Positions 1-64,000 of a stretch of DNA of 64,000 bases are shown here, in pieces. Location: positions 1 to 64,000 of the forward strand of contig JAQGDQ010000512.1 in the NCBI GenBank assembly GCA_030141605.1, read 5' to 3'. The notes under the pieces were generated by a model. The model was not told the DNA's origin, made no database searches, and saw only the letters and a list, made by a program, of their open reading frames with translations. Both the position numbers and the translations under genes were made by a program. The stretch's first letter is position 1. The number at the start of each line of letters is the position of its first letter. The DNA comes from Tubiluchus corallicola. Its lineage: Eukaryota > Animalia > Priapulida.

Positions 1-497
1 TGTTGGCATCCTTCTGTCTCGGAAGACAATGGAACGTGCGCCAAGAGAGTCCGATCCTTGAACGTCTCCAGGGCACACGCTTGGGCAAGGTGTATCCCAA
101 GATCCTGAGTTGCCCAGACAACAGGAACCCCCTCTCTTCCTCCCTGGTGTAGTCCAAAGGAAAGCGGAGCGATACGTTTGGCACCAGGTTGGCTGCAGAA
201 GCTGCCGGAGTCAGTGAGCATGCTGCACTGGTCCGCCTTCGGGGCTCCACTCCTGATTTGGAAGGTTTACTCCTCTACACATGGCCGTTGGGTCACTTTA
301 CCTCCACCGCCCTCTAGCCGTTGGTTGCTTGTACAGCTCCTTCGCCTAGTGTCGAGATACAGTGTGGGCATCCCCCAAGCCTACAGCACCTGGTATTCCT
401 AGGCGGTCACCCATCCAAGTACTAACCAGGCTCTACGTTGCTTAAAATTCGGTGATCAGACAAAAACCGGTGTTTTCAACGTGATTTAGCCGTAGTT
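1..497 (-). mobile_element. 5S rRNA-derived SINE (SINE3): 5S head about 378-497 plus RTE-like body and tail
   Basis: Reverse complement of 378-497 is a near full-length 5S rRNA sequence with substitutions. It is fused to the same body and tail (…TCCATTGTCTTCCGAGACAGAAGGATGCCAACA) found at 22943-23416 and 12913-13161. Confidence 0.85.
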
Positions 498-1108
498 AAT
501 AACTGTTAATAACTATTATAAGTGTAAAGAAATTGTAAAAAATTTGACACCTGTTGCATTCATGTAGATGAAGTCCGGACATTTTATACCCAGCGTGTCC
601 CAGTTGTTCGTAACCATGGGAACCAGTTCTGGATTCAGCTTCATGAAGTAGATGAGAATGTCAGTTAATGATGGTCTGGGTGGATGCTGAAAGGTACACA
701 GTCGAATTACAATTTCATTAACTTTATTCTTTTGCAAAAATGTGCAAGAATTAAAGTAACGTTTTAGCAAAAGTGCAGTCTGTGGTTATTTAATTAAATT
801 GTTTAGTCTAGAATTTATTTATTTTTTTCTGGATTTACAAAACAGACTGCCTCTGATACAGGTATCTCCACGGTACAAGTGCTGAGTGCAAAGTGTTAAT
901 AAGAGAATAAAGGACATCACAACTAATAATTATCTCACTCGATTCGATAAAGCATTTGATTCAATTACAACCAGCAGATTTTGGTTAAACTTACATACAT
1001 TAACAGTATGAACACAATATTTTAATAGCAGCAGTAATAATAAAAATACATTTACAAAGTAAATTCTATTGTATTGTAACGCGCAAGGTTGATTTAATAA
1101 TAATAGTA

Positions 1109-1109
<1 letters not shown>

Positions 1110-1177
<68 letters not shown>

Positions 1178-1250
1178 GTTATTATTATCATCATCATTAT
1201 CATCATCATCTTCATCATCATCGTCATCATCATTATTATTATTATTACTA
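1110..1250. repeat. (TAT)n/(CAT)n microsatellite
   Basis: Directly visible trinucleotide runs. Confidence 0.95.
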
Positions 1251-1551
1251 ATAATTAATAAAGCAAGATGGAGGACCAGTTTTGAATTTTTCGAATACGT
1301 TTCTGTATAACACTACAGGATTATAGTTTTGTAAAAATTCACGTGTTACAATCTGGTGGTTGAGTAGGTCGTCTAATAATGCCGTTCTGGCTCTATCATA
1401 TTTTACTTCTTTAAGTATTTATGACTTACATGACTTAATCTCCATACATTACTTACGATAGGTTGTCTAAAATGACTCATTGTACCTTTCAAGTCGCATG
1501 TACAATGATAAGTGGTTCAGTAAAATTTAGTTTCTTTTAGTTAAAGGAAAA

Positions 1552-1690
1552 CATGATGATTTTCCATATCTTACTCCATTTTGAAGTACGGTTAAAAGTA
1601 TACATGATGATTTCCATATCTTACTCCATTTTGAAGTACGGTTAAAAGTATACATGATGATTCTCCATATCTTACTCCATTTTGAAGTAC
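1552..1690. repeat. ~49-bp tandem repeat, about 3 copies
   Basis: Unit CATGATGATTTCCATATCTTACTCCATTTTGAAGTACGGTTAAAAGTATA. Confidence 0.85.
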
Positions 1691-1691
1691 G

Positions 1692-2830
1692 AAGTAATTT
1701 GTTCTCTATCAGGTAAAGTAATTTGTTCTCTATCAGGTACAGTAATTTGTTCTCTATCCGGTATAGTAATTTGTTCTCTGTCAGGTACAGTAATTTGTTC
1801 TCTATCAGGTACAGTTATTTGTTCTCTATCATGTACAGTAATTTGTTCTTTAACCGGTACAGTAATTTGTTCTCTATCTGGTACAGTAATTTGTTCTCTA
1901 CCAGGTACAATAATTTGTTCTCTATCAGGTACAATAATTTGTTCTCTATCAGGTACAGTAATTTGTTCTCTATCAGGTACAGTAATTTGTTCTCTATCAG
2001 GTACAGTAATTTGTTCTCTATCAGGTACAGTAATTTGTTCTCTATCAGGTACAGTAATTTGTTCTCTATCAGGTACAGTAATTTGTTCTCTATCAGGTAC
2101 AGTAATTTGTTCTCTGTCAGGTACAGTAATTTGTTCTCTATCAGGTACAGTAATTTGTTCTCTGTCAGGTACAGTAATTTGTTCTCTGTCAGGTACAGTA
2201 ATTTGTTCTCTGTCAGGTACAGTAATTTGTTCTCTATCAGGTACAGTAATTTGTTCTCTATCAGGTACAGTAATTTGTTCTCTATCAGGTACAGTATTTT
2301 GTTCTCCATCAGGTACAGTAATTTGTTCTCTATCAGGTACAGTATTTTGTTCTCCATCAGGTACAGTAATTTGTTCTCTATCAGGTACAGTAATTTGTTC
2401 TATATCAGGTACAGTAATTTGTTCTCTATCAGGTACAGTAATTTGTTCTCTATCAGGTACAGTAATTTGTTCTCTATCAGGTACAGTAATTTGTTCTCTA
2501 TCTGGTACAGTAATTTGTTCCCTATCAGGTACAGTAATTTGTTCTCTGTCAGGTACAGTAATTTGTTCTCTATCAGGTACAGTAATTTGTTCTCTATCAG
2601 GTACAGTAATTTGTTCTCTGTCAGGTACAGTAATTTGTTCTCTATCGGGTACAGTAATTTGTTCTCTATCGGGTACAGTAATTTGTTCTCTATCAGGTAC
2701 AGTAATTTGTTCTCTGTCGGGTACAGTAATTTGTTCTGCATCAGGTACAGTAATTTGTTCTCTGTCAGGTACAGTAATTTGTTCTCTATCAGGTACAGTA
2801 ATTTGTTCTCTATCAGGTACAGAGTATTTT
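1692..2830. repeat. 24-bp minisatellite, about 47 copies
   Basis: Unit AGTAATTTGTTCTCTATCAGGTAC. Source of the spurious VICSLSGT and YSNLFSIR ORFs. Confidence 0.97.
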
Positions 2831-3517
2831 GCCCTGCGACAAGAGTTAGAACCCTCTGAAAACAGAATGAGACCGTTTCAGTTACTCGTGTTTGTTGTCA
2901 GATTTGTTTTGCTAGAGATGAACTTTGTGAACGTGGCATGGAAGCCCAGAATCCAGAACACTTGATATACCGATGTCCTCGAGTCAATGCAAATAGGCGA
3001 AATGTACTACTAAACGAACAGGGAAATGAGAATTTAAATCTTGTGTGTTGGACCAAAAATGAAAATTTAATATCGGCACTAACCTACTTTGTAAAGGACC
3101 CTTTTATTTTAAGATCCTGCTGTTAATTTTTAGTAAAATAGTAAATTAAATTTGTGTAGTTCTTGAGATTACTGATTGTAACTCTTGTGGATTTAAACAT
3201 TGAATTGGAATTTAATAATTTGATATATCAATTTATTTGCATTTTTGTGTTACTTCACAGGAAACTTGCTGCATTAATAACCTTGATTTTAGCACGCACT
3301 TCAATACTTCTTGTTTAATATCACTGTAAGAAATGTTATACGCACAAATTAGAAAAGCTAATTACAGAATCCGAAAATGTAATATTGTAGAATTCACTCT
3401 GTCTAGTGTCTATGTAAAATTGTATAATGTTAGTACAGATATTTTTGCCTGCAAAAAGAGGCTAATAAAGACTTATCATCATCATCATCATCATCATGAT
3501 CATGTGTTTGTTTTCAG

Positions 3518-4117
3518 AACCGGAGGCTGACTATGACATTTACGAATCATGTGAGGTATCATCAAGAGCCAGCAGCAGCGGAGACACCATAACTCCCGAC
3601 AACGTCAACGTCCGACTCCGAAAAGCACCCCAGAGCAGCAACAACGTCGCCTCGCCGAGACCGCTGTCCATTCCGGCGGCAAAAATCACTCTGCCTACGT
3701 CCAAGGTGCCAGAAAGACCATCCTCCATGGTGCCCGAAAGACCTTCCTCCATGGTGTCGGAAAGACCATCCTCCATGGTGCCGGAAAGACCATCCTCCAT
3801 GGTGCCGGAAAGACCATCCTCCATGGTGCCCGAAAGACCATCCTCCGTGGTGCCCGAAAGACCATCCTCCATGGTTGTCACAAGCCTTCCCAACAGACCA
3901 GTCTCTGTTCAAGCAACAATCAAGGCTTCCCCAGTGCGGTCATCAGCGTTCAAGCCGACTGTGGTCAACAGCAGGAAAGTTGAAGTTGCCGACCGTCAGT
4001 GCGCCACAATACAACAAGCGCCACCTGTCAGCAAGCCCTCCCCTCCACCCTTACCACCCCCACTTACGAAGCCACACAACTTGCCACTCGAACCGATATA
4101 CATAAACAGCTGTGCAG
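3518..4117 (+). CDS. Unknown Pro/Ser-rich protein, internal exon (phase 1/1) with 7x VPERPSSM
   Basis: Acceptor ttttcag|AA, donor GCAG|gtatgt, 600 nt open frame, GC-rich relative to flanks. Motifs DYDIYES, PPPLPPP, EPIYIN. Confidence 0.8.
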
Positions 4118-4245
4118 GTATGTTAAATGCAAAGAAAATTTAATTTTAAAGATCGACTTAAGAGAATTTCCATACAAAGTTATACTACTTAGAATTATGC
4201 TTACCTGCTTGCATTGCTCATGTAATCAGAAAAGCAGATTCTTAA

Positions 4246-4908
4246 AGGACAAGAAAAGAGGTACCTGAAGTAGGTTTCAGAAAAATTACCTTAAAAATTA
4301 TATTTATAGCAATTTTATGCGTGTATAAAACTGGTATTGAAAGGATTTTTAGTTTGTTTTCATTTTAAATCTCCCGCGATACTGTTCCGAAGTCGCCATT
4401 ACATGACGTCATGTACCAAACGTAAATCAAGGGAAGAAAAGACAATGTTAAATTATGTCTCAAAAGACTTTCCATGCAAATCTATATTACTTAGATTTTC
4501 GCTTACCTACTAGAAAGACTTATGTAACTAGAAAAGAAATTATTAATTATTTAAAATGTTTTCACCAATTGGTAAAATGTCGCTGACTCCCCTCCAGGGT
4601 GCACAACTCATTAACCAAAAACATATTTTTAATTTTATTGACAAGATACAGTAATTTTAAACTTTACTTAGTTAGTGACTTGAGCGCTACGAAAGGTATG
4701 ATTATTTTTTCAAACTTTACACAATGTAGTCTAAACTTGCCTCAAATGACGTGTCGTCAAAATGGCTGCGTCTAACGGTCAACGCAAAAGCTTAAATTTA
4801 GATGTTTTATACAGCGTGACTGCAGATTGAAGTCCTGCACGCAAAAAGGCAGTATGTAAGCAATATACATTTTTTAAGGTTTATGTTTATTAAGGGTTTT
4901 CTTGTGCT
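4246..4908 (+). mobile_element. Kolobok-like non-autonomous DNA transposon
   Basis: TTAA|AGGACAAGAAAA…TTTTCTTGTGCT|TTAA (TTAA TSD, RR…YY ends). Five copies in the window. Confidence 0.75.
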
Positions 4909-5163
4909 TTAATAACTTAAAATGATCGCATCACTTGATAACACATCACTGCATCGCCATCCCAGCGTGCACCACTGATTCACTAAAAACACATAATTAA
5001 TCTTATTATGAATATAAACTAATTTAAACTTTTCCTTAGTTAGCGAAGCGTGTACTATGAATGTACTGGTTATATTTTTCAAACGCAGTGTTATTTAAAC
5101 TTGTTTCAAACGACCTACCATTAAAATGGCTGCGCCTAACGGTCATCTTTTCTTGTCCTTTAA

Positions 5164-5622
5164 CCCTTTCAGTCCCAAATTATTTTTTAATAAGAAAAAA
5201 TTTTTGGCTTGGTACTTTTGTTCAGTATGTCCATCTTGTTTACACATAATAATTATTTTTTTCTACCTGTGCCCGTGTGCTAAATATAGCCTGTATCCCA
5301 CGGGATACATTGGGACTCAATGCTTGTTAAACATGATAAAAAGCAAATGCTGATAATTTTTAAAGTATTTAAGGCATTTAGTATGCATACTATGCTGATC
5401 TGTACAAAGTCATCTCTAAAGTACTGTACCTTGCGCAGTTTATTATGCCATGTAGATTTTCTAGTTTGCCATTTTATCACTATTTTTAGTCTATTGTTAT
5501 TGGCTTAAATCAAAATAACTATTAACAGATCAAATAACTCTCAGTTTTAAAATTTTATTAATTCTAAAGGCAGAAATATTTAATATTCTCGTATCCCATG
5601 GGATACAACAGATATCAAAGGG
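5164..5622 (+). mobile_element. piggyBac-like MITE
   Basis: TTAA|CCCTTT…AAAGGG|TTAA. Six copies in the window. Confidence 0.8.
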
Positions 5623-5724
5623 TTAAAAGATGTAATTTAATCTTGATTATGACTTAGTAAGCAGCAGGCAGACTCGATAAATGCAGCAATAATTTGCAAG
5701 ACTTTCTTTTATTGGTCCTTCTAG

Positions 5725-5979
5725 GTGAACAGGACAGGTACTTTAACAAAGACGTTGCCAACACGGGCACAAAGACAGTCCGTCCGGCGAAAAAATCCCG
5801 GTCGCGTTTAAGCAAGTTTCAGACGATGCCGACTTCGACTCGCGCCGCAACAATTGAGAAACTGAGAGAGATGAGCATCCAAGAGAACCACCGGAAGTGT
5901 GTGGAGAACAACCGGAAGTGTGTTGATGCCATGGCGATGAGGGACAAGATGCCTCTGCCAGAGGAAATAAATAACAATG
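5725..5979 (+). CDS. Same unknown protein, internal exon (phase 1/1)
   Basis: cttctag|GT GAA CAG…AAC AAT G|gtatcc, 255 nt, frame continuous with neighbouring exons. Donor site is weak. Confidence 0.7.
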
Positions 5980-5994
5980 GTATCCAAGTCAATA

Positions 5995-6370
5995 AGGCAT
6001 TTACAGTTTAAGCGATTGATGATGATCGTGAAAAGGTCAAAGGTTAAGTGTACCAGATAACGCAATTGTGCACACGTGACAACGTCTCGCACTCCATGCT
6101 ATTGTAATAGTAAACGTTTTAACATGTTTTAACAGCTAGCTAGAACCTTACCTAGTTTATTTTTCTTGTTCCCAAGTAAGATCCTGCACAGATTAATGCA
6201 TATTTAAGTAAAGTCCACTTAAAACAACCGAATTTACTGAACTAATGCGAGAGACGGCTTTGTTTTACCCACACGTCAGGTGACGGTTGTACTTAAGACG
6301 CGCTGTTGTGGTAAACTTAACCTTTGACCTACAACAACTGCGCATGCGTATAGCGAAACTGCGAAAAACT
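5995..6370 (-). mobile_element. Unclassified MITE (family of 7640-7995 and 14367-14760)
   Basis: Inverted copy of the element with TTTTCACAGTTTC…GAAACTGTGAAAA ends. Confidence 0.6.
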
Positions 6371-6594
6371 TATTTTTATGAGCACTCACACTATTATAAA
6401 AAGAAAACATAATATTGTTTATTAAAAGTTTATAAAATTTTTAAAAAGCGTGCCACAGCCTGCCGTCACCATCAATAATAGTATACCTATGTATCTTATT
6501 CTTTTATAGAACGTCTGTTTTAACATTAAAATTAATTAAAATTCGTTACATATCTGGCTTCCTTGTAAATACACTTTGTAAATATCTTTGTATT

Positions 6595-6960
6595 AACCAG
6601 CAAGAAATTATGTCTTAACACAAGACTTCGATTATTTAATGCTTACGTTACCAGCATATTTATGTACAACAGTGAAACTCGGGGTTTAACGATTACTCAA
6701 GAAAAGCAGCAGATTGACACATTTCATAGAAGTCTTCTTAGGAAAGTTTTTATGATAAGATGGCCATACATAATCAGAAACGAAGATTTTTACACCAAAA
6801 TAAAAGAAATTTATTGGAGTTCAAAAGTCAAGATCCGAAGATTAAGATGGCTACGACAACTTCTAAGATTACCAAATAAAGCACCAGTAAGAATTGCCTT
6901 AAAGGAAGCCTTAAAACCTTTAAAAAAAACACCTGCTAAACCTAAGACAACTTGAATGGC
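6595..6960 (+). mobile_element. RTE-type LINE ORF2 3' fragment
   Basis: Translation YNSET…IDTFHRSLLRKVFMIRWP…KIRRLRWL…LRLP is typical of the region downstream of RT in RTE-clade elements. Confidence 0.7.
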
Positions 6961-7151
6961 TAGATTCCAGATTATCACATTTACTGTAAACATTTCGCGT
7001 TCCTTCATACTTTTGTGTTGTAGAATTCTCGCATAATAAACTAGTTTAATTTGACGAAGTGTTTTCTGGTTTTCTCTACGAGACTTCAGAGAGAAACAAA
7101 ACACAACAGCTTATGTTAATTTTTCACCGAAAAGCCGACTTTAAATAAAGG

Positions 7152-7380
<229 letters not shown>

Positions 7381-7440
7381 TCTCCAACTAGAGATTATAT
7401 GACTCCGCAATGTAAAATTTGTTTACAAATTCTTTTCCAG

Positions 7441-7620
7441 GTGCTAAATACACAAGCATAACACAAATAGCAGGGAAGAACTCTGCACCCAACAACAAGT
7501 TGATCATTGACCACCGTCCAGCCAACGAAAAAAACGACGAAGCACAGAAATTGACCGTGAACGAGATATTCTCTACTCTGGAAGCAAACAGACAGGGTAA
7601 AAACCCCGTGAAGCCAAAAG
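7441..7620 (+). CDS. Same unknown protein, internal exon (phase 1/1)
   Basis: tcttttccag|GT GCT AAA TAC…CCA AAA G|gtaagc, 180 nt. Confidence 0.75.
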
Positions 7621-7639
7621 GTAAGCTGTACATGAATCA

Positions 7640-7995
7640 TCCATTCCACAATTTCATTGTGTGCACGCACAGTTGCTGTAGGTCAAAGGTTAAGTCCATA
7701 GCTATGCGTCTTAACCACAACCGTTACGTGGCATATGGTTAAAGCAAAGCCGTCTGGAGCTTCAGTTCAATAACTTCAGTTGTATTACGTGGCCTTTACT
7801 AGCAGGATCTTGATTGGAAACAACAAAAAATGAACTAGGCAAGGTTCTAGCTAGCTGCTAAAGCTGTTACTATGGCAACAGTATGAGCTGCGAGGCGTTG
7901 TCAAGTGTACACAAATGCGTTGTTTGGTACACTTAAGATGACAACCTATGACCTCTTCATGATCATCATCAATCGCTGAAACTGTGAAAAAGCTT
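7640..7995 (+). mobile_element. Unclassified MITE
   Basis: Colinear with 14367-14760; degenerate terminal inverted repeats. Confidence 0.6.
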
Positions 7996-9096
7996 AATGA
8001 ATTGACGTCAATTTTTACAGCGTCAGTAGTAACTGTTGCTAAGTAACACTTGTTACTCGGTCATTAAATTCTGCGTTGTCCACAAGACCCTCTGCTCAGA
8101 CAACCTAGCAGGCCTCCTACAGCAACAACTAGCCAGTCTCGCATAGCAAGTCCCAAGTTATATGAAAGAAATGTTGTAGGTTGGTGGACATAATCTGATT
8201 CCTCTCACCATTTGCAATTGGTTTGGCCTTGCTGATTTATTTACATTTATTACATTCTTATGACAATCTTATGTGAATCCAATTTTTCGTTTTTTTTATT
8301 TTTATTTTTCTGTCACTTTCATATTACATCTTCATATCCTTTCACTTTTCATGCTCCTTTCCTTCCCATTAACCACCTGTGGATGCGCCCAGTCCAGGCA
8401 AAGAAACGGCAAAAATCAGTATTGAACTGCGCGATAGACCTGCAATTTATTAAAATAACAGATCACAAAAAGTGCTTAAGAACGTGCTGAAGCTTATTAC
8501 TATTTAGATAAAATGAAAAGTTAGTTTTAAGAAGACTGAAGCACAAATTATTACTTTATGATTCTAGATATTTGAAGCAATTCTAACCAATTTAGACTAT
8601 TAACTAATTATTAAAGTAGATGGTGACTTACATTTACTGGTGACAACTTTGGCTTGAAAATACAACTAGTGACTGTTAAACTGCAACAAAATAGACAAAG
8701 CAATGCAAGTATCACCAAACGGCATGATCAGCATAGCGGCAACAGAAAATCTAACTACGTGTAAGAACAACTGTGATTGATAGGTGGCGTATACTACTAA
8801 AGCTTAGGTCACATGACTAAGGCTGGCTTCGCTTTAAACAGTTTCAGCAAATGCATGTTTGTAAAAATGCGAAAAGAAAACAAATGATTATAGAATGCTA
8901 GATTAAATTGCTTGACACCAACAACACCTTTTATTCTTGCAGCTATGCTTTTCTTTCTATTTGCTACTCAGGGGGCTTGACATTACTATCTGTTATATTT
9001 ATTGTGTTTGATGTTCAATAAACGTGTATTCTACTTGATTTATCAGTGTCTTAGCACTTACCTTTAGAAACTTCTTCATACATGGCAAATTGGATA

Positions 9097-9585
9097 AACT
9101 AAACTAAACTACACTACACTACACTACACTACACTACACTACACTACACTACACTACACTACACTACACTACACTTCACTACACTACACTACACTACACT
9201 ACACTACTCTACACTAAACTAAACTAAACTAAACTAAACTAAACTAAACTAAACTAAACTAAACTAAACTAAACTAAACTAAACTAAACTAAACTAAACT
9301 AAACTAAACAACTAAACTAAACTAAACTAAACTAAACTAAACTAAAGTAAACTAAACTAAACTAAACTACGCTACGCTAAGCTAAGCTAAGCTAAGCTAC
9401 ACTACGCTACGCTACGCTAAGCTAAGCTAAGCTAAGCTAAGCTAAGCTACACTACACTACACTACACTACACTACACTACACTACACTACACTACACTAC
9501 ACTACACTAAACTAAACTAAACTAAAACTAAACTAAACTAAACTAAACAACTAAACTAAAATAAACTAAACCAAACTAAACTAAA
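9097..9585. repeat. Compound pentanucleotide satellite (ACTAA/ACTAC/GCTAA/GCTAC)
   Basis: Directly visible blocks of 5-mers. Confidence 0.95.
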
Positions 9586-9643
9586 TATCAAGACCTGTCG
9601 TTCATTCCACGGTTGGATTAGGCAACTTTTCTACATCTTTCAG

Positions 9644-9768
9644 GTTTTGAGGGACATCATCGATTCTTCGAGGAGCTGAGTCAAATCACAAGAAAACTGA
9701 AGTTCCGCAGCGTCAGAGACAAGGACAAAAGCAGAAGCTACGGCAACATTACCGTCATCAACGTCTAG
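9644..9768 (+). CDS. Same unknown protein, terminal coding exon (…GFEGHHRFFEELSQITRKLKFRSVRDKDKSRSYGNITVINV*)
   Basis: ctttcag|GT TTT GAG in phase 1, open to TAG at 9766-9768. Below the ORF-track length cutoff. Confidence 0.65.
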
Positions 9769-10344
9769 CATAAACATACTGTCGATATTTACAAAAACGT
9801 TACTTTTGTTGCCATAGCAACACAATTTGTGAGGTCGTGGACATAGGATAGCATCAATACAGTCTTACATACGTAAGAAGATGGACAATTGTTATGACAA
9901 TATAATTTCAAATGATATTTTTATGGCAACTTCTTTGAGAATGACTACAGACAATATAAATAAAAATAACAAATTGTGATGTTGTTTAGTGAAAGGAACC
10001 TGCAATGTGTGATCAGGGCTGTAATGGAGATGGGATGGAAAGTGAGAACGAATTATTTAACTTTTGTGCCAAGAAAATCGGTACAATATGTAACTAAGAA
10101 AACAGGACTAAAGACAGGCGGTAGAATTTTATTTTGACAACACTACAGCGTGACAATGAAAATGTCATGTTATATAGCGTGTATGAACTGTCTGACGACA
10201 TTACAATGTCTACCTTTCTCCATTATGAAGTATTCTTCAAAAGTAAAGAAGTTATACAGAGGTCTTTTTGTGTGAAATCCATCCACGTGGCAAATCTGCC
10301 TCCCTTTGAGTTATTAAATAGTTTGATTCGTGGAAAGCTTTAAT

Positions 10345-10840
10345 AAGTGGACTATCTTCCTGAAATCGCAGAGCATTAAAGTGGACTGTCTTCTAGTAAT
10401 CCCAGAGCATTAAAGTGGACTGTCTTCCAGTAATATCAGAGCATTAAAGTGGACTGTCTTCCGGTAATCCCAGAGCATTAAAGTGGACTGTCTTCCTGAA
10501 ATCGCAGAGCATTAAAGTGGACTGTCTTCCAGTAATATCAGAGCATTAAAGTGGACTGTCTTCCAGTAATATCAGAGCATTAAAGTGGACTGTCTTCCAG
10601 TAATATCAGAGCATTAAAGTGGACTGTCTTCCGGTAATCACAGAGTATTAAAGTGGACTGTCTTCCGGTAATCGCAGAGCATTAAAGTGGACTGTCTTCC
10701 GGTAATCGTAGAGCATTAAAGTGGACTGTCTTCCAGTAATCGCAGAGCATTAAAGTGGACTGTCTTCCGGTAATTGCAGAGCATTAAAGTGGACTGTCTT
10801 ACAGTAATATCAGAGTATTAAAGTGGACTGTGTTCCAGTA
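10345..10840. repeat. 34-bp minisatellite, about 14 copies
   Basis: Unit AAAGTGGACTGTCTTCCRGTAATNNCAGAGCATT. Confidence 0.93.
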
Positions 10841-11531
10841 AGCTGACAGCATAGTGACCATGTTTATAAAAATCTGTGATCAGCTGTCAGACGAGGCATA
10901 ATTTTGTGACCAAGTGGCATGCGTTGCTTAGCAACAGTCACTAGCGACGCAGTAAGAACCTAACATCAAATGAATTCATGTTGAGTGAGTGTCCTACGTT
11001 CAGATACTGGAACAACATTTGTGTAACGGTATGGAATGCCTAGAATAGCTCTGATAGTGGAAGCAGCTCAAAGAAAATAGAAAGAAAAATAGCATAGTAA
11101 AATGGAAATTGTTATTTCAAGAAAAAGAACAGTTGTTTACAGATAATCACACTCCTATTAAAAGCTATAATGTAAATAATTATTACTACTCCCTAAAGGG
11201 ACAGAAAATGTAAAGAAATCTATATAATCGTACCGAAAACCTAACGTATGTTCTTGTAGTTAATATGCTGTATTATCATTTAGCTAGAGTAATGTTCTTG
11301 GCAGTAAAACGCTGTAGTCAGTGTAAAAATATATCTAAATCTGTTAATATGTTATTGATACTATAATCATAATGCTGTCATTACTAAGTTATACTAATTA
11401 ATAAGTACGAAAATACTGAAAAAAGTAATTTTATTATAAAACGTGTTTCTTGTTGCGTAACATTTAATAATGATTTCGGAATAGAATCTTAAATGATCGA
11501 CAATGCAGCAAAATGAGCTTAGGCTATTCAT

Positions 11532-11911
11532 AAGGGGTGAGCATTCAAAGGCTTGAATTCGATTCGAACGAGTTTTTTTGGTTCGAACTCGATTCCAATC
11601 CAAAACTATAGATTCGAATAATTCAGCACTTTAATCACACGTTCTTTATCACTAAAACGATTGAAACATTATGCAGTTAGCATAATTTAGCAGTGTTTTC
11701 TGTGCTCAATTTTAAACAAATTACTAGTCGTTTTATTGCGGAACAAAATTGAATGATATGCATGATCTTTGAAAGACTCATTTTTACTGGTGGTTCGAAA
11801 ACTTGCTCGAAAATCGTTCAATCTCAATTCGAATTTGAAACACTGAAGTTCGGTTCGATTCAAATTCGAAAGTCACAAATTTCGCTTTCTGGTAGAGAAT
11901 GCTCACCCCTA
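11532..11911. mobile_element. hAT-type MITE
   Basis: TIR (T/A)AGGGGTGAGCATTC…GAATGCTCACCCCTA, 8-bp TSD CTATTCAT. Inverted sister copy at 59945-60382. Confidence 0.85.
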
Positions 11912-12912
11912 CTATTCATACCAAATCTGCTAGTGCGTTATTTAAGTCATCCAAATGAACACATGAAACTCCTAGCATGGTGATAGGTTTCTGTGTCTAA
12001 TTATAAGTTTTCAAGACGAAAAAACACGTATGTTTTTATGTAAAACCCGTAGATCTAAATTTTTGGTATTATGTACTTTTAGAATGTATTTTGTATATGT
12101 TGAAATAAACAAATTTATCAATCAGTTCTTTGAAGTTTCATTATTATCACATTCAGTATAATATAATGACATTATGCACACGGTGACATCAAAATTGTTA
12201 CTTCATACTATAATAAATTATGTTTCATACACTATCGTTATCATAAAAGAATAATTGTACCGCAATGGGCTAGAAAAGCAAAGGCTTGTATAAGCCCACT
12301 GTCATGTGAACCCGATAAAAAAAGAATGGATGAGTGAACAAAAAAAGAACTGAGAGAAAGGTTAGTAGGAAGAAAGATAATGGATTGTGCTACGTTGACA
12401 TCAGCTCTAAAGATTTATCAATGATGCCTTGTTTTGTATAACCTGTACCAGGATTGTGGTATGACAGCTGCAGTAGATGTAGGATATCAAGAAGTATTGT
12501 GCTTGTTGAAAATCATTGCATTATATTTCTTTTTATACTTTTGAATTGGCGGAATAGTTTTTGGTTCGTCATTTATGTCATTCCAAAGCCTTGGACCAAA
12601 ACTGCAATGAATTGCCATGCCACTTACTAGGAGTCAGTGACTGCACTTATAAAGACATTGTAGATGCGATCATTTAAAGAATATAAGACAAATAATAACA
12701 ATAATGATAATAATAATAACAAAAAATAAGAATTTATTTCGTACAATTATTTGTTACTTATAGCCCTTGGCAATTTTATCTGCGACAATTATTTGTATAA
12801 AAAACGTTGAAAAGCGTTAATCTCCAGCGTGTTTCTTGTTGATGAGTTCTCATGGTGGAAGGGTGAAAAAGAACAGTTGTCTACAGATAATCACGCTCCT
12901 ATTAAAATCTTG

Positions 12913-13161
12913 CAGCCAACCTGGTGCCAAATGTATCGCTCTGCTTTCCTTTGGACTACACCAGGGAGGAAGAGAGAGTATTCCTGTTGTCTGGGCTACT
13001 CAGGATCTCCACACACCTTGCCCAGGCGTGCGCCCTGGAGACGTTCAAGGATGGCACTGCTCAGCCACAGTCGACGCTGCAGCTCCATCAATGTGATCAA
13101 TAACTGACTCTCTTGGCACACGCTCCATTGTCTTCCGAGACAGAAGGATGCCAACCAACCA
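12913..13161 (+). mobile_element. 5'-truncated copy of the 5S/RTE SINE
   Basis: Matches about 23173-23416; flanked by 12-bp TSD ATTAAAATCTTG (12901-12912, 13162-13173). Confidence 0.85.
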
Positions 13162-13511
13162 ATTAAAATCTTGAGTGTCATGTGAATCTGGCTAAGTTAG
13201 GCATAAGATTGCCATGTTGCTCTGTTACAGATAATGAGAAACATTAAAATCCTACTGTCGAATATTAATGCTTAAAAGGCCAGCCAGCTGAATTATAATA
13301 TAGTTGGTGTTTTCATTCTTTGGGGTATTTCAGACATTTCAATTATGCTTGAATCTCTAAATCCCCTTTCTCATCGATTGGTCGAGTTCTTCCGAATACG
13401 TGTTGTTCAGTGCACACAATGAAACATATGCCGTTTTCAGATTCCAGGTGGTTCGTTACATTTTGTTCAGCATAGCTAACTCTTGTTATAGGCTATCAAA
13501 TTTTGCAAATA

Positions 13512-14108
13512 CAGTGTTCCCTCACTTATCACGGATGTTCCGCTCCAGGCCCACCTGCGATAAGTGAATTTCCGCGAAGTAGGGACGCTATACTTATTTT
13601 AGTAGTTATACATTATTTTAAGTCTTTATAAAACCTCCCCACACTCTTATACATAACCCTTTCCCATTCCCTTAATCACTTTTCCCATACTGTACATGTA
13701 CCTTTTAAAGAACTTCACTTAAATGTTCATAAAAATGTTTTAAACTCTTAAGCTTAGATACGTAATTTTAAAAATATGACGTGTGTACAATCTCACGTCG
13801 GCAAGTAGCATCTCAAACGGGCGCAAGTACTACATTTCGTTTTTGGTGTGTATTCATCCGCCGAATAAATACACTATTTACTGTAAATAGTAATTTTTTA
13901 TGATCTATAATATTTTTTTATGTTAGAATTAATATTTTTAATATATTTTTATACATTTTGTGATTTTTTATGCAAAATTCATCAAATCTATACACTACTG
14001 TACAATATGTACTACGCATGTGCAAAAATACTTTAGACGGAGTACCGCAAAAACCCGCGAAACAGCGAGTCCGAGATAAACGAACCGCGAAGTAGCGAGG
14101 GAACACTG
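13512..14108. mobile_element. Tc1/mariner (pogo/Tigger-like) MITE
   Basis: TA|CAGTGTTCCCTC…GAGGGAACACTG|TA. Confidence 0.85.
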
Positions 14109-14260
14109 TAAATCACTAATTAACAGCTTTGATGTCATCACACGTCGCCGCCCAGCACAAAACTCACATCCACAGATTTCAAAATGGATACCGAGGCAGG
14201 GAAAGGCACAATCGAACTGAAGTAGCAAAAAAACTTCTCTTTAGCTTTCAGTTGAGGTGA

Positions 14261-14336
14261 TCAACTGTTTGCTTGATCTCTGCGCAGTTCCAGCACCTCC
14301 ACACCTGTGCCAACGATGAAAACACGCACTGCATCC
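14261..14336 (-). CDS. WDR6: WD repeat protein 6 (Trm734 orthologue), terminal coding exon
   Basis: cttcttgtag|G GAT…TGA gives (R)DAVRVFIVGTGVEVLELRRDQANS*, similar to the WDR6 C-terminal GxGLEV motif. Phase 2 matches the previous exon. Confidence 0.8.
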
Positions 14337-14366
14337 CTACAAGAAGTAAACACGGCAGAATGAGCT

Positions 14367-14760
14367 TGGCTTTTCACAGTTTCGTTGTACGCATGCGCAG
14401 TTGCTGCAGGTCAAAGGCTAAGTGTACCACAGCAACGCACCACAACAACAACCACCACATAACATGTGGGTAAAGCAAAGCCGTCCGCTGATTCAATTCA
14501 GTAACTTCTGTTGTTTTACCTGGACTTTACTTAATTACACATTGGTATGTGTCTGTGCGTAGAGTGATTTACTAGTAGGACCTTGCTTAGGAACAAGAAA
14601 CAATGAACATGGTAAGGTTTTAGCTAACAGTTAAAACTGTTACTATTACAATAGCATGGGCTGCGAGGCATTGTCAAGAGTAAACAAATGTGTTGCCTGG
14701 TAAATTTAACCTTTGACCTTTTCATGATCATCATCAATCTCTGAAACTGTGAAAATGCTT
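14367..14760 (+). mobile_element. Unclassified MITE
   Basis: TTTTCACAGTTTC…GAAACTGTGAAAA inverted ends; three copies in the window. Confidence 0.65.
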
Positions 14761-15189
14761 TGTACATTTACCTTGCTTTCTGTTTGACAATATACATGTA
14801 CACATGATTTGCATTTCTAAACATCATGCTTTATTCACTTGCTGCACTTGCCGCTGCTGTTGCTATTGTTGTTGTTCTGCTTGCAAGCAAGGAGAGATGA
14901 ATATGCACTAGCCTTATAGGAAATTCCTTCGTTCATTTGTGCATTAATTCACTCGTTCATTCAAACTTATTATAACCAGTCACTCATTCACAGAATCACT
15001 CATTCTTTTGTTCATTTGTTCTTTCGCCCATACATCTGTCCATTCATTCATTCTTTCATTCATTCAAAGGAGTTTAGAATTCCCCACACAATTTAAATGC
15101 CCTAACCCTAATCCTAATCCTAATCCTAATCCTAATCCTAATCCGCTTCATTAACCAATTTCTTGTGTGTATAGAATTGCAAACTTTAG

Positions 15190-15705
15190 CCCATTCATTC
15201 ATTAACACACTCACTCATTCATTCACCCACTCACTCATTCATTCTTCCATTCATTCAGCTACCTTTTCATTCACCTATCCTCCATCTGTCCATTCAGTCA
15301 TTCACTCATTCATTCACCCAGTCATTCATTCATTCTTCCATTCATTCAGCCACCTTCCATTCACCTATCCTCAATGTGTCCATTTATTCACTCATTCATT
15401 CACCCACTCATTCATTCAGCCACCTTCCATACACCTATCCTCCATCTGTCCATTCATTCGTTCACTCATTCATTCACCCACTCATTCATTCATTATTCCA
15501 TTCATTCAGCCACCTTCCATTCACCTGTCCTCCATCTGTCCATTCATTCATTCACTAATTCATTCACCCACTCATTCATTCATTCTTCCATTCATTCAGC
15601 TACCTTTCCATTCACCTGTCCTCAATCTGTCCCTTTATTCACTCATTCATTCATCCACTCACTCACTCTTTCTTCCATTCATTCATCCACCTGTCGATGC
15701 ATCTA
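15190..15705. repeat. (CATT)n-rich complex tandem repeat
   Basis: Visible CATT/CACT runs with a higher-order unit of about 72 bp. Confidence 0.85.
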
Positions 15706-15844
15706 TCTCTCCGTCCATCATTCGTTCACAAACCCATATTGTCCAAGCTACATCTAACATGGTCAATCATTACTAAATTGAAGTCTCAGAAAGTGCCAAA
15801 AGAAACTTTCAGATGGCAGCACTGTCGCCTTTACTACAACTCAC

Positions 15845-15912
15845 CTAGACGTCCAAACATCAATCGAAGAAATATCTGCCACTTGTGTACACTTACACGA
15901 CAGCTGCTGTAT
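15845..15912 (-). CDS. WDR6: WDR6 exon (IQQLSCKCTQVADISSIDVWTS)
   Basis: tttttcag|ATA…TCT AG|gtgagt, phase 0/2. VADI matches the WDR6 V(P/A)DV motif. Confidence 0.82.
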
Positions 15913-16000
15913 CTGAAAAAAAGGAAAAGGTTTATTGATACCGAGATTTGTGTATCCTGAATAGACTAATACGAACGCATACGCCATACTGATGCCTTAA

Positions 16001-16667
16001 ACGACAAGAAAAGGGGGACCTGAAGTACAGTTCAGAAAAATTACCTCAGAAAAATATACTACTTTATAGCATAATTATGCACGTATCGTACTCATGTTGA
16101 AAGCAATTTTCATTTGCTTTCATTTTAAACCTCCTGCAATACTGTTCTGAAGTCTCCGTTACATGACGTCACTGCACAAATGTAAATCAGGGGAAGAAAA
16201 GGAAATGTTAAATTATGTCCCAAAAATTTTTCCATGCAAATCTATATTACTTAGCATTTCGCTTACCTGCTGGAAAGACTTATGTAACTAGACTAATAAT
16301 TTAAAATGTTTTCACCAATTGGTAAAATGTCATTGACTCACCCTCCAGGGTGCACCACTCATTAACCAAAAACATATTTTTAATCTTATTGACAAGATAC
16401 AGTAATTTAAAATTTTACTTAATTAGCAACATGTATGCTACGAATGCTCTGGTTATTTTTTCAAACTTAATGTTATCAAAACTTGTTTCAAACGACCTAC
16501 CATCAAAATGGCTGCGCCAAACGGTCATTGCGGCAGTTTAAATTTACGCGTTTTATAAAGAGTTACGGCCGATGCTAGCCATGCATACGAAAAGGTAGTA
16601 CGTAAGTGGTGTAAAATTTCAAAACGAATTTTTTAAGCTTTATGTAAGTGGAGGGGTTTCTTGTGCT
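16001..16667 (+). mobile_element. Kolobok-like non-autonomous element
   Basis: Colinear with 4246-4908; TTAA on the left side. Confidence 0.7.
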
Positions 16668-16701
16668 TTAGATATCGTCCTTCAAAAATGCTATCCATTA
16701 G

Positions 16702-17284
16702 TAGGGTTACCATACATCCGGGTTTCCCGAGACACGTCATTTTTTTGGGCCTCTATCCAGGCAGGTTTTCAAAAACTCGGCAGTTTGTCCGGGTTTTGCC
16801 TCAATCCGTAAGTATGTACGGACATTGCCAACTGCAGAGGCGTACGACAGTACGAGACAAAGAAAAGCTCGTTAATTTTCAATACAAGATGTTGCTAACA
16901 TCTCAATATGCAACTCTTGTAAGAGCTTTGTGTACATATTTACTGAACAAATGTAAGCAATGCGCTCATCACTGTGGGTCACGCGACTCACACCGCTGTC
17001 GATACTCGGCGTATTCGCTAACGACTTGAAATGATGTCAACTTCCGGGAGCCATTTTGTTTGTTTTTATGTGAATTTCTTTAAATTTGTATAGTTTCGCT
17101 GTTTTGCAGTTTTGAGCATAACTGGTAAAAGTTAATTAGAAAGTAGCAATGCCGAAACGACAGTGCGCATTTACAGATGAAATGAAGGCCAAGTACCCGT
17201 GTTTTCGCGCAGGTCGATATTACTGGGAAGCTGAATGCTCAACATGTGGTCCTCTTGCTCAACTCAGACAATATGGTAACCCTA
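16702..17284 (+). mobile_element. Internally deleted hAT transposon
   Basis: TIR TAGGGTTACCATA…TATGGTAACCCTA, 8-bp TSD TCCATTAG. Retains a probable transposase start MPKRQCAFTDEMKAKYP…ECSTC at 17149. Confidence 0.85.
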
Positions 17285-17390
17285 TCCATTAGCACAACGT
17301 TAACATGTAAAGGGAGTAACACAAGTAATCACAATAACACAAAAACACAATTCTACACCTCCTTCCGCGGTAGACGTCAGCAGGGCCTAT

Positions 17391-17922
17391 TTCAGCCTAA
17401 GCGAGGCCCGGGGAAGTGGGGCGTTGGAGGGGGGGGGGCAGGTACCACCATGGTTGGCACCCAGAAAATTTTTGAACTGCTAGAATGCCGGAGAAGCATA
17501 TTCGAAAAGAAAATATGGAGTTATACAGTTGTTAAAGGAAAGAACAATTGAAAGAAAAACTGCTTTATTCTCAAGACCAGTCCTTAATACTTGTCAAATA
17601 GTCAAATCAAAAACAGCATCTTTGCAATATGTAATACCGCACTCTCACTTCCGTACAAGCCAGCCATCTTCTGACTTTTTGTTTCGCAAACTTATCAATT
17701 AGCTCGTTAAAATCAAGGCCTCTTTGCTACATCCACCCTCATTCGAATAATTGACAGACCGTTTAACCGACCCTGGGTCATCGTCGAACGATTGTCGCTT
17801 CTGATATTTTTTAACGCACTGAAAGAGCATTCACCGAAAAAATGTTACCTCGGCGCGAGGCCCCCCTGGAGGGTGAGGCCCCGGGGAAGTATCCCCACTT
17901 TCCCCACCTGAAATAGGCCCTG
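17391..17922. mobile_element. hAT-type MITE
   Basis: TIR CAGGGCCTATTTCAG…CTGAAATAGGCCCTG, 8-bp TSD GACGTCAG. Confidence 0.9.
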
Positions 17923-18005
17923 GACGTCAGTCTCCGCAAGAACAGGACAGGTTAGCATCAATATAGAATAACATACAGCATCTTATCATCAAAAGCAAGA
18001 ATTAC

Positions 18006-18100
18006 CATCATTTCCCCATTCTTTCTATGGACCTGCCACAAGGTGACTCTCTGGTCGATGGAAGCAGTTAGCAGCAGATCTGTGCTTATTAGTTTCACAC
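18006..18100 (-). CDS. WDR6: WDR6 exon (GVKLISTDLLLTASIDQRVTLWQVHRKNGEMM)
   Basis: ttttacag|GT…ATG|gtaatt. ASIDQRxxxW is a WDR6/Trm734 hallmark. Confidence 0.9.
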
Positions 18101-19498
18101 CTGTAAAATGGACAACATTGTTAAAATATTACTGATCATCTATATTGTGGAAATTGTAACTGTATATTTTTAGGTGCTGCCATCTATTAACTAATCCTTT
18201 TACATTTTACTAGCTAAACTCACCCCTAGTATAATTGTACGGTCCAGTGAATGCATATTCACTGGATCTCCCCTATTTTACAGTAATGGTCTTTGTGAAG
18301 CCAAGTTTGCATAATCACCTATACCTATATATACTGACTGGATTTACTTTCTAGTCACTGTCTCACTCTCAGTGCAGTGCAGAAAAATGACTTTAATCGT
18401 TTTTTGCGGATGCGTTGTCAATGTGCATTTCATGAAATACATGGTATCTTCATCAGACAAAGGAGTAGACTGAGGGAAATATTGTGACAGGCCTATTGAT
18501 TTTGGACAAACAGCCTGTAAACAAAAAAAGGTTCTAGCGGCATCCAGTGTGACTCTTGGAAGGAGATATATGGCTCTTTAGAAAGAGGAAGAACAGGGCT
18601 ACACAATGATGTAGGCTGTATTTAAGAACACTTGCTTTCTGAGGAGCCGTGACGAGTTGATTGGAGGTTCCATTTCGCAAAATTTTCGCTTGGAAAACTG
18701 CTGACGCAAAGCCATTGTTCTGACGTCATCCATTATACTCTGTCTATAACCTTATAACTTTAATTCAGTAAAAGTTGCTACTGGCTTTGCTTTGTAAATG
18801 AAGACAATTTTTGATTACACAAATTTTTTTCCGGGTCTTTTGCTAGTTTATAAGAACGTGAGAATGCAAGAGTAGACACAGGCATCAAATTATGCATTGT
18901 ATAGAACCAACTGTGGCCAAACACCACATGCTTTCACCCAGTCCACCATATACTTCAACAGTGTACCCAATACAATCATTTCCTCTCCTTCTTTAAAAAT
19001 GGCTACCAAACAATATAAGATATTTTTATTTAGTAAATATTCATTGGCGTAGAAAACCAGAGGTTTTTTCTCTTTTTGTGCACGTGTGTCTTTTTGCACT
19101 AATGTTTTTCTTTTACTAATAGGTATCATTACGACCTTTGTTACTTTATTAGTAAAAGGTATAAATCAATTTAAATGAAATTATTCATTCATCACAGCCT
19201 ATATCATTATCGTAATTACATATTATGTTTTCCTTATATTTCCTTGCTATTATTACATTATTTACTTTATTACATTAAGTCATCTACAAAAGCACGCATA
19301 ACTTCAATCATTTTTTCATTTAAGTAAGGTGAGTGTGTTAATGACCGTATGGTCGTACACTCACCTCACACTACTCAAATCATTTTATTTATTGTTTATT
19401 AATGTGTACAATATTGTATTTTGATGTGTGAAAATAAATTCATAATTCAAACACTGAATTAAAATCTGAACAGAAAATGACCATTTCCCGATGCTCAC

Positions 19499-19630
19499 CG
19501 GTTATTTGTGCAGCATGAGCGTCAAGCGTCGTCGCCTTGTCGACCAACGTCACGGTCAGCTGTTCGGAAATCTGCAACTTGGCAACTTGGACTGCGTTGT
19601 CGTCGCCGCCGCTGATGATTGTTACTTCGT
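19499..19630 (-). CDS. WDR6: WDR6 exon (DEVTIISGGDDNAVQV…DAHAAQIT)
   Basis: ttttttag|AC…ACC G|gtgagc, phase 1/1; SGGDD and AHAAQITG motifs. Confidence 0.9.
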
Positions 19631-19869
19631 CTAAAAAACAAATAAGCCTTTGAAACCTCAAAAGCAGTGAAGAACAAATCAGTTTCTTCTAGAAAATGAG
19701 CAGGTTTTAGTTTTCCTTTTGTCACGATTAACTGGCAGGACACTATATTTATTTAAACCTCAAATAGCGTGAAAAAAGTTTAAAAATTAAGGAACGGTTT
19801 ACGAAATGTTGTTGCACACAAGATGTGTATAAAATGTTGCTGCATAAATGGAAAGTGCAAAATGGTGAT

Positions 19870-20370
19870 TCGGGATGTGTGAATAACTAGAAAAGCATTT
19901 ACTGTCAACTTATGGACGACTTTGCTACGCAGCCACACATTTCCTATACCCAACTTTGTTCCATCTTTCTACAGCAAAGTAAGAAATACAGTAAATAAAA
20001 TCTTCACAAAATGCACAATTAGCCAATGCAAATGAGATGATGTCACTTTTGACCAATCAAATAGTGCATTAGGTGCATCATTCCGAACTTGCTGATCAGT
20101 GATCGCTCGTGTGGGTGGACAGGAACCCGATTCATTGCCAACTTGTTCTCAAAGTTCAACTCAAGCGTATTAGCAACAGATGAAGAACGTTTGGTTGCAA
20201 CAATTAGTTATTTTTTGTGCTTAGATTTGATGGAGACGGAAATGAATTTGATGAGGTAAGGAAGGTTTACCTGTAGTGTAAAGCATGCCGTAAACGCTGA
20301 TAGAAAGTCAAGCTAGAACTGATCATGGTGTAATGTAATGTTGCTTAGTCTAAACATAGAGGTAGTAATA
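19870..20370. repeat. Dispersed repeat; near-identical inverted copy at about 50067-50570
   Basis: Shared segment AGCCAATGCAAATGAGATGATGTCACTTTTGACCAATC…GGCATGCTTTACACTAC in opposite orientation. The family continues at 50570-50930 and 62110-62500. Confidence 0.75.
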
Positions 20371-21007
20371 TTAAATGAATTTTAGTTGCTTAGGTTCGTT
20401 TTGGTATTAATTGACTATCTGTATAATTAATTTTGGTGGTATGTTATATATATATATAAGATTACATATATATATATAAGATTAAAGCCTACAGCTCCGA
20501 CGACTCCACCATTTGCGTCGATCTATATGTCTAACGAAAGGTCTTGATCCAGTATCGTGCCGGACCTAACTCCCGATTTTTTCAAAATTTTGGCCAAACA
20601 TCCCGTAAAAAAACGTTCTAGCGGCGCCTGGTGGAACTCGCGGAGGTAGGTATGTAGATCTTTAGAAAGAGGAGGAACAAGGCTACACGATGATGTGTGC
20701 TATGTTTTAGGACACCGCATTCAAGAGTCGTGGCGACGAGTTAATTAGAGGGTCCATTTTCGGCAAGTCTTACTAGGAAAACTGCTGACGCAAAGCCATC
20801 GTTCTGACAATCATCAGCATCAAGGTGATCTATCTCGCCTGAATCATCTCGTGTAAAGCATCTACTGAAATAGTGCCAAGAAAGTTTAATAATTAAGGAA
20901 GAGTTTTCAAAATGTTGTTGCTAGGAAACTGCAAAATGGAGATTCAGGATATGTGAATAATTGCCGACTTGTGTATGACTCTGCTATACAAGCCCACATT
21001 TCATTAC

Positions 21008-21152
21008 CGTTGTTCACGGCGACATCTAGCGAGTTGATTCCTGACTGATGAGCACCCAAAATGTACAGAGGAGAATTCATGTGCGATGAACAACTTTCGC
21101 CCATTTGCACTGCATTGTCTTCTGGACATCGGTCACTCAGAAAGTCTTTATG
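21008..21152 (-). CDS. WDR6: WDR6 exon (HKDFLS…LGAHQSGINSLDVAVNN)
   Basis: tttttcag|CAT…AAC G|gtaatg, phase 0/1; AHQSGINSL motif. Confidence 0.9.
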
Positions 21153-21286
21153 CTGAAAAAAAGAAAAATTCGGAAAAAACTGGCAAAACAGTGCAGCACT
21201 CATGTTTTCAGTGACCAAGTAAAGCTCCATGGCATCTTTAACTGCATTGCTTTAGGCGTTTAACCTTTGGATATTTCAAGTTTGGG

Positions 21287-21811
21287 CAGTGGCGGCTCGT
21301 TTATGAGTACTGTGGACTGCAGCACCCCCTATTTTCATCAATATTATCAATAATATTCAATATAACGAATTTTTTTTCTTTAGTTCTTTCTTTATACTTG
21401 TACGGTCCAGAGCACATGAGGGTGGTACTGTTTGCTTCACAGCCCAGCACAGTGTGCTCATAGCTCAAGCAACTATTTGACTGTTGCGCGCATGCCTGAA
21501 ACCATACGCTTCACTTTAGGTGCTATCACTCACTCAGAGTGTGTTTTCAGTTGTCACGTGCTTAAAAGCCTGGAACAGGCACATTCTGGAACTGCGACAA
21601 TTTAGGCAATTCGTAAGCAAATAATATTTTTTGTTTACGATTTTTTTCAAGTTTATGTACAAATTTTTGTATGTTTGTTTATTTAAAATTACAATTACAA
21701 ATTGCAACATTAAACTAGCATATGTTTGTTTCGTTTTATACCGTATTAAAAGAATGGCTAAAAATTTCCTGAAGCAGCACCCCCAACAATTTCAGCTATG
21801 AGCTACCACAG
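21287..21811. mobile_element. Degenerate hAT-like MITE
   Basis: Imperfect TIR CAGTGGCGGCTCGT…ATGAGCTACCACAG; imperfect 8-bp flanks. Confidence 0.5.
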
Positions 21812-22139
21812 AGTTCGCGAGTATATTGATGTTGGCAATGCATTGCTAAATTTGGCGGTGGTGGTCGGTGGTGGTGGTTATGGTGGTGGTGTTGGTGGTG
21901 GTGGTGCAGCAACAGCAGCAGCAGCAGTAGTAGTTGTAATAGTAGTAGTAGTAGTATGTTTATTGACCAATTATTAAAGGAGTACCATTACAAATCAACA
22001 CTTGATTTGATAAGCAATTAATTAGCCTAACATATTACATAGTGTAAATTACTACTCTTTCCTTCAAAGGAAGACGGGAGTTTTCATATACTACCCCATT
22101 TTCAAGTCCGATACAGTATACATTTTAAGACATTTAGTA

Positions 22140-22640
22140 CTGCAAAAGCTTTTCCGATAATTATGTAACAGATTAAAAACTTAATTAATGGCAGGCAAGC
22201 ACAACTATTTATGACATCACAAACTAACATGATTTTCAACAGAAAAAAATTTTCCACGGGCGTGTTGCACGTGCTTGCAAAAGCAAAAATTGAAGTACAG
22301 TGCAGCTGTAAGATATTCAGTGTGTCGTATTAAAACTAGGCAAATTTTACGATAAAAATTCAAATTGCAAATTTACCGCTGTGCTCACGCATGAGCTGTC
22401 GAACGTGTGTAGCTCATCACAATCTAACACATCTGAACGGAGAGGTACAGCCCCTGTTTTTTGTGCAATGCATTTCCAAAATGCAGGCGCTAGTGCCCAT
22501 CTAACTAGCAAATAGCAAAATGCATCTAACAGCGAAGAACTAGTGATGCAAACGTGAAATTGTGTTTTTCTCATCATAATTCTCTCACGTAAGTCATTTT
22601 TGAAAAAGTAACATGTTTCCTTTCAATATTTTAAAGAGTA
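22140..22640. repeat. Dispersed repeat (inverted relative to 28350-28830, 43065-43515, 54185-54520)
   Basis: Shared GCTAGTGCCCATCTAACTAGCAAAT and TCACGTAAGTCATTTTTGAAAAA blocks. Confidence 0.7.
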
Positions 22641-22942
22641 GATTGTTTCCACCTACAGTCCGGTTTTGCTTTAAGTACAAGATCAGTATTTAAGATAGCA
22701 GCATACAATCATATTTTAAAATCAATTTTAATATCGGTGCTATTAAACAAGTTGCCTAGGTTTTCAAACTTAAGACCGAGATTCCTATTAATTATTGTAA
22801 TCTCATTCTAAGATGTTCACTAATTTCTCATTCACAAAGAACAGGTTGCTCTGTATGTACACTTTCTCCACATTAGCATAGCGTATCTTGTCAGCTTACG
22901 TAGTCTATTTATCAAAATTTAAATATTAGCATGCTAAGGCAA

Positions 22943-23416
22943 AATTACGGCCATATCACGTTGAAAACACCAGTTCTCGTCTGATCACCGAAGTTAAGCA
23001 ACGTAGAGCCTGGTTAGAACTTGGATGGGTGACCGACTAGGAATACCAGGTGCTGTAGACCGGAGGAGGTCAAGTGACCCAACGGCCATGTGTAGAGGAA
23101 TAAACCTTCCAAATCAGGAGTGGAGCCCCGAAGGTGGACCAATGCAGCATGCTCACTGACTCTGGCAGCTCTTGCAGCCAACCAGGTGTCAAACGTATCG
23201 CTCCGCTTTCCTTTGGACTACACCAGCGAGGAAGAGAGGGGGTTCCTGTTGTCTGAGAAACTCAGGATCTCCAAACACCTTGCCAGGCGTGCGCCCTGGA
23301 GACGTTCAAGGATCACACTGCTCAGCCTCAGTCGACGCTGCAGCTCCATCAATGTGACCAATAACTGACTCACTTGGCGCACACTCTATTGTCTTCCGAG
23401 GCAGAAGGATGCCAAC
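22943..23416 (+). mobile_element. Full-length 5S rRNA-derived SINE (SINE3) with RTE-like body and tail
   Basis: 5S head at about 22943-23060 with internal A/C boxes, then a non-rRNA body; TSD AAGGCAA (22936-22942, 23417-23423). Confidence 0.88.
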
Positions 23417-23592
23417 AAGGCAAGTGTAAATATTTGAATTCGTGAAAGAATAGTACGTTCCCTTTCAATATTTTATGAGTACGATTCTTCTGAGCTATAG
23501 TTTAAAACTGAACCCAGTTTCCTTTTAATTTTTCTAGATGCATTACAACTCAACAATATTGTGTGTATTCAACCAATTTTAGCGATTATGAC

Positions 23593-23950
23593 CAGGCCCT
23601 ATGCAAACATACTGCTTCCTCTCTCCCTCTCTCTGTCTGTCTGTTTCTCTCTCGCGCTCTCTTCCCCCCTCTCTCTCTCTTTCTCTCTCCCCCCTCTCTC
23701 TCTCCCTCTCTCTCTCTCTCTTGCCGCATGCATGCCATTTGCCAGTATTGACAAGTATTAAGGACTGGTCTTGAGATTAAAGCAGTTTTTCTTTCAATTG
23801 TTCTTTCCTTTAACAACTGTATAACTCCATATTTTGTCTTCGGAAATGCTTCTCCTGCATTCTAGCAGTTCTACCCCCCAACCCCCCACCCCGAGGGCGC
23901 CTCACACGCCCCCACTTCCCCGGGCCTCGCTTAGGCTGAAATAGGCCCTC
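23593..23950. mobile_element. hAT-type MITE (family of 17391-17922)
   Basis: CAGGCCCTAT…ATAGGCCCTC, 8-bp TSD ATTATGAC. Confidence 0.85.
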
Positions 23951-24073
23951 ATTATGACACTAGTTTTCAGCTACCAAGTGTACATAAAATTATGTGACCA
24001 GATGTAAATTATAAAAAACAACACAATTATCGTCAAAATAAGATACACTGCGTATTATTAATATATATTAAGG

Positions 24074-24312
24074 CTAGTTCTGAGACCAAACAAGAATGAC
24101 AGCAATACACGTTATTAAAACACACAATTGACTTCGCCTGGTATATAATTTGACTGCTCTTGCTACCAGGTCTTGTGGACAATGGGCAAAATCCATGGCA
24201 GTAATTTCACTTTCATTGTGCAACCGCCTTGGTTCGGCACAGTCAACTAAGCTTGATTTCCATTGCACAAGTTTTACCCACTTAAGACGGCAGTCACAGA
24301 TCAGCTTGTTAC
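24074..24312 (-). CDS. LRR paralogue A, exon 2 (LRRCT plus hydrophobic GPI-type tail)
   Basis: tttcctag|GT AAC AAG; GNKLICDC…W…DC.EP..L…C pattern of an LRRCT. Confidence 0.88.
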
Positions 24313-24623
24313 CTAGGAAACAATAGAACATGCCTGTGAAACAAGTGAACAGAGACACGGAAACAAAGAAAATACACGTGCTAAAAGTACTGTACCAACA
24401 ATTTGTAACAAAGCAGCAAAACCATGCGTGTTTTTTTTTAAATTGTGCACAGAAATCGCATTAATTTGTGCGGACTGCATGCTGTTTCAAATGTTTCGGG
24501 GATAAGGAGCATAAGAAGGTAAAGTAGTGATTATGCATAATTATAGATTGGAATCAAACTCGAATAAAAATATCCTCATTCTGTATTGAACGTTCGATGC
24601 TCATTCCTACTAAACATCTAAAG

Positions 24624-25044
24624 CAGGGGTGTGCAAATTATCTGACTAGCCGGACCACATTAAACATTCCCACAATTCCTGTGGGCCACATGCAGTTTGG
24701 TCAAGGAGCCAAGTACAGTAGGACCTGGTAACGATTTTTTTGCATCCGATTTGCGCACATCATTAACTACTACACTCAAGAAACTATTTTAGAAGTTATT
24801 AAAATTTATATTAAAAACCATATCGTCATGTCCGACAGTGACATTAGGTGACAACCGTCTTGCATGGGTTAATGTATTCCGATCTAGAGGAAAAAACTAC
24901 CCGCACTATCTTTGCGATATTGGCGCAGACTTCAGCTGGATAGCGTGGGCCGCACTTTCATTACGTTGACAAACCTCTTCGCGGGCCGCGCAAGATCTCT
25001 CAGGGGCTGCAAGTGGCCCGCGGGCAGCAGTTTGCACACCCCTG
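24624..25044. mobile_element. hAT-type MITE
   Basis: TIR CAGGGGTGTGCAAA…TTTGCACACCCCTG; TSD ATCTAAAG/ATCTAATG. Sister copy at 58712-59209. Confidence 0.85.
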
Positions 25045-25296
25045 ATCTAATGTTTCTGAGTTTGACTGTTTGGCATACATAGTAAACTGCACACCTTTAA
25101 TTACTATTACTTATGAGACATTGGTATTTTGTGCCACGAAGTGTCAAAGGTCACAAGGCCATCTTAACACATGTGTATGCTGGGTACTTCGCCAATCCCC
25201 CCCCCCCCAAGCATAGGGGCCCCTTGCTAATCTATGCATTTTGTGACAGTTAGTGGTCGTGTTAGCAGAGACGGCAGTGTATTGCTTTGACGTGTA

Positions 25297-25363
<67 letters not shown>

Positions 25364-25604
25364 TTTACTTACTTACTTACTTACTTACTCACATACATGA
25401 GTCAAAACGGCTTTACTTTGCCCACATGTCATGCGATGGTTGTAGTTAAAGACGCGTTGCTGCGTTACACTGAACCTTTAACCTACAGCTACTGTGCGTG
25501 TGCACGATGAAAAGTGTGAAAAGGTTTATTATCTCACACCCAGCTCTAACGAAATTGTCGATAAGAATTGTCAATAAACATTTAGTTTTGTCAAGTAACC
25601 TTAC

Positions 25605-26208
25605 CCGTGAAATGCAGATTTATCCCTGAAATTTGTTTGTGTGGAAATGTTAACGCTGGCATAGTCATTGTCTCGATAGCTGTGCCAGTGATAATAATGT
25701 CCTCCAAACACAAATTCCCAAAGAAATCGAAGTCCCCCGTTTCTAAGGCTGGACAGTTCTTGATATGAAAGGTGTGCATGCATGCATCTATAAGCTTAAA
25801 TGCATCTTTCTCGATCATTATCAACCCACTCAAGTCATCTAGCAGCAATTTGCGTCTGGGGAGGGCCGCAACCGCCGTACTGCTGATGTTTTCCAGGGTC
25901 TTCGAGTGTGCAATTGTTAAATATTCCATTTGTATTCCATCCAAGAACCCATCTGGCAGAAGTTTATCTTCGTAACCGAAGATCATGAGCTCGAGAATCT
26001 CACGTTTCGGCATTTTGGATGCTCCTCTCCTTGCGGTTTCACTCGAGTTAAAATTGCAAGTAATCTGGCACATTTCTGGCCTGTCGTAGTCTGATACACA
26101 CTCGCACAAGTGCACCACTTCCTGCATTTGCTCACAGTTGCACGAAGCTTTGCATCCGACCACTAACCAAAGTAGACCGATTCCTGCTGCTACGGTCGCC
26201 AAGCTCAT
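25605..26208 (-). CDS. LRR paralogue A, exon 1 (signal peptide, Cys cap, LRRs); spliced product 280 aa
   Basis: ORF with hydrophobic N-terminus, CxC…CxC…C…C and LxxIxxxAF repeats. Donor ACG G|gtaagg (phase 1) at the same position as in the four paralogues. Confidence 0.88.
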
Positions 26209-26589
26209 TTTGAAGAGTATAATTGCATATATTTTAGATTGGTTCAGAGTTCTTGTGGATTTGCACTGCAGAAAGCTTTAGTTGCAAGCAGCCATGCAGA
26301 GTTTGGGTGTGTCTCTGATGTGCATGCACTGCCATGCAGATGTTACCATGGAAGTTTACTCTCATTATGAACTAAGCTTCTTAACCAAGCAACACTTTTG
26401 CAATGTTGCGAAAGGTTGCTATGCATAACAAAACATTAGATCTGCGAACTGTGGTTACTATACTTGATGCACAAAATAAAGAATAGTCCTAAATTGTACA
26501 CAGGTATGTTCTGTACGTTTATTGATCAATAGTACAACAAAGAATAAAGATATTACAGAAGTAAAAATTAACCAGTTTATCCAATTAAT

Positions 26590-27181
26590 AGGTAACGTGG
26601 TCAAATTAGTGACCACAGCATTTTAGGTTAGAGCTTTTTGCAGATTCCAAAACAATAGATTATTTGTTGATAGCCTGATATTGTTTTTTTATTTTACAAT
26701 GTTGAACTTACCAAAGATGGATTAGCCTTTCAAAAACAATAAGCTCCCACTTCTTAAATACCCTAGTATGAACAACAGAACACTAAATTTAAGAAACATT
26801 AGAACGAACAATCAATATGGAAGGAATTCCATTACTAAGCAAGCAATACAACTTTGGAATTCATTACCGACATCACTAAAACATGGCAGCTCTTTATCAA
26901 TAGTCAAGTCTAAATTAAAAAAAAACATTTAATGACTCGTTTTGAATATCCGACATATGAACATACGACATACGAATCATAATTTCATTTTTTCCTAGAC
27001 CTTACTAAACTAGTTTATATTTTATTTTTGAATTTCTAGTTGCACTTATAGTGCAGCTTGCACCAGACGCATTTGCCCAGAACAGTATACGTTTTTTATA
27101 TGAACTAACACTGATTGTCTGTCTTTTATTATGATGATCAATGTTTTTAAAATGGCAAATAAGATTTTACTACTACTACTA
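26590..27181 (+). mobile_element. LINE (CR1/L2-group) 3' fragment
   Basis: Translation …IRTNNQYGRNSITKQAIQLWNSLP…KSKLK; (TAC)n tail. Related to 40346-40840. Confidence 0.65.
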
Positions 27182-27888
27182 GGTATATAAAAATATTTGT
27201 AGCAAAACTGAAATCATTGCACAATAGACATGCCAAAGTATGTATTTTCCACTAGTTTTGACATTCAAATTTTGAAATGTTGGCAAATAATTTTTTCAAG
27301 TGAAAAGTCACAAATATTTCCTAAAATGAGAATAATAAATGGTACAGTGGGCAGGTTAACAATGACACAAGTTTGAATACTATTCCAAGTAGAAAAACTT
27401 ATTCAGTTATTGGCTGAGTGTGGCTTCCCACAATGCACCGCCAGTCTAGGAAAATTCTCTATTTTCACACCCAAATCAGAAACCCAACTTCCACACAAAA
27501 CCAATCCAAATGATTGGGTGTTGAACTGGGTCCTTGTGACTTTACATCTAAAAACTTTTGGTTTCAACCACAACAAGCAGAGTTAGAGTGATAAAACTAA
27601 ACACTGGCAGGCACATTGTGTAGTTAATTGAATTCAGTTCAATTCAATAGTATTTATTTCAAATCAATAGTACGTCATAGTAACTTATGTTTTTAAGCTT
27701 TATGTAAGTGGAGGGTTTTCTTCCACTTTAGCATTAGTGTTAGTGTGATTGCTACACTACAGAGAAGCACCTCTTTCAAGACTTTTCCCGCTGTGTTAGT
27801 GGATATACATGTAATTAGCTACTAGATGTTTGTACTTCTACTGCAATTTATAAACTACAGTGCTAATAATTTTGTGTATAATCATTAA

Positions 27889-28334
27889 CCCTTTCAGTCC
27901 CAAATTATTTTTTAATAAAAAAAAATTTTGGCTTGGTACTTTTGTTCAGTATGTCCATCTTGCTTACACAATAATTTTTTTCTACCTGTGCCCGCGTGCT
28001 AAATATAGCCTGTATCCCACGGGATACATTGGGATTCAGTGGAAGCATAAAATGTGCTTCATTTTGCAACTGCTGATAATTTTTTAAAGTATTTAAGACA
28101 TTTAGTATGCATGCTATGCTGATCTATACAAAGTCGTCTCTAAAGTACTGAACCTTGTGCAGTTTTTTTATGCTATGTAGATTTTCTAGTTTGCCTATAT
28201 AGATAATCTATTGTTATTGGCTTAAATCGGCTAAAACTATTAGCAGATCGAATAACTGTCAGTTTTAAAATTTTATTAATTTTAAAGGCAGAAAATATTC
28301 TCGTACCCCACGGGATACAACGGGTATGAAAGGT
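27889..28334 (+). mobile_element. piggyBac-like MITE
   Basis: TTAA|CCCTTTCAG start; colinear with 5164-5622. Confidence 0.8.
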
Positions 28335-29547
28335 TCAAACTGTAGGTCAAAACAATCAACTCTTTAAAGTATTGGAAGGAAACGTACTATTTTTTTCAAA
28401 AATGACTTACGCGAAAGAATTATTACCACACAAACACAATTTCACATCCGTGCCACTAGTTCTTCGCTGTTACATGCATTTCACCATTTGCTAGTTAGAT
28501 GGGCACTAGCACCTGCATTTCGGAAGTGCATTGCACAAAAAACAGGTGCTGTACCTCTGGGGTTCAGATGTGGTAGTTTCTGACAAACTACACACTTTCA
28601 ACAGCGCATGCGCAAGCAGAGCAGTACATTTGAAATTTGAATATTTATCTTAAAACAGTAATTTTAAGTTTTAGTCCCAGTACAACATGCTTAATGTCTT
28701 ATAGTAGCGCTATACTTCAAATTTCACTTTTGCAAACACGCTCATGAATTATTTTTGCTGCTAAGAATTATGTTTGTTTGTGACATCATCAACAGTTGGG
28801 CTCACCAGTCGTTAATTAAGTTTTTAAACTATTATTTAATTATTGTGTTAATTAATGCATACTTGAACAAAGGTGGACCTTAAACAAAACAGATCTCTCC
28901 AGCAAGACAATCCCATAATGTTCTGCCCCACTTAGCAATAAGCAATCGCAGAGATCTTCAACCACACAAAAACCACACATCTATTTTAATGTAACACAAG
29001 TGTTTTCGGAAACAGAATTTCCCGCCCAATGAAACCAAGAATACACTTATAGGTTTTTGCACTGGTAATAGTGCAGCTCCAATTATTTCTCTTTCCAAAC
29101 TGCGAAAAGACTCTCTCCAAAACCCACACGAAGACACACATAATCCGTATGCAATTTTTTAACGCGTCCAATCAAAAATTTGGAAAAACTTGCTGTGTGG
29201 TTCGGAAAAATGCTAATTCCTGGAAGCCGGAATGCTGCTTGCTCTTACGAAATGATAGCACACCAACTCTTTACTGTCCCCGTTTTACAAGTGTTGCAAA
29301 AAGAGGCGAAAAAATGTCCAAAGGGGGGGAGGTTTCACCGGCCGTTTCTCTCACACATCCTGAATCAAGAAATAAACTCTTTAACAATAAAATCGGAATT
29401 AGCAGCTGTGCTTGGAATATGTTGCCTCATTTTGCATAGCAATTGCATCACCACGGCAACTATACAATAAATTAAGTCTTTAGGTGCAATAATAAATAAA
29501 ATAGCTATGTCATTTCAAATGAGCAGCTGTATTCCAGAACCAAAGAA

Positions 29548-31146
29548 GAACATTGGAGCACTAAAATCGGAATCAGAGACTAAGATGGGCAAGCCATTTA
29601 ATGAGATTACCAGAAACAACACCAGTAAGATTAGCATTAAACATTGGAGCACTAAAATCAGAATCAGAAGACTAAGATGGGTAGGACATTTAATGAGATT
29701 ACCAGAAACAACACCAGTAAGATTAGCATTAAACATTGGAGCACTAAAATCAGAATCAGAAGACTAAGATGGGTAGGACATTTAATGAGATTACCAGAAA
29801 CAACACCAGTAAGATTAGCATTAAACATTGGAGCACTAAAATCAGAATCAGAAGACTAAGATGGGTAGGACATTTAATGAGATTACCAGAAACAACACCA
29901 GTAAGATTAGCATTAAACATTGGAGCACTAAAATCAGAATCAGAAGACTAAGATGGGTAGGACATTTAATGAGATTACCAGAAACAACACCAGTAAGATT
30001 AGCATTAAACATTGGAGCACTAAAATCAGAATCAGAGACTAAGATGGGTAAGCCATTTAATGAGATTACCAGAAACAACACCAGTAAGATTAGCATTAAA
30101 CATTGGAGCACTAAAATCAGAATCAGAAGACTAAGATGGGTAGGACATTTAATGAGATTACCAGAAACAACACCAGTAAGATTAGCATTAAACATTGGAG
30201 CACTAAAATCAGAATCAGAGACTAAGATGGGTAAGCCATTTAATGAGATTACCAGAAACAACACTAGTAAGATTAGCGTTAAACATTGGAGCACTAAAAT
30301 CAGAATCAGAAGACTAAGATGGGTAGGACATATGAGATTGCCAGAAACAACACCAGTAAGATTAGCATTAAACATTGGAGCACTAAAATCAGAATCAGAG
30401 ACTAAGATGGGTAAGCCATTTAATGAGATTACCAGAAACAACACCAGTAAGATTAGCGTTAAACATTGGAGCACTAAAATCAGAATCAGAAGACTAAGAT
30501 GGGTAGGACATTTAATGAGATTACCAGAAACAACACTAGAAAGATTAGCAATAAACATTGGAGCACTAAAATCAGAATCACAAGACTAAGATGGGTAGGA
30601 CATTTAATGAGATTGCCCGAAACAACACCAGTAAGATTAGCAATAAACATTGGAGCACTAAAATCAGAATCAGAAGACTAAGATGGGTAGGACATTTAAT
30701 GAGATTGCCAGAAACAACACCAGTAAGATTAGCATTAAACATTGGAGCACTAAAATCAGAATCAGAAGACTAAGATGGGTAGGACATTTAATGAGATTAC
30801 CAGAAACAACATCAGTAAGATTAGCGTTAAACATTGGAGCACTAAAATCAGAATCAGAAGATTAAGATGGGTAGGACATTTAATGAGATTGCCAGAAACA
30901 ACACCAGTAAGATTAGCATTAATCGAGGCACTGTAATTCACTAAATGACCTCCAGATAAACCAAAAACAACTTGGATATCAATAATAAATAAAGATTAGC
31001 AACGGCTGGTAAACTTATCAATAGCATTACAGGAGTTGAAAATTTCGGCTGCGAACAGGAAACACTGAAGTGCTCTAATAAACAACGTAGGCTCTACATC
31101 AACTGTACAATAGATGTTTAGAGCAACAGAAGAAGAAGAAGAAGAA
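29548..31146 (+). repeat. RTE LINE 3' fragment with a 92-bp ORF segment amplified about 15x, ending in a (GAA)n tail
   Basis: Unit translates to HWSTKIRIRRLRWVGHLMRLPETTPVRLAL, homologous to the RTE fragment at 6595-6960. Unique LINE 3' sequence resumes after about 30920. Confidence 0.85.
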
Positions 31147-31173
31147 GGCGCGATGTCCTAGCAACAGACATTG

Positions 31174-31187
31174 GTTACCATAGTAAC
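31174..31187 (+). promoter_or_regulatory. RFX X-box upstream of LRR paralogue B
   Basis: GTTACCATAGTAAC, 27 nt before the ATG; CCTAGCAAC half-site just upstream. Confidence 0.65.
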
Positions 31188-31214
31188 ATCACAAAGCACG
31201 ACAAAGCATTCATC

Positions 31215-31848
31215 ATGGCAGAACTTAAAAAGTGGAGTCAGTTGTTAAATATGGCAACAATTAGTCTGTTATGGGTAGCTGTAGGATGCAGAGAACACTG
31301 GTGCAACTGTGACAACATGAAAAATGGTGAACTAATGACAGAAAACCTCTGCACATGCATCAAAGACCCGGGAAATATAAACAAATGCCAGCTGACCTGC
31401 AATGCAATGGATGCCAAGGCTGCCATGAAAATGGACGGCCTCATCCCAACGGATGGAGTCGATCAGCTCACAATTAGTGACTACACGGAAGAGGAGTTGC
31501 CAAGTAAATATCTACGCGGAACCATCATTAGGAAACTAATTATCAAAGATTCTGAAAAACTCAAGTCTATCGGAGAGACAACATTCAGCATCAAGGATGT
31601 GCAGCAGATAATTCTGGACAGCTTACAGGAGTTAAGCAAGATCGACAGCAGAGCATTTCACCTCATGACCACACTGCACGTGTTCACGATTAAGAACTGC
31701 AAGGCTTTAACGACAGGAGACCTTGATTTTAGTGGGAGTCCGCTTCTATCAGAAATTTCCATTACCGGCACGGCAATAGAAAAGATGAAGATGCCAATGC
31801 TCAAAGCTGGACTAGATCAGACAAAGCATGTGAAATTAGAATTGAGAG
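31215..31848 (+). CDS. LRR paralogue B, exon 1; spliced product 285 aa
   Basis: Signal peptide, Cys cap, LRRs (LKSIGETTF, LSKIDSRAF); donor AGA G|gtaagc, phase 1. Confidence 0.9.
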
Positions 31849-31892
31849 GTAAGCAAGTCTGTTAACACTTCTGTACCAAGTTTACACTTTAA

Positions 31893-32573
31893 AGGACAAG
31901 AAAGGGGGTACCTGACGTAGGTTTCAGAAAAATCGCTTTAAAAAAGTATATTACTTTATAGTAGTTTTATGCATATATCTTACTCGCACTGAAAAGAATT
32001 TAGTTTGTTTTCATTTTAAATCTCCCGCAATACTGTTCCGAAGTCGCCATTGCATGATGTCATGTAGCAAACGTAAATGAAGGGAAGAAAAGGCAATGTT
32101 AAATTATGTCTCAAAAGACTTTCCGTGCAAATCTATATTACTTAGATTTTCGGTTACCTACTAGAAAGACTTATGTAACTAGAAAAGAAAATTATTAATT
32201 ATTTAAAATGTTTTCATCAATTGGTAAAATGTCGCTGACTCCCCCTCCAGGGTGCACCACTCACTAACCAGAAAACGCATTTTTAATCTTACTGACAAGA
32301 TACAGTAATTTGAAATTTTACTTACTTAGTGACGTGTGCATTGCGAATGCTCCGATTTTTTTTCAAACTTTAGAAAATGTTATCTAAACTTGTTTCAAAT
32401 AACCTGTCCTGAAAATGGCTGCGTCTAACGGTCATCGCGGGAGCTTAAATTTAGATGTTTTATACAGCGTGACTGCCGATTGAAGTCATGTGTGCAAAAA
32501 GACAGTATGTAAGTGGTGTAAAATTTCAAGACGAATTTTTAAGCTTTATGTTTATGAAGGGTTTTCATGTGCT
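31893..32573 (+). mobile_element. Kolobok-like element in the paralogue B intron
   Basis: TTAA|AGGACAAGAAA start; same position in paralogue D. Confidence 0.75.
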
Positions 32574-33310
32574 CTAACTTATCCCAAATGAATCTTTTTT
32601 AGTTTTTTTATCCCAAATCTAAATTGCAGTGCCGGATTAAAACATGGGCTCTATGGGCTGCAGTCTCTACAAGCTGAGGGGTTTCCAGAAATTAAATGAA
32701 ATTAATTAAATTCACTGTGAAAAGTTACTTCAGAATGAAAGTAGAACTATGCTGATTTATCTCTTTCAAAGGGACTTAATTAATTAATATATTATATAAT
32801 ACATTGGAACTGTTTCTTTGCTCATTATTCCAAGTCACAGCTACTACCACCCCAGTAATTAATTTATTGCAATTTGTATGCACTATATTTAATATTTCAA
32901 AAACTTATTTTAATTTTGTAAATATCAGAATATCTCTTCTCTTTTTGTTGTTTTTGACTTGCACCCATCTATGTGGACCTAATGTTGGCATTATGTTGTA
33001 GAAGTTGAACATAAACTGATTTCAAGAATCCAACATTCACGCTTTTGATAATTGTCACTGGGGGCCTAATATTGGCATTATGTTGTAGCAGTTGAATAAA
33101 CTGATTTCAAGAATCCAACATTCACGCTTTTGATAATTGTCGCTGGGGGCCTAATGTTGACATTATGCTGTAGAAGTTGAATAAACTGACTTATTAAAAA
33201 ATAATTTGGGACTGAAAGGGTTGAAATGATAGCTTACAAAGTCCGAGAACATTGAAACGGCGCAAGTAAAGTTCAACTAGATGTTCACTTGTTTTGTTTT
33301 TGCTTTGCAG

Positions 33311-33534
33311 AAAACAAGCTCGTTTGTGACTGTGAGATGCAGTGGGTGAAAACCCTTCCGTGGAAGGAATCGAAAATCGACTGCGAAAAACCCAAGAAAC
33401 TGTCTGGGAAAAGTGAAATTACAGCCAAATATTTTTACCGCCATTGCTCAAGTTCTACGTCAGTCAGAATGCATATTTTCTTGATTTCATCCTGCATTCT
33501 GATTATAACATTTTCAGTCAGGTTATCCAGTTAA
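33311..33534 (+). CDS. LRR paralogue B, exon 2 (LRRCT plus GPI-type tail)
   Basis: ctttgcag|AA AAC AAG CTC GTT TGT GAC TGT; AATAAA at 33561. Confidence 0.88.
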
Positions 33535-34084
33535 CTGAAACAAGTAATACTGACAGCCTCAATAAAACAATTGGTGTCATTGTGAATTCATTTTAAAACA
33601 ACAACTTGTCAACCTATTGAGAAAGAACTATCGTACACAATTTATTACCTCATTTTTGCCAAATAAAGTGCTACTTTGACGTGCACTTGTAACTAAGCAA
33701 CTGTAGAAAAAAATAAACAAAAGTATAGTTGTAATAAAACTATTCATACATCATTTTGCTTATTATTTCAATTTCAATTTTATTTCAGACATAAAGGTGT
33801 TCACATAGCTAGCTGTACACAGTAAGCGATAAAAGATAAACGAGAGTTAGGGGAGAGTGCGCTATAGCGCGCCCCCTAGGGTTCGAAGTGTTTTTACCTA
33901 GTCGGCTGCATAAATGCGTATTCACAGTATATCACTTGACAAAACGTACTTTAAAATTTGCTTGCTATCAATTTCAGGCTAATTTAATTGTAAAATTTTA
34001 AATTATTTGATCAAAAGTAATTTTGGTCAAAAGGGGCACTTCGGGAAACATTGTTCCTATAGCGCACACCCTGCGTTCCCACAG

Positions 34085-34976
34085 CGCCCACAACAATAGG
34101 TAAAATGTTCCTATAATGCCCACTGCAACAGGTAAAATGTTCCTAATGCCCACTGCAACAGTAAAATGTTCCTTAATGCCCACACAAAGGTAAAATGTTC
34201 TTAATGCCCACTCAACAGGAAAATGTTCCTAAGCCCACCAAAGAAAATGTTCCTAAATGCCCACTGCAACAGGTAAAATGTTCCTATAATGCCCACTGCA
34301 ACAGGTAAAATGTTCCTGTAATGCCCACTGCAACAGGTAAAATGTTCCTATAACGCCCATTGCAACAGGTAAAATGTTCCTACAACGCCCACAGCAACAG
34401 GTAAAATGTTCCTGTAATGCCCACTGTGACAGGTAAAATGTTCCTATAATGCCCACTGCAACAGGTAAAATTTTCTTATAATGACCACTGCAACAGGTAA
34501 AATGTTCCTATAATGCTCATTGCAACAGGTAAAATGTTCCTATAATGCCCACAGCAATAGGTAGAAAGTTCCTATAATGCTCATTGCAACAGGTAAAATG
34601 TTCCTGTAATGCCCACTGCAACAGGTAAAATGTTCCTATAACGCCCATTGCAACTGGTGAAATGTTCCTATAATGCCCACTGCAACAGGTAAAATGTTGC
34701 TATAATGCTCATTGCAACAGGTAAAATGTTCCTATAATACCCATTGCAACAGGTAAAATGATCCTATAATGCCCATTGCAACAGGTAAAATGTTCATATA
34801 ATACCCACTCGCAACAGGTAAAATGTTCATATAATACCCACTCGCAACAGGTAAAATGTTCATATAATACCCACTCGCAACAGGTAAAATGTTCATATAA
34901 TACCCACTCGCAACAGGTAAAATGTTCATATAATACCCACTCGCAACAGGTAAAATGTTCATATAATGCCCACTGC
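34085..34976. repeat. 32-bp minisatellite
   Basis: Unit GCCCACTGCAACAGGTAAAATGTTCCTATAAT; paralogous array at 48617-50066. Confidence 0.93.
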
Positions 34977-35314
34977 TCTGAACGACAAATTTAATGTAGC
35001 AAGCAACACGAATGTCACCCAGTCTGCAATTTTTATGATCTGTAATTTAACAGCTTTTTAAGTATTGATTTTATTCAGCTGTAATCACAGTTCTATGTTC
35101 AGAACTCAGTTACTATGATTAGAAATTTTAAATGCTACAAGTGTTTCCCAATTTTGCAAATCTGTGTTTGTTCCTGTAATAAAATCTTTATTAGTCGAGA
35201 AATACAGAAAAGTTTAAATGTTTTAATTTTTGGAAAATGTAGCAGATCACGCAACAAAAAAAACTATCTGTTAACAGCCGACGTGTATTTAAAAACACAA
35301 TATAGAATTATTAA

Positions 35315-35761
35315 CCCTTTCATACCCGTTGTATACCGTGGAATACGAGAATATTCTCTGCAAAATTTTAAAACTGAGAGTTATTTGATCTGTTAATAGT
35401 TGTTTTGATTTAAGCCAATAGCAATAGACTAAAAATGGTGATAAAATGGCAAACTAGAAAATCTACATAGCATAAAAACCTGCTCAAGGTACAGTACTTT
35501 AGAGACGACTTTGTACAGATCAGCATAGCATGCATACTAAATGTCTTAAATACTTTAGAAAATTATCAGCAGTTGCAAAATGAAGCACATTTTATGCTTC
35601 CATTGAATCCCAATGAATCCCGTGGGATACAGGCTATATTTAGCACGCGGGCACAGGTAGAAAAAAATAATTATTATGAGTAAACAAGATGGACATACTG
35701 AACAAAAGTACCAAGCCAAAAATTTTTTTCTTATTAAAAAAATAATTTGGGACTGAAAGGG
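35315..35761 (-). mobile_element. piggyBac-like MITE
   Basis: TTAA|CCCTTTCA…TGAAAGGG|TTAA. Confidence 0.85.
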
Positions 35762-36196
35762 TTAATGAACATCAACATAAGGTCATTATAATTATTTACT
35801 TAATTAATTCTAAAGTTGGTGTAAAAACACAGAGCAAACATTGCATCTAAATTGGATGTATAATGCCAAAGTTACAAACAAACAAGAATTATGTGATTTT
35901 GGAACAATTCACATTGTGTCAGAATCACATGATCACACACGTCACAAGCATTTCCACATGATTGGCGGAACCATTGGGCATACGCAGTGCACTGCAATCA
36001 GTCCTCCTCTGGAGGGTCAACATAAAGTTACTCACAATAAATACATTTAAAACGGGCATCAAGTAAGTAAGAAGCAGCAAGCGCTACCATTAACACACCA
36101 CAATGCTTTAAACTGTGCGGAAACACATAAGCACAGTTTTCTCTACATGCGAGTGTGCTGTGAACATCCCGTCCCAGGTGTGCAAAATGTCATTAA

Positions 36197-36879
36197 AGTA
36201 CAAGAAAAGGGGTACCTGAAGTAGGTTTCAGAAAAATCGCCTTAAAAAATTATATTACTTTACAGCAATTTTTATGCGTATATCTTACTTGCACTGAAAG
36301 GAATTTTTGTTTGTTTTCATTTTAAATCTCCCGCAATACTGTTCCGAAGTCGCCATTACATGACGTCATGTCCCAAACGTAAATCAAGGGAAGAAAAGGC
36401 AATGTTAATTTATATCTCAAAAGACTTTACGTGCAAATCTATATTACTTAGATTTTCGCCTACCTGCTAGAAAGACTTATGTAACTAGAAAAGGAAATTA
36501 CTAATTACTTAAAATGTTTTCGCCAATTGGTAAAATGTCGCTGACTCACCCTCCAGGGTGCGCCACTCACTAGCCAAAAATGTATTTTTAATCTTATTGA
36601 CAAGATGCAGTAATTTAAAATTTTACTTAATTAGCAACATGTATGCAACGAAGGCACTGATTATTTTTTCAAACTTTACTTAATGTTATCAAAACTTGTT
36701 TCAAACGACCTACCATCAAAATGGCTGCGCCTAACGGTCATCGCGGGAGTTTAAATTTACACGTTTTATACAGAGTTACGGCCGATGCAAGCCATGCATA
36801 TGAAAAGGTAGCATGTAAGTGGTATAAAATTTCAAGACGAATTTTTAAGCTTTATGTAAGTGGAGGGTTTTCTTCCACT
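36197..36879 (+). mobile_element. Kolobok-like non-autonomous element
   Basis: TTAA|AGTACAAGAAAA start; colinear with the other copies. Confidence 0.75.
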
Positions 36880-37035
36880 TTAGCATTAGTGTTAGTGTGA
36901 TTGCTACACTACAGAGAAGCACCTCTTTCAAGAACTTTTCCCGCTGTGTTAGTGGATATAATTAGCTACTAGATCTTTGTACTTCTACTGCAATTTATAA
37001 ACTACAGTGCTAATCATTTTGTGTATAATCACTAA

Positions 37036-37494
37036 CCCTTTCAGTCCCAAATTATTTTTAATAAGAAAAAAAATTTGGCTTGGTACTTTTGTTCAGTATG
37101 TCATCTTGTTTACACGTAAGAATTTTTTGTTTCTACCTGTGCCCGCGTGCTAAATATAGCCTGTATCCCACGGGATACATTGGGATTCTGTGGAAGCGTA
37201 AAATGTGCTTCATTTTGCAACTGCTGATAATTTTTTAAAGTATTTAAGACATTTAGTATGCATGCTATGCTGATCTGTACAAAGTCGTCTCTGAGGTACT
37301 GTACCTTGCACAGTTTTTTATGCTATGTAGATTTTCCAGTTTGTTATTTCATCAACATTTTTAGTCTATTGTTATTGGCTTAAATCAAAATAACTATTAA
37401 CAGATCAAATAACTGTCAGTTTTAAAATTTTATTAATTTTAAAGGCAGAAAATATTCTCGTATCCCATCATAGGATACAACGGGTATGAACGGG
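37036..37494 (+). mobile_element. piggyBac-like MITE
   Basis: CCCTTTCAG…CGGG|TTAA. Confidence 0.8.
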
Positions 37495-37602
37495 TTAACT
37501 ATACAGTACGTATGATGACTGCCTGACAAAAATCTAGCTGAACAATTAAACACCGAAGACTTAAAAGTAACTCGCAGTATTCCTCCTAGCAACTGACACG
37601 TG

Positions 37603-37674
37603 GTTACCATAGGAACATCACAAAGGAAAACAACTTTTCGTCATGGCAGCAACAGACATGGTTACCATAGAAAC
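37603..37674 (+). promoter_or_regulatory. Two RFX X-boxes (58-bp tandem duplication) upstream of paralogue C
   Basis: GTTACCATAGGAAC at 37603-37616 and GTTACCATAGAAAC at 37661-37674. Confidence 0.65.
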
Positions 37675-37700
37675 ATCACAAAGGAAAACAACTTTTCGTC

Positions 37701-38346
37701 ATGGCTGGCTACTGTGGACAGCTAGTTGAAAATCGGTGCCTAGCTCTGATCATTCCAGTAACTATTCTACTCTCGCTAGCTGTACAGTGCAGGGGAGAAT
37801 GCAACTGTGATGAAATAAACCAGGGGGAACTAATGACGCAAATGCTCTGTTTGTGTATTAGAGACATGAAAGATGCAAAACTCTGCCAGATGATCTGCAC
37901 TCCCTCAAATGCGGAGGCTGCCATCACGGTGCAGCGACTCCTCCCGAGGCAAGGCATCACGCAGCTCACGATCGCAGGTTACGCGGACACAGAACTTCCG
38001 GATAAATTTCTGGCGGGAATAACCACGCATCAACTGGTTATTGCGGCAGCAGACAAAATTCAGAATATCGGAAAGACGGCATTCGGCATTGTCAACGTGG
38101 AGGAAATGATAGTGGATAACCTGGGCGGACTGAAGACGATCCACATCCGTGCATTCCAGCGCATGGAGACACTGGCCAGTCTTATGATCAGAAACTGTCA
38201 GGCTTTAACGACGGGAGACCTGGACCTCTCCGGGAGTCCAAATCTGATAAGAATTTCAATCACTAGTACAGCAATGGAGACAATGAGAATGCCAAAACTG
38301 TACGCTAACTCAAGACAGGCAATACAGATGGAACTGGAATTGAGAG
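37701..38346 (+). CDS. LRR paralogue C, exon 1; spliced product 290 aa
   Basis: Homologous to B/D/E exon 1; donor AGA G|gtaaaa, phase 1. Confidence 0.88.
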
Positions 38347-38419
38347 GTAAAAAATTTAAAAAAGCCGAATTTCTGTAACGACTTCAATTTATCTCTCGAA
38401 CTCGAACCAAACGCAGAAG

Positions 38420-38605
38420 TAAGCAAGCAAGCAGGCAGGCAGGCAGGCAGGTAGGTAGGTAGGTAAGTAAGTAAGTAAGTAAGTAAGTTTATGAGTGAGT
38501 GAGTGAATGAGTGAGTGAGTGAGTGAGTAAGTAAGAAGTAAGAAGGTAAGTAAGTAAGTCAGTCAGTCAGGCAGTCAGTCAGTAAGTAAGTAAGTAAGTA
38601 AATAA
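38420..38605. repeat. Compound tetranucleotide microsatellite
   Basis: GCAA/GCAG/GTAG/GTAA/GTGA/GTCA runs. Confidence 0.9.
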
Positions 38606-39272
38606 CTAAGTTTATTAGTTTATCACCGTTTTTAAAATAGCAAAATACATAACTAAGAGATTTATAAATCTGCACAACATACAATAATATTACAAAGTGC
38701 AAAAGTAATTACTGATTAGTGGTGAAAGGGTAGCGAAAGAAGAATAAGTTATTTAGGTAAGCCACCCTCTCAGGATTGTTACTAATATAATTAATTAATG
38801 TGCATGTGCCAGGTAATTAAAAATTATCAGATTTTGCATTTAAGGCGAATGAAAATTGAATTATTATACGAACGTGTTCGTTTATAATAAAATAATGTTC
38901 AGTAATGGGAAAGAAGAGATACACGTGACTATCTTTAAATAATAATTTAACCATTACGTATTAAGAAGAGGTATTATGAATGTAGAACAGTCACTAGAGC
39001 AAATATGACATTGACCTTGGCTTTGAAAATCGGTAGGATTTTTCATAATTGCTAGGCTTCTACTAGCTAGAAGTGGGCTGGTCACTTGCCATGCCATAGC
39101 TCTGCCGTGGTGCTCCCATATGTGGAAAGTTAATGTCAAGCTTAGTTTTATTCAGTCTTGGATACGAGAAAACTGTCATGCCAAACATAATATCAACATA
39201 CACTCATATCTAGGTTTACCGGAAAAATCGGAAAAATCGTAAAAAAATCTGGACTGTTAAGGAGTTCCACAT

Positions 39273-39852
39273 ATTACGAACACAGTCTGTTTTTTCACAG
39301 GCTGACCGCTAGGTGGCAGGTCATCACTTTGTTGCTTAGTATTAGTTGCTTAATTATTACGAACACAGTCTGTTTTTTTACAGGCTGACCGCTAGGTGGC
39401 AGGCCATCACTTTGTTGCTTAGTATTAGGTGCTTAATTATTACGAACACAGTCTGTTGGTTTACAGGCTTACCGCTAGGTGGCAGGCCATCACTTTGTTG
39501 CTTAGTATTAGTTGCTTAATTATTACGAACACAGTCTGTTTTTTCGCAGGCTGACCGCTAGGTGGCAGGCCATCACTTTGCTGCTTAGTATTAGCTGCTT
39601 AATTATTACGAACACAGTCTGTTTCTTCGCAGGCTGACCGCTAGGTGGCATGCCATCACTCTGTTGCTTAGTATTAGTTGCTTAATTATTACGAACACAG
39701 TCTGTTTTTTCGCGGGCTGACCGCTAGGTGGCAGGCCATCACTTTGTTGCTTAGTATTAGTTGCTTAATTACGAACACAGTCTGTTTTTTTGCAGGCCGG
39801 CCGCTAGGTGGCAGGTCATCACTTTGTTGCTTGGTATTAGTTGGTTAATTAC
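39273..39852. repeat. 83-bp tandem repeat x7, each unit with a CTCF-like motif
   Basis: CCGCTAGGTGGCA(G) at 39306, 39389, 39472, 39555, 39638, 39721, 39801. Confidence 0.92.
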
Positions 39853-40345
39853 CGTTACTTGGTATCTGTACATCACTACATCAGTATAACCACGTGCATA
39901 CCTCTACATATAAAAATATATATCTCTATATTATGCGGAATTATTTGAGTCAACTGCCAACAGTTTTGTGTACTTTTGCGTAGGAGCGTGGGACGTTTGT
40001 GAGATAGTAACGCGATTGATTCTGCATTACTGTTAGTTGAATACATGGCGCTGTACTAGTACATTTTTACTGTACTAGTCTAGTATCGATAAATACGGAT
40101 AATCGGCAAATTCGGACAGACGTCCTCCCCCCCTTTTGTCTGGCAAACCGGGATACTAGTGTAGATTTTTGTTGCAAAATGAAAATGTCTACAGTGAACA
40201 AGAGAATAGAAAAGCTTGCTATATTTATCAGCTCCAAAACGAAAATACAGTTCAATTGGTGGAATTAAATGGCTATACGTTTTATGCAAAATTCACCTTC
40301 ACAAACACAGTTGTCTATTTTCTTTGTTGGAATTTGTCGACAGTA

Positions 40346-40840
40346 TATATATGTATGTAATGATCTTTATTTGCCATTAAAATTCATTGATAATCACTGA
40401 TAAAAACTTTACAGAGATGATCAATCAGTGTTAGTTAATAAAAACTTAAACTGCTAAAGGCAAATGCTTCAGTGCAATCTAAACTACTGTGCAGTAATGG
40501 AAAGTAACGACAAATAAAATCAAACATATTTACAACTATGCACAAAAAATGAAAAACTATGATTTAATTAATATGGCCGTGGGTATATGAATTCTGAATT
40601 AGTGTGTATGTTGTCGTACTAGTGTGATGGTATTTCATATCTGGTTAATATTAGTGATTTTAATTTTGTTTCATGTGCTGATAGGGACTTGATTTGTTTA
40701 ACCTGTAATGGTAGAGAATTCCAAAGTAGAATTGCTTGTTTGATTACAGAGTTTGTTCCATAGTGGGTATTTGTCCTAATTTGTTTTAGATTGTTTGTTC
40801 TGGAATTAACGATAGGATTTGGAAAAAAGGCAAATCTGTT
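40346..40840 (-). mobile_element. LINE (CR1/L2-group) 3' fragment
   Basis: Translation …IRTNTHYGTNSVIKQAILLWNSLP…KLKSLIL; interrupts GACAGTAT|GTTTTGAATAT. Confidence 0.7.
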
Positions 40841-41195
40841 ATGTTTTGAATATTTCATTCCAGCATTTCAAGAACGTATTTGCCGTTCACTTGTTTGTTG
40901 TTGTTTCCTAGGTAACAAGCTGATTTGTGACTGTGCAGCAAACACAGTTGTCTATTTTCTTTGTTGGAATTTGTCGACAGTATGTTTTGAATATTTCATT
41001 TCAGCGTTTCGAGAATGTATTTGCTGTTCACTTGTTTGCTGTTGTTTCCTAGGTAACAATCTGATTTGTGACTGTGCAGCAAACACAGTTGTCGATTTTC
41101 TTTGTTGGAATTTGTCGACAGTATGTTTTCTGAATGTTTCATTTCAGCGTTTCAAGAACGTATTTGCCGTTCACTTGTTTGTTGTTGTTTCCTAG

Positions 41196-41422
41196 GTAAC
41201 AAGCTGATTTGTGACTGTGCAGTTAAGTGGGTAAAGTTGGAGCTGTGGAAACTATCCAAAATTGACTGTGAAGAACCAAAAAGGCTGCACGGTGAAAACG
41301 AAATTACAGCTGAAGATTTCGCCCATTGCCCTAAACCTGCCAGGGCCACAGCAACCACACAAAATGAAGCCAGTTTTTTAATAATATGTATCTCTGCCAC
41401 ACTCGTTTGGTTTCAGAACTAA
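41196..41422 (+). CDS. LRR paralogue C, exon 2 (LRRCT plus GPI-type tail)
   Basis: tttcctag|GT AAC AAG CTG ATT TGT GAC TGT; AATAAA at 41427. Confidence 0.85.
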
Positions 41423-41472
41423 CAGTAATAAAAATATCTATCATATTAATATTCTTGGTATATATATATATA

Positions 41473-42575
41473 TAAGATTCGAGGCTACAGCTCACACGAC
41501 GGCACCATTTGCGGCGATCTATACATCAAACGAAAGGTCTCGGATCTAGTGTCGTCTCATTGGGGGTTTATTTTTCGAATCGGGCGCACTGGGATTAGCG
41601 GGAGGCAAAAAACCTCCAAAAATGGCCATTTTTCGGCCGTTTTTTGCAAAAGTTATACGGCTGAGATGTAGAGAACGGTAATGGGCCGAGGGTGGTGCTG
41701 GGTATGGGTAGATAACCCGTTCAGCGGTGGTGTAGTAGGCCTAATTAGAATTCGCGAGAGGGCCACGGGGTCCCGTATTTGACAATATCTCGTTTTTGCT
41801 AATCTGACATCAAATCACGTAAGTACATGTGTTATAAGTGAGAAATAGTTGCCATAGGTGTGAGTATTCTTGCTTTTTCAGCTGCCATCTTCCTGGCTGT
41901 GAACAGAAATAGCTTTCTGGCAATGTGCTACGTCACCCAAAAAGCTAAAATCAATAATTAACCCTGAAGAGAAAAAATGCAGTTTCTTCACACCTCCGTA
42001 GACCACAAGCAGTAACACAGCACTCAGTGGCCTAACCAACGATTGTGTGACATTACCGAAGCTCGGCTCCTTGTTATGAATATCCCTCTAAGACGAGGCA
42101 GTGAACTGGCAGAGGTGACTTAGCCACAGCACTCAATGCCCTAACCAACGATTGTGTGGCATTACCGAAACTGGCCTCATTATTATGAATATCCCCCCTC
42201 CAAGATGAGGCAGTGAACTGGCAGCGGCGTCTTATCCACATTAGGATCCGCTGTGTGGAGTAAACAGTCGGGATCGGCATGGCGAAATTGGCGTTAATCA
42301 CTTTTTAATCTATGACCCGGGGTGCCATTCAGTTTGTCTAAATGAGGATACAGTACAAGCCAGTGTGCTCAGTATTGGAGCTATGTCTGTGTCTAACACT
42401 CCCATTTTTGGTACGGCCCCTACGCAAATGAAAAAGCTGAAAAATTATAGAGAACATAAATCCTAATGAAAAAAAAATTGACAAAGCTCTTACGCGCTTG
42501 ATGTCAGAATCAGCATTCACAGAAATGCGTGCGTAACAAAATAACATTTATCAAAGCAAAACAGGAACCAATCTT
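41473..42575. mobile_element. Unclassified interspersed element beginning in a (TA)n run
   Basis: Its start (TATAAGATT…CTACAGCTC…CACCATTTGCG…AACGAAAGGTCT) recurs at about 20478-20560, also after (TA)n. Right boundary uncertain. Confidence 0.45.
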
Positions 42576-42581
42576 AATTAA

Positions 42582-43050
42582 CTCTTTCAGTCCCAAATTG
42601 TTTTTTTAATAAGAAAAAATTTTTGGCTTGGTACTTTTGTTCAGTATGTCCATCTTGTTTACTCAGAATAATTATTTTTTTCTACCTGTGTCCATGTGCT
42701 AAATATAGCCTGTATCCCACGGGATACATTGGGATTCAAAGGAAGCATAAAATGTGCTTCATTTTGCAACTGCTGATAATTTTTTTAAAGTATTTAAGAC
42801 ATTTAGTATGTACGCTATGCTGATCTGTACAAAGTCGTCACTAAAGTACTGTACCTTGAGCAGTTTTTTATGCTATCAATTGCTATGTAGATTTTATAGT
42901 TTGCCATTTTATCACCATTTTAGTCTATTGTTATTGGCTTAAATCGAAATAACTATTAACAGATCAAATAACTGTCAGTTTTAAAAATTTATTAATTTTA
43001 AAGGCAGAAAATATTCTCGTATCCCACGGGATACAACGGGTATGAAAGGG
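42582..43050 (+). mobile_element. piggyBac-like MITE (duplicated with 27889-28334)
   Basis: Same element and same right flank AAACTGTAGGTCAAAACAATC. Confidence 0.8.
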
Positions 43051-43519
43051 ATAAACTGTAGGTCAAAACAATCAACTCTTTAAAGTATTGGAAGGAAACG
43101 TACTATTTTTTTCAAAAATGACTTACGTGAAAGAATTATTACCACACAAACACAGTTTCACATCCGTGCCACTAGTTCTTCGCTGTTACATGCATTTCAC
43201 CATTTGCTAGTTAGATGGGCACTAGCACCTGCATTTCGGAAGTGCATTGCACAGAAAACAGGTGCTGTACCTCTGAGCTCAGATGTGTTTTCTGACAAAC
43301 TACGCACTTTCAACAGTGCATGCATAAGCACAGCAGTACATTTGAAATTTGAATATTTATCTTAAAACAGTAATTTTAAATTTTAGTTCTAGTACAACAT
43401 GCTGAATGTGTTATAGTAGCGCTATACTTCAATTTTCACGTTTGCAAACACGCTCATGAATTATTTTTGCTGCTGAGAATCACGTTAATTTGTGACGTCA
43501 TCAATAGTTGGGCTCACCC

Positions 43520-44606
43520 GAGATTGCCAGAAACAACACCAGTAAGATTAGCATTAAACATTGAAGCACTAAAATCAGAATCAGAGACTAAGATGGGTAG
43601 GACATTTAAAGAGATTGCCCGAAACAACATCAGTAAGATTAGCAATAAACATTGGAGCACTAAAATCAGTATCAGAAGACTGAGATGGGTAGGACATTTA
43701 AAGAGATTGCCCGAAACAACATCAGTAAGATTAGCGTTAAACATTGGAGCACTAAAATCAGCATCAGAAGACTGAGATGGGTAAGCCATTTAATGAGATT
43801 ACCAGAAACAACACCAGTAAGATTAGCATTAAACATTGGAGCACTAAAATCAGCATCAGAAGACTGAGATGGGTAGGACATTTAATGAGATTACCAGAAA
43901 CAACACTAGTAAGATTAGCATTAAACATTGGAGCACTAAAATCAGAATCAGAAGACTAAGATGGGTAGGAAATTTAATGAGATTACCAGAAACAACACTA
44001 GTAAGATTAGCAATAAACATTGGAGCACTAAAATCAGCATCAGAAGACTAAGATGGGTAGGACATTTAAAGAGATTACCAGAAACAACACTAGTAAGATG
44101 AGCATTAAACATTGAAGCACTAAAATCAGAATCAGAAGACTAAGATGGGTAGGACATTTAATGAGATTGCCCGAAACAACATCAGTAAGATTAGCAATAA
44201 ACATTGGAGCACTAAAATCAGAATCAGAAGACTAAGATGGGTAGGACATTTAATGAGATTGCCCGAAACAACATCAGTAAGGTTAGCGTTAAACATTGGA
44301 GCACTAAAATCAGAACCAGAAGACTAAGATGGGTAAGCCATTTAATGAGATTACCAGAAACAACACCAGTAAGATTAGCATTAATCGAGGCACTGTAATT
44401 TACTAAACGACCTCCAGGCAAAACCAAAAACAACTTGGATATCAAGAATTAATAAAGATTATGAACGGCTGGCAAAGTTATCAATAGCATTACAGGATTT
44501 GAAAATTTCGGCTGCAGACGGGAAACAGTGAAGTGGTCTAATAAACGACATAGGCTCTACATCAACTGTACAATAGATGTTTAGAGCAACAGAAGAAGAA
44601 GAAGAA
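43520..44606 (+). repeat. RTE-derived 92-bp array (about 9 copies) plus LINE 3' end
   Basis: Paralogous to 29548-31146. Confidence 0.85.
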
Positions 44607-44633
44607 GGCGCAATGTCCTAGCAACAGACATTG

Positions 44634-44647
44634 GTTACCATAGTAAC
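44634..44647 (+). promoter_or_regulatory. RFX X-box upstream of paralogue D
   Basis: GTTACCATAGTAAC, 27 nt before the ATG. Confidence 0.65.
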
Positions 44648-44674
44648 ATAACAAAGCCTGACACAGCATTCATC

Positions 44675-45305
44675 ATGGCTGCACTTAAAAAGTGGAGTCA
44701 GTTGTTAAACATAGCAACAATTAATCTGTTATGGGTAGCTGTAGGATGCAGAGGATGGTGCATCTGTGAAAAGATAAAAAAAGGTGAACTAACGACAGAA
44801 AACCTCTGCACATGCATCGATGACCCGGAAGATCGGAACCAATGCCAGCTGACCTGCAACGCAATGGACGCCAAGGGGGCCGCGAAAACGGACAGCCTCA
44901 TCCCATCGTATGGAGTCGATCAGCTCACAATTAGCAACTACACGGGAGAGGAGCTGCCAGATAAATATCTACAGGGAACCATCATGAGGAAACTGATTAT
45001 CACAGATTCTGAAAAACTCAAGTCCATCGGAGAGACGACATTCGGCATCATAGAAGTGGAGGAGATAATTCTGAACAGCTTACATGAGTTAAGCAAGATC
45101 GACAAAGGAGCATTTCAGCTCATGACCATACTGGAGGTGTTCACGATTAGGAACTGCAAGGCTTTAACGACAGGAGATTTTGATTTTAGCGAGACTCCGT
45201 TTCTATCAAATATTACCATTACCGGCACGGCAATAGAAAAGATGAAGATGCCAGTACTCAACGGAGGACTAGATCAGGCAAGCCATATGCACTTATTTAT
45301 GAGAG
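44675..45305 (+). CDS. LRR paralogue D, exon 1; spliced product 286 aa
   Basis: Close paralogue of B; donor AGA G|gtaagc. Confidence 0.9.
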
Positions 45306-45322
45306 GTAAGCAAGTCTGTTAA

Positions 45323-45748
45323 CCCTTTCATACCCGTTGTATCCCGTAGGATACGAGAATATTTTCTGCCTTTAAAATTAATAAAATTTTAAAACTGGCA
45401 GTTATTTGATCTGTTAATAGTTATTTTGATAACAATAAACCAAAAATGGTGATAAAATGGCAAACTAGAAAATCTACATAGCATAAAAAACTGTGCAAGG
45501 TACAGTACTTTAGGTACGACTTTGTACAGATCAGCATAGCATGCATACTAAATACCTTGAATACTTTAAAAAATGATGAGCAGTCGCAAAATGAAGCACA
45601 TTTTTTGCTTTTGTTGTGTTTTTAAAAAAGTCGGACTTTGTTTTTTTGCATATGACAAAGAATGTTGTGTATCCCACAGGATACATTGGGAACAAAAGTT
45701 CCAAGCCAAAATGTTTTCCTATTAAAAAATAATTTGGGACTGAAAGGG
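45323..45748 (-). mobile_element. piggyBac-like MITE specific to the paralogue D intron
   Basis: TTAA TSD on both sides; empty single-TTAA site in paralogue B at 31862-31865. Confidence 0.9.
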
Positions 45749-45779
45749 TTAATACTTCTGTACCAAGTTTACGCTTTAA

Positions 45780-46459
45780 AGGAGAAGAAACGGGCACCTG
45801 AAGTAGGTTTCAGAAATATCGCTTTAAAAATTATATTACTTTATAGTAGTTTTATGCGTATATCTTACTCGCACTGAAAGGAATTTTAGTTTGTTTTCAT
45901 TTTAAATCTCCCGCAATACTGTTCCAAAGTCGCCATTACATGACGTCATGTACCAAACGTATATCAAGGGAAGAAAACGCAATGTTAAATTATGTCTCAA
46001 AAGACTTTCCATGCAAATCTATATTACTTACATTTTCGCTTACCTACTAGAAAGACTTATGTAACTAGAAAAGAAAATTATTAATTATTTAAAATATTTT
46101 CATCAATTGGTAAAATGTCGCTGATTCCCCCTCCAGGGTGCGCCACTCACTAACCAAAAACGCATTTTTAATCTTATTGACAAGATACAGTAATTTTAAA
46201 TTTTACTTACTTAGTGACGTGTGTGTTGCGAATGCTCTGATTATTTTTTCAAACTTTACTCAATGTTATTTAAACTTGTTCCAAAAACCTGTCCTGAAAA
46301 TGGCTGCGTCCAACGGTCATCGCGGGAGCTTAAATTTACATGTTTTATACAGCGTGACTGCCGATTGAAGGCAAGCACGCAAAAAGGCAGTATGTAAGCG
46401 ATATAAAATTTCAAAACGAATTTGTCAAGCTTTATGTTTATGAAGGGTTTTCATGTGCT
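45780..46459 (+). mobile_element. Kolobok-like element in the paralogue D intron
   Basis: Duplicate of 31893-32573. Confidence 0.75.
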
Positions 46460-47197
46460 CTAACTTATCCCAAATGAATCTTTTTTAGTTTTTTTATCCC
46501 AAATCTAAATTGCAGTGCCGGATTAAAACATGGGCTCTATGGGCTGCAGTCTCTGCAAGCTGAGGGGTTTCCAGAAATTAAGTGAAATTAATTAAATTTA
46601 CTGTGAAAAGTTACTTCAGAATGAAAGTAGAACTATGCTGATTTATCTCTTTAAAAGGGACTTAATTAATTAATATATTATATAATACATTGGAACTGTT
46701 TCTTTGCTCATTATTCCAAGTCACAGCTACTACCACCCCAGTAATTAATTTATTGCAATTTGTATGCACTATATTTAATATTTCAAAAAATTATTTTAAT
46801 TTTGTAAATATCAGAATATCTCTTCTCTTTTTGTTGTTTTTGACTTGCACCCATCTATGTGGGCCTCAAGTTGGCATCATGCTGTAGAAGTTGAATATAA
46901 ACTGATTTCCAGAATCCAACATTCTCGCTTTTGATAATTGTCGCTGGGGGCCTAATGTTGGCATAATGTTGTAGAAGTTGAATAAACTGATTTCAAGAAT
47001 CCAACATTCACACTTTTGATAATCGTCGCTGGGGGCCTAATGTTGACATTATGCTGTAGAAGTTGAATAAACTGACTTATTAAAAAAATAATTTGGGACT
47101 GAAAGGGTTGAAATGATAGCTTACAAAGTCGAAAAACATTGAGTTGGCGCAAGTAAAGTTCAACTAGATGTTCACTTGTTTTGTTTTTGTTTCGCAG

Positions 47198-47427
47198 AAA
47201 ACAAGTTCGTTTGTGAATGTGATATGCAGTGGGTGAAAACCGGTGAATATAATCGGTGGAATACATCGACTATCGACTGCGAAAAACCCAAGAAACTGGA
47301 TTTTATTACAATACAATATTTTTGGTTGCTGATTGGTTGCACAGGTTCTACGCCGGTCGGGATGAATATTTTCCTGATTTCATCCTGCATTTTGATTATA
47401 ACATTTTCAGTCAGGTTATCCAGTTAA
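47198..47427 (+). CDS. LRR paralogue D, exon 2 (LRRCT plus GPI-type tail)
   Basis: tttcgcag|AA AAC AAG TTC GTT TGT GAA TGT; C-terminal tail identical to B. Confidence 0.88.
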
Positions 47428-47679
47428 CTGAAACAAGTAATACTGACAGCCTCAATAAAACAATTGGTGTCATTGTGAATTCATTTTAAAACAACAACTT
47501 GTCAACCTATTGAGAAAGAACTATCGTACACAATTTATTACCTCATTTTTGTCAAATGAAAGTTGTACTTTGACGTGCACTTGTAACTAAGCAACTGTAG
47601 AAAAAAATAAACAAAAGTATAGTTGTAATAAAACTATTCATACATCATTTTGCTTATTATTTCAATTTCAATTTTATTT

Positions 47680-48369
47680 AGTTTAGTTTAGTTTAAACGT
47701 AATTTATTTAGGATTGGATCAGACAGTTTGAACAACATGATTTAGGATCCTCACCACAACAGAGTTTATACACTATTTACAAGAACATTTACAGTAAGAA
47801 TTGACTATAACTACACAAGCTGACAAGTTTTACTACAAGATTACATTAGACATTATTAGAAAATGATGGTTAGGAAATATTAATGTACGAATATTTAAGA
47901 CTGATGCATTTCATATCAGATAGAAACTACTGGAAGCGTTTAGTACGTAATATAAAGTCATGTATACATTGGAATATTTTACAGTTAGTAACATAGTTAA
48001 ATTCATCTTTTCCGAACAATAACAACTTCAACAGATCATTAGTTCCTAAGGCAGCTATATTAAGGTTTTCAGGCAGAAGTATTTCATTTAATTTATCAAA
48101 CATAACAACCCTAGTTTGTTGATACAATGGGCAGTGCAACAAAAAGTGTTCAACAGACTCAAATCGAAATCCACAGTTACAATTCGGCAATGTTGGATGA
48201 CCGTTATTATCTTTACAGCCTTTAGAGAAAAGGTCATAGTTTAGCTGAGCAAATCCGATTCTCATGTGCGTATGATGCACTGAAACTGGAGGTTTACCAA
48301 ATGAAAAATATTTCTTACGCAACAAAAACTTAAAAGAGATTTGAGCTCTTGTTTGAATCGTGAATAGTG
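47680..48369 (-). mobile_element. 5'-truncated LINE with C-terminal CCHC zinc knuckle
   Basis: ORF 47927-48325 contains CNCGFRFESVEHFLLHCPLY; (TAAAC)n tail; 14-bp TSD TTTCAATTTTATTT; empty site in the B block near 33770-33783. Confidence 0.85.
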
Positions 48370-48616
48370 TTTCAATTTTATTTCAGACCTAAAGGTGTCC
48401 ACATAGCTAGCTGTACACAGTAAGCGATAAAAGATAAACGAGAGTTAGGGGAGAGTGCACTATAGCGCACCCTCTAGGGTTTGAAGTGTTTTTTACCTAG
48501 TCGGCTGCATAAATGCGTATTCACAGTATATCACTTGATGAAACGTACTTTAAAATTTGCTTGCTATCAATTTCAGGCTAATTTAATTGTAAAATTTTAA
48601 ATTATTTGATCAATTT

Positions 48617-50066
48617 AGGTAAAATGTTCCTGTAATGCCCACTGTGACAGGTAAAATGTTCCTATAACGCTCGCTGCAACAGGTAAAATGTTCCTATAAT
48701 GCACACTGCAACAGGTAAAATGTTCCTATAATGCTCGCTGCAACAGGTAAAATATTCCTATAACGCCCACTGCAACAGGTAAAATGTTCCTATAATGCCC
48801 ACTGCAACAGGTAAAATGTTCCTGCAATGCCCACTACAACAGGTAAAATGTTCCTGCAATGCCCACTACAACAGGTAAAATGTTCCTGTAATGCCCACCG
48901 CAACAGGTAAAATGTTCCTGTAATGCCCACTACAACAGGTAAAATGTTCCTGTAATGCGAACTGCAACAGGTAAAATGTTCCTGTAATGCTCACTACAAC
49001 AGGTAAAATGTTCCTGTAATGCCCACTGCAACACGTAAAATGTTCCTGTAATGCCCACTATAACAGGTAAAATGTTCCTGTAATGCCCACTACAACAGGT
49101 AAAATGTTCCTATAACGCTCGCTGCAACAGGTAAAATGTTCCTATAATGCACACTGCAACAGGTAAAATGTTCCTATAATGCCCACTGCAACAGGTAAAA
49201 TGTTCCTGTAATGCCCACTGCAACAGGTAAAATGTTCCTGTAATGCCCACTACAACAGGTAAAATGTTCCTGTAATGCCCACTACAACAGGTAAAATGTT
49301 CCTGTAATGCGAACTGCAACAGGTAAAATGTTCCTGTAATGCTCACTACAACAGGTAAAATGTTCCTGTAATGCCCACTGCAACACGTAAAATGTTCCTG
49401 TAATGCCCACTATAACAGGTAAAAAATGTTCCTGTAATGCCCACTACAACAGGTAAAATGTTCCTATAATGCACACTGCAACAGGTAAAATGTTCCTATA
49501 ATGCCCACTGCAACAGGTAAAATGTTCCTGTAATGCCCACTGCAACAGGTAAAATGTTCCTGTAATGCCCACTACAACAGGTAAAATGTTCCTGTAATGC
49601 CCACTACAACAGGTAAAATGTTCCTGTAATGCGAACTGCAACAGGTAAAATGTTCCTGTAATGCTCACTACAACAGGTAAAATGTTCCTGTAATGCCCAC
49701 TACAACAGGTAAAATGTTCCTGTAATGCCCACTACAACAGGTAAAATGTTCCTGTAATGCCCACTGCAACAGGTAAAATGTTCCTATGATGCCCACTACA
49801 ACAGGTAAAATGTTCCTGTAATGCCCACTACAACAGGTAAAATGTTCCTGTAATGCCCACTGCAACAGGTAAAATGTTCCTATAATGCCCACTACAACAG
49901 GTAAAATGTTCCTGTAATGCCCACCGCAACAGGTAAAATGTTCCTGTAATGCCCACTACAACAGGTAAAATGTTCCTATAATGCCCACTGCAACAGGTAA
50001 AATGTTCCTGTAATGCGAACTGCAACAGGTAAAATGTTGCTATAATGCCCACTGCAACAGGTAAAA
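48617..50066. repeat. 32-bp minisatellite, about 45 copies
   Basis: Unit GCCCACTRCAACAGGTAAAATGTTCCTRTAAT. Confidence 0.95.
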
Positions 50067-51462
50067 TCTACCTCTATGTTCGGACTAAGCAACATTACAT
50101 TACACCATGATCAGTTCTAGCTTGACTTTCTATCAGCGTTTACGGCATGCTTTACACTACTGTTATACCTTCCTTACCTCATCAAATTCATTTCTGTCTC
50201 CATCAAATCTGAGCACAAAAAATAACTAATTGTTGCAACCAAACGTTCTTCATCTGTTGCTAATACGCTTGAGTTGAACTTTGAGAACAAGTTGGCAATG
50301 AATCGGGTTCCTGTCACCCACACGAGCGAGCACTGATCAGCAAGTTCGGAATGATGCACCTAATGCACTATTTGATTGGTCAAAAGTGACATCATCTCAT
50401 TTGCATTGGCTAATTGTGCATTTTGTGAAGATTTTATTTACTGTATTTCTTACTTTGCTGTGGAAAGATGGAACAAAGTTGGGTATAGGAAATGTGTGGC
50501 TGCATAGCAAAGTCGTTCGTAAGTCGGCAATTAAGCTTTTCTGGTTATTCACATATCCTGAATCACCATTTCATGAGGATCATTTTGATACCAAGTTCAT
50601 CGCTCTATGTTATTTCTAAGCTGAGATAATCCAGATTGAAGTTGAGGTGCAGGCTACGCACTGAAAAACATAACCTTGAGAAAATCACTGTTTAAATTGG
50701 CCATTGTTTTTTGTGGTGTTTCTGCAAAACACTTAGCAACCGCACAAATGTTGGTTGCCATGGACTTCGCAAGAACAATACGAAGTCCTGTTTAAATCCA
50801 GTAGATGGCTCTTTCTGAAGAACGTCTGAGCTTGGCAACAGAAATGGGAAAAGTGAAGCAAAATGATTGCTTCCATGAGCTACAATCGGAGTTGTTTATA
50901 CAAGTTTTTTACAATTTCAGTACTAGTTTTTAGCCAGAACAGTGGATAAGGAGTTATAAAATTAGATTTGTAGTATGGTTTGAACATTTTCTCGACAATT
51001 TGATGCTAGAATATAAAAAGCCAATATATTTAGCATTTGTTTTTATAAAAAAACAAACAAAAAATTGACATTTGACAAAATTTTTGGGTCATTCTTCTCT
51101 GATGCACCATAACATAGTTTCAACTATGCCGACTCATGGACGATTTTGGTTTGCAGGCACACAAATAGAAAATTTCAATAGAAAAAGCTTAGCCCTGTCA
51201 GACAATGATAATGACGATGATGGCTGCCGTAAGTAATTTTGTGGTAAAGTACTGTTGCTTTTAGTCTACTTTTACCAAGGAAAAGGCTGCAGCAACAAGG
51301 TAGGTCTCACAAAAACCGTTTTTAGTACCATTGCCAACAGCATAAGCTTAATTTTTACTATGCATAGCAAAGTTTAGACATCATAGTAGATGCCTTTTAT
51401 ATCAAAATGGAGATTTGGGTGAAAACCACCGTATTTACGAAAATCACTTGTAGTTCCATAAT

Positions 51463-51927
51463 TAGGCCCTATTTCAAGGTGGGGGGGAGTGGGGATACTT
51501 CCCCAGGGCCTCACCCTGCAGGGGGCCTCGCACCGAGGTAATTTTTTTTGGTTTATACGAACATACTGCCTCTTCTCTCCCTCTTTCTCTCTTGCCGCAC
51601 GAGCGCCGTTTGCCTTGTGCGGCTCGGTGCGGATGTTCAGCTGTTTTCAATTTCGGAATTTCTAACACCAGCTTGTGCGGAAGTGTGAGTACGGTATTAC
51701 ATATTGCAAAGATGTTGTTTTTGATTTGACTATTTGACAAGTATTAAGGACTGGTCTTGAGAATAAAGCAGTTTTTCTTTCCTTTAACAACTGTATAACT
51801 CCATATTTTCTCTTCGAAAATGCTTCTCCGGCATTCTAGCAGTTCAAAAATTTTCTGGGCACCCCCCCCCCGAGGAGGCCTCACACCCCCACTTCCCCGG
51901 GCCTTGCTTAGGCTGAAATAGGCCCTG
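51463..51927. mobile_element. hAT-type MITE (family of 17391-17922)
   Basis: TAGGCCCTATTTCA…TGAAATAGGCCCTG, 8-bp TSD TCCATAAT. Confidence 0.88.
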
Positions 51928-52127
51928 TCCATAATTACTATTGTCGCGAAAAGGTCGATTTTGGTGTGACAGCTCACACATGAACTGTTTGAAGCACTAC
52001 TGCATTGTGCAAATTCTGAATTTTTAGCATGACTACTGCATGACATTGTGTTGTCATGAAAAAACGCATTAAAGTTTAGCATAACTGAATTTAAAACGTT
52101 AGATTCAACTCCTAGCAACGGATATTG

Positions 52128-52141
52128 GTTGCCAAGGTAAC
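52128..52141 (+). promoter_or_regulatory. RFX X-box upstream of paralogue E
   Basis: GTTGCCAAGGTAAC, 27 nt before the ATG; CCTAGCAAC half-site at 52111. Confidence 0.62.
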
Positions 52142-52168
52142 GCCGCAAAGCAAAACGAACCTTTCTTC

Positions 52169-52841
52169 ATGGCAGCACTGTTAGTGTTTGCTACAGACGG
52201 GGGGCTACCACACCTAGTTATAAAGTGGAGCCAGATACTAACCATAGCAGCAGCTAGTGTATTATGGCTAGCAGTAGAATGTAGAGTAAAAAACTGCGAC
52301 TGCAGTGTGATAGAGAAAGGAGGGCTAACCACAAAAAAGCTCTGCATATGCCTCGCAGATCAAGAAAATGTGGAGACATGCCAGTTAATCTGCAGTCCAT
52401 TGAAAGAGGGGCCTGCTAAGGCAATGGGGGATCTCATTCCATCACAAGGAGTCAGACAACTCACAATCACTCGTTACGATGACAAACAATTTCCGGATCA
52501 ATTTCTGTCGAAAATAAAAGTCCAGCAACTGACCATCTCACAGTCAAGCACCCTGGAGTTTATCGGTGAGACGACGTTTGGCATCACCAACGTGGAAGAA
52601 TTGATGCTGGACGGGTTGGAGACATTGATGAAGATCGACAGCGAGACGTTTGCTCGCATGACAACGCTGCGGACGCTCGCGATTACGGACTGCAAGGCAC
52701 TGAAAACCGGAGACTTCGACTTTCCTCAGAGCGATAAACTAATGAAAATTTCCATTACCGGGACAGCGATAACGACAATGAGAATGCCAAGGCTCAACCG
52801 AGGACTCGATCAGGCAGCAAACATAGATCTAGAAGTGAGAG
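52169..52841 (+). CDS. LRR paralogue E, exon 1; spliced product 297 aa
   Basis: Homologous to B/C/D; donor AGA G|gtaagc. Confidence 0.9.
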
Positions 52842-52921
52842 GTAAGCAAGTTTAATAGGCTTCTTATACCAAACTTTATGCTTTAACATATTATTCCACA
52901 TCAAACGATACCTTTTGGTAC

Positions 52922-54000
52922 GCCGTCTAAAACATGACACGTCCCACCTGTTGATGTACACCGTCTAAAACATGACACGTCCCACCTGTTGATGTACACC
53001 GTCTAAAACATAACACATCCCGCCTGTTGATGTACACCGTCTAAAACATAACACATCCTGCCTGTTGATGTACACCGTCTAAAACATGACATGTCCCACC
53101 TGTTGATGTACACCGTCTAAAACATAACACATCCCGCCTGTTGATGTACACCGTATAAAACATGACATGTCCCACCTGTCCAACTGTTGATGTGCACAGT
53201 CTAAAACATAACACGTCCTACCTGTTGATGTACACCGTCTAAAGCATAACACATCCCGCCTGTTGATGTACACCATCTAAAACATAACACATCCCACCTG
53301 CCTGTCGATGTGCGCCGTCTAAAACATGACACGTCCCGCCTGTTGATGTACACCATATAAAACATGACACATCCCAACTGTTGATGTGCACCTTCTAAAA
53401 CATGACACGTCCCCCTGTTTATGTACACCTTCTAAAACACAACATGTCCCCTCTGTTGATGTACACCGTCTCTAAAACATGACACATCCCAACTGTTGAT
53501 GTGCACCTTCTAAAACATGACACGTCCCCCCTGTTTATGTACACCATCTAAAACACGACACGTCCCCTCTGTTGATGTACACCGTCTAAAACATGACACA
53601 TCCCACCTGTTGATGTGCACCGTCTATAACATTACACATCCCACCTGTTGATGTGCACCGTCTATAACATTACACATCCCACCTGTTGATGCACACCGTC
53701 TAAAATAAAACATGACACGTCCCCTCTGTTGATGTACACCGTCTAAAAGATGACACATCACACCTGTTGATGTGCACCGTCTATAACATTACACATCACA
53801 CCTGTTGATGTGCACCGTCTAAAACACAACACGCCCCCTCTGTTGATGTACACCGTCTAAAACATGACACATCCCACCTGTTGATGTGCACCGTCTATAA
53901 CATTACACATCCCACCTGTTGATGTGCACCGTCTATAACATGACACGTCCCACCTGTTGACGTACACCATCTAAAACATGACACATCCCGCCTGTTGATG
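52922..54000. repeat. ~39-bp minisatellite in the paralogue E intron
   Basis: Unit CCGTCTAAAACATGACACRTCCCACCTGTTGATGTACA. Confidence 0.93.
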
Positions 54001-55257
54001 TCATGCATTCCGGTCCGCTACCACCGCCCACGAGGGATCATCACTCAAATCTAGAGTCGTATTTACCAAACCACTTTGCAGTATATCTACACACATCAGT
54101 AGCTGTCCGCCTCTCGGCTTTTTTGTCGTTTGCTATAGGAACGCCATATAGTATGATAAGAGGAGACTCATGAGGAGACTCAAAACAATCTACTCTCTAA
54201 AATATTGAAAGGCAACATACTACTTTTTCCAAGAGTGACTTACGTGAAAGAATTATTACCACACAAACACCATTTCACGTACACACCACTAGTTCATTTT
54301 TATCTTAAAACTTGCCTAGTTTTAGTACAACACACTGAATATCTTACTATAGCCCCGTACTTCAATTTACGCTTTTGCAAACACGTGCAACACGCTCGTG
54401 GAATATTTTCGCTGCTGAAAATTACGTTAGTTTGTGACGTCATCAACAGTTGGGCTCGCCCGCCGTTAATTAAGTTTTTTAATCTATTATTTAATAGAAA
54501 CACTTTTGCAGTATTAATTGAGTTAAAATGTACACTTTTTATTGTATTTGAAGATGGGGTAGTATATGAAAAATCATCCTGTCTACCTTTTAGTAAACTA
54601 TGTAAAGCCAACTTATAATAACTCTAGTAGGCCTACCTAAATAAACCACGAAAGAACACACAATCGAGTTAAGTTCAGTAGGCATGTTGAAATAAATTAT
54701 ATTAAAACTTCTACAAAATACATCACTAGTTCTCGGTGTTCATATTCGCAGTTTTATTTCCTGAATCCACTTGCACCTTACCTATGCTCCAATCCTGGCA
54801 AGCTCTTACGAAGCCAAAAGAGCAGTTAATTAGTGCAGAATGCAATGGGTTACTCCCTTACTAAATTTCTTACGAACGACTGTCACGGCTTTGAATCTCC
54901 TTTTCTAAAAACTTAGAATGCGGAGTAACTATTGTGACGTCTCAATATGTAAACTGGCTAAAAACAGAGATATAACACTGGCATCGTGATGAACACATCC
55001 TGCAACGTGTCCATGAATATTTTTGTTGTTGAAAATTACGTTAGTTTGTGACGTCATCAATAGGGTTATATTATAGTAACTCTATAGAGTTACTTCATAA
55101 TGAGTGACCCAAAAATCAACATAAATGAAATACGAACGAGCCTAGAAGAGTGGCTATGAAGCAAAGTCAGAACGACAGCTCCACAAAAGTCGTCAACACT
55201 GAGACTATGCCAAAAGAACTCGGCTGGACGTTCACTTGTTTTGCATTTCTTTCGCAG

Positions 55258-55478
55258 GAAACAAGCTGATCTGTGACTGCACCGTGCAGTGGGTGAAGAG
55301 AGTCGAGTGGAAAGAATCGAAAGTCGACTGCGAGGATCCCAAGCGAGTGTTTGGCATAAACGAAATTACGACCAAGGATTTCGAACACTGCCCGGCATTT
55401 ACAATTGCTGCTGCAGCAAGAATGTACAGTATGTTAAATGTGTTTTGCATTTTGGCAACATGTTTTACTGGTAGATAA
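55258..55478 (+). CDS. LRR paralogue E, exon 2 (LRRCT plus GPI-type tail)
   Basis: ctttcgcag|GA AAC AAG CTG ATC TGT GAC TGC. Confidence 0.88.
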
Positions 55479-55678
55479 TGGTAGACATCATAACTCCTCA
55501 TCAATTTATGTTTACATTAAATACTAACCTGTTTGTAAGGAACTATTGTCTAATCTTATCAATCATTAAATCATTTAATCCTAGTCACATTAGTATGTGT
55601 TTTTTGTACGTTTGCGCATATGTATGAAAAAATGCGATGAAAAAAATATAAAATGATATAGTAAATTATAGTTTAACT

Positions 55679-56053
55679 CAGTGGTTCCCAAAGTAGGGGT
55701 AAATTACCCCTTGCGGGTAATTTGTTTTTTTTGGGGGGGGGGTAACGGGCACCCCTCTGAAAATTTTTAAAACTTTGCTCGGAATGCATTTTACGTAGTT
55801 TTCTTCTTGAAGAGACTGCCTGCTCACTCAGTAATGAGCAGGTTCAGTAATTGTAATTCTTGTTTTGGCAACAGTACAACAACAACACCTGGAAATTTAT
55901 TTATGTCACGAGCAAACATAAATAATTTTGCTTGCTTGTGGCATATACGTGTGTTTACTTTTTGAGTTGGAGAAGTAGTACTAGGTGGAGGATAATGTAC
56001 ACGACCGGGTTTCCCGATTTGGGTAACGGTCCGAGAAAGTTTGGGAACCACTG
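55679..56053. mobile_element. hAT-type MITE
   Basis: TIR CAGTGGTTCCCAAA…TTTGGGAACCACTG, 8-bp TSD GTTTAACT. Confidence 0.9.
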
Positions 56054-56364
56054 GTTTAACTAATTGTAACAAGATATAAATAAACAGTCGTTTACCAGGC
56101 TGGAACTGTAAGACATGGAATAAAGTAATAAGTGAAGATACAAGATGTGTCTGAACAATGTAGAAGAGTTTATAACATATTTAATAGATACTTTAGAACG
56201 CACTATTATAACCGTGTCTTGAAGGTTATGACATGGCGGAGACTGCTCTCCTGTTATGTATGCGCATATTAAATAGTTATTAAGATATTATTACAATAAG
56301 CTTCATTGCATTTCCATAAAATTGCTCTGATTAAGCTCAAATGACATCAAAATGACACACAAAC

Positions 56365-56860
56365 TGACTACTTCATTAACTACTTCATTGACTACCTCAC
56401 TGACTATTCAATGACCACTTCATTGACTACTTCAATGACTACTTCATTGACTACTTCATTGACCACTTCATTGACTACCTCACTGACTACTCAATGACCA
56501 CTTCATTGACTATTTCAATGACTACTTCATTGACCACTTCATTGACTACTTCATTGACTACTTCATTCTGCTTCATTGACTACCTCACTGACTACTTCAT
56601 TGACTACCTCACTGAATACATTAATGACTACTTCATTGACCACTTCACTGACTACTTCATTGAATACCTCACTGACTACTTCATTGACTACCTCACTGAC
56701 TACTTCATTGACTACTTCATTGAATACCTCACTGACTACTTCATTGACTACTTCATTGAATACCTCACTGACTACTTCATTGACTACTTTATTGAGCACT
56801 TCTTTGACTACTTCATTGACTACATCATTTACTACCTCATTTACTACCTCATTGACTATG
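56365..56860. repeat. 12-bp minisatellite (TGACTACTTCAT)
   Basis: Directly visible. Confidence 0.92.
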
Positions 56861-57055
56861 TACATTTTCATAGACGAATGACTGATTGACTAATTGGAGA
56901 ACCAAATCCTCAGCAATGCTTAAACATGGCTTCATTTACTTGAGATGTTACGAAAGGATATAAATCACTGTTGTCGTTAATTAATCTCGTATCTCTTAAT
57001 TAATCAATGTTATTATTTCTTAACATTATAACATTAATGTTATTATTTCATGGTT

Positions 57056-57266
57056 CCCAAACTAGACAACTGCAAAACAGACAAACTTGATAATCACAAA
57101 GGCTACATCATTTACAAAAGACATTCAACAAGAAGCCGTGACTACCAAACTAGACAACTGCAAAACAGACAAACTTGATAATCACAAAGGCTACATCGTT
57201 GACAAAAGACATTCAACAAAAAGCCGTGACTACCAAACTTGACAACTGCAAAACAGACAAACTTGA
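57056..57266. repeat. 89-bp tandem repeat, about 2.4 copies
   Basis: CCAAACTAGACAACTGCAAAACAGACAAACTTGA occurs three times. Confidence 0.85.
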
Positions 57267-57576
57267 AAGGCTGTTACAAGCTAAATTTTTCCCCTCGCCT
57301 GTAACACAGTCGTATCCGTCAGTGCTTGTATCTCCAGTAAATCAGCAAATGTTCCGACTAGATCAACCAATTTGTTATACAGATAAATAATAGGCATTGA
57401 TAATATATTGATAATAATACGATTTGACACATTTGTCATACGGGATTTCGGTTATTTCGGACGTCAGACAACCGCGAATTACCCCAGTTGCGAGCTACCC
57501 AACATGAATAGGTCACGACAATAGAGGGTTTACTAATGAACGTGAAATATCAGCCCAGCTCTATAATTTCACTCAC

Positions 57577-57739
57577 CCATGTAATGTTCCACAGCGCGAT
57601 CTGTCCACCGGTACTGGCGGAAACCAACAGGAGGCAACCGTGAACGTATAGATGTTCGACTTGCGTGACGCAGCGACCGTGAAAATCTGTCGAATCTACA
57701 GTCGTGAACGATCTTTCGTGCTGTCCGAAACCAAATAAC
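57577..57739 (-). CDS. WDR6: WDR6 exon (RLFGFGQHERSF…FHGRCVTQV…VSASTGGQIALWNITW)
   Basis: tttgcag|G TTA…TGG|gtgagt, phase 2/0. The frame differs from the ORF track; HxRCV and S.TxGxIALW WD motifs. Confidence 0.88.
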
Positions 57740-58065
57740 CTGCAAATTACACAAAAACCGCTCGAAATGAAACTACCGTAAAAGCACGACTCAGTAATCG
57801 AAGACTAACCTCAACATAGACTGACCAAAAATGACCAAAAAGAAGAATTTTCAAGAACTTGACACGCTACCAACTTTTGTTGCCCAACTTCGGCACACTG
57901 CAAATAGGAATCCATCAGTTAATCTCTTCACAACATGGTATACATATTTTTTCCACAAGCTTTTTTATGCTGCCATCAGTACGGCAAAAGAAATTGCCCA
58001 GAATGAGTATTGAACACAGGCGGTTGCTGTGATTATCTTACTAAAATAGAAAATGTTTCACTTAC

Positions 58066-58582
58066 CGGATCTTGCCATCCGAACAACCAGCAGCAATCAG
58101 GTAGAAACCCGAAGAACCAGCTTCGCCGATGCCATCATCATCATCATCATCATCATCGGCAGAAGCGTCACCGTTGCTACGAGAACAAATGCGAACGGCA
58201 GTCAACGACATGAATCTGGTGTCGGGCGACGCTACCAGATGGCGACTCTTCCAAAGTTTCTTACGTTGCTGACTGCGGCGAGAAATACTAGTCGATGCCA
58301 GCAGTTGATATTGTAAATGGGCGAGGAGGTCCCGAGAACTTAAATCGGGGTTGGAGGTATTCGCAAAACCCCCGTCGTTATTGCAGTCATTCCTCTGCGA
58401 CTCTGACCTATCACAGTCGTGTTCATGATCACAGGGTAACGCACCGTCCGAAGGCGCGACGGTACGCCTTTCGACCTCCGAACGTACGTACGTCGAGCGA
58501 GAAGATTCCTGGTGCGTTGAGAACAATTTCCAGGCCATGATCTGCGCTCTTCCACCGGCGGTAAACAGAATGACAGGCAAAC
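58066..58582 (-). CDS. WDR6: WDR6 exon (GLPVILFTAGGRAQIMAW…DTRFMSL…AAGCSDGKIR)
   Basis: ctctcag|GT…CG|gtaagt; AGGRA, TRxMSL and CSDG motifs of WDR6. Confidence 0.92.
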
Positions 58583-58711
58583 CTGAGAGCATCAATAAAA
58601 TTCCAGTAACTAACAATAAAATGATACCAGAAACAAGTTCACCGATGCTAATTAAAATGCAACATTTGAAGATATAATATACAGAACTGTCATAAATTCA
58701 TTCACATATAA

Positions 58712-59209
58712 CAAGGGTGTGTAAATTATCTGACTAGCCGGGCCACATTAAACTTTCCCACAATTGTTGCGGGCCACAGCCAGTTTGATCAAGGAGTCAA
58801 GTACAGTAGGGCCTAATAATGATTTTTTTGCATCCGACCTGCGTACATCATTACTACTACACTCAAGAAACTATTTTAGAAGTTATTAAAATTTATATTA
58901 CAAACCATATATTTCTACTTTCAGGACAGATAGTGGTAATTTCATTACAATGCATATTAGTAATGAATCACACAGTCTGTGTAGTACTGTGACATTAAGC
59001 TACAACCGTCTTGTAAGGGTTACTGGCATCCGATCTAGTAGAAAAAACTACCCGCACTATCTTTGGGATCGTGGCACGGACTTCAGCTGGATACACTCAG
59101 TTAATCGCCCGGGCCGCACTTTCATTAGGTTGACAAATCTCTTCGCGGGCTGCACAAATTCTCTCGGCGGGCCGCAAGTGGCCCGCGGGCCGCAATTTGC
59201 ACACCCCTG
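58712..59209. mobile_element. hAT-type MITE
   Basis: CAAGGGTGTGTAAATT…AATTTGCACACCCCTG, 8-bp TSD ACATATAA. Confidence 0.88.
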
Positions 59210-59762
59210 ACATATAACAATAGAACGAAAAAATACAATAGTCGTGTTTAATCATGCCTGCGAAAAGTAAGTCTATGAATATGCACTGGGGAAGAGAAAA
59301 ATTTGAAAATCAACCACGGAACACGTTTGAACGTGGGGGAAAAATAAGCGAAGTGGCACATGTTTCTAAATAAAACATGTTGCGATTTTAGTTAGTTCGA
59401 CGTCCATCATCAAAAACACAGATAAAATAAAGACTATAGATAGGATCACAGATGTTATAATAAAAAAATGTTTTTATTCATTAATAAACAAATATTTTGC
59501 AGCCCATCACAAGTTGCCTCCTCAATGTAAACATTAGCAATATGCACCACCTTTCAAAATGCAAAATAACTGAATAGAGCCACGCTCCCCGACTACACAA
59601 ACATCAAGTAGAGTAACTCTTTCCTTGAATGCTACATACTGGCTTACAATATGTTAACATACAAAACAAATAGTATCATATCTCTTTTTTATACAAAAAT
59701 CGATGCAGCCACGATAATTACTCATCTCAATTAGCCATTTTTGTGCTACGTAAACGCCTCAC

Positions 59763-59858
59763 CTGAAGAGCTCTGATCTCCCACAGCCAGGGTTCGAACG
59801 CTAGATATATGGTTCGTTAATCTATGCAATACCTTTAAGCTGCAAGCATCTCCTTTGT
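59763..59858 (-). CDS. WDR6: WDR6 exon (DKGDACSLKVLHRLTNHISSVRTLAVGDQSSS)
   Basis: ttttccag|AC…TCA G|gtgagg, phase 1/1; NHISSVR motif. Confidence 0.9.
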
Positions 59859-59944
59859 CTGGAAAATGGCGTTAAAGAAAATTGACACTGTACAGTACAA
59901 ATTTACTATATTTGCACGTTTACTATCATCAAACGTCCGATTAT

Positions 59945-60382
59945 TAGGGGTGAGCATTCTCTACCAGAAAGCGAATTCGAATCGAACTGAATTTGTGACT
60001 TTTGAATTCGAATCGAACCGAATTTGTGACTTTGGAATTCGAATCGAACCGAACTTCAGTGTTTCGAATTCGAACCGAATTCTAATTGAGATCGAAAGAT
60101 TTTCGAACAAGATTTCAAACCACCCGGAAAAATTAGTCTTACAAAGATCATGCGCATCACTAAATTTTGTTCTGCAATAAAACGACTAGTAATTTCTTTA
60201 AAATTGTGCACAGAAATCACATCTAAATTATGCTAATTACATGATGTTTCAATCGTTTTAGTGATCAAGATCATGTGTGATTGAAGAGCTGAATTATTCA
60301 AATCTATAGTTTTGGATTCGAATCGAGTTTGAACTAAAAAAACTCGTTCGAATCGAATTTGAGCGTTCGATGCTCACCCCTA
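59945..60382. mobile_element. hAT-type MITE
   Basis: TIR TAGGGGTGAGCAT…ATGCTCACCCCTA, 8-bp TSD CCGATTAT. Confidence 0.9.
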
Positions 60383-61309
60383 CCGATTATTACATCTTTT
60401 TTGGAATTTGTACTGAACAATAATTTTTTTGCCTAAAATTACTCCCCCATCGAGCATTACACCTCACAGAAAGACTTTGGTTGACAACTTTTTTAGTCAC
60501 TTTAGTGCCATAGATGATGAAATTTCTTACCACCAATAAATTTGTCACCAATAAAATACATTGAGTATAGAAAAATATCGTGCAAATTTTGACCTTGAAA
60601 AACTCCAGAAAAAAAATGATCAATGAAAAAGAAATCATCAGTTTTGAAAAGTTTAAAATTATCTTAGGAAACACAATAATATTTCTCCTTTTTATCTTAC
60701 TTTGCAAGCATTCAGCTCAGAAACAATTGTGAGGTATTTTCAATGAGTTGCTTAGTAGTTCATAAATTTGTCATGGTTTTTGATTTTGTTTTGTTTTTTG
60801 CTGTTGTTGTATTTTTGTTTTGCTATTTCTGCACGCTTATGTATTTTTTAATATAGTTGTGTCTGCTGTCATTAGAGTCTTTTTGCTTACTGTCCTTTGA
60901 GAAGGGTGGTTGACTCGCTAACCTTTGGTTTTTCGCCACCCTTTCTCCCATGTTCGTTTGTATTTTTGTGTATTTTATTGTCAAATCATTGTAAATTTAT
61001 GGAGAAAAATAAAATCACTATTACTATTATTACTACCGCAAGCATTTAGTTTTAAATTTGTGACTCATAAGTGAAATAACTCCAATTACATTAATTTTGT
61101 CTAGCCAAAAAATATGCACTTGGTGCAAAATATTTAGTTAAAGGTGAAAATGTTCATAAAGCTATAAAGACAAATCCATGAGCTAATGAATGACAGACAT
61201 AATGCGAAAATTGTAAATAAATAGATAATATATAATGCAGTTTATAATATCGCATACGAGTACGTGCAAAATTTCGCGAATATCACCATCTGGAGCAACA
61301 CTGTTGAAA

Positions 61310-61652
61310 ACATATACAATACACATATATAATATTGAATACATACATAATACACATATATAATATTGAATACATATATAATATACAAATATAATATTAA
61401 ATACATACACAATATACATATATAACATTGAATACATACATAATATACATATATAATATTGAATACATATACAATATACGTATATAATATTGAATACATA
61501 TACAATATACATATATAATATTGAATACATATACAATATACGTATATAATATCGAATACATATACAATATACGTATATAATATCGAATACATATACGATA
61601 TACGTATATAATATTGAATACATATAAAATGCACATATATAATATTGAATAC
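61310..61652. repeat. 29-bp AT-rich minisatellite
   Basis: Unit ACATATACAATATACATATATAATATTGAAT-like. Confidence 0.9.
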
Positions 61653-62582
61653 GCAGATACAAAAGTACGCAGTTACAGTGCTTACAGTTTAAGTTAGTAA
61701 TTACAGCTTGCTGGTTTTGAGAAAACGCAAGCTATATTCACGTATCTACATGGTTGCACATTACTTAGCATCAACAGAAGTTCTTATAACTTAGCTAACT
61801 GAAAAAACATTGTCATATGTTTACTGAAGCATGTAAAAAATGCTTAAATGTGTTGCTTGCAAACCATCCATAAGTCAGCATAGTTAAAACTACGTTATGA
61901 TGCTTCAAAGTAGAATGTATCAAAAATTTGGTGGAAATAATGTCAATTTTTTTTACTTTTTATGAAAACAAATGCAAAATATATTGGACTTTTATTCTAG
62001 CATCAAATTATCAGGAAAATGTCTAAAAATACTAAAAATCTAATTTTATGACACCGAATCCACTTTTATGGCTAGAAACTAGTACTTGAAATTGTAAAAA
62101 AAACTTGTATTTTCAAACACTGATTGTAGCTCGTGGAAGCAGCCATTCTGCTTCGGGTTTTTTCTGTTGACAAGCCCATATCTTCGTCAGGAAGAGCCAT
62201 CTATTGGATTTAAACGTAACTTCAATTTGCTCTTGTAAAATCCATAGCAACCACACTTTTACACGGTTGCTAAGCGTTTTGTAGAGATGCGACAAAAAAC
62301 AATGGCTAACTTTAACAAGTGATTTTCTCAAGATTGTGTTTTTCAGTTTGTAGCCTGCACCTCAACTTCAACGTGGATCATCTCAGCTTAGTAACAACAT
62401 AGAGCGATGAACTTGGTATCAAAATGATCCTCATGAAATGGAGTCAGGATATGCTAACAATTAGAGAAGCTAAATTGCTGACTTAGGGACGATTTAGCTA
62501 TGCAAGCTCATAAATAATCATTTATAGTCATTTCGCTAACGCAAACCGAAAAATCTGCAGATGAAATCTTAGAAAAGGATAC

Positions 62583-62712
62583 CCTCTATCGAAAATAAGT
62601 TAACATCGGTATCTTCACTTGCAGTCGCTAGAACTGAAACGCTGCTGCCATCTGTAGTCCGGCAAGCAAACAAATGCTTTACGGCGTTTATCTGACTAGA
62701 GTGAAATGCATC
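62583..62712 (-). CDS. WDR6: WDR6 exon (DAFHSSQINAVKH…LATASEDTDVNLFSIE)
   Basis: ttttctag|GAT…GAG G|gtatcc, phase 0/1; TxSEDT motif. Confidence 0.88.
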
Positions 62713-63002
62713 CTAGAAAATACGGTTTCACTGAGAACTTGACTTTTAGACAAAAAAGAAAAAAGAAGAAAATTGCAACACAGTTTTCAATCTTCACTGA
62801 GTTTGCCATAACAAAATGTAGTCAAAGCCAAAAAAGTGAAAGAAAAAGAGAGAACAAGGAAGAGAAAGGCAAGAAAAGATAAAGCGAATCAGGCAGAGAG
62901 ATGGAAAGATTGCAAGAAGAGAGGATGAAAACAGAGGCGAGTGAAAGAGAGGGAAGAAGGTATAAAGAAGAAAGATAAAGAAAAAACAAGAGGAAAATTG
63001 CA

Positions 63003-63071
<69 letters not shown>

Positions 63072-63090
63072 AAGAAAGAAAGAGAGAGAA
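63003..63090. repeat. (GA)n microsatellite
   Basis: Directly visible. Confidence 0.95.
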
Positions 63091-63361
63091 AGATAGAAAG
63101 GGAGAGGCAGAAAAAAGGAATGGAGGGAGAGATGGCGAGTGGAGAGATACAGACGAAAAACAGACAAAGCAGCCAAAAGAATGAATGGGGTGAAAGGCTA
63201 TACGTAGCCTCAAATATTGAACTTTGAAAACAAAAAGTATTTGTGTTTATATTCGTAATGTTGGCATCATCTTGTGCGAGATTCTTCACAGAAATTATCA
63301 CAACAGCCCAAGTTTTTGTCACTGCAACATTTAATGTATTCCAGTGAAATTTCACACATAC

Positions 63362-63553
63362 CTTTAATACGAGCGGAAAACGAAGTTCAGCTTTGCCCGC
63401 GTGTGTCGATGACGACTTTATGTACACGTATGAGCAATTTCTTGGCACGGAAGAGCTTGTGTCGAATCTCAGATCCCAAGACCGATGTCCGCCACCGCAC
63501 GGAATCGATAACAAGCAGACGTTCTGTGCGGTGCTCCAGACCACCAAACTAGA
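63362..63553 (-). CDS. WDR6: WDR6 exon (SSLVVWSTAQNVCLLSIPCGGGHRSWDL…LVLK); gene continues beyond the window
   Basis: tttcttctag|TCT…AAG|gtatgt; CGGGHRSW is a WDR6/Trm734 signature. Confidence 0.92.
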
Positions 63554-63952
63554 CTAGAAGAAAAATGCAGTAAGTTGCAGCCAGCCGGGTAAAACATTGA
63601 CACTTAACGACCACGCAAAGTGGAGACGTGCGTCTGTTTGCTTTGCTCCATTTAACGTTCTTTTTGTTGTTAATAACGTTATTAATTCAGTCTTATCCAT
63701 GTTGAGCGTAGCTCATAAGTTGATTTCTTCTACCACGCTGGTAGCACTGCAATGCATTGTTAATTAGTAATTTTATAACAGAGGCAAATATGTCTGTGAC
63801 AGAGAAAGGATATGGAAAAGGGCATTTACATGTATACAAGAATAAAAATATTCCAGACCTACAAGAGAACATACAGTAGAAAAATATGCGTCTAGTCTCT
63901 AAATTGAACAAAGTACATGTACAGGTGTATAACGCAAGTGAGCAAAAAAGGA

Positions 63953-63984
<32 letters not shown>

Positions 63985-64000
63985 ACACACACACACACAC
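63953..64000. repeat. (CA)n microsatellite
   Basis: Directly visible. Confidence 0.95.

What the first reader, a model, noticed from the sequence alone, without database searches (positions are those of the whole stretch)
21153..57576. The whole LRR cluster is nested in a single 36.4 kb intron of the housekeeping gene WDR6
Seen: WDR6 exon 57739-57577 ends in phase 0 (…ALWNITW|gtgagt) and exon 21152-21008 starts in phase 0 (cag|HKDF…AHQSGINSL). The joined protein follows the WDR6 motif order with no obvious gap. The other WDR6 introns in the window are 0.3-2.7 kb. Four nested genes are antisense to the host. Gene A is on the host strand, so its splice and polyadenylation signals must be skipped during WDR6 processing; its phase-1 acceptor would frameshift WDR6. 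Inference: a multigene family expanded inside the intron of a tRNA 2'-O-methylation cofactor gene.
Basis: partly seen in the sequence, partly recalled or inferred. Interest (0 to 1): 0.7.

Follow-up and report, generated by a model that had tools for sequence, protein, structure and literature searches.

The report
Five receptor genes inside one intron
Five intact, related genes for predicted cell-surface proteins lie between two exons of an animal housekeeping gene (likely WDR6) whose message would be spliced across all 36 kb of them; such nesting is well known in animals, and the new part is an unnamed gene family that is likely controlled by a cilia-gene regulator.

Summary
Confirmed at sequence level. 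Ten minus-strand exons join into one open 537-residue WD40 reading frame across a 36,424-bp, phase-0 GT-AG gap; the other eight introns are 326-2,724 bp. The join completes a seven-blade propeller (4+3 blades), and no further blade or second exon copy lies in the gap. The gap holds five intact two-exon LRR genes, four antisense and one (A) sense; splicing the host onto A's acceptor stops after three codons. Not shown: no RNA run was listed, so the long splice is inferred, and the name WDR6 rests on a weak Atlas lead plus recalled motifs. Multigene clusters in one intron and nested LRR genes are known (GMC/flotillin-2, NF1, LRRTM/catenin). Additions: the four antisense genes keep an RFX X-box about 40 nt before the ATG and a nearby AATAAA; sense gene A has neither. 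The young pair B/D differs about 3-fold more in coding than in non-coding DNA. The scan had not noted this locus before; it noted other nested clusters in other genomes. New member of a known kind.

The parts
63362..63553 (-). Host (likely WDR6) exon, 192 nt, phase 0 to 0; first host exon seen in the window
   Evidence: AG/GT bounded, open frame
62583..62712 (-). Host exon, 130 nt; blade 1 of the C-terminal propeller
59763..59858 (-). Host exon, 96 nt; start of blade 2
58066..58582 (-). Host exon, 517 nt; end of blade 2, long insertion, blade 3
   Evidence: Atlas rows named WDR6 at 0.92, weak
57577..57739 (-). Host exon, 163 nt; blade 4; ends in phase 0 at the donor of the long intron
   Evidence: contigs of runs X1, X2, X3 run from it into the intron
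21153..57576 (-). Predicted 36,424-bp phase-0 GT-AG intron; nested gene spans are 39% of it, their coding DNA 12%, much of the rest tandem arrays and dispersed repeats
   Evidence: splice not shown in RNA
21008..21152 (-). Host exon, 145 nt; loop and start of blade 5; phase-0 acceptor
   Evidence: acceptor score matched or beaten by 22 of 2,009 AGs in the intron
19499..19630 (-). Host exon, 132 nt; blade 5 and start of blade 6
18006..18100 (-). Host exon, 95 nt; blade 6
15845..15912 (-). Host exon, 68 nt; start of blade 7
14261..14336 (-). Host last coding exon; end of blade 7 and stop codon
25605..26208 (-). LRR gene A exon 1 (host strand): signal peptide, Cys-rich cap, LRRs
   Evidence: 280 aa with exon 2
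24074..24312 (-). LRR gene A exon 2: C-terminal cap and hydrophobic tail; phase-1 acceptor, out of frame for the host
31174..31187 (+). RFX X-box match before gene B
   Evidence: published strict consensus
31215..31848 (+). LRR gene B exon 1
   Evidence: 285 aa
33311..33534 (+). LRR gene B exon 2
37603..37674 (+). Two X-box matches (37603-37616, 37661-37674) in a 58-bp duplicated leader of gene C
37701..38346 (+). LRR gene C exon 1
   Evidence: 290 aa
41196..41422 (+). LRR gene C exon 2 (third of three tandem acceptor copies)
44634..44647 (+). RFX X-box match before gene D
44675..45305 (+). LRR gene D exon 1 (young duplicate of B)
   Evidence: 286 aa
47198..47427 (+). LRR gene D exon 2
52128..52141 (+). 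RFX X-box match before gene E
52169..52841 (+). LRR gene E exon 1
   Evidence: 297 aa; relative P0001 66% identical
55258..55478 (+). LRR gene E exon 2

Best explanation
Five intact paralogous LRR genes lie in a 36,424-bp gap between two in-frame exons of a WD40 gene that is likely WDR6, and the host transcript is predicted to remove them all as one intron while the nested genes are likely transcribed from their own promoters. Shown: exon anatomy, phases, open frames, the LRR fold of a relative, the young B/D duplication. Inferred: the family grew by local tandem duplication, with one inverted copy (A). The four antisense genes present no splice or poly(A) signals on the host strand. For sense gene A, its own strong donor 1.3 kb upstream would take its acceptor, and its lack of a canonical AATAAA would let host polymerase read through. 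The proteins have a signal peptide, a Cys-rich cap, about six LRRs, a C-terminal cap and a hydrophobic tail without a cytoplasmic part, so they are likely GPI-anchored surface recognition proteins. B-E are likely RFX targets expressed in a restricted, ciliated cell type, which would limit clashes with the broadly expressed host.
For: Frame-exact phase-0 join; 537-aa open frame over ten exons. Seven blade motifs, four before and three after the gap (blades picked by eye), matching the seven-bladed C-terminal propeller of Trm734 (PMC6847430, passages). No duplicate exon and no extra blade (best E=2) in the gap; 13 candidate phase-0/phase-0 open exons passed loose splice thresholds and none looked WD40-like by eye. 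Three of eight listed Atlas rows are named WDR6. Contigs of three runs (at most two samples: X1; X2=X3) continue from the donor exon into the intron. Five intact ORFs with the same intron position. P0001 (66% to E) is a 301-aa frame on a 956-nt contig and P0008 (68% to B) lies on a 1,049-nt contig; both run unbroken through the intron position, as spliced cDNA would. AlphaFold model of P0001, pLDDT 87.6, best matches Toll, SLITRK and Nogo-receptor LRR domains; profile hits to extracellular LRR proteins down to E 2.8e-19. dN/dS 0.12-0.35 for the seven older pairs with a measurable dS. Published restricted X-box consensus: 21 loci in the window, one within 100 nt before the ATG in 4 of 5 genes, against 0.023 for a random 100-nt stretch. 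AATAAA at +27, +5, +27 and +601 after the stops of B-E; none within 1,500 nt for A. A's donor ranks 3 of 2,465 GTs in the intron, scored with a matrix that included it.
Against: No RNA read or contig spans the junction. The host name is not proven by alignment: single exons found no WDR6 relative in PDB, Pfam or the protein database, and the Atlas recognition value 1736 is under its 2300 bar. The junction falls in a variable loop, so a small loop exon would escape the blade test. A's acceptors (24312, 24333) score above the host's own acceptor (9.6 and 11.7 against 7.8), so some mis-splicing onto them is plausible. The five genes form one group only at 84/79 support. PMC2375033 (passages) warns that an X-box alone does not predict RFX control; here the sites are inherited copies of one ancestral site and sit in a generally conserved 60-nt leader. 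AATAAA on host versus opposite strand in the intron is 31 versus 49, P=0.057. GPI anchoring was judged from hydropathy only.
Confidence: 0.8

Rival explanations
1. One or more small host exons coding for the loop between blades 4 and 5 lie inside the interval, so the cluster is spread over two or more host introns instead of one.
For: The junction is in a variable loop where homology cannot count residues; 13 open phase-0/phase-0 candidates pass loose splice thresholds; three strong tandem acceptors lie 330-510 bp behind the donor (57245, 57157, 57069).
Against: The direct join already gives a 37-residue linker and a complete propeller. The three tandem acceptors reach a stop within 8-10 codons. 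Several candidates lie antisense to LRR exons or in repeats.
Confidence: 0.08
2. The arrangement is an assembly artefact, or the two halves belong to different WDR6 copies: the repeat-rich cluster was joined between them by mistake, or B and D are two haplotypes of one gene.
For: The interval has many tandem arrays of 0.4-1.5 kb and dispersed repeats. No record spans it; only 277 bp at the donor end is bridged. No whole genome was held to count WDR6 copies.
Against: The window has no N. The two halves are exactly complementary, with no overlap or missing blade. B and D differ by 4.3% in non-coding DNA and by two insertions of 430 and 704 bp, with gene C between them, whereas other individuals differ from the window by about 1% (7 of 824 in X2).
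Confidence: 0.07
3. The host is no longer spliced through: sense gene A captures the transcript (truncated host, or host-LRR fusion through a phase-0 AG at 26265), and the intact reading frame is a remnant or a minor product.
For: A's exon-2 acceptors are among the strongest in the intron. An AG at 26265 would fuse the host in frame to the whole A reading frame.
Against: The five downstream host exons are intact and in frame. The 26265 site is weak: 366 of 2,009 AGs score as high. Splicing onto 24312 or 24333 stops after 3 or 6 codons. A lacks a canonical AATAAA.
Confidence: 0.05

Closest known systems
Insect GMC oxidoreductase cluster in flotillin-2 intron 2 (PMC1891103; abstract and first third of Results read)
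   Same: A tandem paralog family (12 genes, 27-69% identical, 80.9 kb) inside one large intron of an unrelated host, antisense to it. Here five genes, 38-71% identical, 36 kb.
   Different: The GMC genes all face one way and the cluster is conserved across insects. Here one spliced member is on the host strand, the guests are LRR proteins, and conservation in other species is untested.
NF1 intron 35 (27b) with OMGP, EVI2A, EVI2B (PMC7692384, one passage; PMC2116377, passages)
   Same: A ubiquitously expressed host with several antisense guests in one intron, one of them a Cys-rich-capped LRR surface glycoprotein.
   Different: OMGP is not a paralog of the EVI2 genes (recalled) and its coding region has no intron; here all five guests are one family with a coding intron.
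LRRTM genes in alpha-catenin introns and other nested LRR genes of vertebrates (PMC3933685; abstract and section 17)
   Same: Compact LRR surface-protein genes nested antisense in a large intron of a conserved host; 12 of 19 lineage-lost nested genes in that study encode LRR proteins.
   Different: One guest per host, transmembrane proteins, spread by duplication of the host-guest pair instead of by tandem growth inside one intron.
Drosophila nested genes in general (PMC3814207, parts 1-2 of 4 read; PMC5174743, passages)
   Same: About 71% opposite strand; guests evolve faster and are more tissue-restricted; complex nestings with up to 13 guests.
   Different: Same-strand guests are mostly intronless (about 72%); gene A is a spliced same-strand guest, the less common class.
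Short capped extracellular LRR proteins: Nogo receptor, SLITRK LRR1, Toll N-terminal domain, amphioxus VLR-like Bf66946
   Same: Signal peptide, Cys-rich N-cap, LRR solenoid, C-cap; a hydrophobic tail as in GPI-anchored members.
   Different: Only 12-20% identity and TM-scores of 0.2-0.5; the close relatives found are unnamed singletons, so this is a separate family, not an orthologue of any of these.

Membership tests
Nested (intronic) multigene cluster | Guest genes lie wholly between two consecutive exons of one host gene | tested here: met
   Genomic level: all five genes lie within 21153-57576; flanking exons join in frame, no duplicate or extra blade exon
Nested (intronic) multigene cluster | Host mRNA is spliced across the guests | tested here: inconclusive
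   No RNA holder listed; laid runs behaved as DNA
Nested (intronic) multigene cluster | Guests are paralogs from tandem duplication | tested here: met
   38-71% identity, same intron position; B and D units collinear over several kb
WDR6/Trm734 | C-terminal seven-bladed WD40 propeller (BPC) | tested here: met
   Seven blade motifs in the joined model, picked by eye; architecture from PMC6847430
WDR6/Trm734 | Significant sequence alignment to a named WDR6/Trm734 | tested here: inconclusive
   Single exons gave no hit; Atlas feature search lists three WDR6-named rows of eight at 0.92 with low recognition; motif order fits my recall of WDR6, not a test
WDR6/Trm734 | Three propellers; N-terminal motifs needed for Gm34 formation (PMC11170731) | not testable with these tools
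   The 5' part of the gene lies beyond position 64000
WDR6/Trm734 | Partners FTSJ1/Trm7 for tRNA 2'-O-methylation | not testable with these tools
   Needs biochemistry
Extracellular capped LRR proteins | Signal peptide, Cys-rich N-cap, LRR solenoid, Cys C-cap | tested here: met
   Pfam LRR hits for the window genes are below the curated cut-offs
GPI-anchored LRR proteins | C-terminal hydrophobic signal with no cytoplasmic tail, and an omega site | tested here: inconclusive
   Hydrophobic 15-mer within 2-4 residues of the C-terminus in 5 of 5 genes; omega site not predicted, anchoring not assayed
Variable lymphocyte receptors | Incomplete germline gene assembled somatically from LRR cassettes (recalled definition) | tested here: not met
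   All five genes are complete in the genome and no separate LRR cassettes were found in the window (tblastn)
RFX (X-box) target genes | X-box consensus shortly upstream of the ATG at a conserved position | tested here: met
   4 of 5 genes, 40-41 nt before the ATG, conserved among paralogs with dS above 1; gene A has only a half-site
RFX (X-box) target genes | Expression depends on RFX; expressed in ciliated cells | not testable with these tools
   No RNA data

The most novel reading that the evidence does not exclude
The intron shelters an undescribed, lineage-restricted family of GPI-anchored LRR receptors that are RFX-driven, made in ciliated (sensory) cells and diversifying under positive selection. 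The one copy that flipped onto the host strand survived by losing the X-box and the canonical poly(A) signal, which gives a within-family test of how a spliced sense-strand guest avoids cutting its host short.
Probability: 0.25. Interest if true: 0.55.

Novelty: new member of a known kind. Interest (0 to 1): 0.3.

Why it matters
The nesting itself adds one more case to a known pattern and matters mainly for annotation: gene finders would likely split the host in two. Its value is as a small natural experiment, with four antisense copies and one sense copy of the same gene in the same intron, and as a pointer to an unnamed surface-protein family with a conserved RFX site and signs of adaptive change in its youngest pair.

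Tried and rejected
RNA test: no RNA holder listed among 6 runs. Of 4 runs laid on the donor-side region, three covered introns as DNA and the possible RNA run X6 laid only 5 repeat pieces; this is no evidence on expression. No whole genome was held, so WDR6 copy number and repeat copy numbers are untested. Host exons as single queries: nothing relevant in PDB (4 exons), Pfam, the protein database (2 exons) or metagenome contigs (2 exons; 595 and 271 pattern matches, none confirmed). Gene C exon 1 found no relative by word search; the profile search did. Single-sequence fold of P0001 failed (pLDDT 34.5); the 19-row alignment worked. My first X-box pattern was drawn from the sites themselves, so the claim rests on the published consensus. 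B/D differences are not enriched on the concave LRR face (12 of 30 against 51 of 154, P=0.53), and second positions do not differ significantly from fourfold sites (P=0.47), so positive selection is suggested only against the non-coding yardstick. An in-frame host-A fusion through 26265 was considered and judged unlikely. VLR-like somatic assembly rejected (complete genes). Literature: a search for WDR6 + nested + intron listed 15 of 16 papers, none about this by title or abstract start; X-box + RFX + LRR + GPI + cilia (4 of 5 terms) gave 0; a priapulid + LRR + cluster search listed 15 of 4,083, none relevant by title. Supplements of these papers were not read.
Full report
Observation. The window is animal-type DNA without N; no whole genome was held. 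Ten minus-strand exons between 63553 and 14261 are bounded by AG and GT and join into one open frame of 537 residues. The intron under test runs 57576-21153 (36,424 bp, phase 0); the other eight are 326-2,724 bp.

Is it one host gene? The joined protein has seven WD40-type blade motifs, picked by eye, four before the gap and three after it. Yeast Trm734, the WDR6 orthologue, ends in a seven-bladed propeller (PMC6847430, passages), so the join completes a domain. tblastn of the model finds each exon once (other hits E 3.3 and 5.3). A profile of the seven blades finds the nine exon-bearing frames it was built from and nothing better than E=2 inside the gap. Thirteen open phase-0/phase-0 stretches pass loose splice thresholds and none looked WD40-like by eye, but the junction lies in a loop, where a small exon could hide. 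The name WDR6 is likely but not proven: single exons found no named relative in PDB, Pfam, the protein database or metagenomes. The Atlas feature search with the largest exon lists three WDR6-named rows among eight at 0.92, with a recognition value below its bar. The motif order fits my recall of WDR6, which is not a test.

Reads. Six runs were listed, none on record as RNA. Contigs of X1, X2 and X3 (X2 and X3 are one sample) continue from exon 57739-57577 for 277 bp into the intron and differ from the window by about 1%. This supports the donor-side edge of the assembly. Nothing spans the interval, and the splice is untested.

The guests. Five two-exon genes are intact: A (minus, 280 aa), B, C, D, E (plus; 285, 290, 286, 297 aa), each with a phase-1 intron at the same place and 38-71% identity. 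Their coding DNA is 12% and their spans 39% of the intron. A profile of the five first exons found 461 proteins at E up to 0.001 among 1.84 billion. I took 15 short, single-stretch hits from the 150 listed; the 10 looked up are unnamed singletons on contigs of 956-1,322 nt. P0001 (66% to E over 290 aa) and P0008 (68% to B over 147 aa) run unbroken through the intron position, which fits spliced transcripts of relatives and supports the gene models. A 19-row alignment folds P0001 as a capped LRR solenoid (pLDDT 87.6) whose best matches are Toll, SLITRK2, LINGO-1 and Nogo-receptor domains at 12-20% identity; the profile hits the same class in PDB. All five have a hydrophobic N-terminus and a hydrophobic C-terminus with at most four residues behind it, so GPI anchoring is likely but untested.

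History. In a tree of 18 proteins, E pairs with P0001 (100/99), B and D with P0008 (98/95), and all seven form a group at 84/79, which is not firm. Older pairs have dS above 1.1 or saturated, with dN/dS 0.12-0.35 in the seven measurable pairs. B and D are a young duplication that includes flanks and tandem arrays. Their non-coding DNA differs at 64 of 1,505 sites (4.3%), mature exon 1 at 78 of 553 (14%), the C-cap region at 32 of 151 (21%, near in-frame indels), and the signal peptide and tail at 5-6%. Second codon positions differ at 23 of 210 (P=1.7e-4 against non-coding); fourfold sites at 4 of 61 (not different from either). This suggests adaptive change, from one pair; gene conversion in the non-coding part could mimic it, and the changes are not concentrated on the concave face.

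How host and guests could coexist. B-E carry their signals on the other strand. For A, the host donor spliced onto 24312 or 24333 stops after 3 or 6 codons, and both sites score above the host's own acceptor. I infer that A's own donor, 1.3 kb upstream and among the best in the intron, takes that acceptor first. B-E have AATAAA at +27, +5, +27 and +601 after the stop, while A has none within 1,500 nt, only variants at +505 and +545; one gene, so suggestive only. B-E each have an RFX X-box 40-41 nt before the ATG. With the published restricted consensus (PMC2375033, passages) there are 21 loci in the window, 4 of 5 genes have one within 100 nt, and a random stretch has one with probability 0.023. 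A has only a half-site 134 nt upstream. The sites descend from one ancestral site, so the evidence is their conservation across lineages with saturated dS. That paper found conserved position, not presence, to be predictive (16 of 25 tested genes were targets). Expression in ciliated cells is therefore likely but unshown.

Comparison. Twelve GMC oxidoreductase genes fill an 83-kb flotillin-2 intron in Drosophila (PMC1891103). Three antisense genes, among them the LRR gene OMGP, sit in one NF1 intron. LRRTM genes are nested in alpha-catenin introns, and LRR genes are prominent among nested genes. In Drosophila 9.5% of genes are in nested structures, 71% of guests are antisense, and complex nestings hold up to 13 genes. 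A 4:1 strand split is what this predicts; a spliced sense guest is the less common class. I found no paper on a nested cluster in WDR6 (listing only) or on an RFX-driven GPI-LRR family. Earlier notes of this scan call the genome priapulid-like (unchecked) and record other nested genes, but not this locus.

Verdict. Real at the DNA level, spliced as one intron with probability about 0.8; a new member of a known kind; interest 0.3. The guest family, with its conserved X-box and the contrast between gene A and its antisense sisters, is more interesting than the nesting.

Noticed in passing
window 22943-23416 (+); 53-497 (-); 12908-13155: A full 5S rRNA match (96.5 bits) is followed by a body of about 350 bp shared at about 91% with two other places, one of which also has a 5S head: likely a 5S-headed SINE-like repeat. 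One copy lies inside the long intron.
   Followed up: partly
window 40840-41222 (+): A 141-bp tandem repeat gives gene C three copies of its exon-2 acceptor. Only the third gives the normal C-cap; the first two would give shorter, hydrophobic, Cys-rich tails.
   Followed up: partly
window 37588-37705 (+): Gene C's leader is duplicated (58 bp): two X-boxes and two ATGs; the first ATG opens a 28-codon out-of-frame reading frame that overlaps the real start.
   Followed up: partly
window 26265 (-): A weak AG 57 nt before gene A's ATG is in phase 0 with A's frame, so a rare host-A in-frame fusion is formally possible.
   Followed up: yes
window 50068-51163 versus 19860-20365 and 61849-62504: A composite element in the long intron matches the next host intron (506 bp, 96%, inverted) and an upstream host intron (674 bp, 81%, inverted); a young mobile element or local copying, copy number unknown.
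   Followed up: no
window 57057-57266 (-): An 88-bp tandem repeat places three strong acceptor-like sites 330-510 bp behind the host donor; each reaches a stop within 8-10 codons. Possible decoys or recursive-splicing sites, untested.
   Followed up: partly
window 29549-30922 and 43520-44384 (+): 92-bp tandem arrays upstream of B and D resemble (71-76%) a stretch at 6813-6957 in an ORF that looks like the end of a LINE reverse transcriptase (recalled likeness).
   Followed up: no
window 3518-9770 (+): Exon-like stretches of another gene (near 3518-4118, 5726-6011, 7441-7621, 9649-9770) with a Pro/Ser-rich 8-residue repeat, converging on the host's 3' end; no Pfam hit for the first.
   Followed up: no
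window 7866-7879 and 9808-9821: Two more strict X-box matches away from any LRR start, one inside a dispersed repeat.
   Followed up: no
window 58704-59210 and 59940-60390: Two very high-copy elements in host introns, with summed contig depth thousands of times that of the flanks in runs X1-X3.
   Followed up: no
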